A stretch of DNA of 64,000 bases, taken from positions 864,001 to 928,000 of the forward strand of contig NZ_CP157522.1 in the NCBI RefSeq assembly GCF_049075655.1, written 5' to 3'. This stretch comes from Methanothermococcus sp. Ax23 (lineage in GTDB: Archaea; AGJL01; Methanococci; Methanococcales; Methanococcaceae). The position numbers were made by a program, and so were the translations under genes. Below are positions 1-64,000 of the stretch, one piece after another; within the stretch, counting starts at the first letter, position 1; each line of letters opens with the position of its first letter. The notes beneath the pieces are model-generated. The model ran no database searches. It saw only the letters and a program-made list of their open reading frames with translations, and was not told the DNA's origin.

Positions 1-284
1 AGGGCTCCTCCTTTTTCCCTATATAATATTCTGTTTCTCTCTAAAATTGTCCTTACCTTTGCAATTATTGGCAGGGGCAATTTTGTATATTGGGCTATTT
101 TTTTTGTTGAAATTGGCTGATTTCTATATATGCACCTTAATATATCTTCAACTGCTTTTTCTCCTTCTGCTATTTTTGCATCTTCCGCTATTTTTATTAA
201 AAGAGATTTAAAATTAATCTTATCCGATAATTTTGATTCACTTATTTCTTTTGAGCCTTTTCCCATTTTTCCAATTACTTTCAT
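1..284 (-). CDS. bpsA: N-terminal part (runs off window) of probable branched-chain polyamine synthase, N4-bis(aminopropyl)spermidine synthase, MJ0675-like
   Basis: Manual translation from ATG at 284: MKVIGKMGKG...IAEGEKAVEDILRCIYRNQPISTKKIAQYTKLPLPIIAKVRTILE; resembles recalled N-terminus of M. jannaschii MJ0675. Not in the ORF track because it is truncated. Confidence 0.7.
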   Translation of the reverse strand, partial: MKVIGKMGKGSKEISESKLSDKINFKSLLIKIAEDAKIAEGEKAVEDILRCIYRNQPISTKKIAQYTKLPLPIIAKVRTILERNRILYREKGGA

Positions 285-490
285 AATACTACCTAATTAT
301 TTTATTTTTTATTATTTTTATTGTATATTCATTTTATGTTTTTACTGACTCATATATTATTGTATATTTTTGTTATAATATATATCTACATATACTTATA
401 TTATATGTTCAAGTATTTTATTTGATTAAATTAATGATTTATTAAATGATTTATTAATGCTGAATTATTACACTGTATTGGTGATATATT

Positions 491-1438
491 ATGATATTGG
501 ATGTAAATATTGTTATGAGCTCAGCTAAAATAGCCTTACTATATACGATGAAAATATCCATTATTGTGTTAATTTCAATGTTTGTAATGAATTATATAAT
601 AAACACCGGCATAATGAAAAAATTTTCGGAGCTCATGGAACCTATTACAAGACATTTAAATATGAATCCCCTTTCAATATCTTCAATTTTAGTATGTTTT
701 TTTAGCCCCACAGTTGGATATTCTATATTGGCAGAGGGATTAAAGGATAAAAAATTGAATGAAAGGGAAATAATCGGAACTTCTCTTGCAAATTCATTCC
801 CATCTGTCCTGTCTCACACAATTACATTTTTTATACCTGTTGTTATTCCAATACTGGGGTTAACTGGATTATTATTTGTTTTAATTAGATTAGGCGTAGC
901 ATTTGCAAAGAGTATAATTGGGACTATATATTTGAGCATTATTTCAAAAAAAGCAGATTTTGAAGTGCCAGAAATTAATAAAATGGATAAAAAAGAAAAT
1001 TTGGAAAAATCATTAAAAAGCACTTTAAGGTTTTCAAGAAGATTGATTCCAGTTATGCTTATTACTATGTTTTTGGTCATCTATTTGTCTAAAATTGGGG
1101 CTTTTGATTATCTAAATAATTTAGTCAGTCCAATAACAAATATTCTTGGTTTAAATCCAAATGTTGGATTAGTCTCATTAACTGAAATAATGAATGTTCA
1201 GGCAGCTATTGTAATGGCTGGGGGATTTCTAAACGAAAATATTTTAAGTTCAAAGGAGGTTTTGATAGGGCTTATTATTGGAAATGTATTGTCATTTTCA
1301 ACAAGGTATGTTAAGCACTCCTTACCATTACATGTTTCCCTATTTGGAACAAAGCTTGGAACGAAAATTGTAATGATTAATGCTGCAATTACTCTATTAC
1401 TGGATATTATGATAATTGGGGGATTGTTAATACTATAA
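491..1438 (+). CDS. Integral membrane protein, nucleoside-recognition (Gate) domain family
   Basis: 315 aa, many hydrophobic segments, two-repeat Gate-like layout (FFSPTVGY..L, LIIGNVLS). Confidence 0.6.
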   Translation: MILDVNIVMSSAKIALLYTMKISIIVLISMFVMNYIINTGIMKKFSELMEPITRHLNMNPLSISSILVCFFSPTVGYSILAEGLKDKKLNEREIIGTSLANSFPSVLSHTITFFIPVVIPILGLTGLLFVLIRLGVAFAKSIIGTIYLSIISKKADFEVPEINKMDKKENLEKSLKSTLRFSRRLIPVMLITMFLVIYLSKIGAFDYLNNLVSPITNILGLNPNVGLVSLTEIMNVQAAIVMAGGFLNENILSSKEVLIGLIIGNVLSFSTRYVKHSLPLHVSLFGTKLGTKIVMINAAITLLLDIMIIGGLLIL

Positions 1439-1691
1439 TTATGATATAAGTTTATTTTATGGAATATTCTATGTGATAGCATGAAATATTAATATTAAAA
1501 ATAACAAATCGATGCAATCTAAATTGCATTTATTGTTATGCAAATCCATGTCCAACATTGGAGGGATATTTTTATATGGGGAATATAAATAATTCTAATG
1601 GTAAAGAAAAATTAATCTTATTTAAAATTAAATGTGATTATTGTTTTGCAAAAAAGTTTTTTAGGGATAGATACGATATTTTGGTGGAATA

Positions 1692-2453
1692 ATGAAAATT
1701 GGCGTATCCAGTAGTATCTTTTTAGATTCAGATAAAAATTTGCGATATTCGTTGGAATTTTTAGAAAAAAAGGTTAGATATGTTGAGTTAGTTTGTGATG
1801 GTAATATAAATACCATGGGGAAAGAAAATATTGACATTCCCCAGTCCTATGATTTAAATTACACACTGCACTGTCCCTTAACTGATTTAAATCTATCTTC
1901 TTTTAGGGAAAAAATAAGAAATGCCAGTTTAGATTTTGTTAAGGATATTTTGAAAACTGCTGATAGAACTAATGCAAATTTGGCTGTTCTGCATCCTGGT
2001 TATTGTATTTTTAAATATGATTATAAAAAAGCATCAAATGCACTGATAAAATCTTTAAAAGATTTAAATGATATTCAAAATGAATATTCTATAAAAATAA
2101 CCATTGAAAACATGCCGTCGTATAACATGTTTATGTTTAGAGAACCAATAGATGAAATTATGGATAATTTAGGAGATTTGGACATTACTTTTGATATCGG
2201 ACATTCTTTTTTAAATAAAAATATTGATAAGTTTTTAGATGATGAATTAATTGAAAGAATATCGCACATCCATATTCATGATAATAATGGAGAGCTCGAT
2301 GAGCATCTATGTATTGGAAAGGGCAAAATTGATTTTAAGAAGTATGGAGGTAAAATCAAAAAAATAAAGTGCATAAAAATGATTGAAATGCAGAACAAAA
2401 GCCTTGGTGATTTGGATTTGTGCATTGAACGATTAAAAAATTTATTAATTTAA
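1692..2453 (+). CDS. Sugar phosphate isomerase/epimerase (AP endonuclease 2 TIM-barrel family)
   Basis: Motifs LHCP, VLHPG, IENMP, FDIGH, HIHIHDN, DEHL. Confidence 0.8.
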   Translation: MKIGVSSSIFLDSDKNLRYSLEFLEKKVRYVELVCDGNINTMGKENIDIPQSYDLNYTLHCPLTDLNLSSFREKIRNASLDFVKDILKTADRTNANLAVLHPGYCIFKYDYKKASNALIKSLKDLNDIQNEYSIKITIENMPSYNMFMFREPIDEIMDNLGDLDITFDIGHSFLNKNIDKFLDDELIERISHIHIHDNNGELDEHLCIGKGKIDFKKYGGKIKKIKCIKMIEMQNKSLGDLDLCIERLKNLLI

Positions 2454-2817
2454 TATTTATTCCTTCAAATATATTATATCCCATTATTCGAATTTAAATT
2501 AAATTATATATTGAATTAGATAAAGTAAAAAATAATAAATAATGGGGGGCGTATATTTCACCAATATATTATTGAATAATTATTATCGTATGATTAATTA
2601 TAGTTATTGTATGAATATGTATGATTGTATGGTTATCAATTAAATAATTTAACTAAATAATTTATTAGTTATATCCATTATATTTTAATATACAATTACG
2701 TACAATTGCTTCACGAAATTCGCACCTTTTGTAAAAAAATTGGGCGAAAAATGAACCGCAATCGTTATATGTATATGACTGTTTTTATGTTGTTGATAAC
2801 ATATTTCTGGTGATTAA

Positions 2818-5124
2818 ATGATAAGTAGTAAAAAATATAGCAATTTTAAAATAGAAGTCATTAAAAAAGACGGGGCAAGGGAAAATTTCAATGTCAATAA
2901 ACTGGTTAAATCTCTTTTAAATTCTGAGGTGGATTACGAGCATATAGATTCAATTATTAGTGTTGTTTGTGGCAAGATTTATGATAAAATTTCCACAGAT
3001 GAAATAAAGCGTATTGTATGTGAGGTTCTTAAAGAAATAGATAATCAAAAAGGAACGAAATATGCAAAAAACTATCAGTTTAAAAATGTCTTAAAGGTCA
3101 GAACTTCAAAAAATGAATTTCAGCCATTTGATAAAAACAGTATAATAGCCACACTTGTGGATGAAACAGGTTTAGATAAAAAAACTGCTGAAAAAATCAG
3201 TAATGAGATTGAAAAGGAAATAAAAAAATTAAATTTAAAATATCTTACCGCACCAATGATAAGGGAGCTCGTAAATGCAAAACTAATTGAACATGGGTTG
3301 GAGGAGTTCAGACAAAAACACACAAGATTAGGAATCCCTATATATGACATTAAAAAACTCATAAATCAAGGAAGTAGAGAGAATGCAAATTTAATGCACA
3401 ACCCAGAATCAATTCATAAGTGGGTGGCAGACGAAACAATGAAGCAGTATGCCCTATTGGAGGTATTTCCAAAACATATAGCCGATGCACACATGAAGGG
3501 AGACATACATTTGCATGATTTAGAATACGCTGCAATAAGGCCAGTTTGCTGTCAGCATGATTTAAGGAATTTCTTTATGCATGGTTTAAAGGTTGATGGG
3601 ACAGGAAGGCACACAAGTGTTTCAAAGCCTGCAAAACATGCTGAGGTAGCAATACAGCATGCTGCTAAGGTTTTAAGTGCGGCACAATGTGAAATGAGTG
3701 GAGGACAATCCATAGATGAATTTAACATATGGCTTGCTCCATATATGAAAGGATTACCTTATGATAGGATAAAACAGCTTATGCAGATGTTTATTTACGA
3801 AATGAACCAAATGTATGTGGCCAGAGGAGGTCAGACAGTTTTCAGTAGCATAAATTTGGAATTGGAGGTTCCAGAGTTCTTAAAAGATAAACCAGCAGTG
3901 ATTGCAGGAACAACAAGGGGAACTTATGGGGAATATGAAGAAGAGGCTAAGATGATATTGGAGGCATTGGTTGATGTAATGATGGAAGGTGATGCAGTTG
4001 GAAAGCCATTCTTATTCCCAAACTTCATCGTAAAATTAAGGGAGAAAGCGTTTAGCGATGAAAATAAAGAACTGATGATAAAACTCCACAAATTGAGCAG
4101 TAAATGGGGATTGCCATACTTTATAAATATGCTTCCAGACTGGCAGGCAAACAACACAAATGCCATGGGATGTAGAACCAGATTAAGCGGAGATTGGACC
4201 GGAGATACTGAAAACGATACCCTTAGAACTGGAAATATGCAGTGGTATACCCTTAACCTTCCAAGAATTGCCTATGAAGCAGGCGGGGATGACGACAAAT
4301 TGTTTGAGATAATCGATGAAAAATTGGCAATACTTGTTGAAGCTCTAAATATAAAGCACAATACCACCATGAAAATACTTAATGATAGAATAATGCCTTT
4401 CATGACTCAGAAATTTGGCGATGAACAATATTATAGATACGACAGCACCACAAAGACCTTTGGATTTGTCGGATTAAATGAAATGTTAAAATTCCATTTG
4501 GGAGAGGAATTACACACGTCAAAAGATGCGGTGGTATTTGGGGAGAAGGTTATCCAGCATATTAGAAGTTATGCGGATAACTTGAAAAAAGAAACAGGTT
4601 TAAGATGGACAGTAACTCAAACACCAGCTGAGAGCACAGCAGGAAGATTTGCAAGACTGGATTACAAATACTACAAAGATGAAACAAAATCTGTGGTAAA
4701 TGGTGATTTGACAGATGAGCTCACTCTATATTATACAAATTCATCACATGTTAAAGTTAATTCACCAACTACACTTGGTGAAAAAATAAGAATTGAGGAA
4801 AAATTCCACCCGTTGTGTAATGGTGGGCATATAGGACATTTCTGGAATGCTGAGGCTTATGCAGACCCTGAGGTTCTGATGGATATAACAAAGAAAATAG
4901 CAGAAAAATCCAACATTGGATTCTGGACTTACACGAAAAATCTTAGCATCTGTGAAAACTGTGGTAAGGGCATGGCAGGATTAAGGAACAACTGTAATCA
5001 GTGTGGGAGCTCCGATGTTCAAAAGTTCAGCAGAATCACAGGATATTTACAAAATGTTTCAAACTGGAATAGTGCAAAACAGCAGGAATTGATGGATAGG
5101 AAAAGTAATATTCCTAGAATTTAG
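2818..5124 (+). CDS. nrdD: Anaerobic (class III) ribonucleoside-triphosphate reductase with two N-terminal ATP-cone domains, no intein
   Basis: VIKKDG and VRTSK ATP cones, GDIHLHDL, AMGCR, TPAESTAGRF, C-terminal CxxC..CxxC and RITGYL glycyl-radical motif. Confidence 0.95.
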   Translation: MISSKKYSNFKIEVIKKDGARENFNVNKLVKSLLNSEVDYEHIDSIISVVCGKIYDKISTDEIKRIVCEVLKEIDNQKGTKYAKNYQFKNVLKVRTSKNEFQPFDKNSIIATLVDETGLDKKTAEKISNEIEKEIKKLNLKYLTAPMIRELVNAKLIEHGLEEFRQKHTRLGIPIYDIKKLINQGSRENANLMHNPESIHKWVADETMKQYALLEVFPKHIADAHMKGDIHLHDLEYAAIRPVCCQHDLRNFFMHGLKVDGTGRHTSVSKPAKHAEVAIQHAAKVLSAAQCEMSGGQSIDEFNIWLAPYMKGLPYDRIKQLMQMFIYEMNQMYVARGGQTVFSSINLELEVPEFLKDKPAVIAGTTRGTYGEYEEEAKMILEALVDVMMEGDAVGKPFLFPNFIVKLREKAFSDENKELMIKLHKLSSKWGLPYFINMLPDWQANNTNAMGCRTRLSGDWTGDTENDTLRTGNMQWYTLNLPRIAYEAGGDDDKLFEIIDEKLAILVEALNIKHNTTMKILNDRIMPFMTQKFGDEQYYRYDSTTKTFGFVGLNEMLKFHLGEELHTSKDAVVFGEKVIQHIRSYADNLKKETGLRWTVTQTPAESTAGRFARLDYKYYKDETKSVVNGDLTDELTLYYTNSSHVKVNSPTTLGEKIRIEEKFHPLCNGGHIGHFWNAEAYADPEVLMDITKKIAEKSNIGFWTYTKNLSICENCGKGMAGLRNNCNQCGSSDVQKFSRITGYLQNVSNWNSAKQQELMDRKSNIPRI

Positions 5125-5921
5125 GTTCCAAAACGAACGAAGTGAGTTTTGGACTTTTGATGCAACTTTTTTTTAAAAGTTGCGTGGGAAACAGCAGGAA
5201 TTGATGGATAGGAAAAGTAATATTCCTAGAATTTAGGTTCCAAAACGAACGAAGTGAGTTTTGGACTTTTGATGCAACTTTTTTTTAAAAGTTGCGTGGG
5301 AAACAGCAGGAATTGATGGATAGGAAAAGTAATATTCCTAGAATTTAGGTTCCAAAACGAACGAAGTGAGTTTTGGACTTTTGATGCAACTTTTTTTTAA
5401 AAGTTGCGTGGGAAACAGCAGGAATTGATGGATAGGAAAAGTAATATTCCTAGAATTTAGGTTCCAAAACGAACGAAGTGAGTTTTGGACTTTTGATGCA
5501 ACTTTTTTTTAAAAGTTGCGTGGGAAACAGCAGGAATTGATGGATAGGAAAAGTAATATTCCTAGAATTTAGGTTCCAAAACGAACGAAGTGAGTTTTGG
5601 ACTTTTGATGCAACTTTTTTTTAAAAGTTGCGTGGGAAACAGCAGGAATTGATGGATAGGAAAAGTAATATTCCTAGAATTTAGGTTCCAAAACGAACGA
5701 AGTGAGTTTTGGACTTTTGATGCAACTTTTTTTTAAAAGTTGCGTGGGAAACAGCAGGAATTGATGGATAGGAAAAGTAATATTCCTAGAATTTAGGTTC
5801 CAAAACGAACGAAGTGAGTTTTGGACTTTTGATGCAACTTTTTTTTAAAAGTTGCGTGGGAAACAGCAGGAATTGATGGATAGGAAAAGTAATATTCCTA
5901 GAATTTAGGTTCCAAAACGAA
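5077..5921 (+). repeat. Perfect tandem array of a 112-bp unit (7 full copies + 61-bp partial); unit = last 48 bp of nrdD + 64-bp double hairpin
   Basis: AGCAGGAATT recurs at 5081, 5193, 5305, 5417, 5529, 5641, 5753, 5865 (period 112); copies look identical including the T8 tract. Confidence 0.97.
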
Positions 5922-5960
5922 TGAATCGGGACTTAATTTTTTATAATTTTTTTATTTTAC

Positions 5961-6329
5961 GATAAACCGCCGAGAAAGCCAACGATTTTAATCGTTATAC
6001 AAAACATAGTTTTGTAAAATCTCTTATGAGATTGGATTAGAGGCGGACATTATAATTAGTCAGTAGTAAAACATAAATATTTGAAGTTTCATAGTGAATA
6101 ATGCTACCAGTCCAAGTATCTATGGGTAGGGTTAGTAAAAACTCTACCGCTGGTAGTGGTTGGAAGTGCATAGCGTAGCCCTGAACCCATTAATGGGTAG
6201 GGGTAGTGGGCTTGGCCACCCTTGTAGGGTTAAACCCTGCTAAAATTAGACGAAATCACTTCATGATTTCGTTGCTCGCTTACTACCGTAAGCGAGAACC
6301 CCACGACTTCAGTCGTGGGAGTAGGTCAG
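5961..6329 (+). mobile_element. Non-autonomous IS200/IS605 derivative (MITE/PATE-like) of the element at 29023-30541
   Basis: Begins GATAAACCGCCGAGAA after TTTAC; ends CCCACGACTTCAGTCGTGGGAGTAGGTCAG; both ends match 29023-30541 and 46031-46354. Confidence 0.9.
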
Positions 6330-6361
6330 AGATCAAGTTTTTTAACATGTATATTATTGAA

Positions 6362-8005
6362 TTATTTTTGTTGTCTATCTCTCAGTATATCTTCAATAAG
6401 AGATTTTATCATAATTTCATGGGATAATTTATACACTTCCGCTTCATTTTTATTATATATTTCAACAATATTCAATAATTCATTGGATAATGGAGTTTCC
6501 ATGCAGGAGTCCTTAGGTAGAATATATACTTTTTTACCATCTTCTAGTTCAACTTCAACGCACTCTGATTTCAAAGCTACAATTACAGGGGGTCCGTCAT
6601 ATCCTTCTATTTTTATTTCAGGTCTTTTAATACCATCTACATTACTATTTTGGATAAATTCTTTCTTTTTTTCATCAATTAGACTTAATATATCAAGTAT
6701 GTTCATGTTTTTATTGTGGTTGGATGGATTTAATTTTTTGATTTCAGCATATAATCCATCTAATAGTTCGGATGGATAATATTCTATAACTTCTTTTAGA
6801 AAACGCATATTATTTGCATCATTTAGGTTGCGCACCGCATTTAAAATCACATTTAATACTTTTTTATCGATATATCGACCTTTTATTAATGCCAATGTAG
6901 CTTCATGACATAGCTCGGAATTGTTTAATTTTTCTTTAACTAAATCTAAACACTTTGTAAGATATTTTTGATTATATAGTCCCAAGTTTCCAATAATTCT
7001 CATGGCATTTTTAACAACCCAATTATCATTATCATTTAGTAGATGGCAGATTTTGTCTGAAATGAGTATTGCAGACGGATTAACCATTGATAAATTATGA
7101 AGTAAATACATTGCTGATTTTTTGACATCATCATTGTTTAGGAGCTCATCCAGTTTTAAACCTTCAAACTTTTTAGGCTCTAAATAACATAATCTTCCCA
7201 ATGACAGTAAAGAATATGACTTTAACATATCGTCATTTGAATTTAGATTATTTATTAAAGGACCTATTGAGTCTTTAAAGTATTCTGTATTTTTTTTGCT
7301 TAGTTTCCATATTGCATATGCACAATATTTTCGGAGCTCTAAACTTCCATTTAGATTTTTTATAATGTTGTATGCAATTTCTTTATTGAGGTTTATGTCT
7401 TCAATGTTCCCCAATATTTTAAGAACGTTGATTTTTATAACGTCGCTATCATCATCAAGAAATTTTAATATCTCATTTAAATAGTTTTTTACGATATTTG
7501 GCTGCACTTCACTTATGTTTTTAATAATTTCGACTAGTAGATATTTGTTTGTTATTTTTTTTATGGTATAATCTATTAATTTTGATTTATTTTTACACTG
7601 CGGGTTTAAAGTAATTTTTGTAATTGAATATGCTGCTGAGCACACCACCCCAGGATTAGGATCTTCCAATTTGCACAGAATATTTTTGATATAATTTTTC
7701 ACCATGTCGAATTTTATAAATCCGATATTTCCAATAATATCCAAGGTATTTTTCCTAATTCTCCAATCTTTATCATCTAATAATACAATTATATCTGGCA
7801 TGATTTCTTTGAGAATTTGTGGATTTGATATTGAAATTAATGATAGAGAGTTGAGTAATGATAATTTTACTTTGAAATCTCCACCAATGACTGCTGCTTT
7901 AAATTTTGATATTGAATGGTGCATAGTTAGATCCGTAAGAAAATTAGAATTTTGGCTGATCGGATGTTCAAATCGTTCCTGGTCGTTAAGTAATTTTTTC
8001 ATCAT
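6362..8005 (-). CDS. HEAT-repeat protein, divergent from archaellum operon
   Basis: Repeated LLDDKDWRIRKNTLDIIGNI / LEDPNPGVVCSAAYSI / LLNDNDNWVVKNAMRIIGNL HEAT units. Confidence 0.85.
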   Translation of the reverse strand: MMKKLLNDQERFEHPISQNSNFLTDLTMHHSISKFKAAVIGGDFKVKLSLLNSLSLISISNPQILKEIMPDIIVLLDDKDWRIRKNTLDIIGNIGFIKFDMVKNYIKNILCKLEDPNPGVVCSAAYSITKITLNPQCKNKSKLIDYTIKKITNKYLLVEIIKNISEVQPNIVKNYLNEILKFLDDDSDVIKINVLKILGNIEDINLNKEIAYNIIKNLNGSLELRKYCAYAIWKLSKKNTEYFKDSIGPLINNLNSNDDMLKSYSLLSLGRLCYLEPKKFEGLKLDELLNNDDVKKSAMYLLHNLSMVNPSAILISDKICHLLNDNDNWVVKNAMRIIGNLGLYNQKYLTKCLDLVKEKLNNSELCHEATLALIKGRYIDKKVLNVILNAVRNLNDANNMRFLKEVIEYYPSELLDGLYAEIKKLNPSNHNKNMNILDILSLIDEKKKEFIQNSNVDGIKRPEIKIEGYDGPPVIVALKSECVEVELEDGKKVYILPKDSCMETPLSNELLNIVEIYNKNEAEVYKLSHEIMIKSLIEDILRDRQQK

Positions 8006-8096
8006 AATGCCGCCCACTTAACTTTTTAAATTATAATTTTTAAAACTTTATCCCTTTAAAAAATAATGCACTCAATAATATATTAATATTAAAGGG

Positions 8097-8157
8097 TATG
8101 TCAATTTACAGGTTTTTATGTAGGTATGTCTTAATTTAAAAAACTTTATTTTACCTA
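8097..8157. promoter_or_regulatory. Candidate EarA boxes (TACATA consensus) upstream of flaB1
   Basis: TATGTA 8117-8122 is a perfect reverse-complement match; 1-mismatch TATGTC at 8097 and 8125, TACCTA at 8152. EarA/TACATA regulation is known from the M. maripaludis fla promoter. Confidence 0.5.
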
Positions 8158-8351
8158 CACAAAGAGCTGCAAAACCGCATGCAGTAAAGGATACAAAAAA
8201 AGCTTTTATTTAATGAAATAAACATAATATAGTGAAATAATTAAAATGAGGTGAGAGCAAAATATCCATACTATCGATATGGAATATCGAAATCAGAATT
8301 GATTGCCAAGAGCCTGCGACAATGAAATGACAAATACAGGAGGGAGATATT

Positions 8352-9344
8352 ATGAAAATAAAAGTACTTGAATTTTTAAAGAACAAAAAAGGTGCCATGG
8401 GAATTGGAACTTTAATAATATTCATTGCTATGGTATTAGTTGCAGCAGTTGCAGCAAGCGTATTGATTAATACAAGTGGATTCTTACAACAAAAAGCATC
8501 ATCCACAGGTAAAGAAAGTACAGAACAAGTTGCTAGTGGATTGTTGTGCAGTGGAGTAAGCGGACATATTTTTAAATACGACAATAAATACTACGATTTA
8601 GATAAAATGGTAATGTATATATCACCAAACGCTGGAAGTGCTCCAATTGACTTAAAACAGGCTAAATTATTCTTAACATACGATGGTCAAAGCGTAGTAT
8701 TGAAGTATGGAGGTAAAATATCTGCTACGGATGGAAGCCAGGATGTATTCAATTTAAAACATGATATTGTATTTAACACATCAGACTACAGTGGAATAAC
8801 TGCTACATTAATAGACAACGGTGTAGATAGTAAATATATTGTATTAGAGGCTAGTGATAATAAATCAATAGCATTATTGAAAAGTTTGTGGAATGGTGAA
8901 GCTATAACTAAGTTAGAGTATAATGATGGTTCTTCCACAACAACAGCGACTGCTCCTTCTGTTAATTCAACAGGTGTTTATGACGCAGATGCTGGAACCT
9001 ATACTGTAACTATAACAACAGGTACTGCATCAACAGGTACTGCATCATCAACACCATTAACCTGGGTATATATTAGTGACGATGATGCTATCTGGGGAGG
9101 AGCAAACGACAAACAGTTCTTAGTAGCTCCATTACAAGACAACGACGGTTCAGTAACAAGTGCTGGAGTTATCAACAAAGGAGATATAGTAGCTATATTG
9201 GTAAATTCACAGGCAGCATTTAATGCAGAAATTCCTGAAAGACAAGCTATATCAGGTAAGTTGCAGCCAGAGTTCGGAGCTCCTGCGGTTGTTGATTTCA
9301 CAACACCAGTTGCATACACCAAAGAAGTTATGGAATTACAATAA
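8352..9344 (+). CDS. flaB1: Archaellin (long form)
   Basis: Class III signal peptide KKG|[29 protein letters not shown]; C-terminal PEFGAP..ELQ. Confidence 0.95.
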
Positions 9345-9375
9345 TTACCTAAATACCTTTTAGGAGGGAGATATT

Positions 9376-10038
9376 ATGAAAATAAAAATACTTGAATTCT
9401 TAAAGAACAAAAAAGGTGCCATGGGAATTGGAACTTTAATAGTATTCATTGCTATGGTATTAGTTGCAGCAGTTGCAGCAAGCGTATTAATTAACACAAG
9501 TGGATTCTTACAACAAAAAGCGTCAGCCACAGGTAAGCAAAGCACAGAACAAGTAGCTAGTGGTATACAGGTATTACAAGTTATGGGTATGCATAACACA
9601 TCCAACATAAATAAAACTGTAATATATATTTCACCAAACGCTGGAAGTGCTCCAATTGATTTGAGTCAGGCTGTTGTTATGGTAAGTGATGGTTCTACAA
9701 AATTGGTTGCAAAATACAACATATCAAATGCAAATACCACAGATACTCAAATCAAAGATGGAGGTTCAGTATTTGATAGTGGAGTATGGGGTAATATCTC
9801 ATCAACAGAATTTGGTATTATAGTAGTTCAAGATGCAGATGGTTCATGCACTGCTAAAACACCAGTTATCAACAAGGGAGATATTGTAGCAATAGCATTA
9901 AATACCACAGGATTAAAAATGGGTCCAAGGTCAGATATAACAGGTACAATACAGCCAGAGTTCGGAGCTCCTGGTGTGATATCATTCACAACCCCTGCAA
10001 CATACATAAATGGTTCAAGAGTAATACAGCTTCAATAA
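9376..10038 (+). CDS. flaB2: Archaellin
   Basis: Same class III signal and conserved N-terminal helix; 5' ~180 bp nearly identical to flaB1. Confidence 0.95.
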   Translation: MKIKILEFLKNKKGAMGIGTLIVFIAMVLVAAVAASVLINTSGFLQQKASATGKQSTEQVASGIQVLQVMGMHNTSNINKTVIYISPNAGSAPIDLSQAVVMVSDGSTKLVAKYNISNANTTDTQIKDGGSVFDSGVWGNISSTEFGIIVVQDADGSCTAKTPVINKGDIVAIALNTTGLKMGPRSDITGTIQPEFGAPGVISFTTPATYINGSRVIQLQ

Positions 10039-10072
10039 ATTATTAAATTCTCTATTTTTTTGAGGTGAATTT

Positions 10073-10930
10073 ATGTTGGAATTCCTTAAAAATAAAAGGG
10101 GTGCTATTGGTATTGGGACCTTAATTATATTTATTGCCCTAGTATTAGTTGCAGCAGTTGCAGCAGCGGTAATTATAAACACAGCTGGAAAATTACAACA
10201 CAAAGCATCTACTGTTGGTCAGGAAAGCACTAAACAAGTAGCAAGTGGTATTCAGGTTATCAAAGTTGCAGGATATGCAGATGTTAATTCTACGGATTCT
10301 TTTATAGTTATAAACACAACATCCAATGAGACCATAATAAACAACTCTGCATATCGGAATACAGTGGATAGCTCCCAGTATGGGTATATAAAAGGTATGG
10401 CCATATTTGTAGGGCCAAATATTGGCGATGATATAGATTTAACATCTACAATAATTACCGTGTCAAATGAAGATAAAAAGGTATCATTGGTATACTCCGG
10501 CATTATCAAACATGCTGATACAAATGGTACTGAGGATATATTCAAGGGATTGGTTCTTGAAGGGGCTAACGATTCAGTTAATACCACTGTGGTAAATACC
10601 ACTGAAGGAGAACATGTTAATGGAAGCTATATTGTAATCAGAAATTCAAATGAAATTACCGTAGGAAAGGATGGATGGGTATTAAACAACGTGCCTAAAT
10701 TTGGAATAATCGTTTTACAGGATTCTGATAAATCTACATACGGAGCTCACCCTACGGTTAACTATGGGGATAAAGTTGTACTTACAGTAAATACTGGTGC
10801 CATATTTAATCCTGGCGTGGCTACAAGAGATGTAATATCTGGGGAGGTAATCCCAGAATATGGTGCATCAGGAATAATCGAGTTTAGAACACCATCAGTA
10901 TTTGGTGGTAAAGTAGTAGCTCTTCAATAA
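10073..10930 (+). CDS. flaB3: Archaellin, FlaB3 (hook-like) type
   Basis: KRG|[35 protein letters not shown], typical of Methanococcus FlaB3. Confidence 0.9.
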   Translation: MLEFLKNKRGAIGIGTLIIFIALVLVAAVAAAVIINTAGKLQHKASTVGQESTKQVASGIQVIKVAGYADVNSTDSFIVINTTSNETIINNSAYRNTVDSSQYGYIKGMAIFVGPNIGDDIDLTSTIITVSNEDKKVSLVYSGIIKHADTNGTEDIFKGLVLEGANDSVNTTVVNTTEGEHVNGSYIVIRNSNEITVGKDGWVLNNVPKFGIIVLQDSDKSTYGAHPTVNYGDKVVLTVNTGAIFNPGVATRDVISGEVIPEYGASGIIEFRTPSVFGGKVVALQ

Positions 10931-10941
10931 TGGGTGAAAAA

Positions 10942-11498
10942 ATGCCAAACATATCTGAAATAATTGACGAAATAAAAAAAAAATAGCATTTGGTAAAAAT
11001 AAAGGAGGAGGTAGTGAAGCGGAAGGTCTTGATGATGAATTCATGCTTGATGAAGATGACATGCCTGAATCAGGGGATGAATTAGCTGCTGCAAATGAGG
11101 AACTTCTTGCTAAAATTGGAGAGCTTGAATCAAGATTTCCAAAAATAGAAATGATGATTACAAATCTAAGGAAGGAAAATGAAACTCTAAGAGATAATAT
11201 CAATAAAATAAATGAGAACTTTCAAGACATAATGGCACTCTACGAAGTGGTCTCAAATCAAGTAAATCCATTTATAGGGATTTCAAAAATTACTGCAACC
11301 AGCATGGAAAAAATGGAAAGATTAGAATATGAAGCAAACGCCCTTAGAAAAAAAGTTGATGAGTTACAAAGGGATGTCGTAATTCTTGCGGACATATATC
11401 TAAAACAGCACGATATCGATTTAGATGGTGTCATCAATGATATACTTGCAGAAGAAGAAATCTCCAAAGTAATATCAGGAGAGGATTCAAATGGTTAG
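10942..11498 (+). pseudogene. flaC: Archaellum accessory protein FlaC/ArlC, frameshifted at A10 tract 10974-10983 (or homopolymer sequencing error)
   Basis: GGTGA RBS + ATG 10942 gives MPNISEIIDEIKKK* (TAG 10984); one extra A joins it to IAFGKNKGGGSEAEG... continuous with ORF 11043-11498 (LYEVVSNQVNPF FlaC motif). Confidence 0.85.
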
Positions 11499-12492
11499 TG
11501 AAACAGAATTGTATTCTTCCACAATGGAAGATTATTTAACTGAGGATGAATTGGAGGAATATCTAGAGAATTTAAAAACTAAAATTCCTTCATTTATTGT
11601 TGAGCTGTTAAAAAATAATTTGAAAAACAGAAAATTAACAAAAAACCAATTAGATAGGATAGTGAATAGGGTCACTGACCTTTATTTGGGTAAAAAACCA
11701 GAGGATAAAAAAGCAGAAGAATTAACCGCTAAAATCAATGATTTGAGTAATAAATTGGATGCACTGATGAAAGTTGCGGCAATATCTTCCGCAACAAAGG
11801 TATCTGAGGATATTAAAAGAGAATTATCTAGTTTAGAAGAAGATGAAAAGGTGGAGTCGGATAAACCGGAAGGTTTAGTAGAAATCAATGAAAATGCAGA
11901 CAATGCAGACATAATGGAAGAAGAAAAGGAAGAAAGCGAAGTAATTACAGAAGAGTTGGATGTGGAAGAACACAAACCTGAAGAATTGAAAACCCTGGAG
12001 AAGAAAATCGAGAAAAAAGAGGAAGAACCTATTGTGGATGAAATAGAAACTGAAAATTCAAAAAATGTTCCGATTATTGAAGAGGAGGTCATTGATATGC
12101 CAACCGATTTAACAGGAGTGCATGATAAAAAGTATAATCTTGAAGAATTACCTGAGGATACCCTATCCACTATGTTAGTCTTTAAATGGCTTGAATTTTT
12201 AATAAGTAGAGTTGGATTGAGTAATTTAATTGATATTTTAGATTATTATTATAATTTGGGGTGGATATCTGAAAAGGTAGTTAATAGATTGATAAAAATA
12301 TCAAAAAATATGAAATATCTCAATGAAGAATTCAGGAAGCCCATGGATAAGATGATATCAGAGGACCATATAGTTTCCTTACTTTATATTGAAAAATTAG
12401 CAGGTAGGCCAATACCTGTGGATGAATTAGAAAGTATGGATAGGGAAATAAACAGAATAAGGAAATGGGCAGAAGAATTGCAAAGTATATAA
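11491..12492 (+). CDS. flaD: Archaellum accessory protein FlaD/ArlD
   Basis: C-terminal FKWLEFL..ILDYYYNLGWIS..DHIVSLLYIE domain; operon position. Confidence 0.9.
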   Translation: MVSETELYSSTMEDYLTEDELEEYLENLKTKIPSFIVELLKNNLKNRKLTKNQLDRIVNRVTDLYLGKKPEDKKAEELTAKINDLSNKLDALMKVAAISSATKVSEDIKRELSSLEEDEKVESDKPEGLVEINENADNADIMEEEKEESEVITEELDVEEHKPEELKTLEKKIEKKEEEPIVDEIETENSKNVPIIEEEVIDMPTDLTGVHDKKYNLEELPEDTLSTMLVFKWLEFLISRVGLSNLIDILDYYYNLGWISEKVVNRLIKISKNMKYLNEEFRKPMDKMISEDHIVSLLYIEKLAGRPIPVDELESMDREINRIRKWAEELQSI

Positions 12493-12522
12493 ATTATTAA
12501 GACATTGCAAGGAGGGATTATT

Positions 12523-12927
12523 ATGGATACATCAACATTATCTTCAATACTGTTTGAAGCACATAAACCAGCCAAATTGGAAAAAATTCCAGAAGATCCA
12601 ATGTCAATAATATTCACTTTCAAATGGTTGGAATATTTGTCAGAAAGAGTAGGTTATTCAAATATTGCTAATACATTGGAATTCTATTATAATTTAGGCT
12701 GGTTATCTGATAAGGCAGTATTGGATTTATTAAAATACCTGAAAGGAATCAAACCAGGAGCAGAAATAGACGAACCTTCTGGCAATCTTACAATTGCTGA
12801 CCACCTGGTTTCATTATTATTTATAGAAAGATTAAATGGTAAAAAAATTTCCAGTGAAGTGCTTGATAGGATAGAATGGGAAATAAGGAGAATAAAAAAG
12901 GGGGTTGAACAATACTATGGGGTTTAG
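12523..12927 (+). CDS. flaE: Archaellum accessory protein FlaE/ArlE
   Basis: FKWLEYL..LEFYYNLGWLS..DHLVSLLFIE; GGAGG RBS before ATG 12523. Confidence 0.9.
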   Translation: MDTSTLSSILFEAHKPAKLEKIPEDPMSIIFTFKWLEYLSERVGYSNIANTLEFYYNLGWLSDKAVLDLLKYLKGIKPGAEIDEPSGNLTIADHLVSLLFIERLNGKKISSEVLDRIEWEIRRIKKGVEQYYGV

Positions 12928-13324
12928 TTCAACTGCTGGTTTGATAATTATATTATCAACAGTATTGGTTTGTTCTATATACATATATAGTTCAGTGGAT
13001 TTAAATACTGTTAAGATAAATAACGCATATTCTGAGTATATAAATCATTTAAACAATAAAGCAAATGAAAAATTGACAATAGTATCTGCTGTAAATTCAA
13101 GCGATACCATAAATATAACACTTTTAAATAATGGCTCATTGACTCATGAACCCCATAAATGGACAGTAATGTATAATGGCACACCAAAAAACTTTGAAGT
13201 TAATCCGGATGTGACGTATTTAACTCCACTGAATAATATCACAATTATTATAAATGCCACTGCTCCAGCAAGAATATGTGTGGTTTCGGAGTATGGGAAT
13301 AAGTATTATTGTAATTTAAATTAG
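12917..13324 (+). CDS. flaF: Archaellum accessory protein FlaF/ArlF
   Basis: MGFSS N-terminus, single TM, NNGS, VVSEYGNKY; operon position. Confidence 0.85.
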   Translation: MGFSSTAGLIIILSTVLVCSIYIYSSVDLNTVKINNAYSEYINHLNNKANEKLTIVSAVNSSDTINITLLNNGSLTHEPHKWTVMYNGTPKNFEVNPDVTYLTPLNNITIIINATAPARICVVSEYGNKYYCNLN

Positions 13325-13406
13325 GTTACTACAAAATTATAAATTATAATAAGAATACTTTTAACCTTTTTATGTTTGTTATTGTTGATTATTATTAGGT
13401 GATTTA

Positions 13407-13859
13407 ATGGCATCCAATGTGTTCTCAGAAATAATTATATTCGTCAGCGTTTTAATAATTGCTGCTGCTGTTTCTGGGATTCTAGCAACCACTACTCATA
13501 AACTATCTCTTGGGATGAATAATAAGGGAGATATACTTTCGTCAAAACTATCTCAGGATTTCGAAATAATTAATGACCCTGGAGATGTCCCAAGGAATCA
13601 GTCAACAGGCATTATTTCCATATATATAAAAAATACTGGAAAAACGCCAATAACATTCAATAAGGGAGTTTTAACAGTTCTCATTGATGGAGAAGTTAAA
13701 TCTATAAATTCCACGGCGATAGTGGATAGTACATCAGAGGTATTAAATCCATCAATGGTTGGTAAAATTGATGTTAATTATAACACAACAGGATACCATA
13801 GAATAAAAGTGGTTTCTGAAAATGGAGTAGCTAGGACATTGAAGGTAGAGATTCAATGA
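13407..13859 (+). CDS. flaG: Archaellum accessory protein FlaG/ArlG
   Basis: MASNVFSEIIIFV..., DFEIINDP, YIKNTG. Confidence 0.9.
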   Translation: MASNVFSEIIIFVSVLIIAAAVSGILATTTHKLSLGMNNKGDILSSKLSQDFEIINDPGDVPRNQSTGIISIYIKNTGKTPITFNKGVLTVLIDGEVKSINSTAIVDSTSEVLNPSMVGKIDVNYNTTGYHRIKVVSENGVARTLKVEIQ

Positions 13860-13880
13860 CGGCATATATCTGGTGATTTT

Positions 13881-14573
13881 ATGAAGCTTGCAAGAATCGA
13901 ACTTAGTAGGGATGATATTCATAAAAGGTTGGGTGGGGGCATCCCATACGGGAGTATAATCCTTATTGAGGGGGAAGAATCTACTGGAAAATCAATAATT
14001 GCTCAAAGATTAGCTTATGGTTTTTTACAAAACGCTCACTCTGTTACGTATATTTCAACACAATTAACAACATTGGAGTTTGTAAAGCAAATGATGTCAT
14101 TAAATTACAATATAAATAAAAAACTTTTGAGCGGAGTTTTACTGTACATTCCAGTATATCCATTAATATCTGATAATCTTCAAAAGGAAGATTTTATAAA
14201 AAAACTTATGGAAACAAGGACATTTTATGAAAAAGATGTTGTAATATATGACACCATATCATCCCTTATAGTAAATGATGCAAGCGATATTAAGGTGAAT
14301 GATTTAATAGCTTTTTTTAAAAGAATAGCAGCTATGAATAAGATTGTAATTTACACCATAAATCCAAAAGAACTACCTGAATCTGTTTTAACATTATTTA
14401 GAACAGCTGCTACAATGGTATTCAAAACTGAAATTTACACATTTGGAGGGAGTGTTAAAAACCTTGTAAGAGTTGAAAAATACAATTTAGCAAGGGGCCC
14501 ATATCAAAAAACCATGGTATTCAGAGTGGAACCTAATTTAGGTATTGCAGTAGAGATATCATCCGTAGCATAA
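13881..14573 (+). CDS. flaH: Archaellum KaiC-like ATPase FlaH/ArlH
   Basis: LGGGIP, Walker A GEESTGKS, FRVEP..G. Confidence 0.95.
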   Translation: MKLARIELSRDDIHKRLGGGIPYGSIILIEGEESTGKSIIAQRLAYGFLQNAHSVTYISTQLTTLEFVKQMMSLNYNINKKLLSGVLLYIPVYPLISDNLQKEDFIKKLMETRTFYEKDVVIYDTISSLIVNDASDIKVNDLIAFFKRIAAMNKIVIYTINPKELPESVLTLFRTAATMVFKTEIYTFGGSVKNLVRVEKYNLARGPYQKTMVFRVEPNLGIAVEISSVA

Positions 14574-14636
14574 AACGTATGATTGTATGGCTATATAACA
14601 ACAGTAATTTAGTATTATAAATATAAGGTGATAGAA

Positions 14637-16271
14637 ATGGCAGATGAGTTTAAAACCAGTATGGAAAGAAATCCTCATTTGCGTAAGTATGTGGATAACT
14701 TCAAAAAAACCTATTTAAAAATGCCTGAGTTCATGGTGAGCTTATCGAGGGATTTAAAAGAACTTAAATATCCAAATATTCTTTATCCGATTGGTGATCC
14801 ATTATTTATTCATATATTTGGAACCCATGATGTTAAGACAAAGTATATAGTTATAGAGCCGAGGTTGGAAACCCTAGATGAAAAATTAACTTATAAAATG
14901 ATAATGGATAAACTTTTAGAATATGCTCCTTATGCGGATTCTCCTGAAAGTGATGAAGAATTTGGAAAAATACTAACCGACTTATTTAACAAAACAACCA
15001 AGGTCGTCGAGAGTAAAAAAAAGGGCAAAAAATTCTTTAATTTTCTAAATGCTGGAAAAATTGAAATTACAAAACCTGAAAGGGATAAATACTTATATTT
15101 ATTAAAAAGAGATTTGATAGGATTGGGCGTGCTTGAACCTATTAAACGAGACCCTTATATCGAGGATATACACGTAATAGGCTCAAATGGCTGTCAGCTT
15201 GTTCATAAGATATTCGACATGCTCCCTACAAATATTAGGTGGGAAAATGACATCGAACTTTCAAACTATTTAAAAAATATGTGTGAAAGGATAGGACGAC
15301 CAGTTTCTGATGCAAACCCTGTTGTTGATGGTTCCCTTCCAGACGGTTCGAGGATAAATATTATTTATTCAACAGACGTTTCATTGAAAGGTCCTTCATT
15401 CACTATTAGGAAATTTACAGACGTTCCAATAAGTATTACTCAAATTATCAGCTGGGGGACAATGTCTGCTCAAACTGCGGCATATTTATGGCTTTGCTTG
15501 GAATATGGTATGAGTATCTTTATTTGTGGGGAGACTGCATCAGGTAAAACCACAACATTAAATGCCATATTACCATTTATTAAACCAAAATCGAAGGTAT
15601 TTTCTTGTGAGGATACTGCCGAGGTTAAACCACCTCAGCCAGTATGGCAACAGCTGCTGACAAGAGAAAGAGGGCCTGAAGAAAGTAGAGTTACACTGTT
15701 CGATTTATTGAGGGCTGCACTGAGGTCTAGACCTAACTATATTATTGTTGGGGAGATAAGGAGTGTTGAAGGTGCAGTGGCATTCCAAGCAATGCAGACA
15801 GGACACCCGGTATTATCAACATTCCACGCTGCAAATGTTAGGAAAATGATTCAAAGATTGAATGGGGACCCAATTAATATTCCACTAACATTCATGGACA
15901 ACCTCCATGTGGCATTATTTCAGCTCGCAGTATACAGTAGAGGTAAGTTTTTAAGAAGAGTCGTAAGTATTGAAGAAATTGAAGGTTATTATAAAGAAGT
16001 AGATGGAGTAATAACAAGAGGGGTATTTGAATGGGACCCTCAAAATGATAAACACAACTTTACAGGACTTAACAACAGTTATATTCTTGAAGATAAAATT
16101 GCAAAGGTAGCTGGCTACGATGACCCAAGGGAGATATATGATGAATTAAATTTACGGACCAGAATACTTGAAGAAATGATAGCAAGAGGCATGTTTGGAT
16201 ATTATGAGGTTTTAGATGTAATATGGAATTTTTATGAAAAAGGATTGGAGGGGCTCCCATTCCCTATCTGA
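14637..16271 (+). CDS. flaI: Archaellum motor ATPase FlaI/ArlI
   Basis: GETASGKTT, RSRPNYIIVGEIR, MQTGH..STFHA. Confidence 0.95.
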   Translation: MADEFKTSMERNPHLRKYVDNFKKTYLKMPEFMVSLSRDLKELKYPNILYPIGDPLFIHIFGTHDVKTKYIVIEPRLETLDEKLTYKMIMDKLLEYAPYADSPESDEEFGKILTDLFNKTTKVVESKKKGKKFFNFLNAGKIEITKPERDKYLYLLKRDLIGLGVLEPIKRDPYIEDIHVIGSNGCQLVHKIFDMLPTNIRWENDIELSNYLKNMCERIGRPVSDANPVVDGSLPDGSRINIIYSTDVSLKGPSFTIRKFTDVPISITQIISWGTMSAQTAAYLWLCLEYGMSIFICGETASGKTTTLNAILPFIKPKSKVFSCEDTAEVKPPQPVWQQLLTRERGPEESRVTLFDLLRAALRSRPNYIIVGEIRSVEGAVAFQAMQTGHPVLSTFHAANVRKMIQRLNGDPINIPLTFMDNLHVALFQLAVYSRGKFLRRVVSIEEIEGYYKEVDGVITRGVFEWDPQNDKHNFTGLNNSYILEDKIAKVAGYDDPREIYDELNLRTRILEEMIARGMFGYYEVLDVIWNFYEKGLEGLPFPI

Positions 16272-16289
16272 GGTAATTGAGGTGATTTT

Positions 16290-17969
16290 ATGTTCCTAGA
16301 TATTCTATCCCGTGTGGGATTAAAGCCTAGAGATTATTTATTAAAATATGTCCTGCCTTCAATTATTCTCTCCATCATTTTAGTAGCCGTGGGAATAACT
16401 TATTTTTCAGGATACATACGATTGTTAGTATTGCTTATTCCAGTATTAATTTTGGGCAGTGCCATAGGTTATCCCTATATAGAATTAGATAACCAAAAAA
16501 ACCAGATAAACGAAAAACTCCACATATTTATAACAAAATTCGGTGTCTTATCAATAACTGATTTAGACAGAAAGGAGCTCATGAAAATTCTTGCTAATGA
16601 AAAGGAAGAGCTCGGACAATTAGCCAATGAATCGAAAAAAATATATGTATTAATAAAAAGATGGAATCAATCACTTGCTGAAGCTTGCAGATTCTTAGCA
16701 CATAGAACTCCAAGTAGTGAGTTTTCAGATTTTTTAGATAGGATGGCATATTCAATAGATAGTGGTGAAGAGCTCAAAGATTTCTTAGCAAAGGAGCAGT
16801 CCATAGTTATGAATGATTATGCTGCATTTTATAAGAGGTCATTATATTCATTGGACATGTTTAAAGAAATGTATATTAGTGCAATTACATCTCTTGCATT
16901 TTTTGTAACTTTTGCAGTTATCGCTCCGTTCATAGCACCTTATAATTTTGTGACTACGGTCACTATGGCATTGTTGGGATTTATTATAGCAGAGGTATGT
17001 TTGGTGTATATTATTAAAAGTAAAATGCCCGCAGATAGATTATGGCATACTGGTGAGAAGCCAACTCCTGTGGATTTAAAACTTAGGAAGTATTTGATAA
17101 TCTCAATAATTTTAACCATAATAACTCTGGGCGTTCTTATTTGGGGGAAATATTTTGCAGGAATTCCAAAAATAGCTGCAATTCCATATCAGATAATATT
17201 TGCTGCTGGATTTACACCACTTCTAATCGGCGGATATATCGCTAAAAGAGAGGAGAGTTTGGTTATAAGAAAAGAATATAACTTTCCAGATTTTTTAAGG
17301 TCACTGGGTGATTCAGTCAGTGCAAAAGGCGGAGGTATGGAGGATTCTTTAAAGTATTTGTCATCACATGATTTTGGTCCATTGACAAAGGATTTAGAAC
17401 GACTTTATAAAAGGATATCTATAAGAATCGATAACAATAAAGCATGGAGACTTTTTGGTTTTGAAACATGTAGTTATTTGATACAGTTGTTTTCCGAAAT
17501 GTTTGAAAGATGTACATTTTTGGGGGGAGACCCTGGAAAAGCTTCTGAAATCATAGGAAATAATTTTCGTAAAATAATTAATTTAAGAAAATCAAAATAT
17601 CAAAGTGTTGAACAATTTACTGCTATAATGTATGGATTGGGAGGAGGTCTTGCTCTTGCATTATATACCTCTTATGGAGTAGCACATATGGTAAATAGCT
17701 TATATACTTCTCTTGAAATCCCTGAGGCGATGATTAGCGTTATAAATATTATGGCACCCGGTGATTTATCGATAATATCCTATCTAATGTATGCTTGTCT
17801 GGCAATATATGCTTTAATTTCAGGATATATGATAAAAATAATGGATGGCGGACACCCACAAGTTATGTTGATGCATTTTACAATAATACTCTGGATAGTT
17901 TCTATTGTGTCATATGTCACTGAGCTCATAATAAATAAAGTATTGGGTGTAGGTATCCCATTGTTCTAA
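16290..17969 (+). CDS. flaJ: Archaellum membrane platform protein FlaJ/ArlJ
   Basis: Multi-TM T2SS-F-like protein following flaI. Confidence 0.92.
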   Translation: MFLDILSRVGLKPRDYLLKYVLPSIILSIILVAVGITYFSGYIRLLVLLIPVLILGSAIGYPYIELDNQKNQINEKLHIFITKFGVLSITDLDRKELMKILANEKEELGQLANESKKIYVLIKRWNQSLAEACRFLAHRTPSSEFSDFLDRMAYSIDSGEELKDFLAKEQSIVMNDYAAFYKRSLYSLDMFKEMYISAITSLAFFVTFAVIAPFIAPYNFVTTVTMALLGFIIAEVCLVYIIKSKMPADRLWHTGEKPTPVDLKLRKYLIISIILTIITLGVLIWGKYFAGIPKIAAIPYQIIFAAGFTPLLIGGYIAKREESLVIRKEYNFPDFLRSLGDSVSAKGGGMEDSLKYLSSHDFGPLTKDLERLYKRISIRIDNNKAWRLFGFETCSYLIQLFSEMFERCTFLGGDPGKASEIIGNNFRKIINLRKSKYQSVEQFTAIMYGLGGGLALALYTSYGVAHMVNSLYTSLEIPEAMISVINIMAPGDLSIISYLMYACLAIYALISGYMIKIMDGGHPQVMLMHFTIILWIVSIVSYVTELIINKVLGVGIPLF

Positions 17970-17995
17970 TACCTTTTTAGTTTTTTAGTTTGCGT

Positions 17996-18835
17996 TTATT
18001 TTAGAATTGAACCTATAATAAAGCACAAAAGCACCAAATTCATTATGTATTTTATATTTTTTGATGATTTTTTAGCACCCTCTTTTGAAGGAGCTCCCAA
18101 CAATTTAACAATCGAGTATATAAACAGTATATCGCATAAAATTATTCCAAATAAATAAACATCCCCAAAGATTCCCATAATGTATGGCAATGGGCTCAAT
18201 ACAACAGCCGTAATTAAAAAAATACCTGCAACATATAGGGATTTTTTGCCGTATTTTATAGGGAGGGACATCACTCCTTCTTTTAAGTCTCCTTCAATAT
18301 CTTCAAAATCTTTTATTATTTCTCTGCTCCATGTTGCAAACATTGCACATAGGAATAAAATTAATGTAATTCCAATATTATTAACTGAGGCACCACCAAA
18401 TACAAATACTGAGCCAGTGAGGTATGCAACTATTAAATTCCCAATTATTTTGTTTCTTTTGTATTTTTTAGCATACAGATACAATGCAAGTGCGTTAATA
18501 ATTGCTATAACAAAACATACTTTATTGAACATTGAAAGCAATAAGCCGATAGCCACCAACAACCATGAAAATATTTTTGCATTTTTTAAGGATATTTTAT
18601 TTGATGGAAGTGGTCTAAATGGTTTGTTTATTCTATCGATTTCAATATCGTATATATCATTAAGTGCATTTCCAAATCCGCAGATTAAAAACACAACCAA
18701 CGATGCAGTTAAAATATAATGAATCAAATCAAAGTTAAAACCCGAAGCTATTAAACCACCAGCAACAGTTCCAAAAGATGCGGTTAAACAATTTTTTGCC
18801 CTTACTAATTCCATATAATATTTTAAATTTTTCAT
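17996..18835 (-). CDS. UbiA-family digeranylgeranylglyceryl phosphate synthase
   Basis: NDIYDIEIDRINKPFRPLPS and REIIKDFEDIEGD Asp-rich motifs. Confidence 0.88.
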   Translation of the reverse strand: MKNLKYYMELVRAKNCLTASFGTVAGGLIASGFNFDLIHYILTASLVVFLICGFGNALNDIYDIEIDRINKPFRPLPSNKISLKNAKIFSWLLVAIGLLLSMFNKVCFVIAIINALALYLYAKKYKRNKIIGNLIVAYLTGSVFVFGGASVNNIGITLILFLCAMFATWSREIIKDFEDIEGDLKEGVMSLPIKYGKKSLYVAGIFLITAVVLSPLPYIMGIFGDVYLFGIILCDILFIYSIVKLLGAPSKEGAKKSSKNIKYIMNLVLLCFIIGSILK

Positions 18836-18928
18836 ACTACCACAAGTTTATTTAAATAGTTTTGTTTTATTACTAATCATACTAAACTACATAACATTAT
18901 CTTGTTTTATAAATTTTTATGTGATATT

Positions 18929-19759
18929 ATGTTAAACTTTGGAACAGCTGGAATACCAATAAATGTAAAACCAAGAACTACAAAAGGAGCCTTTGATTTT
19001 TTAAAAAAGATAGCCTTAAATGCTATGGAAATAGAATTTGTAAGAGGAGTTAATATAAAAGAGGAAAAAGCAGAGGAGTTAAAAAATTATTCAAATGATA
19101 TAATATTAAGTGTTCACGCCCCATACTATATAAACCTAAATGCAAAGGAGCAGGAAAAGATTGAAAACAGCATTAATAGAATAGTAAATTCGGCAAAGAT
19201 AATAAGCATCTTTGGAAAAAACTCTCAAAAAAATAAAAATGTGGTTTTTCATCCAGGATATTATCTTAAAATGGATAAAAATGAGGTATATAAGACTATG
19301 CTTAAAAACATTGGTAGAATGGTAGAATACTTAAATGAAAATAAAATAAATGCAATGTTGAGACCAGAGACCACTGGAAAGATAAGTCAGTTTGGGAGTA
19401 TTGAGGAGCTCCTATCATTATCAGAAGAACTAAGTATATTGCCGTGTATTGACTTTGCACACATATATGCAAGAAGTTTGGGAAGAATAAACGACTATAA
19501 TTCATTTTATAAGATAATGGAAAATATGGAGAATAAATTGGGAAAAAGAGCAATAAACGACATGCACATCCATATATCTGGAATTGAATTTGGAAAAGGA
19601 GGGGAAAAGAACCATCTGCCATTGGATGCTTCTAATTTTAATTATAAGGAGGTTTTAAAAGTATTGAAGGATTTCAATGCAAAGGGAACTGTTATATGTG
19701 AAAGTCCAAGGATGGAGTATGATGCACTGATTTTAAAGAGAATGTATGGTGAGCTCTAA
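18929..19759 (+). CDS. nfo: Endonuclease IV (AP endonuclease)
   Basis: SVHAPYYINL, VFHPG, PETTG, CIDFAH, HIHISG. Confidence 0.85.
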   Translation: MLNFGTAGIPINVKPRTTKGAFDFLKKIALNAMEIEFVRGVNIKEEKAEELKNYSNDIILSVHAPYYINLNAKEQEKIENSINRIVNSAKIISIFGKNSQKNKNVVFHPGYYLKMDKNEVYKTMLKNIGRMVEYLNENKINAMLRPETTGKISQFGSIEELLSLSEELSILPCIDFAHIYARSLGRINDYNSFYKIMENMENKLGKRAINDMHIHISGIEFGKGGEKNHLPLDASNFNYKEVLKVLKDFNAKGTVICESPRMEYDALILKRMYGEL

Positions 19760-19791
19760 CTTCACCTGTCAAAAAGTATAAAAATTTTAAT

Positions 19792-21654
19792 TTATTCAAC
19801 TGTGACGCTCTTTGCAAGCCCTCTTGGTTTATCCACATCTCTACCGAGCTCCACAGCTTTATAGTATGCCAACAGCTGACAGGCGGGGGCATAAACAAAA
19901 GGACTTACCTCTTCCATCACATCAGGTATTTTTATTAGGTAGTCAACTATATCAACATTTACAGGAGATATTCCTACAACTTTTCCATTCCGTGCCTTTA
20001 TCTCTTCAATATTTGAGATTACTGAATTAAACAGGTTTGAATTTGATGGAGGAACAAGTGCAACAGTATCCATATTTTCATCGATTAATGATATTGTTCC
20101 GTGTTTCAAAAATCCACTACTCATGCCCTCAGCATGTAAGTATGTAATTTCTTTAAATTTCAGAGCTCCTTCCAATGCATTTGGTAGATTTATCCCCTTC
20201 GATATAAAGAGGTAGTTTTTAGCGGTTAGGTTTTTGGATATATTTTTTATATTCTCCCTTTCATTTTCATTTATAACTTCTTTTATATATTCTGGAATAT
20301 TTTCAAGTTCTTTTCTATATATGCCCATGTCTTTTCCAATTACCTCCCCATACTCAATAAATAATCTATACAATATCATCAATTGAGACATGTAGGTTTT
20401 TGTTGCACAGACCGATATTTCAATACCTGAGCCCATCATAATAGTAATATCTGCCTCCCTTGTTGCTGTGGAACCTAAAACATTTACTATTGTAGCAGTT
20501 TTTGCCCCCTTTTCTTTTGCATATTTTATTGCTTTTATCGTGTCGTATGTTTCACCGCTTTGAGTAATTCCTATTACGAGGGTGTTTTCATCAACTATAC
20601 CTTTTATTAGAAACTCCGATGAATCACAAGGTATTATCAATTTATTTAATTTTGAAAACCAGTATTCTGCAACCATTAAAGCATGAAGTGAAGTCCCCAT
20701 TGCAATGATATATATTTTATCGTGATTATGTAGTGCTTTTGCGAGCTCTTTTATTTCATCATTGCATATTTTGGATGAGTTTTTAATTACCTCCGGCTCC
20801 TCCATAATCTCTTTTAACATAAAATGCTCGTATCCCCCTTTTTCTGCACTTTCAATATCCCATTCTATTATAGTTTTTTCTCTTTTGTCTGTAATGTCTT
20901 CATTGTTGTTGTATATGGTGTAGGATATTACATTATTATTTTTATTTTTAGTTTTATCTTTATCCTTATCGTTATTATTACCTTCTTTTCTTAAAACTAC
21001 CATATCTCCATCTTTCAAAGGTATAATTTCCTTTGTCCATTCTAAAAATGCCGAAATGTCGCTTCCCAAAAAGCATTCATCCTCCTTTACTCCAAGAATA
21101 AGTGGGTTTTCGTTTCTTAATCCAATAAGCAAGTTTGGGAAGTTTTTATTTAATATTAAAAATGCATAAGTGCCGTCCAATTTTTTTATGGCATCTTTAA
21201 TAGCATTTATATAATCTTCTTCTGATGGGCTTTCATATTTTTTTAATTCCTCTTCAATTAAGTGAGGTATTACTTCGGTATCAGTCTGTGATTTAAACAC
21301 ATGCCCTTTTTTTATCAGCATATCCTTTAATTCTTTGTAGTTGGAAATTATTCCGTTATGAACAACACAGATTTCATTTTTACAATCAGAATGAGGATGG
21401 GCGTTTTCTTTTGATACATTCCCATGTGTTGCCCACCTATTATGACTTATAGCGACACATCCATCCACTCCCAAAAAATCCTCCTTCTTAGCAACCTCCT
21501 CCACTTTTCCAATATTCTTTTTTATAATTAAATTATCATTGTCAATTATTCCAATACCACAGCTGTCATATCCCCTATATTCCAATCTTTTTAGTCCTTT
21601 TAATAATATTTCAGACGCCATTCTGTTTCCAATATATCCAATTATGCCGCACAT
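19792..21654 (-). CDS. glmS: Glutamine--fructose-6-phosphate transaminase (no intein)
   Basis: MCGIIG, RLEYRGYDS, RWATHG, DKPRGLAKSVTVE. Confidence 0.97.
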   Translation of the reverse strand: MCGIIGYIGNRMASEILLKGLKRLEYRGYDSCGIGIIDNDNLIIKKNIGKVEEVAKKEDFLGVDGCVAISHNRWATHGNVSKENAHPHSDCKNEICVVHNGIISNYKELKDMLIKKGHVFKSQTDTEVIPHLIEEELKKYESPSEEDYINAIKDAIKKLDGTYAFLILNKNFPNLLIGLRNENPLILGVKEDECFLGSDISAFLEWTKEIIPLKDGDMVVLRKEGNNNDKDKDKTKNKNNNVISYTIYNNNEDITDKREKTIIEWDIESAEKGGYEHFMLKEIMEEPEVIKNSSKICNDEIKELAKALHNHDKIYIIAMGTSLHALMVAEYWFSKLNKLIIPCDSSEFLIKGIVDENTLVIGITQSGETYDTIKAIKYAKEKGAKTATIVNVLGSTATREADITIMMGSGIEISVCATKTYMSQLMILYRLFIEYGEVIGKDMGIYRKELENIPEYIKEVINENERENIKNISKNLTAKNYLFISKGINLPNALEGALKFKEITYLHAEGMSSGFLKHGTISLIDENMDTVALVPPSNSNLFNSVISNIEEIKARNGKVVGISPVNVDIVDYLIKIPDVMEEVSPFVYAPACQLLAYYKAVELGRDVDKPRGLAKSVTVE

Positions 21655-21765
21655 TTTTACACCATATAATAAAAAATTAAATTAAATAAAAATAACTATA
21701 TTTTTATAATATATTCTTTAAATATTTACATTATTTTTTAGTATTATATAATTTTTGGTGAGATT

Positions 21766-22224
21766 ATGAAAAAAAGGATTACATTAATTGGTAGTAAAAT
21801 AGCAAAAACTGGAAATGAATTTGTTTATTATGGTTTATTAAAAGAATGCGAATCATGTAGATTCAAAAAAATTTGCCATGATGGGATGGTAGTGGGGAAG
21901 AGGTATAAAATTGTTAGTGTGAGGTCAGCAAATCATCCATGTGAGATTCATGAAAGTGGGGTCAAAGTTGTGGAGATAGAGCCTGCAAAGGATATTGTTA
22001 TGTTGGTAGAGTCAAGAAAAGCATTGGATGGTCTTACACTATCCCATAGGGATATACAATGTAATAATATACTCTGTGAGAATTATATGTTATGTCATCC
22101 AGAGGGCGTCTATAATAAATATAAAATATTAAAAGTATTTGATGAAAAGATAAAATGTCCAAAAGGATATTCATTAAAAAAAGTGACGGTATCGCCAATT
22201 GATGATGGCAATCATGAGGAATAG
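21766..22224 (+). CDS. UPF0179 family protein
   Basis: ITLIG..A..G.EF.Y.G...EC..C....C.....G..Y.I..VR...HPC..H pattern. Confidence 0.8.
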
Positions 22225-22284
22225 TTCTACATTTATATCCCTTTTTTATCTATTTTCTATTTTCATATCAGTTATAAATCAGAT

Positions 22285-23529
22285 TTATATTCCTTTTTTT
22301 AATATATCTATCGTATCCCCATAAATTACATTACTATTGCAAAAATTGGGGAGGTATTTTGCAGCTTTTCCAGAATTGGTGGCAATATTTTTATAACCCA
22401 TATCCTCAACTGGTGCCACAACCATACAAGTATCACATACGATTTTTCCACCGGCATTTTCTATAATATCTGTATATCCCATCCTATCGGCTATCGATTT
22501 TATATGAATTGATGTGCATATCCATAAATCACATTTAAATCTATTATTTTTATTTAGGTTATTTTTTAATATAAAATCTACAACTTCCGTTATCTCTTCT
22601 AAACTACAATGTGGGCATCCTATACATATTAAATCAGGGCATTCAGCAGAATTTAGAGATTCGTATTCATTTTTAATATCATCATCTGTTATGGTTATTT
22701 TTTCGATTTCTTTATAGTTACTTTCTTCAATTTTTCCCATTACAATTTTAGCCTCTGGTGTAATGTTCTCGACATGATACAGTGCAACACCACCACTTGC
22801 AGCAAGGGATGCTCCAAGGCCTTTTAATTTGTAGGATTTGTATGAGCTCACATCATCAATATCCAATTTTTTAAATTTAAAGTATGGAACTCCATTTTTT
22901 ACAATCTTTCCAACGATAGAGCCCAGAGCTCCGTAATCGGATAGTTTTGTTATTTCCGCATCCACCTCAATTATATGTGTGGGAATTCTATTTTCATCAA
23001 GATGGTATCCATAATATGGGGTTTTTCCAAGTATGGCAGAAGCCAGTGCAGATGGTCCTCCCTCACGGTTTGTCCGAGCTCCGATAATTGAATTTGCATA
23101 GGATACCGCAGAGGATTCAGCCCATGAAATGTGGGAACCAAATATGGGAACATTTCCAGATAAATAAGGTGTGCATGTGCATCCTATTTCTATGCTCATT
23201 TTTTTAAAGCACTCAATCACTTCAAGTTGTTTTTTTGCAAACTCTTTTGGGAATCCGAGCTCTACATATTTATCTAAATCCATGCCCGCAGGGTTTAGTG
23301 TTGTGGGGACGGATACTTTAATGTTGCTATTGGACATATCTTTCAGGAATTCTAAACCTTTTTCCCCTATTGTTTTATAGGATACACCAGAAACCTGTGC
23401 CGATGAGATAGGTATAAGTTTCTCTGCACCGTATATGTCTCCCAAGGACACTAAAAGGTTCATGCAGGTTTCAAGGATTTCCCCATATTCTCCGTTATAT
23501 ATTTTTTCCTCTTCTTTTGTGAGAAACAT
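22285..23529 (-). CDS. Aconitase X catalytic subunit (phosphomevalonate dehydratase large subunit)
   Basis: CTCTPY, WAESSAV, GARTNREGGP, IGCPHCS, DTCMVV, TNSGKAA. Confidence 0.88.
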   Translation of the reverse strand: MFLTKEEEKIYNGEYGEILETCMNLLVSLGDIYGAEKLIPISSAQVSGVSYKTIGEKGLEFLKDMSNSNIKVSVPTTLNPAGMDLDKYVELGFPKEFAKKQLEVIECFKKMSIEIGCTCTPYLSGNVPIFGSHISWAESSAVSYANSIIGARTNREGGPSALASAILGKTPYYGYHLDENRIPTHIIEVDAEITKLSDYGALGSIVGKIVKNGVPYFKFKKLDIDDVSSYKSYKLKGLGASLAASGGVALYHVENITPEAKIVMGKIEESNYKEIEKITITDDDIKNEYESLNSAECPDLICIGCPHCSLEEITEVVDFILKNNLNKNNRFKCDLWICTSIHIKSIADRMGYTDIIENAGGKIVCDTCMVVAPVEDMGYKNIATNSGKAAKYLPNFCNSNVIYGDTIDILKKGI

Positions 23530-23564
23530 TATTTCACCGTTTATTATGTATTTTTAATAACTTT

Positions 23565-24548
23565 TTATTTTTTATATGACCTACTTTTTAATTTTCTCAT
23601 GTAAAATATATTATTGTCATACTCCAATTTTATCAATTTATCCTCTTTTATTAATCTTTCTACAATATCCCAGCCAACATTTGCCTTATTTATCAGCTCT
23701 TCAACGGCTTCCTCCCTCATAGGATGAACAGAAGTAATAGACAGTAAATCCTCCTCGATATTTCCAGAATATGCGAATTCGTTGCCCTCATAACCTATTA
23801 GATACTCGATTTTATCCAATCCAATAATTTTGGAAAATATTTGAAATACTCTGTTTATGGTTTCTTCATTTGCAGGTTTGATTTTTTCAGCAGGGGGTCT
23901 TATGGGGATGCTTATATAACATTTATTTGGAGACAGTTTCTTTAAAAATCTTGCAGTATCTTTTATCACTTCGTCAGTGTAGTTTATTCCGTCCAATAAC
24001 ATGGTTTCAGTTATTATTTTTCCCTTAAACTCTTTTTTAAACTTCAATATTCCTTCAAGAATATCATTTAGATTTAAATCTTTGTGGGGTCTATCAATTA
24101 TTTTCCAGAGCTCTCCATCAACAGCATTTATTTTTAAAGAAACTAAATCAAAATCCATTAAGTCCTTTCTGACATCTTCCCTATACATTAAGGAGGTATT
24201 TGTGATTATGGCAATGGGAATATTTAATTTTTTTAACTCCTCAACTTCTTTTTTTAGATTAATATCAAGGGTAGGTTCTCCGTCTGGGACATATGTAATA
24301 TAATCAATTTTCTCATTTCTATTTTTTAGATTGTTTATTCTTTTTTCAACAGATTGAATTATATCCTCTACTTTATAAAATGCTCGTCTTTTTATGGTTT
24401 TATTTAGCGTTCTCCCCACTTGGCAGTATATGCAGTCATAACTGCAAAATTTATTTGGAATGTTGTTTATTCCCAAACTTTTTCTAAGTCTTCTTGATGG
24501 AACAGGTCCAAATGCTATTTTGTCCTTATCAGCTTTGAAATATTCCAT
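23565..24548 (-). CDS. Radical SAM protein
   Basis: FGPVPSRRL..SLGIN, CSYDCIYC, DGEPTL. Confidence 0.88.
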   Translation of the reverse strand: MEYFKADKDKIAFGPVPSRRLRKSLGINNIPNKFCSYDCIYCQVGRTLNKTIKRRAFYKVEDIIQSVEKRINNLKNRNEKIDYITYVPDGEPTLDINLKKEVEELKKLNIPIAIITNTSLMYREDVRKDLMDFDLVSLKINAVDGELWKIIDRPHKDLNLNDILEGILKFKKEFKGKIITETMLLDGINYTDEVIKDTARFLKKLSPNKCYISIPIRPPAEKIKPANEETINRVFQIFSKIIGLDKIEYLIGYEGNEFAYSGNIEEDLLSITSVHPMREEAVEELINKANVGWDIVERLIKEDKLIKLEYDNNIFYMRKLKSRSYKK

Positions 24549-24623
24549 AGTTTTCCTTTTATTTTTTAGTTTTTATTTTTATTTCTTATTTTATGTTAAT
24601 TTTTATTATGGCTTTTGTTATAT

Positions 24624-25838
24624 TTATTTCGTTTTATTTACTATTTTTCCGTTAATCTCGCCAACGACCTTTAAAACACTTAAAGCAACGCCTTCAACTT
24701 CAATTCCTCCTTTCCCTTTAACCCCATCTCCAACAAGATATAGTTTATCATTAACAATAGGATTTAAATCTGTTCCATTTGAAGCATGATTCACAGGTAT
24801 TTCATCTCTGTATGATTGTATGTGGAGAATTTCATAATTATTTATATTATTTTCGCTGAATAACTGTTCTATGTCATTTAAAACAATATCTATTTCATTT
24901 TTAACATTATCTTTAATCTGCGTCGCATGAGCCATTATTAAATTATATCCTTCTTTCGCAAGGTTTTTATCAACATTTGATGGACAGTTTAAACCGTTTA
25001 TTCTTTCACACTCTGGCGTAAATAAAACTCCATTATGTTCTATAAATTTTTCTTTACATCCTATGGATACTTTTATGCCCTTTGAAGGGATGGGTTCCTT
25101 TCCGTTTATTATTTTTATATTGGATATATTTTCTGTTAGTTTTGGTGATAAATTGCTTATTATTATGTCAAATTCCTCGGAGTCAATATATCCTTTGTCG
25201 TTATCAATTTCTATCCTTTTAACTTCATAATTTGTAATTATTTTTCCATTATTGTTTTTTATCACTCTCACGAGCTCATCAATCACCCCCTTGCACCCAC
25301 CAATGGGCATTCCAGGACCTCCAAATTTATGATAGTTCTGAGTTATTTCAAGTATTTCTTCCATTGGGGTATCATAGGCGTTTAAACTTAAAGCCCAACC
25401 TGTGAATGAGTTTCCAATATCCAATGCCAGCGGAATGTCCTCTAAAAATTCCCCAAATGATATATTTTTATCCACCCTCCCAATTTTCAAGTTGGCAGCC
25501 ATTTTTAGACCTTTTATCTTATCCTTTAATCCTACGAGATTAAATATATTCTTGTATGGATGATTCTTTTTATTTACTCTAAAAAGACCATCGGGATTGG
25601 AATTCACAATATTGACATTACATCCGGCTTTATTTAACAGCTGTGCCAAATATCCATCTGCCCCGTGTGGTATCATGTGTAGAGCTCCTGTGGTAAGTTG
25701 ATACCCTTGATATTCGATATTTGTAAATCTTCCACCAACAATGGGTAATTTTTCATAAATAACCACTTCGTTTTCTTTTGAAAGTAAGGCTCCTGCCAAT
25801 AAACCGCCTAATCCTGCTCCAACTATTCCTATTTTCAT
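24624..25838 (-). CDS. FAD-dependent oxidoreductase (phytoene desaturase-like family)
   Basis: GAGLGGLLAG Rossmann motif, GGRF, LTTGALHMIPHG, YLVGDG. Confidence 0.8.
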   Translation of the reverse strand: MKIGIVGAGLGGLLAGALLSKENEVVIYEKLPIVGGRFTNIEYQGYQLTTGALHMIPHGADGYLAQLLNKAGCNVNIVNSNPDGLFRVNKKNHPYKNIFNLVGLKDKIKGLKMAANLKIGRVDKNISFGEFLEDIPLALDIGNSFTGWALSLNAYDTPMEEILEITQNYHKFGGPGMPIGGCKGVIDELVRVIKNNNGKIITNYEVKRIEIDNDKGYIDSEEFDIIISNLSPKLTENISNIKIINGKEPIPSKGIKVSIGCKEKFIEHNGVLFTPECERINGLNCPSNVDKNLAKEGYNLIMAHATQIKDNVKNEIDIVLNDIEQLFSENNINNYEILHIQSYRDEIPVNHASNGTDLNPIVNDKLYLVGDGVKGKGGIEVEGVALSVLKVVGEINGKIVNKTK

Positions 25839-26068
25839 ACTATCGCCCATATTATTTAAAAAAGTAAGAAAACAATAAATAAAATAATATTAAAAATAAT
25901 ATTAAAATCAAAATAAGATAAAGAATTTTATCCCAAAACAGATTGGGTTCATATAAACCTATCGAACCGAATATTTACAATGAAACTTGATTTCGTCTAT
26001 TTTTTAGTTTTGGGATTTTGTAGTAAAGCGGAGACTTAAAACTTCGGTTTAGTCTAATTAATATATAT

Positions 26069-27295
26069 TTAAGCATACATCACATGTAATGGTGGTGCGT
26101 TTGCTCTGTCATCTTTCTTTTTAGCCCATACTTTTTCAATGGCTGTTAAGAAGTCGTCCATCGTTACATATTCTCTTCCGTCCCTTATGGCAAACATACC
26201 AGCTTCCGTGCATATTGCTTTTAAATCTGCACCAACACAACCTTCTGTCATTTCTGCTACCTTTTTTAAATCCACATGCTTTAAATTCATGTTTTTTGTA
26301 TGGATTTTTAAGATATCCAACCTTCCCTCTTCGCTTGGTGCGGGAACCTCGATTATTCTATCGAATCTACCGGGTCTCAATATGGCAGGGTCAAGTATAT
26401 CAGGTCTGTTTGTAGCGGCTATAATCTTTACATCGCCTTTTGATTCAAATCCATCCATTTCAGCAAGAAGTTGCATGAGTGTCCTCTGAACTTCCCTATC
26501 TCCACCAGTTAATGACTCTGTTCTTCTGCTTGCTACTGCATCTATTTCATCAATGAATATGATACATGGTGCTTTTTCCTTGGCTAACTTGAATACATCC
26601 CTTACAAGTTTTGCCCCCTCGCCTATGAATTTTTTAACGAGCTCGGAACCAACAATCTTTATAAATGATGCATTAGTTTCATGAGCAACTGCCTTTGCAA
26701 GAAGGGTTTTACCTGTTCCCGGAGGTCCATATAATAAAACCCCCTTAGGTGGTTCAATACCTACTTTTTCGAATAATTCGGGGTGTGTTAACGGGAGCTC
26801 TACAACTTCCTTAACTTCTTTTATCTGTTCTTCCAATCCCCCTATGTCGCTAAATGATATATCCGGTCTTTCATCAACTTCCATTGCCATTGCCCTATAA
26901 TCTTTTTCCTTAGGCAAGACATCCACAACAGCCAGAGTTTGCTGATTTAAACAAACTCTTGCACCTGGAACAATTTCATCTTTATTTACGAACTGTGAGA
27001 TGCTTACAAGGAAACTTGGACCTGTCGAGCTCTTTACAACTACCTTTCTATCATTTACTTTATCAATTACTGTTCCAAGTATTAATGGTGGAATTCTGAG
27101 TTTATCTAATTCTCTTTTAAGAATCTCGTTTTCTTTTTTCAACTGTGCATTTTCTCTATTTAAATCTTTATTTTCCAATTCCATCCTTAATACTTTACTC
27201 TCTAACTCCGCAATATATGTCTTTTCCTTAAATTCTTCAATATTTATTTCATTTTTCTCTTCAACATCGTCGTTCTCGTAGCTTGGAAATACCAT
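26069..27295 (-). CDS. pan: Proteasome-activating nucleotidase
   Basis: Coiled coil-OB-AAA+, [15 protein letters not shown]-terminal HbYX (MYA); GGAGGT RBS before ATG 27295. Confidence 0.96.
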
Positions 27296-27524
27296 AAGAT
27301 ATACCTCCATGTAAATAATAATCATGATATAATTTAAATTAATATGGTGAATAGATAATAATTATAATTATTAATAAATCAATGAAGATATATATATGTA
27401 ATGGTTGAAGGCAATTACCTTCCTTTCTAAATATTATTTTATATATTTCATTAAATTAATATATCGGTAGGTATTTATAATTAATGGATGGTTATGTCAT
27501 CATTATTTAAATTAGGTGAGTATT

Positions 27525-28004
27525 ATGCAGTGTGAATTATGTGGAAAAGAAGTCAATAAACTTACACCTGTAAGGATTGAAGGTGTAGAAATGCAAGTAT
27601 GTGATGAATGTGCTAAGTTTGGAGTAGCTCCAAAGAGTTATTCAAGAAAACCTAAAACAGTTCTTGGAAGGGGAGCTCCTCAAACAAAAAAGACTAATCG
27701 ACCTAAAAGAGATTTATTTGATAGTTTAAAAATAATAGTAGAAGATTATGGGGATGTCATAAAAGAGGCAAGGATGAAAAAAGGAATGGATTTAAAAGAA
27801 CTGGCAAAAAGGGTAGGTATCAAGGAATCAACACTTCACAAAATTGAAAGAAACGAACTGGAACCAGAAGAAAAATATGTAAAGAGATTGGAAAAAGAAT
27901 TAAATATTTCATTATATGAAGAGGGAGAGCAGGATTATAATGCGAGCTCTTCAAGGGATGAATTCACATTAGGGGATTTTGTGAAGATTAAAAAAAGAAA
28001 GTAA
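27525..28004 (+). CDS. Archaeal multiprotein bridging factor aMBF1
   Basis: CELCG..VCDEC Zn ribbon, HTH, TLGD C-terminus; divergent from pan as is usual. Confidence 0.9.
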
Positions 28005-28030
28005 TAATGGATAATAATTATCTTATTATC

Positions 28031-28819
28031 TTAATTAATTTCTGTTCCCCTAACCTCTCCAATTAATGCACTATATATATTTCCTTTTTTATTTCCATTG
28101 AAGATTATTGTTTTAATACCTGAGTTATAAGATTCCATGACTTTTAAATACATTCCACCAGTGATATCGTTTTTATCAGATGGTTTTAGGTATTTTAAAA
28201 CATTGTTAATATTTTCTGAATTGATTTTTTCTATAACATTGTTGTTGGAATCAAGCACGCCATCCACATCAGAAGCATGAAGGCTTAGGTTTGGTTTTAA
28301 TTTTTTTGTTAGATAAGGCAGTGCATGGTCTCCTGAAAATATTTTATAATTACTCTCACCATCTAATACTATATCGCCGTGAATTACAGGAATCAAACCT
28401 CTTTTAATCATACCCTCTATTGCATAAGTGTCAAAATGGATTTCGCCTTTATCAAATGCTATAAATGAAGAAGGCTGTATAGAAACTGCTGGAATGTCAT
28501 AATCATGAAGATTGTTAATTACAATATTGTTGAATTTTCTCATGGCTTTTTGAATGTCCCAGAATCCTTTTTCCATATTGTAAAATTCTTTTTTATTATT
28601 ATTTTTATTATCTTTATTTAGATATTTCTTTGCGACGGGATGACCAAAAGAACCTCCGCCGTGTATAATGATTAAATTTAATTTATCATCGTTAGTATCA
28701 TAATAGTCAATAGCATTTCTTATTTCCATAGAAATTCGTTCTAAATTATCCCATTTAATAGAAAAAGGAACGTTCTTATCGCATAAAATACTTCCGCCAA
28801 GTTTAAGAATCGCAAGCAT
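28031..28819 (-). CDS. Isopentenyl phosphate kinase
   Basis: LKLGGS, IHGGGSFGH, PVIHGD, SGD, DITGGM..K. Confidence 0.9.
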   Translation of the reverse strand: MLAILKLGGSILCDKNVPFSIKWDNLERISMEIRNAIDYYDTNDDKLNLIIIHGGGSFGHPVAKKYLNKDNKNNNKKEFYNMEKGFWDIQKAMRKFNNIVINNLHDYDIPAVSIQPSSFIAFDKGEIHFDTYAIEGMIKRGLIPVIHGDIVLDGESNYKIFSGDHALPYLTKKLKPNLSLHASDVDGVLDSNNNVIEKINSENINNVLKYLKPSDKNDITGGMYLKVMESYNSGIKTIIFNGNKKGNIYSALIGEVRGTEIN

Positions 28820-29022
28820 GGTATCACGTTTTAGGTCATGATGTAATAGCTGATTACCATATAATTATAAATTCGTTTGTAAGAGAATTCGATACTCTAA
28901 TGTGGGTATTATCAAAAAATTATGGACTTGTTCATCAAATAGTATAATAGTCAGTTGTAATGTCATGACCACGTTTTATTTTGATAGTAAGTTGATTAGT
29001 TTTATATTATAGTATAACCATA

Positions 29023-30541
29023 CTGACATACTCCCACGACTGAAGTCGTGGGGTTCTCGCTTACGGTAGTAAGCGAGCAACGAAATCACGAAGTGATTTC
29101 GTCTAATTTTAGTAGGGTCTAACCCTACATGGGTTGCCAAGCCCACTACCCCTATCTCCGTTTAGGAGATTTAGGGCTACGCTACATGAAAATACTTTTT
29201 TCAAAATATTTAAAGCAGCATTCACATCAGCATTCAAAACCATACCACACTCACTACAAACATATAATCCTCTAAACTTCCTATTACTTTTCCTAACAAC
29301 TCCACAATTACTGCAAGTTTGAGAAGTATAAGCTTCATTAACCTGTTCTACTGTTATTCCCTTTTCCTCTGCCTTATACATTATCATACTTACTAACCTA
29401 CCAAAAGGTATCCTATGCAGTTTCTCATTGTTCTTTCTACCAATATCAATACTTGAAATGCCTTTGTTTAACTTGCCGATTACAATCCTTGAAACTTTGT
29501 TATCCACTGCAAAATCAACAATCATCTTACTAACCTTATGCAAATAATCCTTAGTATAATTCTTTTCTCTTACTGTTAAGCATGATAATCGTTTATTATT
29601 CTTTAACTGTTTCCGTGTTAGTTTGGGCTGTAGTTTTCCCTTTGTTTTAGCAAACCATCGGAATTTAGAAATTAACTGTCTCCCATCGTAGATTACTGCA
29701 CTGCCCGTATTGGTTACTACTGTTGCTAAATTCTTAATTCCTAAATCAATACTTAGTATATTACCTTCTTTGATAGGTTCTTGAATTACTGGTTTCTTAT
29801 GGATTAAGTGAAGTATGTAGTAGGTTATCCCATAGATGGTCTGCGGAACTATCTCAACTTCTTTAACCTGCGTGGTATCAAGCGGTAGAGTTTTCGATAA
29901 ATCTACCCATAAGTACTTGGACTTGATAACATGCTTTTCTTTGAGATAGTTTTTAGTTTGTTTTGATAGGGATAACCTTAACTTATTGCCTATGATTTTG
30001 AAACCTTGTTTCTTCCATTTTACTGGAAAGTGTCCATCTTTTGGTTGGTATCGTGGTCTTTTAGTGTGCTGTTTGAAGTAGTTTTGCCATGCTATCGCTT
30101 GCGTAGCAAGCGAGCAACGAAAACCGAAGGTTTTCGTCTAATTGAGAGTTTTTGACATACTGCCTGTGCTGATTGTGAGTGTAGGTTTTTAAACCAGAAG
30201 TTATCCTTCATTTGAACATCTATTTTATTTGGTTCAATGTTTTGTAGTATTACTTCATAATTGGATGTATTCCAGAGTTTTGATGCTGAGTAGGTTAAAT
30301 GGTTTATGATTGTTAATTGTTCATTGGTTAGTTTTCTTGTTAGGTTTATTGTCAGCACTCTGGTTACTTGCATGGAATTCACCAAATTTATATATATGCC
30401 ATTATTCTAACTACACTCATATATTATATAGGGAGCATATAAAAAAATGATGTCCGCCTCTCATCCAATCTCGTAAGAGATTTTACAAAACCTTGTTTTG
30501 TATAACGATTAAAATCGTTGGAACCTTCTCGGCGGTTTATC
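29023..30541 (-). mobile_element. IS200/IS605-family tnpB-only (IS1341-type) element inserted 3' of TTTAC
   Basis: Left end GATAAACCGCCGAGAA at 30541 preceded by TTTAC (minus strand); right-end hairpin CCCACGACTTCAGTCGTGGG ending GTCAG at 29023; tnpB inside. Confidence 0.9.
29109..30373 (-). pseudogene. tnpB: TnpB interrupted by a 47-bp insertion (30095-30141); 405 aa if the insert is removed
   Basis: Removing the insert joins ...QAVCQKLS-IAWQNYFK...SIDLGIKN...CSNCG..CSECG..NADVNAA with no stop (hand translation). Confidence 0.9.
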
Positions 30542-30661
30542 GTAAATATATAATTAAGTATTACTTTAACGAAAATAAAAATTATAATAAAATAAAATAA
30601 ATATAAAACAAAAAAACAAAAATGTGAGATAATATAAGGGAATGTAAAGAATGGTGAAAAT

Positions 30662-32062
30662 ATGTTCATAAACGGAGAATGGGTTTTAAGGGATGATTTA
30701 AAAGTAATAAATCCATACACTCTTGAAACCATTGGGAATATCACTTCACTAAGTAGAAAAGAGACAAAGGAAGCAATTAAAATAGCCGAAGAACATAAAT
30801 CAGTTATGAAAAATCTTCCCCCATCGACCAGATACAGCATTTTGATGAATATAGCATCCGAAATACAGAAAAATAAGGAAAAACTGGCAAAAATTATATC
30901 CGTAGATGCTGGAAAGCCAATAAGGCAATCCATAATTGAAGTAGATAGAACCATTGGCACATTTAAATTTGCAGCATTTTATGCAAAGGAGCTCAGGGGG
31001 GAAACAATACCATTGGAAAATGGCATCATACTAACAAAAAGGGAGCCAGTGGGACTTATTGGAGCAATTACTCCTTTTAATTTCCCACTGAATTTAGTAG
31101 CTCATAAGGTAGCTCCCGCAATAGCAACAGGAAATAGTTTAGTTCTTCATCCATCATCAAAGGCTCCAATGGCGGCAATTGAATTAACAAAGATTATCGA
31201 AAAGGTTTTAAAAAGTAAAAATGTTCCATTGGGAGTATTTAACCTTTTAACTGGAATGGGGGATGTTGTAGGGGATGAAATAGTAAAAAACGATAAAATA
31301 AACATGGTTTCATTTACTGGAAGTGTGGAAGTGGGAGAATCCATTACAAAAAATGCAGGATTCAAAAAGATAACCTTAGAGCTCGGGGGCAATAATCCGA
31401 TGATTGTTTTAAAGGATGGAGATATAAAAAAGGCAGTTAAATCATGTGTTAGAGGAAAATTCTTAAATTCCGGGCAGGTTTGTATATCTGTTGGAAGGGT
31501 GCTTGTTGAGGATGAAGTTGCAGATGAGTTTATAAAGGGGGTAATTGAAGAAACAAAAAAATTAAAGGTTGGCAATCCGTTGGATAGGGAAACAGATATT
31601 GGGGCACTAATAACTCCTGAAAGTGCTGAAAGAGTGGAAAATTTAATAAACCAGTCTGTTGAGGAAGGAGGAAAAATACTGTATGGTGGGAAAAGGGAAA
31701 AATCCGTCGTTTATCCAACAATTATGGATGTAAATCACGATAACATATTATCAAAAATAGAGATTTTTGCACCAGTTTTGCCTATAATTAGAATTAAAGA
31801 TATGGATGAGGCATTACACTATGCAAATAATACAAAATATGGTCTTCATGCAGGTGTATTTACCAATGACATAAATAAGGCATTTAAACTTGCAGATGAG
31901 CTCGAATATGGAGGGGTTCTTATAAACAACAGCCCAACATTTAGAAGGGACAATATGCCATTTGGAGGAATCAAAAGAAGCGGAATGGGTAGAGAGGGTG
32001 TAAAATACGCCGTTGAAGAGATGAGCGAAATAAAAACAATTATCATAAACAATATACAATAA
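30662..32062 (+). CDS. Lactaldehyde dehydrogenase (ALDH family, MJ1411-like)
   Basis: ITPFNFP, FTGS, LELGG, GQVCIS, EIFAP, PFGG. Confidence 0.85.
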   Translation: MFINGEWVLRDDLKVINPYTLETIGNITSLSRKETKEAIKIAEEHKSVMKNLPPSTRYSILMNIASEIQKNKEKLAKIISVDAGKPIRQSIIEVDRTIGTFKFAAFYAKELRGETIPLENGIILTKREPVGLIGAITPFNFPLNLVAHKVAPAIATGNSLVLHPSSKAPMAAIELTKIIEKVLKSKNVPLGVFNLLTGMGDVVGDEIVKNDKINMVSFTGSVEVGESITKNAGFKKITLELGGNNPMIVLKDGDIKKAVKSCVRGKFLNSGQVCISVGRVLVEDEVADEFIKGVIEETKKLKVGNPLDRETDIGALITPESAERVENLINQSVEEGGKILYGGKREKSVVYPTIMDVNHDNILSKIEIFAPVLPIIRIKDMDEALHYANNTKYGLHAGVFTNDINKAFKLADELEYGGVLINNSPTFRRDNMPFGGIKRSGMGREGVKYAVEEMSEIKTIIINNIQ

Positions 32063-32135
32063 CCCATATAATAACAAATATACCAATACTAACACGCATT
32101 AAACTTACTTAATTTATTTTTTATAGGGATAGCAT

Positions 32136-32888
32136 ATGGAGCTCGACATAATCCATTTAAAAGAAATTGATTCCACAAATAAATATTGCTATAAATTGGG
32201 AAAAGATGGGAAAAGAAACTTAATTGTCGTCTCAGATGTTCAGACAGGAGGCGTTGGACGACTTGAAAGAAAATGGTATTCAGATTTTGGAGGGCTTTAT
32301 TTTTCCATACTTCTAGATTTAGAAGAATTTAAAAAGGAATGTAAAAATGATAATATTGGCAAATTAAATTTTTTGGGCTCATTATCTACTTATGAAACAC
32401 TAAATTGTTATTTGAAAGATTTTAAAACAGTTGGATGTATTGGAATAAAATTTCCAAATGACATAATTGTCAATGTAGAAAATAAAGATAAGAAACTATC
32501 GGGAATACTGAGCGAAATAAATATAAATTATGGATTTTTAGTTTTAGGGATTGGCATAAATGTCAATAACAAAATACATGATGAAATAAAAGACATTGCC
32601 ACATCATTAAAGGAATTGGAAGGAAAAGAGTTTGATAGGTTTGAAATTCTTAATAAATTTATTGATAATTTTAAAAATAACTACTATCTAAATGATGATG
32701 AGGTTTTAAAGGGATATAAAAAATATTCAAAAACCATGGGCAAATATGTTAAGGTAATCACTCCGAAAGAGGAAATTAAGGGAACGGTTTTTGATATTGA
32801 TTATGGTGGTATTCATTTAGCAACAAGTGATGGAATTAAACATATATCTGTTGGTGATTGTGTTCATCTGAGGAAAGATAAAAGATAA
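32136..32888 (+). CDS. birA: Biotin--protein ligase
   Basis: IDSTN, QTGGVGR..RKW, IKFPND, KKLSGIL, GIGINV. Confidence 0.88.
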   Translation: MELDIIHLKEIDSTNKYCYKLGKDGKRNLIVVSDVQTGGVGRLERKWYSDFGGLYFSILLDLEEFKKECKNDNIGKLNFLGSLSTYETLNCYLKDFKTVGCIGIKFPNDIIVNVENKDKKLSGILSEININYGFLVLGIGINVNNKIHDEIKDIATSLKELEGKEFDRFEILNKFIDNFKNNYYLNDDEVLKGYKKYSKTMGKYVKVITPKEEIKGTVFDIDYGGIHLATSDGIKHISVGDCVHLRKDKR

Positions 32889-32955
32889 AATAATAATATA
32901 AAGTTTAGTCAATATAGCCACTAATGAAAAGAAAATAAATAAATTTGGTGAAATT

Positions 32956-33573
32956 GTGATTTACAAACTAAATGGTATAGGGTATGATTCAAATACTTAT
33001 TTAATAATTGGAAAAAAGAACATATTAGTAGACCCGGGAACTCCAAATACATTTAACATGTTAAAGGATGAAATTAAAAACACCGCAAAAGATATAGACT
33101 ATATTATAAACACGCACTGCCATTATGACCATGCTGGAAGCGATTATTTATATGAAGAATATTTTAATGCACCAATAATAATTCACGATTTAGAAGTTGA
33201 TGATTTGAAAAATAATACAAACACCACAGTATCCGCTTTATTTAATAGGGAATTGACGCCACCAAAGGAAATAATTCCTATAAGTGAGGTTTTAGGGGAA
33301 TTGGAAAAATACAATATAGAGATTGTAGAAACCCCTGGGCATACAAAGGGAAGTATAAGCCTAATATACAACGATAATCTCATTACGGGAGATACATTAT
33401 TTGCCTATGGCGTAGGTAGATGGGATTTTCCAACTGGAAATTTAATCGATTTACGGAGCTCAGTATCAAAACTTGAAAGAATAGCTTATGAAAGAAATAT
33501 AATAAATATACTTCCGGGACATGGAGAAAAAGGAAATTTAAGTGCATTTTCAAATGCAAAACTGTTTTTATAA
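32956..33573 (+). CDS. MBL-fold metallo-hydrolase
   Basis: THCHYDH, TPGHT, GDTLF, PGHG. Confidence 0.88.
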   Translation: MIYKLNGIGYDSNTYLIIGKKNILVDPGTPNTFNMLKDEIKNTAKDIDYIINTHCHYDHAGSDYLYEEYFNAPIIIHDLEVDDLKNNTNTTVSALFNRELTPPKEIIPISEVLGELEKYNIEIVETPGHTKGSISLIYNDNLITGDTLFAYGVGRWDFPTGNLIDLRSSVSKLERIAYERNIINILPGHGEKGNLSAFSNAKLFL

Positions 33574-33594
33574 CTATAAAATATATTAAGTGAT

Positions 33595-34263
33595 ATGATG
33601 TTCTCTGCATTGATACCAGTTTCACCGCTAAATACAGTAAAATCCAGATTAAAAAACTTTTTAACACCAGAAGAAAGAGTAGATTTAATAAAAAACATGC
33701 TTTTAGATGTCCATAGTAGCGTTAAATCAGTATGTGATAAGGTATATGTTGTAAGTAAAGATGAAGAAATGCTCGAATTCTCAAAAAAACATGGGATAAT
33801 AGCAATACCTGAAAGAGAAGATATTAAAGGACTCAATGAAGCAATAGCTTATGCTTTTGAACATATAAAAGAAGATGCTGTTATGATAGTTCCTGCTGAT
33901 ATTCCCTTGATTAAAGAGGATGATTTGAGGGAGGTTGTAAAAAAATTGGATGAGAGCTCCGTAATAATGTGCCCATCAAGAGGAGGGGGAACAAATTTAC
34001 TTCTCCTAAATCCAAAGGATGTTATTAAAACACGGTATGAAGGATTCAGTTTTTTAAAACATATTGAGGAATGCGAAAAAAATAATTTAAAGACAATAAT
34101 TTATCCATCCTTTTATATTTCAATAGATATAAACACCGTTGAAGATTTAGGAGAAATTCTTATTCACGGAAAAGATACGAATACCTATAAGTATTTAAAG
34201 AGTTTGGGGATATCTGTTCTTCCAAAGCATTCATCTGCTGGAAGATTTGAAGTTATACGATAA
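33595..34263 (+). CDS. cofC: 2-phospho-L-lactate guanylyltransferase (F420 biosynthesis)
   Basis: KSRL...L...[22 protein letters not shown]. Confidence 0.9.
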
Positions 34264-34338
34264 ATTATTATTGTAATTGTTAATTATTAATCATTAGTTA
34301 TTGTTTATTTTTATCTTTTTTACCAAGGTGGTGATAAT

Positions 34339-34620
34339 ATGGTAGTTGCAGAAGTTAGTATAATACCGTTGGGAGAAGGTCCAAGCGTATCTAAATATGT
34401 TAAAAAGGCATTAGGGGTTTTTAAGAAGTATAATTTAAAAATAGAACCTTGTGCAATGGGAACAATATTAGAAGGGGATTTAGATGAAGTATTAAAAGCA
34501 TTTAAGGAAGCACATGAAGAAGTATTAAAGGATACAACAAGAGTAGTGAGCTCACTAAAAATTGATGAAAGAAAGGACAAGGAAAATACAATAGAAAGAA
34601 AATTAAATGCCATCAAATGA
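34339..34620 (+). CDS. MTH1187-family thiamine-binding protein
   Basis: SIIPLG..SVSKYV, AMGTILEG, RV...LKIDER. Confidence 0.88.
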   Translation: MVVAEVSIIPLGEGPSVSKYVKKALGVFKKYNLKIEPCAMGTILEGDLDEVLKAFKEAHEEVLKDTTRVVSSLKIDERKDKENTIERKLNAIK

Positions 34621-34850
34621 GGTAATAAAAGCATTTTGCCGAGTGAGATTATTTTAACAGATTTTAATAAGCTTCTAATATTCTAGAATGGTATAAAAAT
34701 ACCCAAAATGATGTTGTAAGGCGAAGAGAGAATCAAATCGAAGATATATGGAAATTTTTAAATAGTTTTTATTTTTTAAGGAATATTTTAATATAAATTT
34801 TGTATATTTTATATTAATAAGTTGATATTGCATATTTTAGTGGTGGTATT

Positions 34851-35333
34851 ATGACTCAACATATGTTGGCAGGATTAAGAGCTCTCACTGCAAAAAAACT
34901 TAGGGAAAAAGGATTAACCCATGAAGAAATTGCAAAATTGCTTAAAGTAGATAGAACAGTAATTACCCATTATTTAGCCGGTAGAATACCTGCAAAAGAA
35001 GTGGTTAAATGTGCAAAAGTTGTTGCTGAAAAGTTTTATCCAAGGGATGCAGTTCTTTTTATTAAAACTGTTTGTGATGACAAGGATATTATAAATACAA
35101 TTACGGAGACGCTTATTTCTAACAATATAGATGTTGATACAGCTATTTCCAATGAGTGTAATTTATGCAAAATATGTATAGATGTGTGCCCAACAAGTGC
35201 AATAAGTGTTGGGGATAATACAATACATATTGATAAAAATAAATGTTGTGGATGTGAATTATGTCAGGAGTTATGTCCAAAAAATGCCATATTTTTAAAA
35301 ATAATTAGGGATAGTAGGACTGAGTTAGGATAA
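34851..35333 (+). CDS. HTH + 2x[4Fe-4S] ferredoxin-domain putative regulator
   Basis: GLTHEEIAKLLKVDRTVITHYLAG HTH; two CxxCxxCxxxCP motifs. Confidence 0.82.
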   Translation: MTQHMLAGLRALTAKKLREKGLTHEEIAKLLKVDRTVITHYLAGRIPAKEVVKCAKVVAEKFYPRDAVLFIKTVCDDKDIINTITETLISNNIDVDTAISNECNLCKICIDVCPTSAISVGDNTIHIDKNKCCGCELCQELCPKNAIFLKIIRDSRTELG

Positions 35334-35520
35334 TATATATTTGTTTTTTCATTATTTATATCAAATAATTTTCCAAATATTCTTTTTTAATATATATTTA
35401 AATTATTATTTTTATTTCTATTTGTTCATATTTTTTATTTATTTTTTATTTTAATATTTTATGATGGCGCATTCAATATATTTAATATCCATAAATTAAA
35501 TTTGTAGTAATTATATATAA

Positions 35521-36672
<1,152 letters not shown>

Positions 36673-36711
36673 TAAACTATTAATTTCTTATTTTTTATTC
36701 TTTAATTTTTA

Positions 36712-37650
36712 TTAATTCAATAAAATGTATTTTTTAAAGGAAATAAAAACCTTATCTCCAACTTTTAAATCATTATCGTAATAAATGGATTTTATGGTGG
36801 AGGAGTTATTTAGCGATATGGTTAATTTTTTATAATGTCCAAAATCATACATTCCAGTGATTTCGCCAGCGAGCTCATCCTTGCTACTGGAATTATATTT
36901 TTTAACAATTATGTTATGTGGCTCCACTCCATATAATTTACCATTATATTTTATGACATTATATCCAAAGAACCTTGCAACTTTTTCATTTTTTGGATTG
37001 TTAAATATTTTTTCCTTATCTCCATAATCTACGATTTCCCCATTACTTACAAATACAATATTTTTCCCAAGCATTTTAGCCTCTAAAAAATCATGGGTAA
37101 TATGGATTATAGGTAGGAGCTCACCTATTTTTTTTAATTCATTTATAATATTCTCCTTATTGTTTATGTCAAGGGCAGAAGTAGGTTCATCTAACAGCAA
37201 TATTTTAGGGTGCAATACCAAAGCCCGAGCAAGAGCCACTCGCTGCTGTTCTCCTCCACTTAATGTAGGGGGATTACGGGACAATAATTTATCAATATTT
37301 AAAAATTCAGATATTTCTTTAATTCTTTTTTCACGCTCTAATTTTCCAAATTTTTTTAATTTTAATCCATAATCTATATTTTTATAAACTGTCATATGTG
37401 GAAATAAACCATAATTTTGAGGAACATATCCGAAATTCCTTTTTTCAGGGGGTATGTCTGTAATATCCTCTCCGTTATAATATATTCTTCCGGAATTTGG
37501 CTTTAAAATCCCTGCAATGCACTTAATAATTATAGATTTCCCTGCACCACTTGGACCAAGTAATATTGTGTAATCCTCACTTAATTTGAGATTTACATTT
37601 TTTAATTGAAATTCCTTCCAAATTTTACTGATATTTTTTAGTTCAATCAT
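36712..37650 (-). CDS. wtpC: Tungstate/molybdate ABC transporter ATPase
   Basis: GPSGAGKS, LSGGEQQR, LLLDEP; adjacent to wtpA/wtpB. Confidence 0.85.
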   Translation of the reverse strand: MIELKNISKIWKEFQLKNVNLKLSEDYTILLGPSGAGKSIIIKCIAGILKPNSGRIYYNGEDITDIPPEKRNFGYVPQNYGLFPHMTVYKNIDYGLKLKKFGKLEREKRIKEISEFLNIDKLLSRNPPTLSGGEQQRVALARALVLHPKILLLDEPTSALDINNKENIINELKKIGELLPIIHITHDFLEAKMLGKNIVFVSNGEIVDYGDKEKIFNNPKNEKVARFFGYNVIKYNGKLYGVEPHNIIVKKYNSSSKDELAGEITGMYDFGHYKKLTISLNNSSTIKSIYYDNDLKVGDKVFISFKKYILLN

Positions 37651-37729
37651 GCAGACCACATTCAGTTAATTCATTTAATTATTAGTTTTAGCAAATAAAG
37701 TAATAAGATAATCCGATTTTCTATCTATT

Positions 37730-38530
37730 TTATGAATCCCTATTGTTTTTAGATTGGAATATCCTTAGTATGGCAAATAATAATATGCTCACAACTATCA
37801 TAATTACAGCAATAGGTTTTGATGCGCTGAGTCCATATTCGTTAAACCTATCCAATATAAGCACAGGTGCAGTTTTTGGAAAGTATGCTACAATTAAAAT
37901 TGCCCCAACTTCACTAATCCCCCTGGCAAATGTAAGAATACTCCCAGAAATCAAATTATTTTTTATAAGCGGCAATGATATATTAAAAAATGTTTTTATT
38001 TGCGAAGCTCCCAAAGTTCGGGAAACATTTTCGAGCTCCTCATCAATCATGGAAAACCCATTTTTAGCACTATTTACCATAAATGGAAGTCCAGTGTATA
38101 GCATTACAACAACTATCCCCCAAAAATTATCTACAATCATAACTCCATAGTTTTTTAATACCGTTCCAATGGTAGTTCCATAAATCACCGTTAGTATCAT
38201 AATACCAATTACAGAATGGGGTATTGCCATAGGTATGTCTATTATTGCCTCAATAATGTTTTTACCATTGAACTCGTATTTTGAGAGAATATATGACAAC
38301 GGCACTCCAAATATTAGGGCTACTATTGTTGCCGTAAAAGCCGCCTTTAAACTAACTAATAGGGAGTTTATGACCTCTTTATCCGCAACAGCTGTTGAAA
38401 TATCGCCCGGATTTAATAACATGGTAATTATGGGAATGAATATAAACAAAAATATCATTACAGATATTATTAAAAAAGATACTATAAACCAATAATTAAC
38501 CATATTTTTGTTAAATGTATTCTTGAACAT
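37730..38530 (-). CDS. wtpB: Tungstate/molybdate ABC transporter permease
   Basis: IDIPMAIPHSV, SRTLGAS EAA loop, FARGISE. Confidence 0.85.
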   Translation of the reverse strand: MFKNTFNKNMVNYWFIVSFLIISVMIFLFIFIPIITMLLNPGDISTAVADKEVINSLLVSLKAAFTATIVALIFGVPLSYILSKYEFNGKNIIEAIIDIPMAIPHSVIGIMILTVIYGTTIGTVLKNYGVMIVDNFWGIVVVMLYTGLPFMVNSAKNGFSMIDEELENVSRTLGASQIKTFFNISLPLIKNNLISGSILTFARGISEVGAILIVAYFPKTAPVLILDRFNEYGLSASKPIAVIMIVVSILLFAILRIFQSKNNRDS

Positions 38531-38705
38531 AATCATCAATATAATTTTTGGTAGTTTATATTGTATATTACTATATAAATATTATGTTAATTACAACTAA
38601 TTAATCAATAAATTGGAATAAGCTCAAAACTCCTGATAGTGTAAGAATTATAGGCGGATTAAAATAATATATTCTTAAAATAGATATTTTAAAAAATAAA
38701 GGTTT

Positions 38706-39980
38706 TTATTCAATTAATTTAGAATATGCCTTTTCTGCCATTTCATAAACTTTTTTCTCATCAATATTTACCATTTTTCCATCATTTAAAACAATATTTC
38801 CATCGATTATGACTATATCTACATTCCCGTTGAATGAATAAACTAAATGGGAGTGCATATTTTCCTTTGGAATTAAATAAGGTCTATCTAAATCTACTAA
38901 AACAATATCTGCAAGAGCTCCTTCCACTAACTTACCAGCATTTAAACCAAGGGCATGAGCTCCGTTTTTTGTGGCAAAATTAAATGACTCGTTGGCATTG
39001 ACAACAGTTGGATTTAATGATATTCCTTTATGAATAAGGGAAGCTGTTTTTATCTCTTCGAAAAGGTTTAAATTGTTGTTGCTTCCGCATCCATCTGTTC
39101 CAAGGGTGATTAAAATGTCGTTTTCCATAAGTTTTGGAATTGGAGCTATTCCAGAGGCAAGTTTTAAATTGCTTATTGGGTTGTGGGATACTGCTATGTT
39201 TTTATTTTTTATAATGTTTAGTTCATCCTCTGAAAGATGGACGCAGTGGGCGGATATTACCTTTACATCATCAAAGAATCCAAAGGAATTAAGGTATTCA
39301 AAAGGTCTCATTCCGGTTTTTTCCTTTATGGTTTTTATCTCGTCCAGAGTTTCATTCATGTGAATATGTATTGGAACATCATATTCCTTAGCCATGTTAT
39401 GGGTTTCCATTAGGAGCTCCTTTGAACAGGTATATGGTGCATGAGGTCCTAACACAGGGTTTATCCTTTGGTCGTTCAGTTTTTTTATTTGTTTAATGGT
39501 CTCTTCACTTGTTTTAAGCTCTTTTTCTCTTTTTTCTTCATCAAATAAATCAATCATTCCATATGCCAAAAAGCTCCTAATCCCGGTTTCTTTTACTGCC
39601 TTAATTATTCCATCTAAATAAAAATACATGTCATTGAATGTTGTTGTTCCGCTTTTAATCATTTCTATACATCCAAGCAGAGCTCCTGCATAAACAATAT
39701 CTTCGTTTAATTTTGCCTCCATTTTCCAGATGTAATCGTTCAACCATTCCATAAGTGGCAAATCATCGGCAACTCCCCTAAAAAGTGTCATAGGTATGTG
39801 TGTATGTGTATTTACAAGTCCGGGAATTGCCATTTTATTTTTACCATCTATTATCTTTAAATCCTTTTCATTTAGGTTTTCTTTATCTATCAGATTTTTT
39901 CCTATTCTTTTTATTTTATTTCCATCAATTAATAAATCCTGTATGGTGTTGTTTATTAGAGCTCCTTTTATTAGAATCAT
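38706..39980 (-). CDS. dadD: 5'-deoxyadenosine deaminase (MTA/SAH deaminase family)
   Basis: PGLVNTHTH, HAPYTC, HIHMNET, HNPISNLKL, GTDG. Confidence 0.82.
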   Translation of the reverse strand: MILIKGALINNTIQDLLIDGNKIKRIGKNLIDKENLNEKDLKIIDGKNKMAIPGLVNTHTHIPMTLFRGVADDLPLMEWLNDYIWKMEAKLNEDIVYAGALLGCIEMIKSGTTTFNDMYFYLDGIIKAVKETGIRSFLAYGMIDLFDEEKREKELKTSEETIKQIKKLNDQRINPVLGPHAPYTCSKELLMETHNMAKEYDVPIHIHMNETLDEIKTIKEKTGMRPFEYLNSFGFFDDVKVISAHCVHLSEDELNIIKNKNIAVSHNPISNLKLASGIAPIPKLMENDILITLGTDGCGSNNNLNLFEEIKTASLIHKGISLNPTVVNANESFNFATKNGAHALGLNAGKLVEGALADIVLVDLDRPYLIPKENMHSHLVYSFNGNVDIVIIDGNIVLNDGKMVNIDEKKVYEMAEKAYSKLIE

Positions 39981-40139
39981 AATAATACCTCAATTTTATT
40001 TATTACCTTGATTTTAATTTTATATCTTTATATTTTTAAGTAAATTTTACTTTTTATTCTTTTTTTATACTCCTATTTTCGTTTTTGAGTGAGTGAAGCA
40101 GACAGAGTATATATAAATTGAAGTTTTTATCTGATTTTA

Positions 40140-41525
40140 TTAACTTAATATAGTTTTAGTTCTCACACTTCCACCACCATCCCCAACTGGAACGCTCTGA
40201 CCATTTTTACCGCAGTATCCAACGCTCAATTTAAATTCGTCGGATACTGCGTCTATATTATGAAGAATGTCTAATATTTCACCACTAAGACCTGCATCTC
40301 TTAAAGGCGTAGTTAATTCCCCATTTTCAATTAAAAAAGCCTCAACTGCATTGAATTGGAATAATCCCTTTCCTGTATCAACCTGACCTCCCCTTGAACC
40401 TTTTAAAAATATACCGTTTTTTGTATCTTGTAGGAGTTCATCAAATTTCCAATCTCCCGGCTGTATGTAGGTGTTGCTCATTCTAACAATAGGTTTGTTT
40501 AATCCCTGAGCTCTTGCGTTTCCAGTGGTTTCCATATTCAACCTTCCCGCAGTCTCTCGGGTGTGAAGGTAGTTTTTTAAAACTCCATTTTCAATTATTT
40601 TGGTTTCGCTTCCCTTTACTCCTTCACTATCGTATTTATAGTATCCAAAAGAACCTTCTATCAATGGATTATCGATTACAGTTACATATTCGCTTCCAAC
40701 AACTTCTCCGATTTTATCCTTAAATACGCTGTCATTCTGCAAAACTAAATCAGCCTCTGAGGCATGACCAACCGCCTCATGGATAAATACACCTGCGAGC
40801 TCCGGGTCAAGGATTACATTGAACTCCCCTTTTGGACATGGTTTAGCACTAAGTAATCTTAACGCCCTATTTTTTGCATTTTCTGCTTTTTGAGGTATGT
40901 TTCCTTCTTTTATAACTTCAAATCCATCTCCACCAAGCCTTTCAGAGGCGTACTGCAATGTAGAGTCCTTTGCAACCGCTGTCATATACATTAAAACTCG
41001 TATATTTTCATTTTCAATTCTTGTTCCTTCGCTGTTAATAAATAAAGAATGTCCTACGGCATCGGAATATGCCACAGAGGTGCTAACTATTTTATTATTT
41101 TTATCGTCATTGCCGTTTTTCATATGCTCGTGTGCAAGCATTAGATATTCCTTTTTTTCGTCGGTGCAGATATTTTCAGGATTTATTTTTGCATTTGATT
41201 TAACATAATCCTCATAGGTTTTTACATCCTTTAAAATCACCGTTTTTTTAGAATTCTCATTAGAAATTTTGGCAATTTTATATGCTTTTTGTATTAGTTC
41301 CTCTATTTCATTTAGATTTACCTTGTTTGAAGTTGCATATCCCCATCCATTTTTATAAAGCACTCTCACAGATACTCCTGCACTCATACCAGATGAAATT
41401 TCATCGATATTTCCATCTTTTAGAATTATGTGATTGGATTCTCCAAAACCTGCCCTAATATCACAATAGGTGCCCATAAACATTTTTTCAAGCTTTTCTA
41501 AATCAATATATTTTAAATCATCCAT
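40140..41525 (-). CDS. tldD: TldD family metalloprotease
   Basis: HEAVGHASEAD, VRMSNTY, GYCGK.GQSVPV. Confidence 0.9.
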   Translation of the reverse strand: MDDLKYIDLEKLEKMFMGTYCDIRAGFGESNHIILKDGNIDEISSGMSAGVSVRVLYKNGWGYATSNKVNLNEIEELIQKAYKIAKISNENSKKTVILKDVKTYEDYVKSNAKINPENICTDEKKEYLMLAHEHMKNGNDDKNNKIVSTSVAYSDAVGHSLFINSEGTRIENENIRVLMYMTAVAKDSTLQYASERLGGDGFEVIKEGNIPQKAENAKNRALRLLSAKPCPKGEFNVILDPELAGVFIHEAVGHASEADLVLQNDSVFKDKIGEVVGSEYVTVIDNPLIEGSFGYYKYDSEGVKGSETKIIENGVLKNYLHTRETAGRLNMETTGNARAQGLNKPIVRMSNTYIQPGDWKFDELLQDTKNGIFLKGSRGGQVDTGKGLFQFNAVEAFLIENGELTTPLRDAGLSGEILDILHNIDAVSDEFKLSVGYCGKNGQSVPVGDGGGSVRTKTILS

Positions 41526-41766
41526 TTTTTCACCTTTTATTATGGCAATTAGTAATTAATTAGTTAAATCATATTAAATTAAATCATATTGAAATATAAA
41601 ATAACATGTATCTATAATATAGCAAATATAAAATAATAATTAAAATTAAAATAAATAATAATAAATATAAAATATAATAATGTAATAATTATTTGAAACA
41701 ATAGGTTATTTACAACGTTAAAATATTTTTAATACCTATATCGATATAATTAATCTTTTTGGTGAA

Positions 41767-42939
41767 ATGATGTTTATTGGAACCCCTCTTTTTTCAAATG
41801 CAACTAAGATATTATTATTAGGTAGTGGTGAGCTCGGTAAGGAAGTAATTTTGGAAGCTCAAAGATTAGGTTTAGAATGTGTTGCTGTTGATAGTTATCA
41901 AAATGCCCCTGCAATGCAGGTTGCACATAGAAGCTATGTAGTGGATATGAAAGATGGGGATGCCCTAAGAGCAATTATTGAAAAAGAAGTTCCTGATTAT
42001 ATTATTCCAGAGATAGAGGCTATAAATACGGACACTCTTATAGAAATGGAAGAATTTGGATATAGAGTAGTTCCAACAGCCAGTGCCACGAAAATTACAA
42101 TGGATAGGGAAGGTATTAGAAGATTGGCAGCTGAAAAACTTAATTTAAGAACTGCAAAATATGAATTTGCAGAATCATTGGAAGAGTTAAAGGATGCAGT
42201 GGATAAAATAGGAATGCCTTGTGTTGTTAAACCGATAATGTCATCTTCTGGAAAAGGTCAAAGCACAATCAAAACAGAAGAAGACATAGAAAAGGCATGG
42301 AATTATGCAAAGAGCTCCGCAAGAGGCATTGGAACAAAGGTAATAGTTGAAGAGTTTATAGAATTTGATTATGAAATTACCCTTTTAACTGCAAGAACCG
42401 AAGAAGGAACAAAATTCTGTCCACCTATTGGACATATTCAGATAGATGGTGATTACCACGAGAGCTGGCAACCTCATCCAATGAGTGAAGAGACATTAGA
42501 GAGAGCTCAGGATATGGCACATAAAATAACAAGTATGTTAGGGGGTCGTGGTATATTTGGTGTAGAGTTGTTTATTAAAGGAGATGAGGTAATATTTAGC
42601 GAAGTCTCCCCAAGACCTCATGATACAGGTATGGTTACAATGATTACTCAAAATATGAGCGAGTTTGAGATACATCTTAGAAGTATATTGGGACTTCCTG
42701 TTGATATAAAATTAATAACTCCTGGAGCAAGCCATGTAATAAAATCAGATATTCACAAATGGGCTCCGCAATACGATGTTTCAGATGCTTTAAAGGTGCC
42801 AAATACAAAATTGAGAATATTTGGAAAACCATTGGCAAAGGTTGGAAGAAGGATGGGAGTTGCATTGGCATCTGCTGATGACATCGAAACTGCAAGGGAA
42901 AACGCTAAAAAATGTGCCCATGCTGTTGAAATAAAATAA
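41767..42939 (+). CDS. purT: Formate-dependent phosphoribosylglycinamide formyltransferase
   Basis: [35 protein letters not shown]. Confidence 0.96.
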
Positions 42940-42985
42940 ATAAGGAAGAATAATAAAAAAATGATTTTTGATATTTTTATTTATT

Positions 42986-43678
42986 TTATAGATATTTTTT
43001 TAGCACCAAATAAACCACTACCAAAAACCATAAACCTATAATAATTAATGCCTCTTTTTTGCGGAATTTATAATTTGATGGATACAATGCATTACATCCC
43101 GCAGGAGTTAAACTATCTCCAACTATGTGGGATAAATACCCTAACCCTATTGGGACGATATAATGATACATTCCTGAGAAATTTACAAGAGGACTTTGAA
43201 TCTCTGAAATAATTAAATACATTCCCATCCAAACAAAAACACATATTGCTATTACCTTACCAAGAAGTTTATCATTTGTAACCATTATTAAGGCAATTAT
43301 TCCTGCAATTATAGGGGAAAGCACGGACATTTTATAAGTTAAAAATCCCAATATGGGGGAAATTACTATCAAACTTAAAAATGTGTGGGTGATGCCCCTG
43401 TGATTTGCAAAATGTGGAATTAAATAAATCAATAACACAGCAACTGCCCCAACAAAAAGACCTAAATCAAAATATTGAGGTTTGAATAGATATATCAAAG
43501 TGTCTATTAAAACAAGAGCTCCTGCAAAATATATTCCTCTCTCCACAATTTCCGACTTTACATTATGGTCCAAGTCTGGATACAGAGCTCCGGCAACAAG
43601 CAAAAAAATCTGTTCAGGGGACGATAAAAAAGGCAGTCCCATTATTATTCCAAATATTGTATGTCCCTTCCAATTCAT
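42986..43678 (-). CDS. Membrane-bound metal-dependent hydrolase (YdjM family)
   Basis: H at N-terminus, PDLDH, HRGITH, SHIVGD. Confidence 0.82.
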   Translation of the reverse strand: MNWKGHTIFGIIMGLPFLSSPEQIFLLVAGALYPDLDHNVKSEIVERGIYFAGALVLIDTLIYLFKPQYFDLGLFVGAVAVLLIYLIPHFANHRGITHTFLSLIVISPILGFLTYKMSVLSPIIAGIIALIMVTNDKLLGKVIAICVFVWMGMYLIISEIQSPLVNFSGMYHYIVPIGLGYLSHIVGDSLTPAGCNALYPSNYKFRKKEALIIIGLWFLVVVYLVLKKYL

Positions 43679-43806
43679 AATAACACTCTTCTTTTTTATG
43701 TTGGGTTTTAACTCATAATTTTTATACTTTTTAAACTATATGCTATATTATAATTTAAATAATGTATATTTTAAACATGTAATATAATAGTAGATAGGGT
43801 GATAGT

Positions 43807-44154
43807 TTGGATAAATTGATAATTGCAAGAATGCAGAAATTCACTGTTGAAGATTTAATGAGATGTATATTGGGACTTCAAGAGATAGAAATTAGAATAT
43901 ATCTTGAGCTTACGGAGTTAAAAGAAGCTTCCGTATATGATATAGCAAATAAAATTGGCAAAGACAGAACAACTGTTCAAAAGGCACTTAGAAGTTTAAT
44001 AAATTGCGGATTGGTTGAGAGAGAAAAAGTTACGGAAACGGTGGGATACAAATATATATACCGACCTGTTGAGTTCGAAAAAGTTAAGGAACTTATGGAA
44101 CGACTTTTGGATGAATGGTATATTGGTGTGAAAGAGTGGTTAAATAGGAATTAA
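43807..44154 (+). CDS. TrmB-like winged-HTH transcriptional regulator
   Basis: IANKIGKDRTTVQKALRSLINCGLVER..GYKYIY. Confidence 0.82.
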   Translation: MDKLIIARMQKFTVEDLMRCILGLQEIEIRIYLELTELKEASVYDIANKIGKDRTTVQKALRSLINCGLVEREKVTETVGYKYIYRPVEFEKVKELMERLLDEWYIGVKEWLNRN

Positions 44155-44173
44155 TGTATTTTTTGGTGAAACA

Positions 44174-46000
44174 ATGGACATGCTTGATATAGCCATAAAT
44201 GTGGCGGAGAATATTGAAAAAGGGGTGAAACCTCTAATTGGATGGGAAAAATCCGACGAAATTGTAAAAATTGGGGCAGATGGAACACCAACTAAAAGAA
44301 TAGATATGATAGCAGAAAACATAGCCATAAATTCCATTGAAAAATATTGCAGTGCTATATTGATAAGTGAAGAAATAGGTTTTAAAAAGATAGGCAATGG
44401 GATTCCCGAATATGTCATTGTTTTAGACCCTATTGATGGAACATATAATGCTCTAAATGATATTCCGATATATTCGGTTTCAATAGCCATGGGGAGTTTA
44501 AAATCTAAATTGGGAAATCAGAAAAAGCCCATAGATGATGATTCTTATGAGGACATAATTAATAATATGACCATTAATGATTTGGAGGTTGGGGTGGTAA
44601 AGAATATAGCAACAGGGGATATTTATTGTGCAAAAACTAATGAAGGGGCATATATAATGGAAAACCCTCACCGAGAAAAAAGAAAAATAATGGTATCAAA
44701 TACAAAAAATTTGAAAGATGCTTCTGTTGGGGTTTTTGCATATGGCTTAACAACCAATACTCTGGATTTTATAAAAGATAGAATGGTAAAAAGAATAAGG
44801 ATTTTCGGTTCCGCAGCATTGGAAATGTGCTATGTTGCTAGGGGAGCTCTGGATGCATTCATAAATGTAAATAAAACTACAAGATTGTGTGATATTGCAG
44901 GAGGTTATGTGGTGCTTAGAGAATCTGGGGGAATAATTACAGATAATGATGGAAAACCAATAAATATGGGTTTAAATGTCTATGAAAAAACATCCCTAAT
45001 TTGTTCAAATAATGCACTCCATAAAAAATTTGTTGGAATATTTGGGAATAAGTGGATGTTGAAACCGACAAAATTCGGCATTATTTCAAGGATTGACAGG
45101 GAGGATGCTATCAACCTAGTTCTTGAAGTAATTAATTATTTGGATTCAAAAAATATAAAATATGCATTAGAACCTGAAATCTGTAAGATTATTAATAATT
45201 GTAAGAATTTTAATGATAAATGTGTCAAATGTGAATCTATGGATGACTTAAATGATATATCGCATATTATATCAATTGGTGGCGATGGGACGGTATTAAG
45301 AGCTTCGAGAATCATAAATGGGAATGAGATACCGATAATTCCCATAAATATGGGCACAGTTGGTTTTTTAACGGAGTTTAATAAAAACAGAGTATTTGAG
45401 GCCATAGATAAGGTTATAAATGGAAACTATGAAATTGAAAGAAGGACAAAGTGTGCAGGATTAATTAAACATGGGGGTTATTCCGTAAATGCAGATGCAG
45501 ATTCGTCCAATTATGCTAATCCCCAAAATTCCCAAAAAATACTTCCAGACGCTTTAAACGAGGTAGTTGTAGTCACAAAAAGTCCTGCAAAGATGCTTCA
45601 CTTTGAAGTATATGTGAATGGAAACTTTGTAGAGGATGTTAGGGCAGACGGTCTTATTATATCAACTCCAACCGGTTCAACAGCATACTCATTAAGTGCA
45701 GGAGGCCCGATTTTAGAGCCTGCGGTGGATGCCTTTGTAATTGTTCCAATATGCCCATTTAAATTGTTTTCCCGTCCAATAGTTGTTGATGGAAACTCTG
45801 AAATTAAAATAAAAGTATTAAAAAAATCAACCTTGGTTGTTGTGGATGGAAATATTGAAGGTGAGGCTAAAAAAGGCGATGAAATAATTTTAAGAAAATC
45901 TAATTCTTATTCATACTTTGTTAAAGGATATAACTTCTACAATAAATTGAGAAAATTAAGCGTTGTTGGCGAGGGTAATAAAAAAGGCGATAGCGATTAA
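44174..46000 (+). CDS. Bifunctional NADP phosphatase/NAD kinase (MJ0917-like)
   Basis: N-terminal IMPase (SEE, LDPIDGT) fused to NAD kinase (GGDGT, LNE, STPTGSTAYSLSAGG). Confidence 0.93.
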   Translation: MDMLDIAINVAENIEKGVKPLIGWEKSDEIVKIGADGTPTKRIDMIAENIAINSIEKYCSAILISEEIGFKKIGNGIPEYVIVLDPIDGTYNALNDIPIYSVSIAMGSLKSKLGNQKKPIDDDSYEDIINNMTINDLEVGVVKNIATGDIYCAKTNEGAYIMENPHREKRKIMVSNTKNLKDASVGVFAYGLTTNTLDFIKDRMVKRIRIFGSAALEMCYVARGALDAFINVNKTTRLCDIAGGYVVLRESGGIITDNDGKPINMGLNVYEKTSLICSNNALHKKFVGIFGNKWMLKPTKFGIISRIDREDAINLVLEVINYLDSKNIKYALEPEICKIINNCKNFNDKCVKCESMDDLNDISHIISIGGDGTVLRASRIINGNEIPIIPINMGTVGFLTEFNKNRVFEAIDKVINGNYEIERRTKCAGLIKHGGYSVNADADSSNYANPQNSQKILPDALNEVVVVTKSPAKMLHFEVYVNGNFVEDVRADGLIISTPTGSTAYSLSAGGPILEPAVDAFVIVPICPFKLFSRPIVVDGNSEIKIKVLKKSTLVVVDGNIEGEAKKGDEIILRKSNSYSYFVKGYNFYNKLRKLSVVGEGNKKGDSD

Positions 46001-46030
46001 GATTGGAATAAATGCCTATAATATAAAAAA

Positions 46031-46354
46031 CTGACCTACTCCCACGACTAAAGTCGTGGGGTTCTTTAGTAGGGTTTAACCCTACACGGGTGGCCAAGCC
46101 CACTACCCCTATCCCCGTTTAGGAGATTCAGGGCTACCTTTTGAACATCCAACCACTACCAGCGGTAGAGTTTTCACTAACCCTACCCATAGATACTTGT
46201 ACTGGTAGCGTTACTTACTATTAATCGTCTCATATTTATATTTTACTACTTACTAGCCGATATAATGTCCGCCTCTCATCCAATCTCGTAAGAGATTTTA
46301 CAAAACTATGTTTTGTATAACGATTAAAATCGTTGGCTTTCTCGGCGGTTTATC
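46031..46354 (-). mobile_element. Second non-autonomous IS200/IS605 derivative (MITE/PATE-like), inserted 3' of TTTAC
   Basis: Collinear with 5961-6329 in reverse orientation; lacks the 51-bp right-end insert. Confidence 0.9.
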
Positions 46355-46369
46355 GTAAATATATTGATA

Positions 46370-46462
46370 TCGCTTGCGGTAGCAAGCGACCTAAAACCTA
46401 CGGTTTTAAGTTTTCCCCACTTTCGTTCGGAAAAGCAACGAAATGCGAAGCATTTCGTCTAA
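46370..46462. repeat. Nested double-hairpin micro-element directly after the pyrE stop codon
   Basis: TCGCTTGC-GGTA-GCAAGCGA ... GCAACGAAATGC-GAA-GCATTTCGTCTAA matches the inserts at 6245, 29057 and 30095, with an extra 45 bp (46390-46434) between the two hairpins. Confidence 0.85.
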
Positions 46463-47053
46463 TTAATCTTTCAATTCATCAACATTTACAAGAGGAATCA
46501 ATTCAACATCCATATTTTTTAAATTTTCCTTTGCACCTTCCATTCTATCTACTATTACAAATACCTTTTCGACAACTCCTCCGTTTTTTCTAATTTCATC
46601 TACGGCTTTTGCAACACTTCCACCTGTGGTTGTAACGTCTTCCACAACAATTACTTTATCGTTTTCATTCAATGTTCCTTCAATTTTGTTTTTAGTTCCG
46701 TAATCTTTTGCCTTTTTTCTTATAATAATTAAATCTTTTTCTGTTTCAATAGATACTGCTGTGGCTATTGGAACTGAGCCTAATTCAACGCCTGCAATTT
46801 TTAAGTTTTCGTTTAATTCATCGTTTAAATAGGATTTTATCAATTGTGCAGCAGTTTTTAAAACCCTTGGGTTTGTAGTGGCTTTTTTAATATCCACATA
46901 ATAATTGCTTTTTTTTCCAGAAGCCAGAATGAATTCGCCAAATTTTACACATTGGACTTCTTTTAAAAGGGATATTAATTTGTTTTTTAATTGGAGCGAT
47001 AGTGTAGGGTCAGATTTCGTAGGGGTCTCATTCAATTGGTTTTTGCTGTTCAA
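46463..47053 (-). CDS. pyrE: Orotate phosphoribosyltransferase
   Basis: FILASGKKS.YYVD, IRKKAKDYG, VVEDVTTTGGS. Confidence 0.95.
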   Translation of the reverse strand: MNSKNQLNETPTKSDPTLSLQLKNKLISLLKEVQCVKFGEFILASGKKSNYYVDIKKATTNPRVLKTAAQLIKSYLNDELNENLKIAGVELGSVPIATAVSIETEKDLIIIRKKAKDYGTKNKIEGTLNENDKVIVVEDVTTTGGSVAKAVDEIRKNGGVVEKVFVIVDRMEGAKENLKNMDVELIPLVNVDELKD

Positions 47054-47157
47054 TATATCACCACAATCTTGTAAAGTATTTATATAATCATAAGAAATAT
47101 TTTACAAATATATGGTGAAGTATATTCTTAAAATATTATAAATATTTGGGTGATTGA

Positions 47158-48474
47158 ATGAAGATGAAATTCTTGATATTGATAGGTTTTTGTATGGCAA
47201 TATTTTCGAGCTCCGCCATGGGTTTAGACAATAATCCATTAGTCGTAGTGAATAAAGACAGTCCCGATGCACCATATGCTAAACTGATTATGGATGAGCT
47301 CTATCTCCATAAAAAAATTCAAGTTGTTGATGATAAAATAACAATTAATGAGAACATACATTACAACATCCCTGCAAATAATAGCTTTGAAATTGAAAAT
47401 AGTGGGGAGAGGTTGTATGTAGAATTTAAAAGAGATAAGGATACCATTAATGGTATTAAATACCATAAGGTTGAATATATTGAAAAATTAGATGGTAATG
47501 ATGAAATACTTTTTTTAGGTAAATCTTATAAGATACTCAAACATACAAATGATGAAATAGTCCTTACTGATGAAGTTAAAAACATATCTACAAATAATTC
47601 ATTTGAATACAAGAACTATAAGGTTATTTTAAAGGCAGTATCTTTTGATGGCAGTGAATTATTATTGGATATTTTAAAGGACGGCAATCCATTGGAAAAT
47701 AATGTAAAAATAAATAAAGGGGAGTTAGTGGATATTGCGAATTCAGACATATCAATATATTATGAAAATTTGAGCGAGCATGGAAAGGGCCACATTTTTT
47801 CGTTCAAAATATATAATACGGTTAAATTGATAGATAATGAAGATTTTAAATTGAATAATAGTTTTGAAGTTAATATTGACAGTAATGGAATAATTTTGAA
47901 TTATAAAAATCCGGAAAATCTTCAAAAGGCCTTTAATATATTTAATTACAGTATAAAATTAGTAAATACTACTGATGGATTAACTTACTTCGATGTATTT
48001 TATAAGAATAATTACGAAATAAATAAAGAAGATATTGATGAAACAAAATATCTTGGAGATAATATATTTGCGGTTAGAAAAGGCGATAAACTGTATTTGT
48101 ATAAAGATGGAAGGGAATACACTAATATAACAGATTATTTTGTTCCAGACGTTGTTTTAGATAGCAATATCTTGAATACAGACAGCGATTTGATACTAAT
48201 TGGGGGTCCGGTATCCAACAACATAACAAAAAAGATAGAAAATAATCTAGAAATACCTATAACCAACGAAAATCCTGGAAAAAATAGGGGAGTTATTCAG
48301 ATTATAAAAAACCCATACAATCCAGATTATAAGATAATGGTTATTGCAGGTTCCGATAGAAACGGAACAAAAGCCTGTGTTTTAGCATTATTAAATGGCA
48401 TGTATAAAAATGAAGAAACCATGATTGTTGAATTGGAGAATAATGAGAATGTTAAAGTTATAAAAAAGTTATAA
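47158..48474 (+). CDS. S-layer-domain secreted protein
   Basis: Signal peptide; C-terminal LILIGGPVSN...VIAGSDRNGT typical of Methanococcales/Thermococcales S-layer domains. Confidence 0.75.
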   Translation: MKMKFLILIGFCMAIFSSSAMGLDNNPLVVVNKDSPDAPYAKLIMDELYLHKKIQVVDDKITINENIHYNIPANNSFEIENSGERLYVEFKRDKDTINGIKYHKVEYIEKLDGNDEILFLGKSYKILKHTNDEIVLTDEVKNISTNNSFEYKNYKVILKAVSFDGSELLLDILKDGNPLENNVKINKGELVDIANSDISIYYENLSEHGKGHIFSFKIYNTVKLIDNEDFKLNNSFEVNIDSNGIILNYKNPENLQKAFNIFNYSIKLVNTTDGLTYFDVFYKNNYEINKEDIDETKYLGDNIFAVRKGDKLYLYKDGREYTNITDYFVPDVVLDSNILNTDSDLILIGGPVSNNITKKIENNLEIPITNENPGKNRGVIQIIKNPYNPDYKIMVIAGSDRNGTKACVLALLNGMYKNEETMIVELENNENVKVIKKL

Positions 48475-48509
48475 AATAAGATATAATAAAAAATACAAAA
48501 AACGTTAAT

Positions 48510-49163
48510 TTATAAATCAATCGGAGCTCCGATTTCAGGAGTAATTACTTCAACACCAATATCTTTTACTTTTTTTACTAAATCTGAGATATCTTGCTCA
48601 ATTGCCGGGAATGTATTGTAGTGCATAGGAATAAATATTTTTGGCTTTAAATATTCAATTGCTTTTAATGCTTCTTCTGGCCCCATGGTGTATCTTCCAC
48701 CCACTGGAAGTAATGCGATATCTGGACTGTATAGTTCAGCTATAAGTTTCATATCACCAAATAATCCCGTATCTCCTGCATGATATACTCTGTCATTTAT
48801 AATATATCCTGATGCTATTCCACCAGGGGTATTTACATCGATATCTGAGGAATGTTCTGCCTTAACCATTGTTAATTTTGAGTTGTTTAGGGCAATAGTT
48901 CCCCCAATGTTCATACCTTCTGCATTTACTCCTTTATTAGATAGATATACAGATATTTCATGATTTGAAACTACCGGAATATTATATTTTTTTGAGAGCT
49001 CCGCCGCATTTCCCAAGTGGTCAGCATGTCCATGGGTTACTGCTATAACTTCCACATTCTTCATAATCTCATCATAAGGGAGATTACATAATGGATTTGG
49101 AACAAACGGGTCTATTAAAACATTATCAACCTTAAAGCAGGAATGCCCATACCAGACTATCAT
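48510..49163 (-). CDS. UPF0173 MBL-fold metal-dependent hydrolase
   Basis: WYGHS, THGHADH, YHAGDT, PVGGRYTM, PMHY. Confidence 0.88.
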   Translation of the reverse strand: MIVWYGHSCFKVDNVLIDPFVPNPLCNLPYDEIMKNVEVIAVTHGHADHLGNAAELSKKYNIPVVSNHEISVYLSNKGVNAEGMNIGGTIALNNSKLTMVKAEHSSDIDVNTPGGIASGYIINDRVYHAGDTGLFGDMKLIAELYSPDIALLPVGGRYTMGPEEALKAIEYLKPKIFIPMHYNTFPAIEQDISDLVKKVKDIGVEVITPEIGAPIDL

Positions 49164-49227
49164 AATATCACCAAAATAGGTCTTATCATTTTATCAATGT
49201 TATTAATGATATTTAACATTAAGTATT

Positions 49228-50660
49228 GTGAACTACCCCTCCTTACGAGAGGGGCTTCCTGCATCATCCATCTCCCAACGGAGCATGTCAGATCTCAAAA
49301 TTTCCTTACGGAAATTTATACGATTTAACAAATCAAAGATTTGTTAAACAGGCTCACCCCCGTGTTCCACAGGTGCATAATAGTATTACAACCCAATCAG
49401 ATTCTGTTTATTTAAAGCAAACTTTTTAATATTAACCGCCGCATTAACATCCCTATCATGCTCAGTATTGCAGACAGGACACTTCCAAACTCTATTCTTT
49501 AAGTCCAAATTACCATTATAATACCCACAAACAGAGCATATTTTACTGGAAGGTTCAAACCTACCTATTTTTATTATGGTCTTTCCAAACTTCTCAGCTT
49601 TATACATTAGTTTAGATACAAAAGAAGACCATGCTACATCAAGAATTGATTGGGCTAAATTGTGATTCTTAACCATTCCTTTAACATTCAAATCTTCCAA
49701 CGCTATGGCTTGGTTTTCCGTGCAAATCAAAGATTTGCAGGACACAAAAATCTTCGATTTTTGCTGTCGCCAATTAATTTAAAAGAGAGTTTGTGTTGGA
49801 AGTCGTTCCTTTGATTAACAATTTTTTCATGAAGTTTAGCAAGTTTTAGTCTTGCTTTCTCTCGGTTTTTAGAACCTTTTTGTTTTCTTGAAAGTCTTTT
49901 TTGTAATACTTTTAACCTCTGCAAACTCTTTTTGAGATGCTTTGGATTATCTATTTTCTCACCGTTTGATAATATGCAAAAGTGAGTAATACCTAAATCG
50001 ATACCTATTGTGGTTTTTTCATCAAATGGTTGCTTGTTTGGAATTGGTTTTCCATCCTCTACCATAATACTTATGAAGTATTTACCTGTTGGAGTTTTTG
50101 AGATAGTTACTGTTCTCATTTCTCCTTCGAATTTCCTGTGGAGTTTAGCTTTAACCCATCCTATTTTGGGTAGAAATACTTTGTTATTCTCCCAGTCCAC
50201 TTTATAATGTTGCGGAATTTGGAAGGATTGTCTTGGATGTTTTTTAGTTTTGAACTTTGGGAACGATGCTTTTTTTCTGAAAAAGTTGGTAAATGCCCTC
50301 TCCAAGTTCAGAGTTGCCCCCTGTAATGATTGGGAGTTTATTTCTTTTAACCATGGGAATTCTTTTTTTAGTGTTTTGATTGTTTTATTTAATTGGAATC
50401 GTGATATTGCCTTTCCTGTTTGTTCATAAGTTTGGATTTTGAGGTTTAATGCCCAGTTATAGATGAATCTACATGCTCCAATGTGCTTGTGGATTAGTGT
50501 TCTTTGTCCTTTATTGGGGTATAATCTGAACTTGTAAGCTGTTAGCATTTTACCACGATATATTATTTATGCTAAGTTATTTTTATGCCATAGTATTTAT
50601 ATTTTTTTGGTCGGCTATCATCTCCACCCTAACGGATGGAGTCTTCTCGCCGACATTTAG
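49228..50660 (-). mobile_element. Second IS200/IS605-family tnpB-only element, inserted 3' of TTTAT, just downstream of tRNA-Arg
   Basis: Left-end hairpins GTCGGC..CTCCATCC-GTTA-GGGTGGAG..GCCGAC; right-end hairpin CCCCTC..GAGGGG ending GTTCAC; tnpB inside. Confidence 0.85.
49386..50548 (-). pseudogene. tnpB: TnpB interrupted by a 50-bp insertion (49717-49766); 370 aa with D-E-D triad if the insert is removed
   Basis: AYKFRLYP, GIDLG, then LIG|ENQAIALEDL after removing the insert, CSVCG..CPVC, HDRDVNAA. Confidence 0.92.
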
Positions 50661-50728
50661 ATAAAAAATTTAGGACTAATGTGCAAAAAGAGAAACATAT
50701 AATTCCATTTTAAAATGTTAAAACATAA

Positions 50729-50802
50729 CGCCCCTGCCGGGATTTGAACCCGGGTCCGCGAATCCGCAGTTCGCGAGCATATCCTAGCTAACCCACAGGG
50801 GC
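50729..50802 (-). tRNA. tRNA-Arg(GCG)
   Basis: Acceptor GCCCCTG/CAGGGGC, anticodon arm GCGAA-CTGCGGA-TTCGC, T arm CCGGG-TTCAAAT-CCCGG. Confidence 0.93.
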
Positions 50803-50838
50803 ATAAAATATATAAAATTATAAAAAAATTAAAAATAA

Positions 50839-51549
50839 TTATTTTTTGCATAATTCAACAAGTTCTTTTACGAGCTCGCTTTTTATAGTACCGTTGTTCC
50901 TATCTCCTTTTGTGCATGCTGCCCCCCTAACTCCCACAATATCACAGTTTATATCTTTTAATATCGGTATTTCTTCTTTTTTTATGGAGCCCGCCAATGC
51001 ACATTTTAGATTGTAAGAGTGAGATTCTTCAACAAATTCAGCCAGTAGTTTTTCATTCAAATGGTCAAATAATGTTTTACCATCTTTAACCGCAGTATCT
51101 AACATTGCAACATCACAGCCTGCATCCCTTGCAATTTTAGGGATTATGAGAGGTTCAACTGCTCCAACTCTATAAGCATCGGCGTATCCCGCAGCTACAA
51201 CAATTTTATTTTCATCTATGCCTTTAACTGCCTTAACAACTTTTTCCATTAAATCCACAGCTTCACTGTATGACTTTGTTCCATATAGTCCTACTTTTAT
51301 ATAATCTGCACCACTCATGGCAGCTCCAAGTGCAGCAAGTGCAACAGTTCCCGGCTTGTATGGAACATCTCCGATAGCTGCACTAACAAGTAAGTTTTTT
51401 GGAGTAATTTCTCTTGTTTCTTTTATTACCCACGGAAAGTTTGCACCTAATGAACCTTCTGGTGGATTTTTGACATCAATTATATCTGCTCCACCATTGA
51501 TTGCTTCAACAGCTTCGTTAATATCTTTTGGACTAACAAGCAAAATCAT
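50839..51549 (-). CDS. mfnB: (5-formylfuran-3-yl)methyl phosphate synthase (methanofuran biosynthesis, MJ1099-like)
   Basis: [41 protein letters not shown]. Confidence 0.92.
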
Positions 51550-52139
51550 GAACTCACCATTCTATATTCTATTTGGTTAATTTTAATATTAATATTAAAT
51601 ATTTATTATTTATCATGCTCATAAAAATTATCAATATGGATTATAATTTCAAAGGGTTTTAGTGTATAAATATTTAACGATTTATGATTCACCGGTGATG
51701 AAGAATAAATATATATTTTGAAAAAACCACTAATGTTATATATAAAAAATAAGTATATGTCGATAAGATTTATAAAGTTAAAAGATTATATAGTTGTGTT
51801 TTAGAATATAATTCAAGATGGTATATAAATAAGTCAGCCTTATGGTGAAATATATTATAATAATACAGAAACATTTATTAATTATTTTGAAATGTTAATT
51901 TGTATTTAAACAATAATGCAGTCCATTGGAAATTTAACCTCCATGCTCCATAAATTAATATGCCGTAGGCAATATGTTTAAAGAGTAGTTATTACTTTTA
52001 CTGTATGTTGCACCAATTGTCTGATTGAGTATAAACACGAGAAATAATCTTTCGTTTGTTATGTTGCATATAAAACACATGGTCTTTTTATTTAATCATG
52101 TCATTTAGAAAAACAAAGAAGAAAAATAAGGTGTTTTAA

Positions 52140-53396
52140 ATGGGATTAGCCACTACAATTGGATATATTTCATTATTGCTAATATCCGGTTCAATAATTG
52201 CAAAAATAGGGGAAAAATTAAATATTCCTGATATTCCCTTACTTTTGATATATGGTTTAATTGTAGGTCCTTTTTTGGGGATTATCTCCACAAGTTATGC
52301 TCAGGATATTTTTGGATATGTTGCCAATATAGGATTAATAATTATTTTATTGGGTGGAGCATTTGAAATGAGATGGATTGTATTAAAAAGAGTTTTAAAA
52401 ACTGTTTTAAAATTGGATACTATTGCATTGATTGGTGTATTGGGAATTTCTGGACTCATTTACAATATGATATTTAAAATTCCATATTTCAACCCAATAG
52501 GGTATTTATATGGTGCCATAACATGTGCTACTGACCCTGCAACATTGATGCCAATATTTTCTAAATCAAACATTAATCCAGAGTTGGCAATAACTCTTGA
52601 AGCTGAGAGTGTATTTAATGACCCACTTGGTATTGTGGCTACAACCATAATTTTAGCCATGATGGGTTTGGCTGAAACAGTCAATCCAATACTTAATTTT
52701 TTAAGTCTTGCAGTTGGTGGAATAATCCTTGGACTTATTGGTGGAAAAATATTTGAAAAAGCCATTTTAAGCTGTGATTTTAAAGAATATGTGGCACCTC
52801 TCAGTATTGGTATGGCTATGGCACTGTGGTATTTTGGAGACGAGATATTTCCACACTTTACTGGCTACGAAATAAGTGGATTCATGGCAGTAGCGATAAT
52901 GGGACTTTATCTTGGAAACACTCTCACAAAATACCCTAAAAAATCTAAAAATGTGGAAAACATAGTAGGATTTTGTGAGGATTTATCTACTGTGACAAGA
53001 ATATTAATTTTTGTATTTTTAGGGGCAAGTATTAGTTTTTCTATTCTTACAAATTACTGGTTCGTCGGACTGATGTGTGCAATAGGTTCAATATTTGTTG
53101 CGAGACCAATAGGCGTATTTATTGCAACTTCGCTACCTCCTGCCAGTCCATTAAAGGAGAGATTGTATTTTGCATTGGAGGGTCCCAGAGGAGTGGTTCC
53201 AGCTGCATTATCTGCAACAGTATATGCTGCAATAATGGAAAACCCGCATCTAATTCCACAGGAAATCGTGAAATATATGCCGGCACAGGAGATTGCAGGT
53301 TCCATACTTGTGGCAACATTCATGACAATATTATTGAGCGTTGTTACGGAGGCTTCATGGGCAGATATATTGGCTAAAAAACTTTTCAAAGAATAA
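52140..53396 (+). CDS. NhaP-type (CPA1) Na+/H+ antiporter
   Basis: ATDPAT, LEAESVFNDP, GPRGVVPAAL. Confidence 0.9.
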   Translation: MGLATTIGYISLLLISGSIIAKIGEKLNIPDIPLLLIYGLIVGPFLGIISTSYAQDIFGYVANIGLIIILLGGAFEMRWIVLKRVLKTVLKLDTIALIGVLGISGLIYNMIFKIPYFNPIGYLYGAITCATDPATLMPIFSKSNINPELAITLEAESVFNDPLGIVATTIILAMMGLAETVNPILNFLSLAVGGIILGLIGGKIFEKAILSCDFKEYVAPLSIGMAMALWYFGDEIFPHFTGYEISGFMAVAIMGLYLGNTLTKYPKKSKNVENIVGFCEDLSTVTRILIFVFLGASISFSILTNYWFVGLMCAIGSIFVARPIGVFIATSLPPASPLKERLYFALEGPRGVVPAALSATVYAAIMENPHLIPQEIVKYMPAQEIAGSILVATFMTILLSVVTEASWADILAKKLFKE

Positions 53397-53439
53397 TTTT
53401 ACATATTTTTTTCGTTTTAATTAATATATTGGTGATTGG

Positions 53440-54744
53440 ATGAAACAATTGGATACTATCGGCACTAAACAGAAAAAAATCAATAAAATTTGTGTGATTG
53501 GATTGGGATATATCGGACTACCGACAGCTTCAATGCTTGCAAATCATGGTTATAGTGTTGTAGGAGTGGATATTGATAAAAAAAGAGTGGAAGCTATAAA
53601 AAATGAAGAATTAATAATTGACGAGCAGGGTTTGATGACACTTGTGAAGGGCGCCATAAATTCCGGGAATTTAAAAGTTAAGGTAGAACCCGAAGAAGCA
53701 GATGCATTTATAATCTGCGTTCCAACGCCTCTAAAAAAAGAGGGTGGAGCTCCAAAATGTGATTTAACCTATGTTTTAAGTGCTGTTGAGAACATAAAAC
53801 CCCATTTAAAAGATGGAAATCTTGTATTAATAGAGAGCACAATCCCACCAAAAACAACTGAAATGATTTATAATTTAATTGATAAAGATATATATATGGC
53901 ATACTGTCCAGAAAGGGTGTTACCTGGGAAGATATTAAAGGAACTCGTGGAAAATGATAGAATAATAGGTGGCATAAATGAGGAATCCGCGGAGCTCGCA
54001 AAGGAAATATACGAATCTTTTGTAGATGGGAATATATACTTAACAAATTCAACCACCGCAGAAATGGTAAAATTAATGGAAAACACATATAGGGATGTAA
54101 ATATAGCACTTGCAAACGAATTTGCGAAGGTATGTAATGAAATGGATGTTAATGTTTGGGATGCCATAAATCTTGCAAATAAGCACCCGAGAGTAAATAT
54201 ATTGAATCCTGGACCTGGGGTCGGAGGACACTGTATAAGTATAGACCCATGGTTTATAGTGGAAAAATCTAAAAATGCTGACCTTATAAAAAGGGCAAGG
54301 GAATTAAACGATAATATGCCAAAATATGTTTGCAATTTAATCGTGGAAGAATTTAAAAAATTAAATATTGATAATCCAAAAGTTAGTATATTTGGAGTAA
54401 CCTATAAGGGAAATGTGGATGATACAAGAGAAAGCCCTGCAAAAAAGGTAATAGAATGTCTTTTATCAAATAATTTTGAAGTTTCAATATATGACCCCCA
54501 TGCTAAGATTTTTGAATATCCTTTGAATAAATTGGAGGATTGCATCAGTAATTCAGACTGCATTATAGTATTAACAGACCATGATGAGTTTAAGAATTTT
54601 GAAAAGGACGATATATCTGAAATATCCAAATTAATGAGAAACAAAATTGTAATAGATACTAGAAATGTTTTAAATCATAATATTTGGAAAGAGTCAGGAT
54701 TTGAGGTTAAGTTGTTGGGTGATGGAACAACATGGAGTGTTTAA
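53440..54744 (+). CDS. wecC: UDP-N-acetyl-D-mannosamine dehydrogenase
   Basis: [37 protein letters not shown]. Confidence 0.9.
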
Positions 54745-54766
54745 ATAATTAATTTTGGGTGCTTAT

Positions 54767-55936
54767 ATGAAGATTGGAATAATACTTGGAACACGTCCAG
54801 AGATAATAAAATTGTCTTCCATTGTAAGAAAACTGGAAAGATTAAAAAAATTAAAAGTTGATGGACTAAATAATGCCCATAATGATATTAATAATACTAA
54901 TGGTAGTATTGGAAATATAAATTATTTTATTATTCACACCAATCAGCATTATTCTGAAAATATGGATAAAATCTTTTTTAAAGAATTGAATCTTCCATCT
55001 CCAAATTACAATTTAAATGTTGGTTCTGGAACACACGGAGAACAAACGGCAAAAATGCTCGAAGGTATTGAAAAAATTTTGATAAAAGAAAAACCTGATG
55101 TAGTGATTGTTCAGGGGGACACAAATACTGTTCTTGCAGGAGCTCTCGCATCATCAAAATTGAAAATAAAAGTGGCACATGTTGAGGCTGGTTTAAGGAG
55201 CTACGATAGAAACATGCCTGAGGAAATAAATAGAGTTCTTACCGACCATGTATGTGATTACTTATTTACTCCAACGGAGATTGCAAAAGAAAACCTATTG
55301 AAAGAAGGTATTGAACAGGAAAAGATTTTTGTTGTGGGCAATACAATCGTAGATGCCACACTTCAAAACATCAAGATTGCTGAGGAAAGGGATGATATAA
55401 AGAACTTTATAAAAACATTATCCAATGGAGAGGACTATTTCTTATTAACCATTCACAGAGCAGAAAATACGGACAATAAAGAGCGATTGAAAAATATAAT
55501 TAAAGCAATAGGTGAAATAACAAAATACCACAACAACAAAATCGTTTTTCCCATCCATCCAAGGACAGAAAATAGATTAAAAAAATATAATTTGTTTGAT
55601 GAAATAAAAAATAACAAAAACATAAAAATAATTGAACCGGTTGGGTATTTGGAGTTTTTAATGCTTGAAAAAAATGCAAAATTAATTTTGACTGATAGTG
55701 GCGGAGTTCAAGAAGAAGCCTGTATTTTAAAAGTTCCATGTATCACACTGCGGGACAATACAGAGAGACCAGAAACAATAAATGTTGGGAGCAATATTTT
55801 GGTTGGGGCAGATATAGAAAAAATTATCAATGGAATTGAGTTAATGCTAAAAAAAGAGAGAAATTGGAAAAATCCATTTGGTGATGGGAACAGCGGTGAA
55901 ACTATCGTTGAAATATTGTTAAATCAAAATCTATAA
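54767..55936 (+). CDS. wecB: UDP-GlcNAc 2-epimerase (non-hydrolyzing)
   Basis: GTRPEIIK, QGDTNT, HVEAGLRS, TDSGGVQEEA, TERPE. Confidence 0.93.
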   Translation: MKIGIILGTRPEIIKLSSIVRKLERLKKLKVDGLNNAHNDINNTNGSIGNINYFIIHTNQHYSENMDKIFFKELNLPSPNYNLNVGSGTHGEQTAKMLEGIEKILIKEKPDVVIVQGDTNTVLAGALASSKLKIKVAHVEAGLRSYDRNMPEEINRVLTDHVCDYLFTPTEIAKENLLKEGIEQEKIFVVGNTIVDATLQNIKIAEERDDIKNFIKTLSNGEDYFLLTIHRAENTDNKERLKNIIKAIGEITKYHNNKIVFPIHPRTENRLKKYNLFDEIKNNKNIKIIEPVGYLEFLMLEKNAKLILTDSGGVQEEACILKVPCITLRDNTERPETINVGSNILVGADIEKIINGIELMLKKERNWKNPFGDGNSGETIVEILLNQNL

Positions 55937-56137
55937 TCTATTTTATCTTTCATTCTTATTTTTTATTCTTTATTCTTTATTTTTGTTTATTTATTTTTTA
56001 TTATAATTTTTTTATTATAATTGTGTGTTATTATGGCAATATATTACATAAAAACTAAAACTTTATATATTTTAGCACATATGGGATATATTATAAGAAT
56101 AATAAATATACTTACAAAAAAACTAAAAGGTGATATA

Positions 56138-56452
56138 ATGTTTGGATTTGGGAGAGGATTTAGAGGTAGGGGCTTCTTCGGTTTCAGACATTTTGCAGGA
56201 GCTCGCACTATACCAAATTGCAATGAAAAATATGAATATGTTGGAGCATGCAGATGCGGACTTGGGCCGCACGCATATTATAGGGATAGAAGAACTGGTG
56301 CAGTAGTGCCTGCTACGGCAGTATATGGGTATGATGCACCAGAGACAACTCCTGAAACTGAATTATCAGATAGGTTGAGATATTTGGAAGAAGAAAAGAA
56401 GTATTTAGAAGAGGAAATAGCTAAATTGAAAGAATCTTTAAAAAAAGAGTAA
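56138..56452 (+). CDS. DUF5320-like protein (Gly/Arg/Phe-rich N-terminus, CRCG, C-terminal coiled coil)
   Basis: MFGFGRGFRGRGFFG..., LRYLEEEKKYLEEEIAKL; AGGTGA RBS before ATG 56138. Confidence 0.65.
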   Translation: MFGFGRGFRGRGFFGFRHFAGARTIPNCNEKYEYVGACRCGLGPHAYYRDRRTGAVVPATAVYGYDAPETTPETELSDRLRYLEEEKKYLEEEIAKLKESLKKE

Positions 56453-56486
56453 AAATGTAAAATAAAAACAGAAATGAGGCAGCACC

Positions 56487-56678
56487 ATGGCAGACATGAA
56501 AAAGTTCCAATGTTCAAAATGCGGTAGGATTATTGAGGTTCCATACGGTATTCCAAAACCTGAGGTATGCCCACACTGCGGAGCTCCTAATGTATATATT
56601 CATAGAGTTGATGAAGGAGGAAGAGGATTTGGTGCTGGAAGAGGTAGAAGGTGTGGAGCAGGAATGGGGAGAATGTAA
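56487..56678 (+). CDS. Small Zn-ribbon/rubredoxin-like protein with GRG-rich tail
   Basis: CSKC..VPYG..CPHCG; GAGG RBS. Confidence 0.75.
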   Translation: MADMKKFQCSKCGRIIEVPYGIPKPEVCPHCGAPNVYIHRVDEGGRGFGAGRGRRCGAGMGRM

Positions 56679-56821
56679 TATATCATTTAATAATCTTATC
56701 AATAATTTTATCATTTTTTTAAAATGTATATTTGTAGATTTAGTTTAACAGATTGATGGCATAGATGCAATGTTTTTATATGTGTAGCAGCAATATTAAA
56801 TAAAAATTATTTGGTGATGTT

Positions 56822-57688
56822 ATGGCAGAATGCGATGGAAAATGTGATTCCTGCTCTTCAAGTAGCTCATGTTCAGATGCTAAGAAGGCTATGGAGATGC
56901 AGAATGCAAAAATAAGAGAGAATATGGGGAAAATAAAACACAAAATAGCCATTTTAAGTGGTAAAGGTGGCGTAGGTAAATCAACAGTTACAGTAAATTT
57001 AGCAGCCACATTAAGCGCCATGGGTAAAAAAGTTGGTATTTTGGATGGCGATATACATGGCCCAAACATTCCTAAAATGCTTGGTGTAGAAGATATCCAA
57101 CCTTTCGCTGATGAAAATGGAATATACCCCATTACAACACCAGAGGGAATAAAAACAATGTCAATTAGTTATTTCTTGCCTGATAAAAATACCCCTGTGA
57201 TTTGGAGAGGTCCAAAGATAAGTGGTGCCATTAGGCAGTTTTTAAGTGATGTTGTTTGGGGTGAGCTCGACTATTTATTAATAGATACCCCACCGGGAAC
57301 AGGAGATATTCAAATCACAATTATGCAATCTATCCCAGATATTGATGGGGTGATTATCGTCACAACCCCTGAGGAAGTGGCAGTTCTTGATGCAAGAAAA
57401 TCCATAACAATGGCAAAAACTACAAATATTCCTATAATTGGTATAGTGGAAAACATGGGCGGTTTTGTATGTCCGCACTGTAATAAGGTTGTCGATATAT
57501 TTGGAAAAGGCGGCGGTGAAAAAGCAGCTAAGGAATTGGATGTTGAGTTCTTAGGTAGAATACCTCTCGATATAAAAGCAAGAGAGGCATCTGATAAGGG
57601 AATTCCAATGGTATCTCTTGATTGCACCGCAACAGAGGAATTTAAAAAGATTGTTGAGAAGGTTGTTGAAAAAATTGAGAATAAATAA
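56822..57688 (+). CDS. Mrp/Nbp35 (ApbC) Fe-S cluster carrier ATPase
   Basis: N-terminal Cys cluster, SGKGGVGKST, DTPPGTGD, ENM..FVCPHC. Confidence 0.93.
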   Translation: MAECDGKCDSCSSSSSCSDAKKAMEMQNAKIRENMGKIKHKIAILSGKGGVGKSTVTVNLAATLSAMGKKVGILDGDIHGPNIPKMLGVEDIQPFADENGIYPITTPEGIKTMSISYFLPDKNTPVIWRGPKISGAIRQFLSDVVWGELDYLLIDTPPGTGDIQITIMQSIPDIDGVIIVTTPEEVAVLDARKSITMAKTTNIPIIGIVENMGGFVCPHCNKVVDIFGKGGGEKAAKELDVEFLGRIPLDIKAREASDKGIPMVSLDCTATEEFKKIVEKVVEKIENK

Positions 57689-57845
57689 TTATTTAATTAT
57701 TATTTAATTATTTAATTCTGTATTATTGGGATAATTATTCTTATTTTTCATTTTGTTTTTAAATAAATGTATATTTTAGTTTTATTTATATTAATAGTAT
57801 TTATTTATTGATTATTGGATTATTTATCGGTCATTAGGTGTAATA

Positions 57846-58913
57846 ATGCTTCCAAATAAAACTGCATTAGACTTGATTAAAAAGTATATAGATATCTTTA
57901 AAGAAGGAAACAATATTGATGAATTTAAGAAAGAACTGATAAACAATCTTTTAAATAGTAGTGGAGTGCTTGTTAAAACTGATGATGGGACATATACTTT
58001 GGTATCGGAAGATGAAGATGAGCTCATGCACTCACGAATCGGAGCTCTAACTGAAAGCGTGGAGAAATTTGCAATACCTTCAAATTTAAAAAATATGGGT
58101 AATCCCAAAATATTGGATTTATGTAGTGGAATGGGGTATAATGCCATAGCGGCACTTCATTTTAATAAAAACTGTGAAATTGACATGGTAGAATATAGTG
58201 AAGAAACGCTTTTTTTGTCTTTATGCTTGGATATTCCGTATAAGGAGCATGAATTGATAAAAGAAGTAATAAAAGATTATTTTTTGAATAAAAGGAGCAA
58301 TAATAAAAAAATAGAAAATAAAGACATAAAAAATAATAAAATAAATTTGTATGTGGGAGATGCTAGAAAAATTGTTAAAAAATTGGATAAAAAATATAAT
58401 ATTGTATTCCATGATGCGTTTTCACCACAGAGAGATGCAGTTTTATACACTGTGGATTTTTTGAAGGAAATTTATAAAAAAATGGATGATGATGCTGTTT
58501 TAATTTCCTATTCTTCATCGATTCCTTTTAGAAGTGCTTTGGTGGAGGTTGGTTTTATACTATCAGAAGGAGCTCCCGTTGGAAGAAAAAGGGGTATAAC
58601 AATTGCATATAAAAATCCTTCATCAGATAGGGATTTAAAAAGAATCTCAGAAGTTGATGAACGATTAATAGCCCTTTCAACAGTTGGAGTTCCCTACCGG
58701 GACAGTAATTTAGATTTAGACCATGATACAATAATAATGAATAGGGAAGTGGAGCGGGAAAAATTAAAAGAAGAGTTATCGAAAATAGATAGATATTATT
58801 CCACAAAAAAGGTAAAACTCGGCAAAATAGATGAAAAGTTTTTGAATATCCAGAAACTAAATTTAAATTCCTCAGAAATAATCATGAGGATGAAAGAAGA
58901 ATTAAGAAACTAA
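57846..58913 (+). CDS. MnmC(MnmD)-like SAM-dependent methyltransferase
   Basis: TDDGTYTL, MHS..GA..ES, LDLCSGMGYN, FHDAFSP. Confidence 0.8.
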   Translation: MLPNKTALDLIKKYIDIFKEGNNIDEFKKELINNLLNSSGVLVKTDDGTYTLVSEDEDELMHSRIGALTESVEKFAIPSNLKNMGNPKILDLCSGMGYNAIAALHFNKNCEIDMVEYSEETLFLSLCLDIPYKEHELIKEVIKDYFLNKRSNNKKIENKDIKNNKINLYVGDARKIVKKLDKKYNIVFHDAFSPQRDAVLYTVDFLKEIYKKMDDDAVLISYSSSIPFRSALVEVGFILSEGAPVGRKRGITIAYKNPSSDRDLKRISEVDERLIALSTVGVPYRDSNLDLDHDTIIMNREVEREKLKEELSKIDRYYSTKKVKLGKIDEKFLNIQKLNLNSSEIIMRMKEELRN

Positions 58914-58916
58914 AAT

Positions 58917-59786
58917 TTAGATTAAATTATTTATGACATAATCTATTAATTTCTCAGTTATATCCATCTCAGAAATCCTTGAAAGTGCCTCCCATGAAGG
59001 AGCTCCGTTAACTTCAATTACCTTTAAACCATCTTTACTTTCCATTAAATCTACTCCCCCATATATCAGCCCAGTTGCATTTTTTGCTTTTATTGCGAGC
59101 TCTCTTATTTCATCGGTGATTTCGCATTTTTCAGCCTTTCCATTTTGGTGGATGTTTGTTATCCAATTGTCGGAAACTCGATACATTGCAGATACAACTT
59201 CATCTCCAATAACAAAAGCCCTGATATCTCTATAAATATCATTTGGATTGGTTATAAATTCCTGAATGTAAAATACACCATGTTTCTTTTTGAATTCATT
59301 TAACATGTTTAGCTTAGAAATTAGGGTTTTATTTTTTAACCTGACAATACCTTTTCCCTGATTTCCAAATAATGGTTTTAAAACACAGTCTTTAAACTTT
59401 TCTGACCACATTAGAGCTTTGTCAATATCTTCTGTAATTACTGTTTTTGGATGAGGGATATTGTTTATGTTCATTAAAATAGATGTTCTGTATTTATTCC
59501 CTGCGTTTTCAAGTCCTGCTGTTGGATTTATTAATGGAATGTAATGCTCTATATATTTAAGAACATCAAACCTATAATAATTGGACATATCGCCAAGATT
59601 TCTAACAAATGCACACTTTAAATCTGAAATATCATCTTTATTATGCTTAAATTTAATATCCATGCCGGTAAAAGAAGCAATTTTAGATGGTTTAATATAA
59701 ACTGGAGTTATGCCTTTCTTCTTCATGACCCTTTCTAATTCACAAGTGATCCAATCTTTTTCTTCCGATATTATTCCTATTTTCAT
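58917..59786 (-). CDS. mptN: RimK-family ATP-grasp ligase, probable tetrahydromethanopterin:alpha-L-glutamate ligase
   Basis: KPLFGNQGKG, YIQEFI, RDIRAFV, WITNIHQ, GVDL, IEVNGAP. Confidence 0.72.
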   Translation of the reverse strand: MKIGIISEEKDWITCELERVMKKKGITPVYIKPSKIASFTGMDIKFKHNKDDISDLKCAFVRNLGDMSNYYRFDVLKYIEHYIPLINPTAGLENAGNKYRTSILMNINNIPHPKTVITEDIDKALMWSEKFKDCVLKPLFGNQGKGIVRLKNKTLISKLNMLNEFKKKHGVFYIQEFITNPNDIYRDIRAFVIGDEVVSAMYRVSDNWITNIHQNGKAEKCEITDEIRELAIKAKNATGLIYGGVDLMESKDGLKVIEVNGAPSWEALSRISEMDITEKLIDYVINNLI

Positions 59787-59901
59787 ATTTTCACTTTGAT
59801 ATTTTTTATCAATATTTAAAATCAATCTTTAAAATATATAAATATCATATAATAAGAATGATAATAATCGAATAATAAAGGATAACAATGATAATAAAAT
59901 C

Positions 59902-60948
59902 GAGGTTGTCGAAAAATATTAAATTATCAATAACATATAATACATGTTATGAAGGGGAATATAAAAAAGAAAATAGAAAAGAAAAAGACCAATCCTAAGA
60001 CAAAAGGATACTGGAGAATATACGACCTTAGATATAAGAAATACGACCTAAGAACTACTTATACGTTGATTTTATCCATTACAAACATGCTGAATCGTCC
60101 TTCTACCGAAGGACGAAAGGTTGGTAGGGTATCTGCCCTACCCTATAATGAATATGTGGTAGTTCTAATATTAAAACATATCTACAAACTAAGTTTAAGG
60201 GATTTAGAGACACTCTCAAATACATTACATAACAAACATATTGACCATTCCACATACGGTAAAGCATTTAAACGGATGGATAATGAGTTTCTATCCAATT
60301 TACTCACTTTTACATATACGATTATAGATAATCTACTAACTCAGCCCTCCAACAAACTATATATGGCAGACTCAACAGGAGTTTCCATAAATAGGTTATA
60401 CTATGAGTGCATTCACGGAGGGAAACGTACTAAACGATTGGTGCATGATAAATTGCATGTTCTAGCATCATACTATCCAGAACAAGGATATATTCCAATA
60501 ATCTCCGCCCGTTGGGGCGGAGGTTATAGTTCCGATAGTGCCAACCTATTGGAAATGGTTAAACAGATTGATTTTTTAGATAATGAATATCTACTGGCTG
60601 ATGGAGGATATGATTGCTGTGAATTGTTTGAATATTTACTACAACACAATATCACTCCAATAGTTAAAACAAAAGAATTCAAGTGGAAGTATCATATTAG
60701 CAAAGTTAGAAAAACCATTAAGAGCATGTTTAACAAGGATTGGTATCGCCTTCGGGGGATAGTAGAATCCATATTTGGAGGGCTGGAGACTAAAAACAGG
60801 TTAAAATTAGATGACAGGTTGGCGGATAGCAGAGATGTAAAAGCACTATTGCTACTGCGATAGTGCATAACGTATTAACACTAATGAGAGTATTAGTATT
60901 AACATATGATACTGAATAAAATTACAAATTCAATTATTCGACAACCTC
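59902..60948 (+). mobile_element. IS5-like insertion sequence, 1047 bp, 16-bp TIRs, 9-bp TSD AATAAAATC
   Basis: GAGGTTGTCGAAAAAT at 59902 / ATTATTCGACAACCTC ending 60948; AATAAAATC at 59893-59901 and 60949-60957. Confidence 0.92.
59949..60863 (+). CDS. DDE transposase (IS5-like), probably frameshifted near the C-terminus
   Basis: ADSTG, KLH, LADGGYD, YRLRGIVESIF; an alternate frame continues ATAIVHNVL... to TAA at 60919. Confidence 0.85.
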   Translation: MKGNIKKKIEKKKTNPKTKGYWRIYDLRYKKYDLRTTYTLILSITNMLNRPSTEGRKVGRVSALPYNEYVVVLILKHIYKLSLRDLETLSNTLHNKHIDHSTYGKAFKRMDNEFLSNLLTFTYTIIDNLLTQPSNKLYMADSTGVSINRLYYECIHGGKRTKRLVHDKLHVLASYYPEQGYIPIISARWGGGYSSDSANLLEMVKQIDFLDNEYLLADGGYDCCELFEYLLQHNITPIVKTKEFKWKYHISKVRKTIKSMFNKDWYRLRGIVESIFGGLETKNRLKLDDRLADSRDVKALLLLR

Positions 60949-61126
60949 AATAAAATCGAAACCTATATATACTAAATTATAGTTTATATTGATAGTAAGT
61001 ATTAAACACGAAAGATTGATAGTAATAATATGCTGGATAAACACGAAATATATTGTTGATATTTCTAAATATATATCTAAAAGTATATATATGAGTAGTT
61101 ATTATAACTGATTTAACAATTTGTTT

Positions 61127-61211
61127 GCAGAGGTAGTCTAGCTCGGAAAGGCGTGGGACTGGAAATCCCATGGGGCTTTGCCCCTCGGGGGTTCAAATCC
61201 CCCCCTCTGCG
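61127..61211 (+). tRNA. tRNA-Ser(GGA)
   Basis: Acceptor GCAGAGG/CCTCTGC, anticodon arm TGGGA-CTGGAAA-TCCCA, long variable arm GGGGC-TTT-GCCCC, T arm. Confidence 0.95.
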
Positions 61212-61315
61212 CTTTTTATTTTTTTTATTAATATTATTGCTGATAGTAAATAAGCATATACGCTAATGACCTTAGCAGTGCTATAAAACACGATTATCTC
61301 TCGGAGGTGCAGACA

Positions 61316-61768
61316 TTGACTCAAACAGAATTCAAACACAGAATTAGAATATCAAAAACAGATATTACTGGTGAATTTCCATTAGAATATGCCTTACAGG
61401 ATATAAAAGGGATCGGTAGGGCAATGGCTAAGGCAATATTGAGAATCACCAAATTGGATGGAAAACAACAGGCAGGTTATTTATCAGATGAAGATGTTCA
61501 AAAAATAGAGGAAGTTTTAAATGACCCTGCGAAACACGGAATTCCATCATGGATGTTCAACAGGAAAAAAGATACCTACACAGGTGAAGATAAACACTTG
61601 ATTGAAACGGACTTAGTGCTCACAGTTCAAGAAGACATAACCACCATGAAAAAGATTAGATGTTATAGAGGAATAAGACACGAATTAGGATTGCCATGTA
61701 GAGGACAGAGAACAAGAGGTTCATTTAGAAGAGGTTCGATAGTGGGAGTTAAAAAGAAAAGGAAATAA
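61316..61768 (+). CDS. rps13: 30S ribosomal protein S13
   Basis: IKGIG, PSWMFNR, YRGIRH..GLPCRGQRT; GGAGGTG RBS before TTG 61316. Confidence 0.96.
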   Translation: MTQTEFKHRIRISKTDITGEFPLEYALQDIKGIGRAMAKAILRITKLDGKQQAGYLSDEDVQKIEEVLNDPAKHGIPSWMFNRKKDTYTGEDKHLIETDLVLTVQEDITTMKKIRCYRGIRHELGLPCRGQRTRGSFRRGSIVGVKKKRK

Positions 61769-61950
61769 ACGATAATTTAACGACTGTTTATAAAACAAAA
61801 CAGGATGAGAAATAATTATCTACTATGAATAAATGAAACTTCCGGCAATAAAAACCTTCGGATTTTTCATTTAGCGTTTAACCATATAAAAAAGAAAGGT
61901 TATAAAAATTGGAGATTAAAAATCTTTAAAACCAAATAAAAGGTGAAAAA

Positions 61951-62487
61951 ATGGGTGACCCAAGAAAATTAAGTAAAAAATACGATACCCCAAATCATCC
62001 ATGGATTGGAGAAAGAATTAAAAGAGAAAGAGAATTAGCAATAAAATATGGGTTGGTAAATAAGAAAGAATTTTGGAAAATGGAAACAAGATTGAGAACA
62101 TTCAGAAGACAGGCAAGAAAATTGATAAGCGACACAACCAAACAAGGTGCAAGAGAAGCTGTTCAGTTATTTGGCGTTTTGAAAAGATACGGTATTTTAG
62201 TTAAGGAAGATGCTACATTGGATGATGTTCTCTCATTAAATGTTGAAAGTATCCTCGACAGAAGATTACAAACATTGGTATTTAAAAAAGGACTTGCAAA
62301 AACACCAAAACAAGCTAGACAATTTATAGTTCATGGCCATATTGCAGTAAATGGAAGAAGAATAACTGCACCAAGTTATTTGGTTCCAGTGGCTGAGGAA
62401 GATTTAATATCATACACACCAACATCACCATTGGCTTCTGAAAATCATCCTGAAAGAACAAAAGTGGTAAGTGAGGATAATAGCTAA
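61951..62487 (+). CDS. rps4: 30S ribosomal protein S4
   Basis: [29 protein letters not shown]. Confidence 0.96.
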
Positions 62488-62528
62488 TTTAATTAAAAAA
62501 TCAATAAAAATAAAAATAAGGTGATTTA

Positions 62529-62903
62529 ATGAGTGAGAAATGGGGCGTAATCCATATTTATGCGTCATACAACAACACAATTATACATGTTACAGATATT
62601 ACAGGAGCAGAAACAATTGCAAAAATTTCTGGTGGTATGATTGTAAAAAACCAGAAAGATGAGTCATCCCCTTATGCTGCGATGCAGGGTGCATTTAAAA
62701 TAGCAGACATGATAAGAGAAAAAGGAATAGAAAAAGTTCATGTAAAGGTAAGAGCTCCGGGTGGAAACAAATCAAAGAACCCAGGTCCAGGAGCTCAGGC
62801 AGCCATTAGGGCATTGGCAAGAGCAGGGATTAGGATTGGAAGAATAGAAGATGCAACACCAATTCCACATGATGGGACAACCCCAAAGAAAAGAAACAGA
62901 TAA
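62529..62903 (+). CDS. rps11: 30S ribosomal protein S11
   Basis: [32 protein letters not shown]. Confidence 0.96.
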
Positions 62904-62995
62904 TTTATTACATTTCCTGCGGTTGGTGAGGGTATAATAATCCTTTGGATTATAAATCCATCACTTTCAGGATAATGAAACTGTTGGTGGTATCT

Positions 62996-63583
62996 TTGAT
63001 AAATAACATTCAAAAAGAAAAAACAAATATTGGGGAAACGCTTAAATTTAACCTAAAAGCCCCATTATCTTTTTCCAGTGCATTGAGGAGGATAATGATT
63101 TCAGAGATTCCAACTTATGCCATTGAAAATGTGTATTTTTATGAAAACACATCCTCAATGTATGATGAATTGATTGCACACAGGCTAGGATTGATACCTA
63201 TAAGGGGAAAACCAGTTAGTAGTGATGAAGTAATTACATTTGCACTTATTAAAGAAGGTCCTTGTGTGGTTTATTCTGGCGATTTGGAATCAGAAGCAGG
63301 GGAAGTGGTATTTAAACGCATACCAATTGTTAAATTAAAAGAAGGGCAAAAATTGGAACTAGAATGTGAAGCTCTGGTGGGCGTAGGAAAAACCCATGCA
63401 AAATGGCAACCATGCAATGCCATTTATAAACAAATAGATAAGGATGAAGTGGAGTTTTTAGTAGAATCTTATGGGAATATGGATTCTGAGGACCTCTTAA
63501 TATCATCAGTGGAAGTATTAAAAAACAAGGCTGAAAAATTCCTAGATGAGCTGGAAAGTTTTGAAATAAATGATGTAGAGTAA
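62996..63583 (+). CDS. rpoD: DNA-directed RNA polymerase subunit D (Rpo3)
   Basis: SALRRIMISEIP, NTSSMYDELIAHRLGLIP, G.GKTHAKWQP; start chosen at TTG after GGTGG. Confidence 0.93.
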   Translation: MINNIQKEKTNIGETLKFNLKAPLSFSSALRRIMISEIPTYAIENVYFYENTSSMYDELIAHRLGLIPIRGKPVSSDEVITFALIKEGPCVVYSGDLESEAGEVVFKRIPIVKLKEGQKLELECEALVGVGKTHAKWQPCNAIYKQIDKDEVEFLVESYGNMDSEDLLISSVEVLKNKAEKFLDELESFEINDVE

Positions 63584-63616
63584 TATAGTATAATATAGAA
63601 TAATAATGGTGAAATC

Positions 63617-63979
63617 ATGAGAAAATTGATGGCTACCAATCCAAAAATCGTTGAATTGGTTCAAAATCTTAAAGTAGAATCCTACAAAAACGATGCAAAA
63701 ATTTGGAAAGACATAGCTAAAAGATTATCAAAACCTGCTAGAAGAAGAGCAGAAGTTAATATAAGCAAGATAAACAGATATACAAAAGATGATTATGTTG
63801 TAATTGTTCCAGGTAAAGTTCTTGGAGCTGGAAAATTAGGACACAAAGTAACTGTTGCGGCATTTTCATTCTCAGAAAGTGCTAAGAAAGCAATTGAAGA
63901 AGCTGGCGGAAAATGTTTAACTATTGAAGAGTTAATTAAGGAAAATCCAAAAGGTTCATTGGTAAAAATAATGGCTTAA
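63617..63979 (+). CDS. rpl18e: 50S ribosomal protein L18e
   Basis: TNP, IWKDIA..L.KP.RRR.EVN, VPGKVLG.G, FS.SA. Confidence 0.95.
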   Translation: MRKLMATNPKIVELVQNLKVESYKNDAKIWKDIAKRLSKPARRRAEVNISKINRYTKDDYVVIVPGKVLGAGKLGHKVTVAAFSFSESAKKAIEEAGGKCLTIEELIKENPKGSLVKIMA

Positions 63980-64000
63980 ATAATTACATTATATTAAACA

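Follow-up and report, generated by a model that had tools for sequence, protein, structure and literature searches.

GAGCTC is a hyper-abundant, HIP-like palindrome in Methanothermococcus sp. Ax23 and a few of its relatives

The palindrome GAGCTC is a word of the HIP kind in the genome of Methanothermococcus sp. Ax23 (G000), where an excess of about 10- to 17-fold is held by a weak, uniform and position-independent fixation bias. Under this bias sites disappear more slowly and arise more readily; it acts at the level of DNA, in all reading frames as well as in non-coding sequence, and requires a factor that is present in some lineages and absent from or lost in others. On its excess (more than 10-fold), its independence of codons and its conservation among close relatives, GAGCTC fits the HIP class. 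The analogy with cyanobacterial HIP1 drawn in the initial annotation of this DNA is apt, the palindrome being spread genome-wide, lineage-specific, maintained, beyond the reach of codon usage and missing from mobile elements.

The window, that is the whole stretch of 64,000 nt analysed, contains exactly 78 GAGCTC sites, the number that had been estimated by eye, and all 16 coordinates given at that time as examples were recovered. Its GC content is 32.1% (about 30% had been guessed). Dinucleotide-preserving shuffles of the window (n=100) gave a mean of 4.40 sites (sd 1.90, maximum 8; an earlier zero-order guess had been about four), and none of the 100 reached 78. In unique DNA of the window the density is 1.35 sites per kb. 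It had been considered that the enrichment might be confined to the window, and this is not the case: the whole genome holds 2089 sites in 1.67 Mb, about one per 800 bases or 1250 per Mb, against expectations of 125 for a zero-order model and of 106, 160 and 429 for Markov models of order 1, 2 and 3. The excess amounts to 16.75-fold (about 17-fold) over the zero-order and 13-fold over the second-order expectation, and GAGCTC ranks first in over-representation among all 4096 hexamers of the genome. The plasmid-like contig C2 carries four sites in 7.7 kb.

The view that the word simply follows from the codons, dipeptides or repeats of the genome, without any signal in the DNA itself, can be regarded as already refuted and is left with practically no probability. 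Frame 0, which encodes Glu-Leu, does account for 1093 of the 2085 chromosomal sites, and the dipeptides EL, SS and GA occur at about 1.2 times expectation in motif-rich genomes. However, EL is in the same excess (1.21) when motif-poor loci are sampled together (it stands at 0.99 in the relative G005), and the genes of G000 contain 1928 sites where a synonymous-codon shuffle leaves 186±11 (maximum 216 in 50 shuffles). An excess of about 10-fold thus survives a null that preserves the amino acids, which bears out the earlier judgement that codon bias is an unlikely cause. The same holds for the observation that sites occur in all three frames: the excess over the shuffle is 8- to 13-fold in each frame genome-wide, and in the window frames 0, 1 and 2 hold 40, 28 and 9 sites and non-coding DNA holds one, as assigned with our own ORF-based gene set. 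Unique non-coding DNA of the genome has 150 sites against 4.9 expected, about 31-fold. Furthermore, GAGCTC does not lie within a longer repeat, and in G005, with about 73% identity over aligned stretches, 0 of 40 orthologous sites are present and only 14 sites exist in the entire genome.

The unit of this signal is small. The 2085 chromosomal sites are found in 1810 distinct 14-mer contexts, the commonest 14-mer occurring ten times, and this rules out a dispersed repeat or MITE that carries GAGCTC. The flanks hold at most 0.24 bits, and the bare hexamer is the entire unit, with no palindromic extension. Many other palindromes are strongly avoided in G000.

The placement of sites is that of a uniform Poisson process. 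Their dispersion index along the chromosome is 1.03, their density is even (49-78 per 50 kb), and genes of at least 600 bp with no site number 251, exactly the 251 expected (chi2/df 0.96). A compensating gain within 30 bp of a lost site was found at 0 of 32 losses in G000 and 0 of 136 in its sister G003. Poisson placement together with this lack of nearby replacement indicates that neither spacing nor position matters. These results bear on an architectural function, in which a nucleoid or chromatin protein would bind GAGCTC and its density would be selected for chromosome organisation. Xu and co-workers reportedly read HIP1 in terms of chromosome architecture, with a periodicity at 10-90 kb. 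Our own periodicity test, prompted by that reported periodicity and simpler than the one of Xu et al. 2018, found none between 5 and 200 kb (the maximum of the periodogram was reached by 25% of bin shuffles, p=0.25). The even density would suit such a protein, as would the retention of sites above control in close relatives and the spacing of close pairs in G000 and in the related genome G012, where pairs less than 18 bp apart are slightly too few and those 18-48 bp apart slightly too many. With no period, Poisson placement, lost sites left without a nearby substitute and sites in G003 that decay without sign of compensation, an architectural role nevertheless appears very improbable.

The initial annotation had also claimed that the word is missing from mobile elements, and this is upheld on both scales. 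Repeated DNA in the window (6371 bp of tnpB, MITE and DDE IS sequence; Table 1) has no site where 8.5 are expected at host density (P=0.0002), and DNA present in at least three copies in G000 (IS, tnpB and MITE) has one where 94 are expected, again at host density. The archaellum stretch listed in Table 1 was rejected as mobile DNA or as an exception, as it consists of host genes and its size is within Poisson expectation; gaps longer than 4 kb number 16 genome-wide against 13.8 expected, so that it is compatible with chance. G000 also contains an island of 11.1 kb without GAGCTC. Non-core DNA has a mildly lower density (1.07 sites per kb as against 1.52), but as only 72% of G012 and 54% of G003 were sampled, the comparison is confounded. 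IS copies were used in a test meant to separate drive between cells from repair bias within them. They offer few opportunities: at 63 one-off neighbours 0.7-1.9 gains were expected and one was seen, the copies being young (median 97% identity to the closest).

Table 1. Location of GAGCTC sites, repeated elements and a long site-free stretch in the window
Feature	Position	Strand	Details
Span with all 78 GAGCTC sites	517-62796		Exact count; 76 sites alignable to G012, 51 of the 76 identical there
GAGCTC in nrdD (gene 2818-5124)	3265-3270		Codon-anchored position 447; common to motif-rich G000, G003, G012 and G010
Repeated elements	5077-6336		5077-5925, ~7 copies; 5944-6336, MITE-like, ~24 copies; 0 sites
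Host archaellum operon (flaC, flaD/E, flaF/G-like, flaH, flaI), 5.8 kb without GAGCTC	10749-16574	+	Gap 10748-16575
Close GAGCTC pair (16575 and 16608)	16575-16613		33 bp apart, within flaJ-like gene 16290-17969
tnpB-type element, ~10 copies	29019-30599	-	Cas12f1-like TNB domain in ORF 29109-29543; 0 sites
MITE-like repeat, ~27 copies	46027-46365		0 sites
IS605 OrfB/tnpB element, 2 copies	49342-50634	-	ORF 49727-50548; 0 sites
DDE-transposase IS element, ~6 copies	59898-60971	+	ORF 59949-60863; 0 sites

Comparison of close relatives reveals how the excess is held. When 1285 sites of G000 were aligned to G012, 77.7% were conserved as against 44% for other hexamers. Three outgroups (224 vs 70/99, 169 vs 46/72 and 161 vs 53/68) support the rooting ((G000,G003),G012), and the branches leading to G000 and G003 are nearly equal in length (0.047 and 0.050). 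On the former, 32 of 348 sites were lost (9.2%) compared with 25.2% for words of the same composition, a rate 2.7 times slower. On the latter, the loss of 136 of 452 (30.1%) is neutral-like beside 27.3% for matched words; it has struck all six positions, with C>T or G>A making up 128 of 190 substitutions. The sister G003 is a natural loss of maintenance. There are 70 lineage-specific sites in G000 and 19 in G003, so that the force can be given a measure, namely about 3.7-fold more lineage-specific sites and, from a loss ratio of 0.31, about 3-fold slower loss. From the product of the gain and loss ratios we infer a bias of about 12-fold, which is in line with the enrichment. Few sites in G000 were gained cleanly in one step (4 of 132), although this rate lies at the 99th percentile of hexamers.

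Across the Methanococcales, GAGCTC is hyper-abundant in five of 41 genomes and near background in most others, while the congeners G005, G008, G002 and G007 avoid it, with 14, 9, 16 and 4 sites respectively. One word is therefore found in three states among relatives: hyper-abundant, near background and avoided. Of the 23 genomes of the family, 18 are motif-poor. The initial annotation had assigned the signal to 'this archaeal lineage'; the trait is indeed lineage-specific, but it is narrower than that phrase implies, being limited to those five genomes and opposed by avoidance in some congeners. The avoidance in four congeners suggests that proteins which read GAGCTC evidently circulate in the genus. 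At greater depth (about 75% identity) sites are shared at about background level: G010 has 10 of 52, where the background is 21%, and G013 has 8 of 46, where it is 19.5%. This excludes selection on particular sites. For the same reason the trait can be shown neither to be ancient nor to have arisen more than once, and we make no claim for independent origins in G010 and G013, as the absence of shared positions also fits an old trait with turnover of sites. In nrdD, G013 and five motif-poor genomes have no GAGCTC anywhere in the gene.

It is possible, though somewhat short of probable, that this HIP-like word under weak fixation bias is read by a lineage-specific factor in DNA exchange or recombination. 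A sequence-specific DNA-processing protein would read GAGCTC and would favour DNA that bears it during exchange between cells or recombination, so that it would work like an uptake sequence or Chi site, and alleles with the word would then reach fixation slightly more often. The specificity of such a reader may relate to the GAGCTC restriction activity implied by avoidance in sister lineages. The link to exchange is proposed because mobile DNA is almost devoid of the word, because HIP1 raises natural transformation in cyanobacteria, as reported in bioRxiv 10.1101/2024.09.10.611283 and PMC13756078, and because natural transformation is known in this archaeal family, where according to PMC10133366 the machinery differs from that of bacteria. 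There are also points against a drive through exchange, namely that the reader protein was not found, that ComEC (PF03772) is matched in 0 of 23 genomes of the family (controls 10 of 14) and DprA (PF02481) in only one of the 23, a motif-poor genome (controls 11 of 14), the lack of periodicity and the small number of clean gains.

A bolder form of the exchange reading, which we consider unlikely, is that GAGCTC serves as an archaeal tag of self DNA, favoured by a lineage-specific reader when DNA is taken up, protected from degradation or recombined, and spread by molecular drive, and that this reader and a SacI-type restriction system circulating in the genus have a specificity module in common. 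If true, this would explain the three states seen in sister lineages, with G003 caught just after the loss of the reader; it would open the HIP problem, now 30 years old, to genetic study and would provide the first uptake- or Chi-like signal known in Archaea. A search for RE_SacI (PF09566) matched 0 of 41 genomes but also 0 of 14 controls, and is silent either way.

Much of the same evidence would be expected from biased repair or gene conversion within the cell, in which a sequence-specific enzyme (a glycosylase or a nuclease, such as one of restriction type that has been domesticated) restores GAGCTC from near-cognate or mismatched sites on all resident DNA. Slowed loss, raised gain, Poisson placement, sites in all frames and non-coding DNA and an enriched plasmid are the signature of this process as well, GAGCTC recognition proteins evidently circulate in the genus, and the 18 one-off neighbours of the word, their counts summed by hand, are depleted overall (1951 against a zero-order expectation of 3117). 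No one of the 18 is singled out for depletion, though: GAGTTC (230 copies) and GAACTC (240) stand at 0.86 and 0.90 of zero-order and at 1.00 and 1.06 of Markov-3 expectation. Among the enzymes, the C5 methyltransferase family (PF00145) has no match in G000 and none above the cut-off in 12 congeners, Vsr (PF03852) is matched in 0 of 5 genomes (G000, G012, G010, G013 and G005; controls 3 of 14), and in 23 genomes of the family MutS is found in none and NucS only in the motif-poor G017. We know of no very-short-patch effect of this size on record, that on GAGCTC being an order of magnitude larger. Repair within the cell is somewhat unlikely, and the Dcm/Vsr-type form of it, suggested in the initial annotation, is not supported.

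A methylation-linked function was the first proposal made for HIP1. Applied to GAGCTC, it would involve an orphan methyltransferase acting on the hexamer or on the inner AGCT, with sites kept for replication, the choice of strand in repair or regulation. Cognate methyltransferases accompany HIP1 and the alternate HIPs according to PMC4390886, persistent orphan m4C AGCT methyltransferases are described from other archaeal orders in PMC10609329, and G000 itself has several methyltransferases of the N4/N6 and gamma classes whose specificities cannot be read from sequence. On the other side, AGCT overall is at 1.03 of expectation in G000 and most of the remaining NAGCTN words fall short of theirs (0.32-1.28), and the SMRT methylome of one species of the family, as presented in PMC10113651, has no GAGCTC motif, although that strain may not carry the enrichment. 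The search recommended earlier, for a methyltransferase or mismatch endonuclease whose presence tracks the enrichment, was without success: in addition to the result for Vsr, none of four methyltransferase families (PF01555, PF02086, PF02384 and PF00145) is common to all motif-rich genomes and missing from poor ones. The only clear DNA methyltransferase of G010 is a 453-aa PF01555 enzyme, which among the matches listed has a look-alike in G003 (441 aa) and none in G000 or G012; G012 has no clear PF01555 enzyme, and D12 enzymes occur within the genus only in G012 and G003. Taken together, a role linked to methylation seems decidedly unlikely. None of the candidate families tested (C5, N4/N6, D12, gamma-class, Vsr, MutS, NucS, ComEC and DprA) tracks the trait.

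One further candidate came out of a search for genes that G012 retains and G003 has deleted with both flanks still in place. This was a 351-aa winged-helix-like protein (G000 C1:652192-653247), for which no Pfam family was found. In the first five genomes it appeared to be a perfect fit, with a copy in each of G012, G010 and G013 and none detected in G005 or G004. On wider testing it was rejected as driver, since it occurs in the motif-poor G008, in five genomes of genus g3 (G014, G016, G019, G020 and G021) and in two of genus g4 (G015 and G017). Eight genes missing from G003 were inspected by eye, and none resembled a DNA-modification or repair enzyme. A parallel search for genes disrupted in G003 proved too noisy to be of use, as gaps in blastn are unreliable.

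Comparison with known systems helps to place GAGCTC. HIP1 (GCGATCGC) is found in 15- to 300-fold excess at 300-2700 copies per Mb, as given in PMC5861425 and PMC4390886. GAGCTC shares with HIP1 and the alternate HIPs a short, GC-rich palindromic form and a hyper-abundance that extends to all frames and to intergenic DNA; HIP1 too is conserved above control words in related genomes and patchy, with some relatives that have no such word. It differs in being an 8-mer of cyanobacteria, where GAGCTC is an archaeal 6-mer, and GAGCTC has no palindromic extension, no cognate methyltransferase among the four families was found to track it, no periodicity was seen over 5-200 kb, and its positions are not conserved at about 75% identity. 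DNA uptake sequences, such as the DUS of Neisseria and the USS of the Pasteurellaceae, are similar in their density of about one per kb of resident DNA, their presence in every frame, their rarity in mobile DNA and in being explicable by a weak drive on every site. The known ones are non-palindromic and 9-12 nt long, whereas GAGCTC is a 6-bp palindrome, and neither ComEC nor DprA was matched in the genomes rich in it, so that GAGCTC would be at most a putative uptake signal. Dcm/Vsr of E. coli (CCWGG) is alike in that a repair bias on a short palindrome alters how often the word and its neighbours occur, and unlike in its m5C enzyme, its Vsr and its depleted deamination product. Avoidance under Type II restriction-modification (SacI isoschizomers) concerns the same word, as in the four congeners with 4-16 sites per genome, but has the opposite sign to the enrichment in G000.

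Work on hyper-abundant palindromes has centred on cyanobacteria, where HIP1 lacked an explanation for decades and its tie to transformation is recent. No comparable hyper-abundant word in Archaea was met in a search of full-text literature, although supplementary tables might list one. A single genus in which the word may be hyper-abundant, neutral, avoided or freshly decaying is unreported in the HIP1 literature examined, and these four states offer matched genomes for phylogenetic profiling of the factor. Finally, 28% of the Glu-Leu dipeptides in Ax23 are spelled GAG-CTC, which bears on codon models, the detection of horizontal transfer and the design of DNA for these methanogens.

A lineage-specific, position-independent force at the DNA level protects and creates GAGCTC in the resident DNA of G000, the genome that contains the window, and this force has been switched off in one sister lineage. 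The GAGCTC excess is real, strong and genome-wide. About 78 sites had been counted by eye in the initial annotation; the exact number in the window is 78, all listed coordinates match, and dinucleotide-preserving shuffles give a mean of 4.4 and a maximum of 8 (GC of the window 32.1%). The whole genome (1.67 Mb in two contigs; chromosome GC 31.9%) has 2089 sites, against 125 expected from a zero-order model and 106, 160 and 429 from Markov models of order 1, 2 and 3. GAGCTC is the most over-represented of all 4096 hexamers and is followed by words overlapping it, while the second palindrome in the ranking, CCATGG, is enriched only 2.6-fold. AGCT overall is not enriched (1.03); 41% of its occurrences are part of GAGCTC, and the remaining NAGCTN words are mostly rarer than expected. 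The second contig of G000 (C2, 7732 bp, plasmid-like, GC 27%) has four sites, about 10 times the expectation from composition, three of them outside ORFs of at least 100 aa.

Codon bias, which the initial annotation considered an unlikely cause, does not account for the excess. With genes defined as long ORFs (1514 CDS covering 85% of the chromosome), 1093 chromosomal sites lie in frame 0, 615 in frame 1 and 220 in frame 2, with 157 non-coding. When synonymous codons were permuted within each gene, leaving proteins and per-gene codon usage unchanged, 50 runs gave 186±11 genic sites (maximum 216) against the 1928 observed, and the excess is 8- to 13-fold in every frame taken separately. Glu-Leu dipeptides are encoded as GAG-CTC in 1093 of 3903 cases (28%; 66 expected), and 39% of CTC codons directly follow GAG. 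Unique non-coding DNA (198 kb, GC 22.7%) contains 150 sites against 4.9 expected. The complete unit of the signal is the hexamer itself: the 2085 chromosomal sites occur in 1810 different 14-mer contexts, the commonest found 10 times, and flanking positions carry at most 0.24 bits.

GAGCTC placement in G000 behaves as a uniform Poisson process: the coefficient of variation of the spacing is 1.09, the dispersion index is 1.03 on a 1-kb and 1.04 on a 10-kb scale, and every full 50-kb bin contains between 49 and 78 sites. Of the genes with a length of 600 bp or more, 251 lack the word, exactly as expected (chi2/df 0.96), and no periodicity was found over 5-200 kb (p=0.25). Fine structure is limited to pair spacing: pairs less than 18 bp apart are slightly too few and those 18-48 bp apart too many, in G000 and its motif-rich congener G012 alike. 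That GAGCTC is an architectural site is the last of the four readings that we ranked, and a very improbable one. The archaellum operon in the window has no GAGCTC, but it is not an exception, as gaps of such size number 16 against 13.8 expected. The longest GAGCTC-free stretch, 11.1 kb at C1:113848-124946 on the chromosome, does exceed the Poisson model; it contains nine ORFs (229-730 aa), does not align to the sampled part of G012, and may be a gene cluster of recent acquisition. Similar islands lie at C1:1343828-1349497 and C1:809168-816163. Within genes of at least 600 bp, the first tenth holds 113 sites and each other tenth 161-197, which may reflect ORF calls from the most upstream start codon or a real 5' constraint.

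Self-comparison of G000 yielded 136 kb of repeated DNA with 0.33 GAGCTC per kb, against 1.34 per kb in unique DNA. The absence of the word from mobile elements, first noticed in the window, holds there (none in six repeated segments totalling 6371 bp) and genome-wide, where DNA in at least three copies (69.9 kb of tnpB and DDE elements and MITE-like repeats) contains a single site, with about 7 expected by chance and 94 at host density. Mobile DNA simply lacks the enrichment rather than being purged of the word. The repeat copies are of recent date (median identity to the nearest copy 97%), and only 0.7-1.9 new sites in total would be expected in them at the neutral and the host rate alike, so that they cannot separate a bias acting within the cell from one acting between cells. 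Biased repair within the cell is our second-ranked reading, a doubtful one.

Repeated elements of the G000 genome
Feature	Location	Size	Copies
MITE-like repeat	window 5944-6336 and 46027-46365	~330-420 bp	~24-28 in genome
tnpB elements	genome-wide	~1.5 kb	~10
DDE IS families, several	genome-wide		5-8

Of 41 genomes at the Methanococcales level, five show hyper-abundance of the word, and most others are near background. Four belong to one genus (G000 2089, G012 2070, G010 1645, G003 1321 sites) and one, G013 (1515), to a sister genus. Few copies occur in G005 (14), G008 (9), G002 (16) and G007 (4), the pattern typically left by a cognate restriction system. In an NrdD tree all nine motif-poor congeners fall within one clade (support 100/99), the four motif-rich congeners lie outside it, and G013 is placed with the motif-poor genus g3. 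One of 26 named loci sampled was motif-rich, a Methanothermococcus MAG, and none of 13 from outside Methanococci. Loci labelled Methanothermococcus show two GC classes at the same gene, 41-44% and 27-31% (L254-L256 compared with L252, L253, L258 and L261), a split that is large for one named genus. The nrdD genes of G003 (contig C61) and G010 (C1:1071033-1074686) carry an insertion of about 450 codons near residue 343, most likely an intein, giving open frames of 1224 and 1225 aa (L165, L166, L168, L169); those of G000 (window 2818-5124) and G012 lack it.

When sequence of G012 (1.2 Mb) and G003 (0.75 Mb) was mapped onto G000, 77.7% of 1285 aligned GAGCTC are intact in G012 (other hexamers 44%) and 64.4% of 884 in the closer G003 (57%). 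A three-way alignment of 382.6 kb contains 316 sites present in all; 136 are absent from G003 alone, 58 from G012 alone and 32 from G000 alone, and single-genome sites number 90 in G012, 70 in G000 and 19 in G003. The rooting ((G000,G003),G012) is supported by distances (0.097, 0.138, 0.141) and, with each of three outgroups, by the counts of quartet patterns (224 against 70/99, 169 against 46/72, 161 against 53/68), and branch lengths are nearly equal (G000 0.047, G003 0.050). Parsimony assigns to G000 the loss of 32 among 348 ancestral sites (9.2%, the 0.7th percentile of hexamers; same-composition words 25.2%) and to G003 that of 136 among 452 (30.1%; same-composition words 27.3%). Losses in G003 affect all six positions, with C>T or G>A in 128 of 190 substitutions, and are therefore plain decay under AT-biased mutation rather than a purge. 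Clean one-step gains are rare: among one-off ancestors, 4 of 132 became sites in G000 (99th percentile of hexamers) and 0 of 139 in G003; no compensating new sites were found near lost ones. The loss ratio of 0.31, combined with lineage-specific sites of 70:19, would imply a bias of about 12-fold, in agreement with the enrichment and suggesting a per-site scaled coefficient near 2.5, comparable to that of codon bias or biased gene conversion. Over 33-38 kb compared in each case, 10 of 52 G000 sites recur in G010 (21% for background hexamers), 8 of 46 in G013 (19.5%) and 0 of 40 in G005. Sharing with G010 and G013 is at background level, so individual positions are not kept in the long term, which fits a force on the word rather than on places; these deep comparisons are compatible alike with an old trait with turnover and with separate origins.

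The archaeal word resembles the cyanobacterial palindrome HIP1, for which a 15- to 300-fold excess, conservation, periodicity and cognate methyltransferases (PMC5861425; PMC4390886) and, recently, a methylation-dependent boost of natural transformation (bioRxiv 10.1101/2024.09.10.611283; PMC13756078) are described. Full-text literature searches yielded no report of GAGCTC abundance in archaea, nor is the word named in the portions drawn on from a survey of archaeal R-M systems (PMC10609329) and from a review (PMC11033074). Motifs quoted from the SMRT methylome of one species of the family (CTAG, GTNAC, GCACY, CGAG, ACGT) do not include it, although that strain may not be GAGCTC-rich (PMC10113651). 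The classical m5C/Vsr route, offered as an analogy in the initial annotation, fails every test made: C5 methyltransferases had no match in G000 and none above cut-off in 12 congeners, and Vsr was found in 0 of 5 genomes. Nor does the distribution of PF01555 (N4/N6), PF02086 (D12) or PF02384 (gamma-class) methyltransferases track the trait in relatives; a methylation-linked function, ranked third, appears unlikely. As regards repair, MutS was found in 0 of 23 genomes and NucS, above cut-off, only in the motif-poor G017. We rank first, tentatively, a putative reader protein that would act on GAGCTC in DNA exchange or recombination. For the family, natural transformation by way of type IV-like pili and archaeal-specific genes is described (PMC10133366); ComEC was found in 0 of 23 genomes and DprA in one, motif-poor. 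RE_SacI had no match anywhere, controls included, so that search carries no weight either way.

Eight candidates came out of a screen for genes that G012 keeps and G003 has deleted. One of them, a 351-aa protein that Pfam assigns to no family and whose C-terminus looks winged-helix-like (C1:652192-654290 region), fitted the first five genomes but was rejected as the factor when found in eight motif-poor genomes; it occurs in 11 of 20 family genomes searched, and was detected neither in G003 nor in eight of the nine motif-poor Methanothermococcus genomes, the exception being G008. Its gene adjoins one for a 173-aa HTH/Cys-rich protein. At C1:1199290-1204508 an insertion relative to G003 and the sampled part of G012 contains genes for a PF01555 methyltransferase of 700 aa and an adjacent protein of 959 aa, an arrangement resembling a Type III restriction-modification system. 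Many other palindromes are strongly avoided in G000 (observed/Markov-4: CTGCAG 18/361, GTGCAC 7/135, GTTAAC 22/309, CTTAAG 20/193, GTATAC 23/225, CTATAG 29/211, CTCGAG 8/51, GTCGAC 4/39), and words containing GATC are likewise very rare, a pattern suggestive of prolonged exposure to several Type II restriction systems.

Follow-up and report, generated by a model that had tools for sequence, protein, structure and literature searches.

Hairpin-pair units in the window

The window analysed here is a 64,000-nucleotide stretch of the Methanothermococcus sp. Ax23 genome. It contains four IS200/IS605-derived elements (IS A to IS D), a tandem array at the end of nrdD and a set of very small non-coding units, which are given below by position within the window and which fall into class 1, class 2 and several smaller families.

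5077..5925, plus strand: tandem array, 7.6 x 112 bp (TRF; nhmmer and R1 hits)
5950..6335, plus strand: IS A, a short tnpB-less IS200/IS605-type derivative (blastn to the full-length copy; approximately 33 related loci)
5997..6033, plus strand: 37 bp two-hairpin unit inserted within the left-end hairpin of the IS, in its 3' arm (fold z-score -5.4)
6245..6295, plus strand: class 1 element, 51 bp (R2 model, 62.4 bits; filled and empty copies)
29022..30548, minus strand: IS B, full-length with tnpB (PF07282 match at 29205-29405)
29057..29107, minus strand: class 1 element occupying the right-end site that is also filled at 6245 (R2, 62.1 bits)
30095..30141, minus strand: class 1 element, 47 bp, site S1 in tnpB (R2, 71 bits)
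30467..30504, minus strand: 37 bp unit in IS B (comparison of IS copies)
46017..46364, minus strand: IS C, a short derivative that holds a 37 bp unit and has an empty 51 bp right-end site
46283-46319, minus strand: 37 bp unit in IS C
46366..46462, minus strand: composite in which a 45 bp two-hairpin unit is nested in, and splits, a class 1 element (R2 matches 46411-46462 and 46370-46409)
49215..50660, minus strand: IS D, a second IS200/IS605-type element with broken tnpB (place empty in genome G012)
49293..49348, plus strand: two-hairpin unit of 56 bp, close to the IS D right end (fold z-score -6.5)
49717..49766, plus strand: 50 bp two-hairpin unit splitting the tnpB of IS D (tblastn)

All units named in the initial annotation were confirmed at their positions, and each consists of two adjacent hairpins when folded as single-stranded DNA; the z-scores of five units lie between -4.3 and -7.4, and that of the nested 45 bp unit is -1.7. 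The window has no match to an Rfam family. Empty alleles, a comparison proposed with that annotation, were found in other copies and in sister species, and the presence or absence of units differs between species that are approximately 90% identical. This supports the proposal of mobile micro-elements without terminal inverted repeats. The proposed single class, by contrast, is not supported: at least two kinds of hairpin-pair element occur in the window, all very small, non-coding and acting at the DNA level but differing in mechanism, and they have been inserted at new sites and are sometimes lost. The 64 bp type (class 2) has target duplications of 14 to 77 bp, while a duplication of at most 1 to 2 bp, as first suggested for all units, holds for class 1 and for the 37, 50 and 56 bp units, which are separate small families with a junction ambiguity of no more than 2 nt.

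Such structures are common in this genome. With an ORF-based gene map used for the counts, perfect hairpins with stems of at least 8 bp are in excess in intergenic DNA only (442 versus 140 simulated), and their commonest loops are TTC/GAA. Outside CRISPR arrays, nearly all indels of 25 to 160 bp between repeated DNA copies are hairpin-pair units. The conserved loop of the single-stranded hairpins is GAGCGATAGCGA. A pattern scan of genome contigs returned 26 stretches, mostly chance matches, with only 4 loci in Methanococcales.

Class 1 elements

Class 1 elements are 45 to 53 bp long, start with TTAGACGAAA and consist of two different hairpins in tandem, each preceded by a conserved 4 nt motif. 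The conserved motifs TTAGA, at the start, and TTGC, between the hairpins, are unpaired, and the copies have defined ends in common that are flush with the feet of the hairpins. The class 1 model (R2) has 81 matches in this genome; matches occur in 23 of 40 Methanococcales genomes, with a patchy distribution, and in 13 of 17 genomes of a sister family. Insertion is precise: junctions are ambiguous by 0 to 2 nt, terminal inverted repeats are lacking and there is no common target, and the approximately ten filled/empty pairs have no 5' flank in common. Flush ends without a common 5' target are at odds with IS608-type geometry.

The paired stem changes described in the initial annotation are real. 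Across 17 copies, 96.1% of the stem cells are paired compared to 82.0% in shuffles, and double changes occupy 39 cells compared to 8.9 (none of 500 shuffles was as high). No one-sided stem change was found in these 17 class 1 copies, i.e., all changes are fully compensated. The loop is mostly TTC, and GAA in some copies with identical flanks. Class 1 elements are DNA-level palindromes.

In the window, the 51 bp element at 6245..6295 ends 3 nt before the right-end hairpin of the IS begins, on its upstream side, probably in the guide-RNA scaffold region. Of the nine full-length IS copies, three have this site filled (also filled at 29057), as do most short copies, and its empty allele is present near 46064 in the IS copy at 46017-46364. 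The 47 bp unit at 30095 is found in 7 of the 9 full-length copies and adds a TAG to the tnpB frame, leaving 341 to 358 aa open versus 415 to 421 aa in the two empty copies. In the composite at 46366..46462, the class 1 element itself harbours the nested 45 bp unit (46388-46434); the composite directly adjoins the gene at 46463-47053 at its stop codon, the G012 equivalent is only 15 bp long, and related composites occur elsewhere. Outside the window, a class 1 element lies in frame in a host gene (genome 1064104-1064973), where it encodes a 16-residue insert. The insert is absent from all five relatives, suggesting recent class 1 activity.

Might the units instead be signals that serve the host at the RNA or DNA level (terminators or protein-binding sites, for example) and that are kept by selection, not by mobility? 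Several class 1 copies do lie directly after stop codons, and class 2 elements, in which a stop codon is accompanied by a hairpin and a T-run, sit after genes. However, copies occur in either orientation relative to neighbouring genes and also within reading frames, the units are patchy among close relatives, down to the presence/absence differences at approximately 90% identity, and an Rfam match is lacking. We therefore consider host signals a very improbable explanation.

The 37, 50 and 56 bp units

The 37, 50 and 56 bp units behave in the same way as class 1. The 37 bp unit is filled at 33 loci, and one full-length IS copy (431400) lacks it. Seven further IS copies appear to be without it because their matches stop at IS position 67, and this was confirmed for at least two. 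The 56 bp unit is absent from the other IS D copy (partner 438968). For the 50 bp unit, tblastn against TnpB homologues aligns residues 1-252 and 262-361 in frames 1 and 3, with 77 nt between them, corresponding to a 50 nt excess and a frameshift. Together with class 1, these units are kept where they are harmless, i.e., in intergenic DNA, in IS elements and in frame in host genes.

Concentration in IS200/IS605-type elements

The resident IS targets TTAC, and new copies are missing in sister species even though the genome has no TnpA; IS B is inserted after TTAC at a place that is empty in both G003 and G012. IS A holds a 37 bp unit as well as its 51 bp class 1 unit, and eight of the unit sites in the window lie in the four IS elements. 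To this extent the concentration noted in the initial annotation stands, but it is mostly due to hitch-hiking. Class 1 looks concentrated in TnpB elements because a few insertions multiplied along with the IS: among 72 classified copies, the 41 in IS-derived repeats represent only 7 insertion events, and 31 are at unique loci. The density of events is approximately 0.16 per kb of IS DNA (taking a rough estimate of 45 kb for the IS) versus 0.12 per kb of unique intergenic DNA. This is similar to other non-coding DNA and does not support targeting of TnpB elements; it is the survivorship-only outcome that the annotation had itself listed as contradicting its proposal.

That proposal, a single element class specifically parasitising or braking TnpB transposons, would account for the eight sites, for the 47 and 50 bp units that break tnpB, and for where the 51 bp unit (probably the guide-RNA scaffold region) and the 37 bp unit (the left-end hairpin) are located. 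It would also fit the co-occurrence of class 1 and TnpB across genomes, with (by our reading) both present in 16, neither in 16, class 1 only in 5 and TnpB only in 3. However, common ancestry and the nesting of copies within IS elements both inflate the co-occurrence, and five genomes have class 1 without TnpB. In addition, the 31 class 1 matches outside IS DNA include some in host genes, the 41 IS-borne copies reduce to seven events at a density like that of unique intergenic DNA, and IS copies with a broken tnpB went on multiplying (7 of 9 full-length copies). A class dedicated to TnpB transposons thus seems highly unlikely.

Class 2 elements and the nrdD array

Class 2 elements are approximately 63 to 70 bp long and start with TAGGTTCC; a T-run with a second hairpin follows, they carry a stop codon, and terminal inverted repeats are absent. 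The array at nrdD, initially described as having a 64 bp unit, has a period of 112 bp, which comprises one class 2 element together with the last 48 bp of nrdD, the stop codon and following bases. There are seven element copies, the first at 5121-5190 and then every 112 bp to 5793-5862, and a degenerate partial copy at 5905-5930. The nrdD orthologue in G012 has no class 2 element, and that in G003 has a possible relic only. Arrays with periods of 112, 132 and 147 bp are present in G012, G003 and G010.

Class 2 copies are flanked by direct duplications of 14 to 77 bp of host sequence. Flanking repeats are seen at 12 of the 17 loci in this genome compared to 17 of 2000 random intergenic positions. 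At 7 of the 17 loci the element starts at the same T-loop position, each time in a different tRNA gene located directly upstream (Gly, Val, Arg (two different genes), Pro, Ile and Thr), and its orientation relative to the tRNA is constant in all seven. At these loci the duplication begins in the T-loop and extends beyond the tRNA 3' end, while the duplications of other copies cover gene ends; since the target is duplicated, the gene stays whole. One insertion shows a perfect 22 bp duplication, and G003 and G012 are both empty at its site; the site at 827033 is empty in G012. Only the 63 to 70 bp element, and no gene, lies between the repeats. Different class 2 variants can occupy one orthologous site. 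Our literature searches found no account of class 2-like duplications, nor of these elements in Methanothermococcus.

Class 2 may be copied in via polymerase template switching or ends-in recombination: a short homology at the 3' end would guide copying, and synthesis would return upstream of its point of departure. The 6 to 8 nt that precede the second repeat are similar to native sequence on the left of the duplication. At the 5' junction of the freshest insertion (535969) no clear homology was found, and two apparent 5' microhomologies, one at nrdD and one at 155640 in G003, more probably reflect remnants of older elements. We regard this route as a serious, if tentative, candidate. Once in place, the flanking repeats allow both expansion into arrays and deletion. 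Slip-back duplication as the origin of the arrays was rejected, as it predicts a terminal element beside native downstream DNA, while the arrays end with a further host copy. Bulge-helix-bulge archaeal splicing of units was set aside, since the element ends do not pair together.

Alternatively, a dedicated nuclease or integrase could insert class 2 by a nick at a T-loop-like motif and a loosely defined nick on the opposite strand 14 to 77 bp downstream, in a manner akin to staggered transposase or Cas1-type integration. The common left boundary in seven different tRNA genes, the constant orientation and the clean 22 bp duplication at a fresh site would fit such an enzyme, but the duplication length varies more than five-fold, unlike that of any ruler-based integrase, and there is no gene between the repeats. 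The only recombinase beside a class 2 copy belongs to an IS607-type element that simply landed adjacent to it; as a source of class 2, IS607 was rejected because the two IS607 copies are alike only from CCTTCCGAAAC onward and the second has no adjacent element. The integrase-like genes at genome 286-313 kb are adjacent to no class 2 copy. We consider a dedicated enzyme for class 2 rather unlikely.

Search for a mobilising enzyme and possible mechanisms

The initial annotation saw no mobilising enzyme in the window, and none was identified in the genome: the Y1 transposase profile PF01797 has no matches in this genome (G000), and neither does reverse transcriptase (PF00078). We infer the mechanism, since the genome has neither enzyme. 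Across the order, PF01797 matches 6 of 40 genomes, 3 of them with an intact gene. Three genomes with 44 to 81 class 1 matches (G000, G037 and G039) have no Y1 TnpA. Two other sources were rejected: serine recombinase does not track class 1, being absent from G010 and G037 (29 and 44 class 1 matches), and plasmid C2 lacks a HUH domain, its only helicase-like match being weak and under the curated cut-off. GC skew, examined with regard to replication-strand bias, tracks gene orientation, with no origin apparent. No excised or circular molecule was seen. Public reads for a 20 kb stretch that includes class 1, class 2 and IS copies provided contigs (X1-X3) that are low-depth, fragmented and essentially identical to the genome, and the raw reads of X19 hardly cover it; a lone joint that skips 47 at an IS copy can derive from another IS copy.

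Class 1 may move as single-stranded hairpin DNA that is cut and pasted by a hairpin-recognising enzyme acting in trans. The likeliest source, which we put forward tentatively, is a sporadically present IS200/IS605 TnpA, an enzyme that would in any case be needed to have spread the resident tnpB-only IS. An unknown enzyme is possible but somewhat doubtful, and spread by template switching appears unlikely.

Template switching is also part of a broader alternative without any transposition: replication template switching and gene conversion between similar sequences would both generate the hairpins and disperse them, with the "elements" as a side effect of palindrome dynamics. The stems without one-sided changes, the loops that flip and the lack of both an enzyme and a target consensus are consistent with this, and the class 2 variants that differ at one orthologous site suggest conversion. 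Against it, class 1 has defined ends and TTAGA/TTGC motifs that recur at over 30 unrelated loci and across two families of the order, and the insertions are complete units with a junction overlap of 0 to 2 nt. We judge palindrome dynamics alone to be an unlikely cause. Overall, we lean towards at least two kinds of element, hitch-hiking as the reason for their concentration in IS elements, and mechanisms of the type proposed above.

Implications

Elements this small test the lower size limit of mobile DNA. Hairpin-pair units add peptide segments to host proteins, duplicate gene ends and break or alter TnpB genes and probably the guide-RNA region too, so that compact archaeal genomes receive from them a steady supply of small structural changes. 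For annotation, nearly all of the non-CRISPR indels of 25 to 160 bp between repeats can be assigned to these units here. Class 2 is a tractable case of insertion with a very long and variable target duplication, and, as Methanococcus species are genetically tractable, the mechanism is directly testable. It is conceivable, although uncertain, that class 2 represents a new prokaryotic protein-less micro-element, which would enter tRNA T-loops and gene ends by homology-guided templated copying or through an uncoupled nicking enzyme, duplicate 14 to 77 bp of its target so that the gene survives, and seed arrays that grow, shrink and swap variants. If so, and taking class 1 into account as well, Methanococcales would be the second lineage after Nostoc with actively mobile elements of less than 70 bp, in this case without a reverse transcriptase or resident transposase.

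Comparison with known systems

A passage in PMC2229807 names the M. jannaschii palindromic repeats (MJRE) and the Rickettsia palindromic elements. Class 1 may overlap the MJRE repeats, with which it was compared by description. Both are from the same archaeal order, are palindromic and mostly extragenic, and in some cases lie in frame without breaking genes. MJRE1-3 of Methanocaldococcus jannaschii were reportedly described by Suyama, Lathe and Bork in 2005 (FEBS Lett 579:5281) with a mean length of approximately 100 bp, twice that of class 1. The abstract of that study is said to make no mention of filled/empty alleles, IS nesting or long target duplications. Rickettsia palindromic elements are bacterial and 100 to 150 bp long. 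They resemble class 1 in that a palindromic repeat in frame in protein genes adds a peptide segment, but differ in their unrelated sequence, bacterial host and size.

Nostoc SDR1-8, as reportedly described by Elhai et al. in 2008, are single hairpins of 21 to 27 nt with compensatory changes, for which an RNA intermediate was proposed, and they are said to nest, including in minitransposons. We know of no enzyme for them. Going by this description, they share with our units a size of tens of nucleotides, a compensated hairpin, nested insertions and the lack of a known enzyme; they are cyanobacterial and have one hairpin, whereas the present units have two, span 37 to 70 bp and reside in a genome without reverse transcriptase. 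The lack of reverse transcriptase also separates the present units from SINE-like retroelements.

IS200/IS605 PATEs and REP/REPIN elements are moved by Y1 HUH enzymes. Class 1 resembles PATEs in its subterminal hairpins, its lack of inverted repeats and of a duplication, its 4 nt motif before each hairpin and its co-occurrence with IS200/IS605; in contrast to PATEs, it has no conserved tetra- or pentanucleotide target, its ends are flush with the hairpins and the genome has no Y1 enzyme. REP/REPIN elements differ in that no RAYT is present here (0 matches to PF01797) and in that the class 1 hairpins differ from each other and are in tandem, not an inverted pair. Classical MITEs have the terminal inverted repeats and duplication that class 1 lacks, and the class 2 duplications vary from 14 to 77 bp. 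Class 2 has no sequence in common with IS607 termini, which sets it apart from IS607 derivatives. In forming [repeat-insert] arrays it resembles the products of Cas1-type systems (casposons, CRISPR), but it duplicates local sequence at each site and not a fixed length. Finally, a duplication that runs from the T-loop to past the 3' end and keeps the gene whole recalls integration into tRNA genes by tyrosine integrases, with the difference that, unlike a tRNA-gene island, class 2 places only 63 to 70 bp, without an integrase gene, between the repeats.

Hairpin units are inserted into repeated DNA

The chromosome of Methanothermococcus sp. Ax23 (1.66 Mb, 32% G+C; the window covers its bases 864001-928000) contains 723 perfect hairpins with stems of at least 8 bp, compared to 479 in a Markov simulation. 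This excess is confined to intergenic DNA (442 versus 140 simulated), with 281 versus 339 in coding DNA, and the most frequent loops are TTC (51) and GAA (49). All unit positions of the initial annotation were confirmed in the window sequence, and DNA folding yields two neighbouring hairpins per unit, with z-scores of -4.3 to -7.4 for five units and a weaker fold for the nested 45 bp unit (z -1.7). The features needed here are:

5077-5925, array with a period of 112 bp, for which a 64 bp unit had been proposed
29022-30548 (-), IS with tnpB; absent from this place in sister species
46017-46364 (-), short IS; absent from this place in sister species
49215-50660 (-), IS with broken tnpB; absent from this place in sister species
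49293-49348, 56 bp unit; missing from the other copy of the same IS
49717-49766, 50 bp unit; 50 nt surplus and frameshift relative to TnpB homologues
50729-50802 (-), tRNA gene, approximately 70 bp past the left end of the IS at 49215-50660
61127-61211 (+), tRNA gene

When the nine full-length copies of the IS family containing 29022-30548 were aligned, four sites proved to be occupied in some copies and empty in others.

Table. Polymorphic unit sites in the nine-copy IS alignment (class 1 stands for two-hairpin units of 45-53 bp)
37 bp unit: present in 8 copies, absent from 1
47 bp class 1 unit within tnpB: present in 7, absent from 2
48 bp class 1 unit, deeper in tnpB: present in 3, absent from 6
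51 bp unit of class 1, located 3 nt upstream of the right-end hairpin: present in 3, absent from 6

Within the window, the right-end site is occupied at 6245 and 29057 and empty in the copy at 46017-46364. Together with clean junctions (ambiguity of 0-2 nt), the empty alleles in other IS copies bear out the proposal that these units are insertions. No flanking motif common to the insertion sites was found at the examined junctions. When the chromosome was compared to itself and screened for 25-160 bp indels among repeated sequences, 90 clusters were obtained, nearly all of them hairpin units. The others included two CRISPR arrays outside the window (C1, the chromosome, near 148 kb and 1164 kb), which share a 30 nt repeat and appeared as spacer-sized indels.

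The tnpB frame comprises 341-358 residues in copies with the 47 bp unit and 415-421 in the two copies without it. The reading frame continues through the 48 bp unit (357-358 versus 341-342 residues). IS copies with a broken tnpB have nonetheless multiplied.

Hairpin units also occur in other settings. In another IS/MITE family, whose end hairpin has stem CCCACGAT instead of CCAACGAT, the 37 bp unit occupies the corresponding place in that hairpin (C1:77959-78019, 372257-372317, and 1599295-1599355). Two composites of 138-144 bp (C1:1587502-1587641 and C1:232360-232505) each hold at least 4 nested or neighbouring units, and one of them occupies the loop of an IS-end-like hairpin.

Class 1 units, probably DNA palindromes, are widespread in the order

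Aligning 17 diverse class 1 copies gave a consensus of two hairpins in which unpaired motifs are conserved as well. The paired stem changes noted earlier are real: 10 of the 15 predicted pairs show double changes, changes on one side alone are absent, pairing holds in 96.1% of cells (82.0% in shuffles), and none of 500 shuffles reached the observed covariation. The loop is TTC in most copies and GAA in some that share identical flanks. This, together with full compensation lacking wobble intermediates, is better explained by palindromes at the DNA level than by an RNA fold under selection. Searching with a covariance model gave 81 matches in Ax23 and matches in 23 of 40 Methanococcales genomes, spanning both families, with 0-48 per genome outside Ax23.

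We classified the 72 matches with E < 0.001. As many as 41 lie in IS-derived repeats, yet by our grouping these stem from 7 insertion events that were multiplied along with the IS; the other 31 occupy unique loci. The concentration in IS DNA seen initially thus stands when copies are counted (approximately eight-fold), but not by events: approximately 0.16 per kb in IS DNA (a rough size of 45 kb, estimated from 21 TnpB matches and approximately 25 short copies) versus approximately 0.12 in unique intergenic DNA (184 kb on an ORF-based gene map) is no clear enrichment, which speaks against targeting of TnpB elements.

Some class 1 copies lie within host genes and have one stop-free frame. The gene at 1064104-1064973 of the genome carries a 16-residue insert that is missing in all 5 relatives. 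The gene at 65262-66836 has a further insert, which G003, G010, G004, and G005 (other Methanococcales genomes) lack. In G012, the orthologue of a thiamine-enzyme-like gene (G012 contig C1, 1651395-1653098) has two long Asn/Lys-rich low-complexity inserts, sharing both linker positions with shorter Ax23 segments, one of which is a class 1 unit.

Class 2 elements lie between host duplications

Class 2 elements (approximately 63-70 bp) were located with a profile and a covariance model at approximately 17 Ax23 loci plus the array. Within the genus, they occur in 4 of 13 genomes, with 24 matches in Ax23, 18 in G012 (approximately 87% identity, complete), 16 in G003 (approximately 90%, draft; with G012 the nearest relatives compared), and 3 in G010; arrays also occur in the latter three, repeating every 112, 132, and 147 bp. 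In nearly every copy, direct host repeats of 14-77 bp abut the element on both sides; 12 of 17 loci pass a strict flanking-repeat test, compared to 17 of 2000 random intergenic positions. Seven loci have a tRNA gene immediately upstream in the same orientation (ARAGORN: Gly, Val, two Arg, Pro, Ile, Thr), and an eighth (C1:303327-303796) has upstream a tRNA-like 3' end (T-arm, acceptor, CCA), with no ARAGORN gene, that may belong to an intron-containing tRNA. At tRNA sites, the repeat always starts at the identical T-loop position; elsewhere it covers the 3'-terminal 20-60 bp of a protein gene or the initial bases of an opposite-strand gene.

Table. Class 2 sites in related genomes
535969: empty in G003 and G012 (single 22 bp segment); perfectly duplicated in Ax23
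827033: empty in G012, filled in G003
nrdD site: empty in G012; possible degenerate relic in G003
155640: filled in G012; G003 retains only the first approximately 20 nt of the element

Different variants at orthologous sites suggest conversion or re-insertion. The layout, host-element-host-native downstream, is the expected outcome of staggered or ends-in insertion; slip-back duplication predicts a different layout and was rejected. The 6-8 nt preceding the second repeat nearly copy the native sequence immediately left of the duplicated segment, with GTTTGAA versus GTTCAAA in the gene at older tRNA sites and identity in a fresh G012 array. This junction similarity and the variable duplication length favour templated copying, which would return upstream of its departure point; insertion by an enzyme making uncoupled nicks is a somewhat less probable route. 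The IS607 element beside one class 2 copy is unrelated to it and landed between that copy and its second repeat.

Candidate mobilising enzymes

Neither a Y1 transposase nor a reverse transcriptase was found in the Ax23 genome, which has two IS607-type serine recombinase genes and three integrase-like matches. Serine recombinases do not follow class 1 across the genomes compared. Two IS607-type copies outside the window (C1:46658-48671 and C1:1510565-1512578; 97% identical) encode a 209-residue serine recombinase followed by a 438-residue TnpB, with a TAG within the recombinase match in one. The small second replicon (C2, 7732 bp) has a longest frame of 668 residues with a weak, sub-threshold helicase match, and no replication-initiator family was recognised on it. 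Public contigs and reads, which thinly cover a 20 kb stretch with copies of both classes, showed no element in transit.

The resident IS inserts 3' of TTAC, and given the copies missing in sister species, TnpA must have been available from some source in the recent past. Y1 TnpA is present in only 6 of 40 genomes (Ax23 not among them). TnpB accompanies class 1 (in our reading, both in 16, neither in 16, class 1 only in 5, and TnpB only in 3), a count inflated by IS-nested copies and kinship among genomes. An HUH enzyme supplied in trans would move class 1, a tentative model that we hold at below even chances since class 1 geometry does not follow IS608 rules.

Comparison with known systems

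Literature searches turned up no account of the class 2 pattern. Class 1 may correspond to the MJRE repeats of M. jannaschii, and it works like the Rickettsia palindromic elements and the SDRs of Nostoc.
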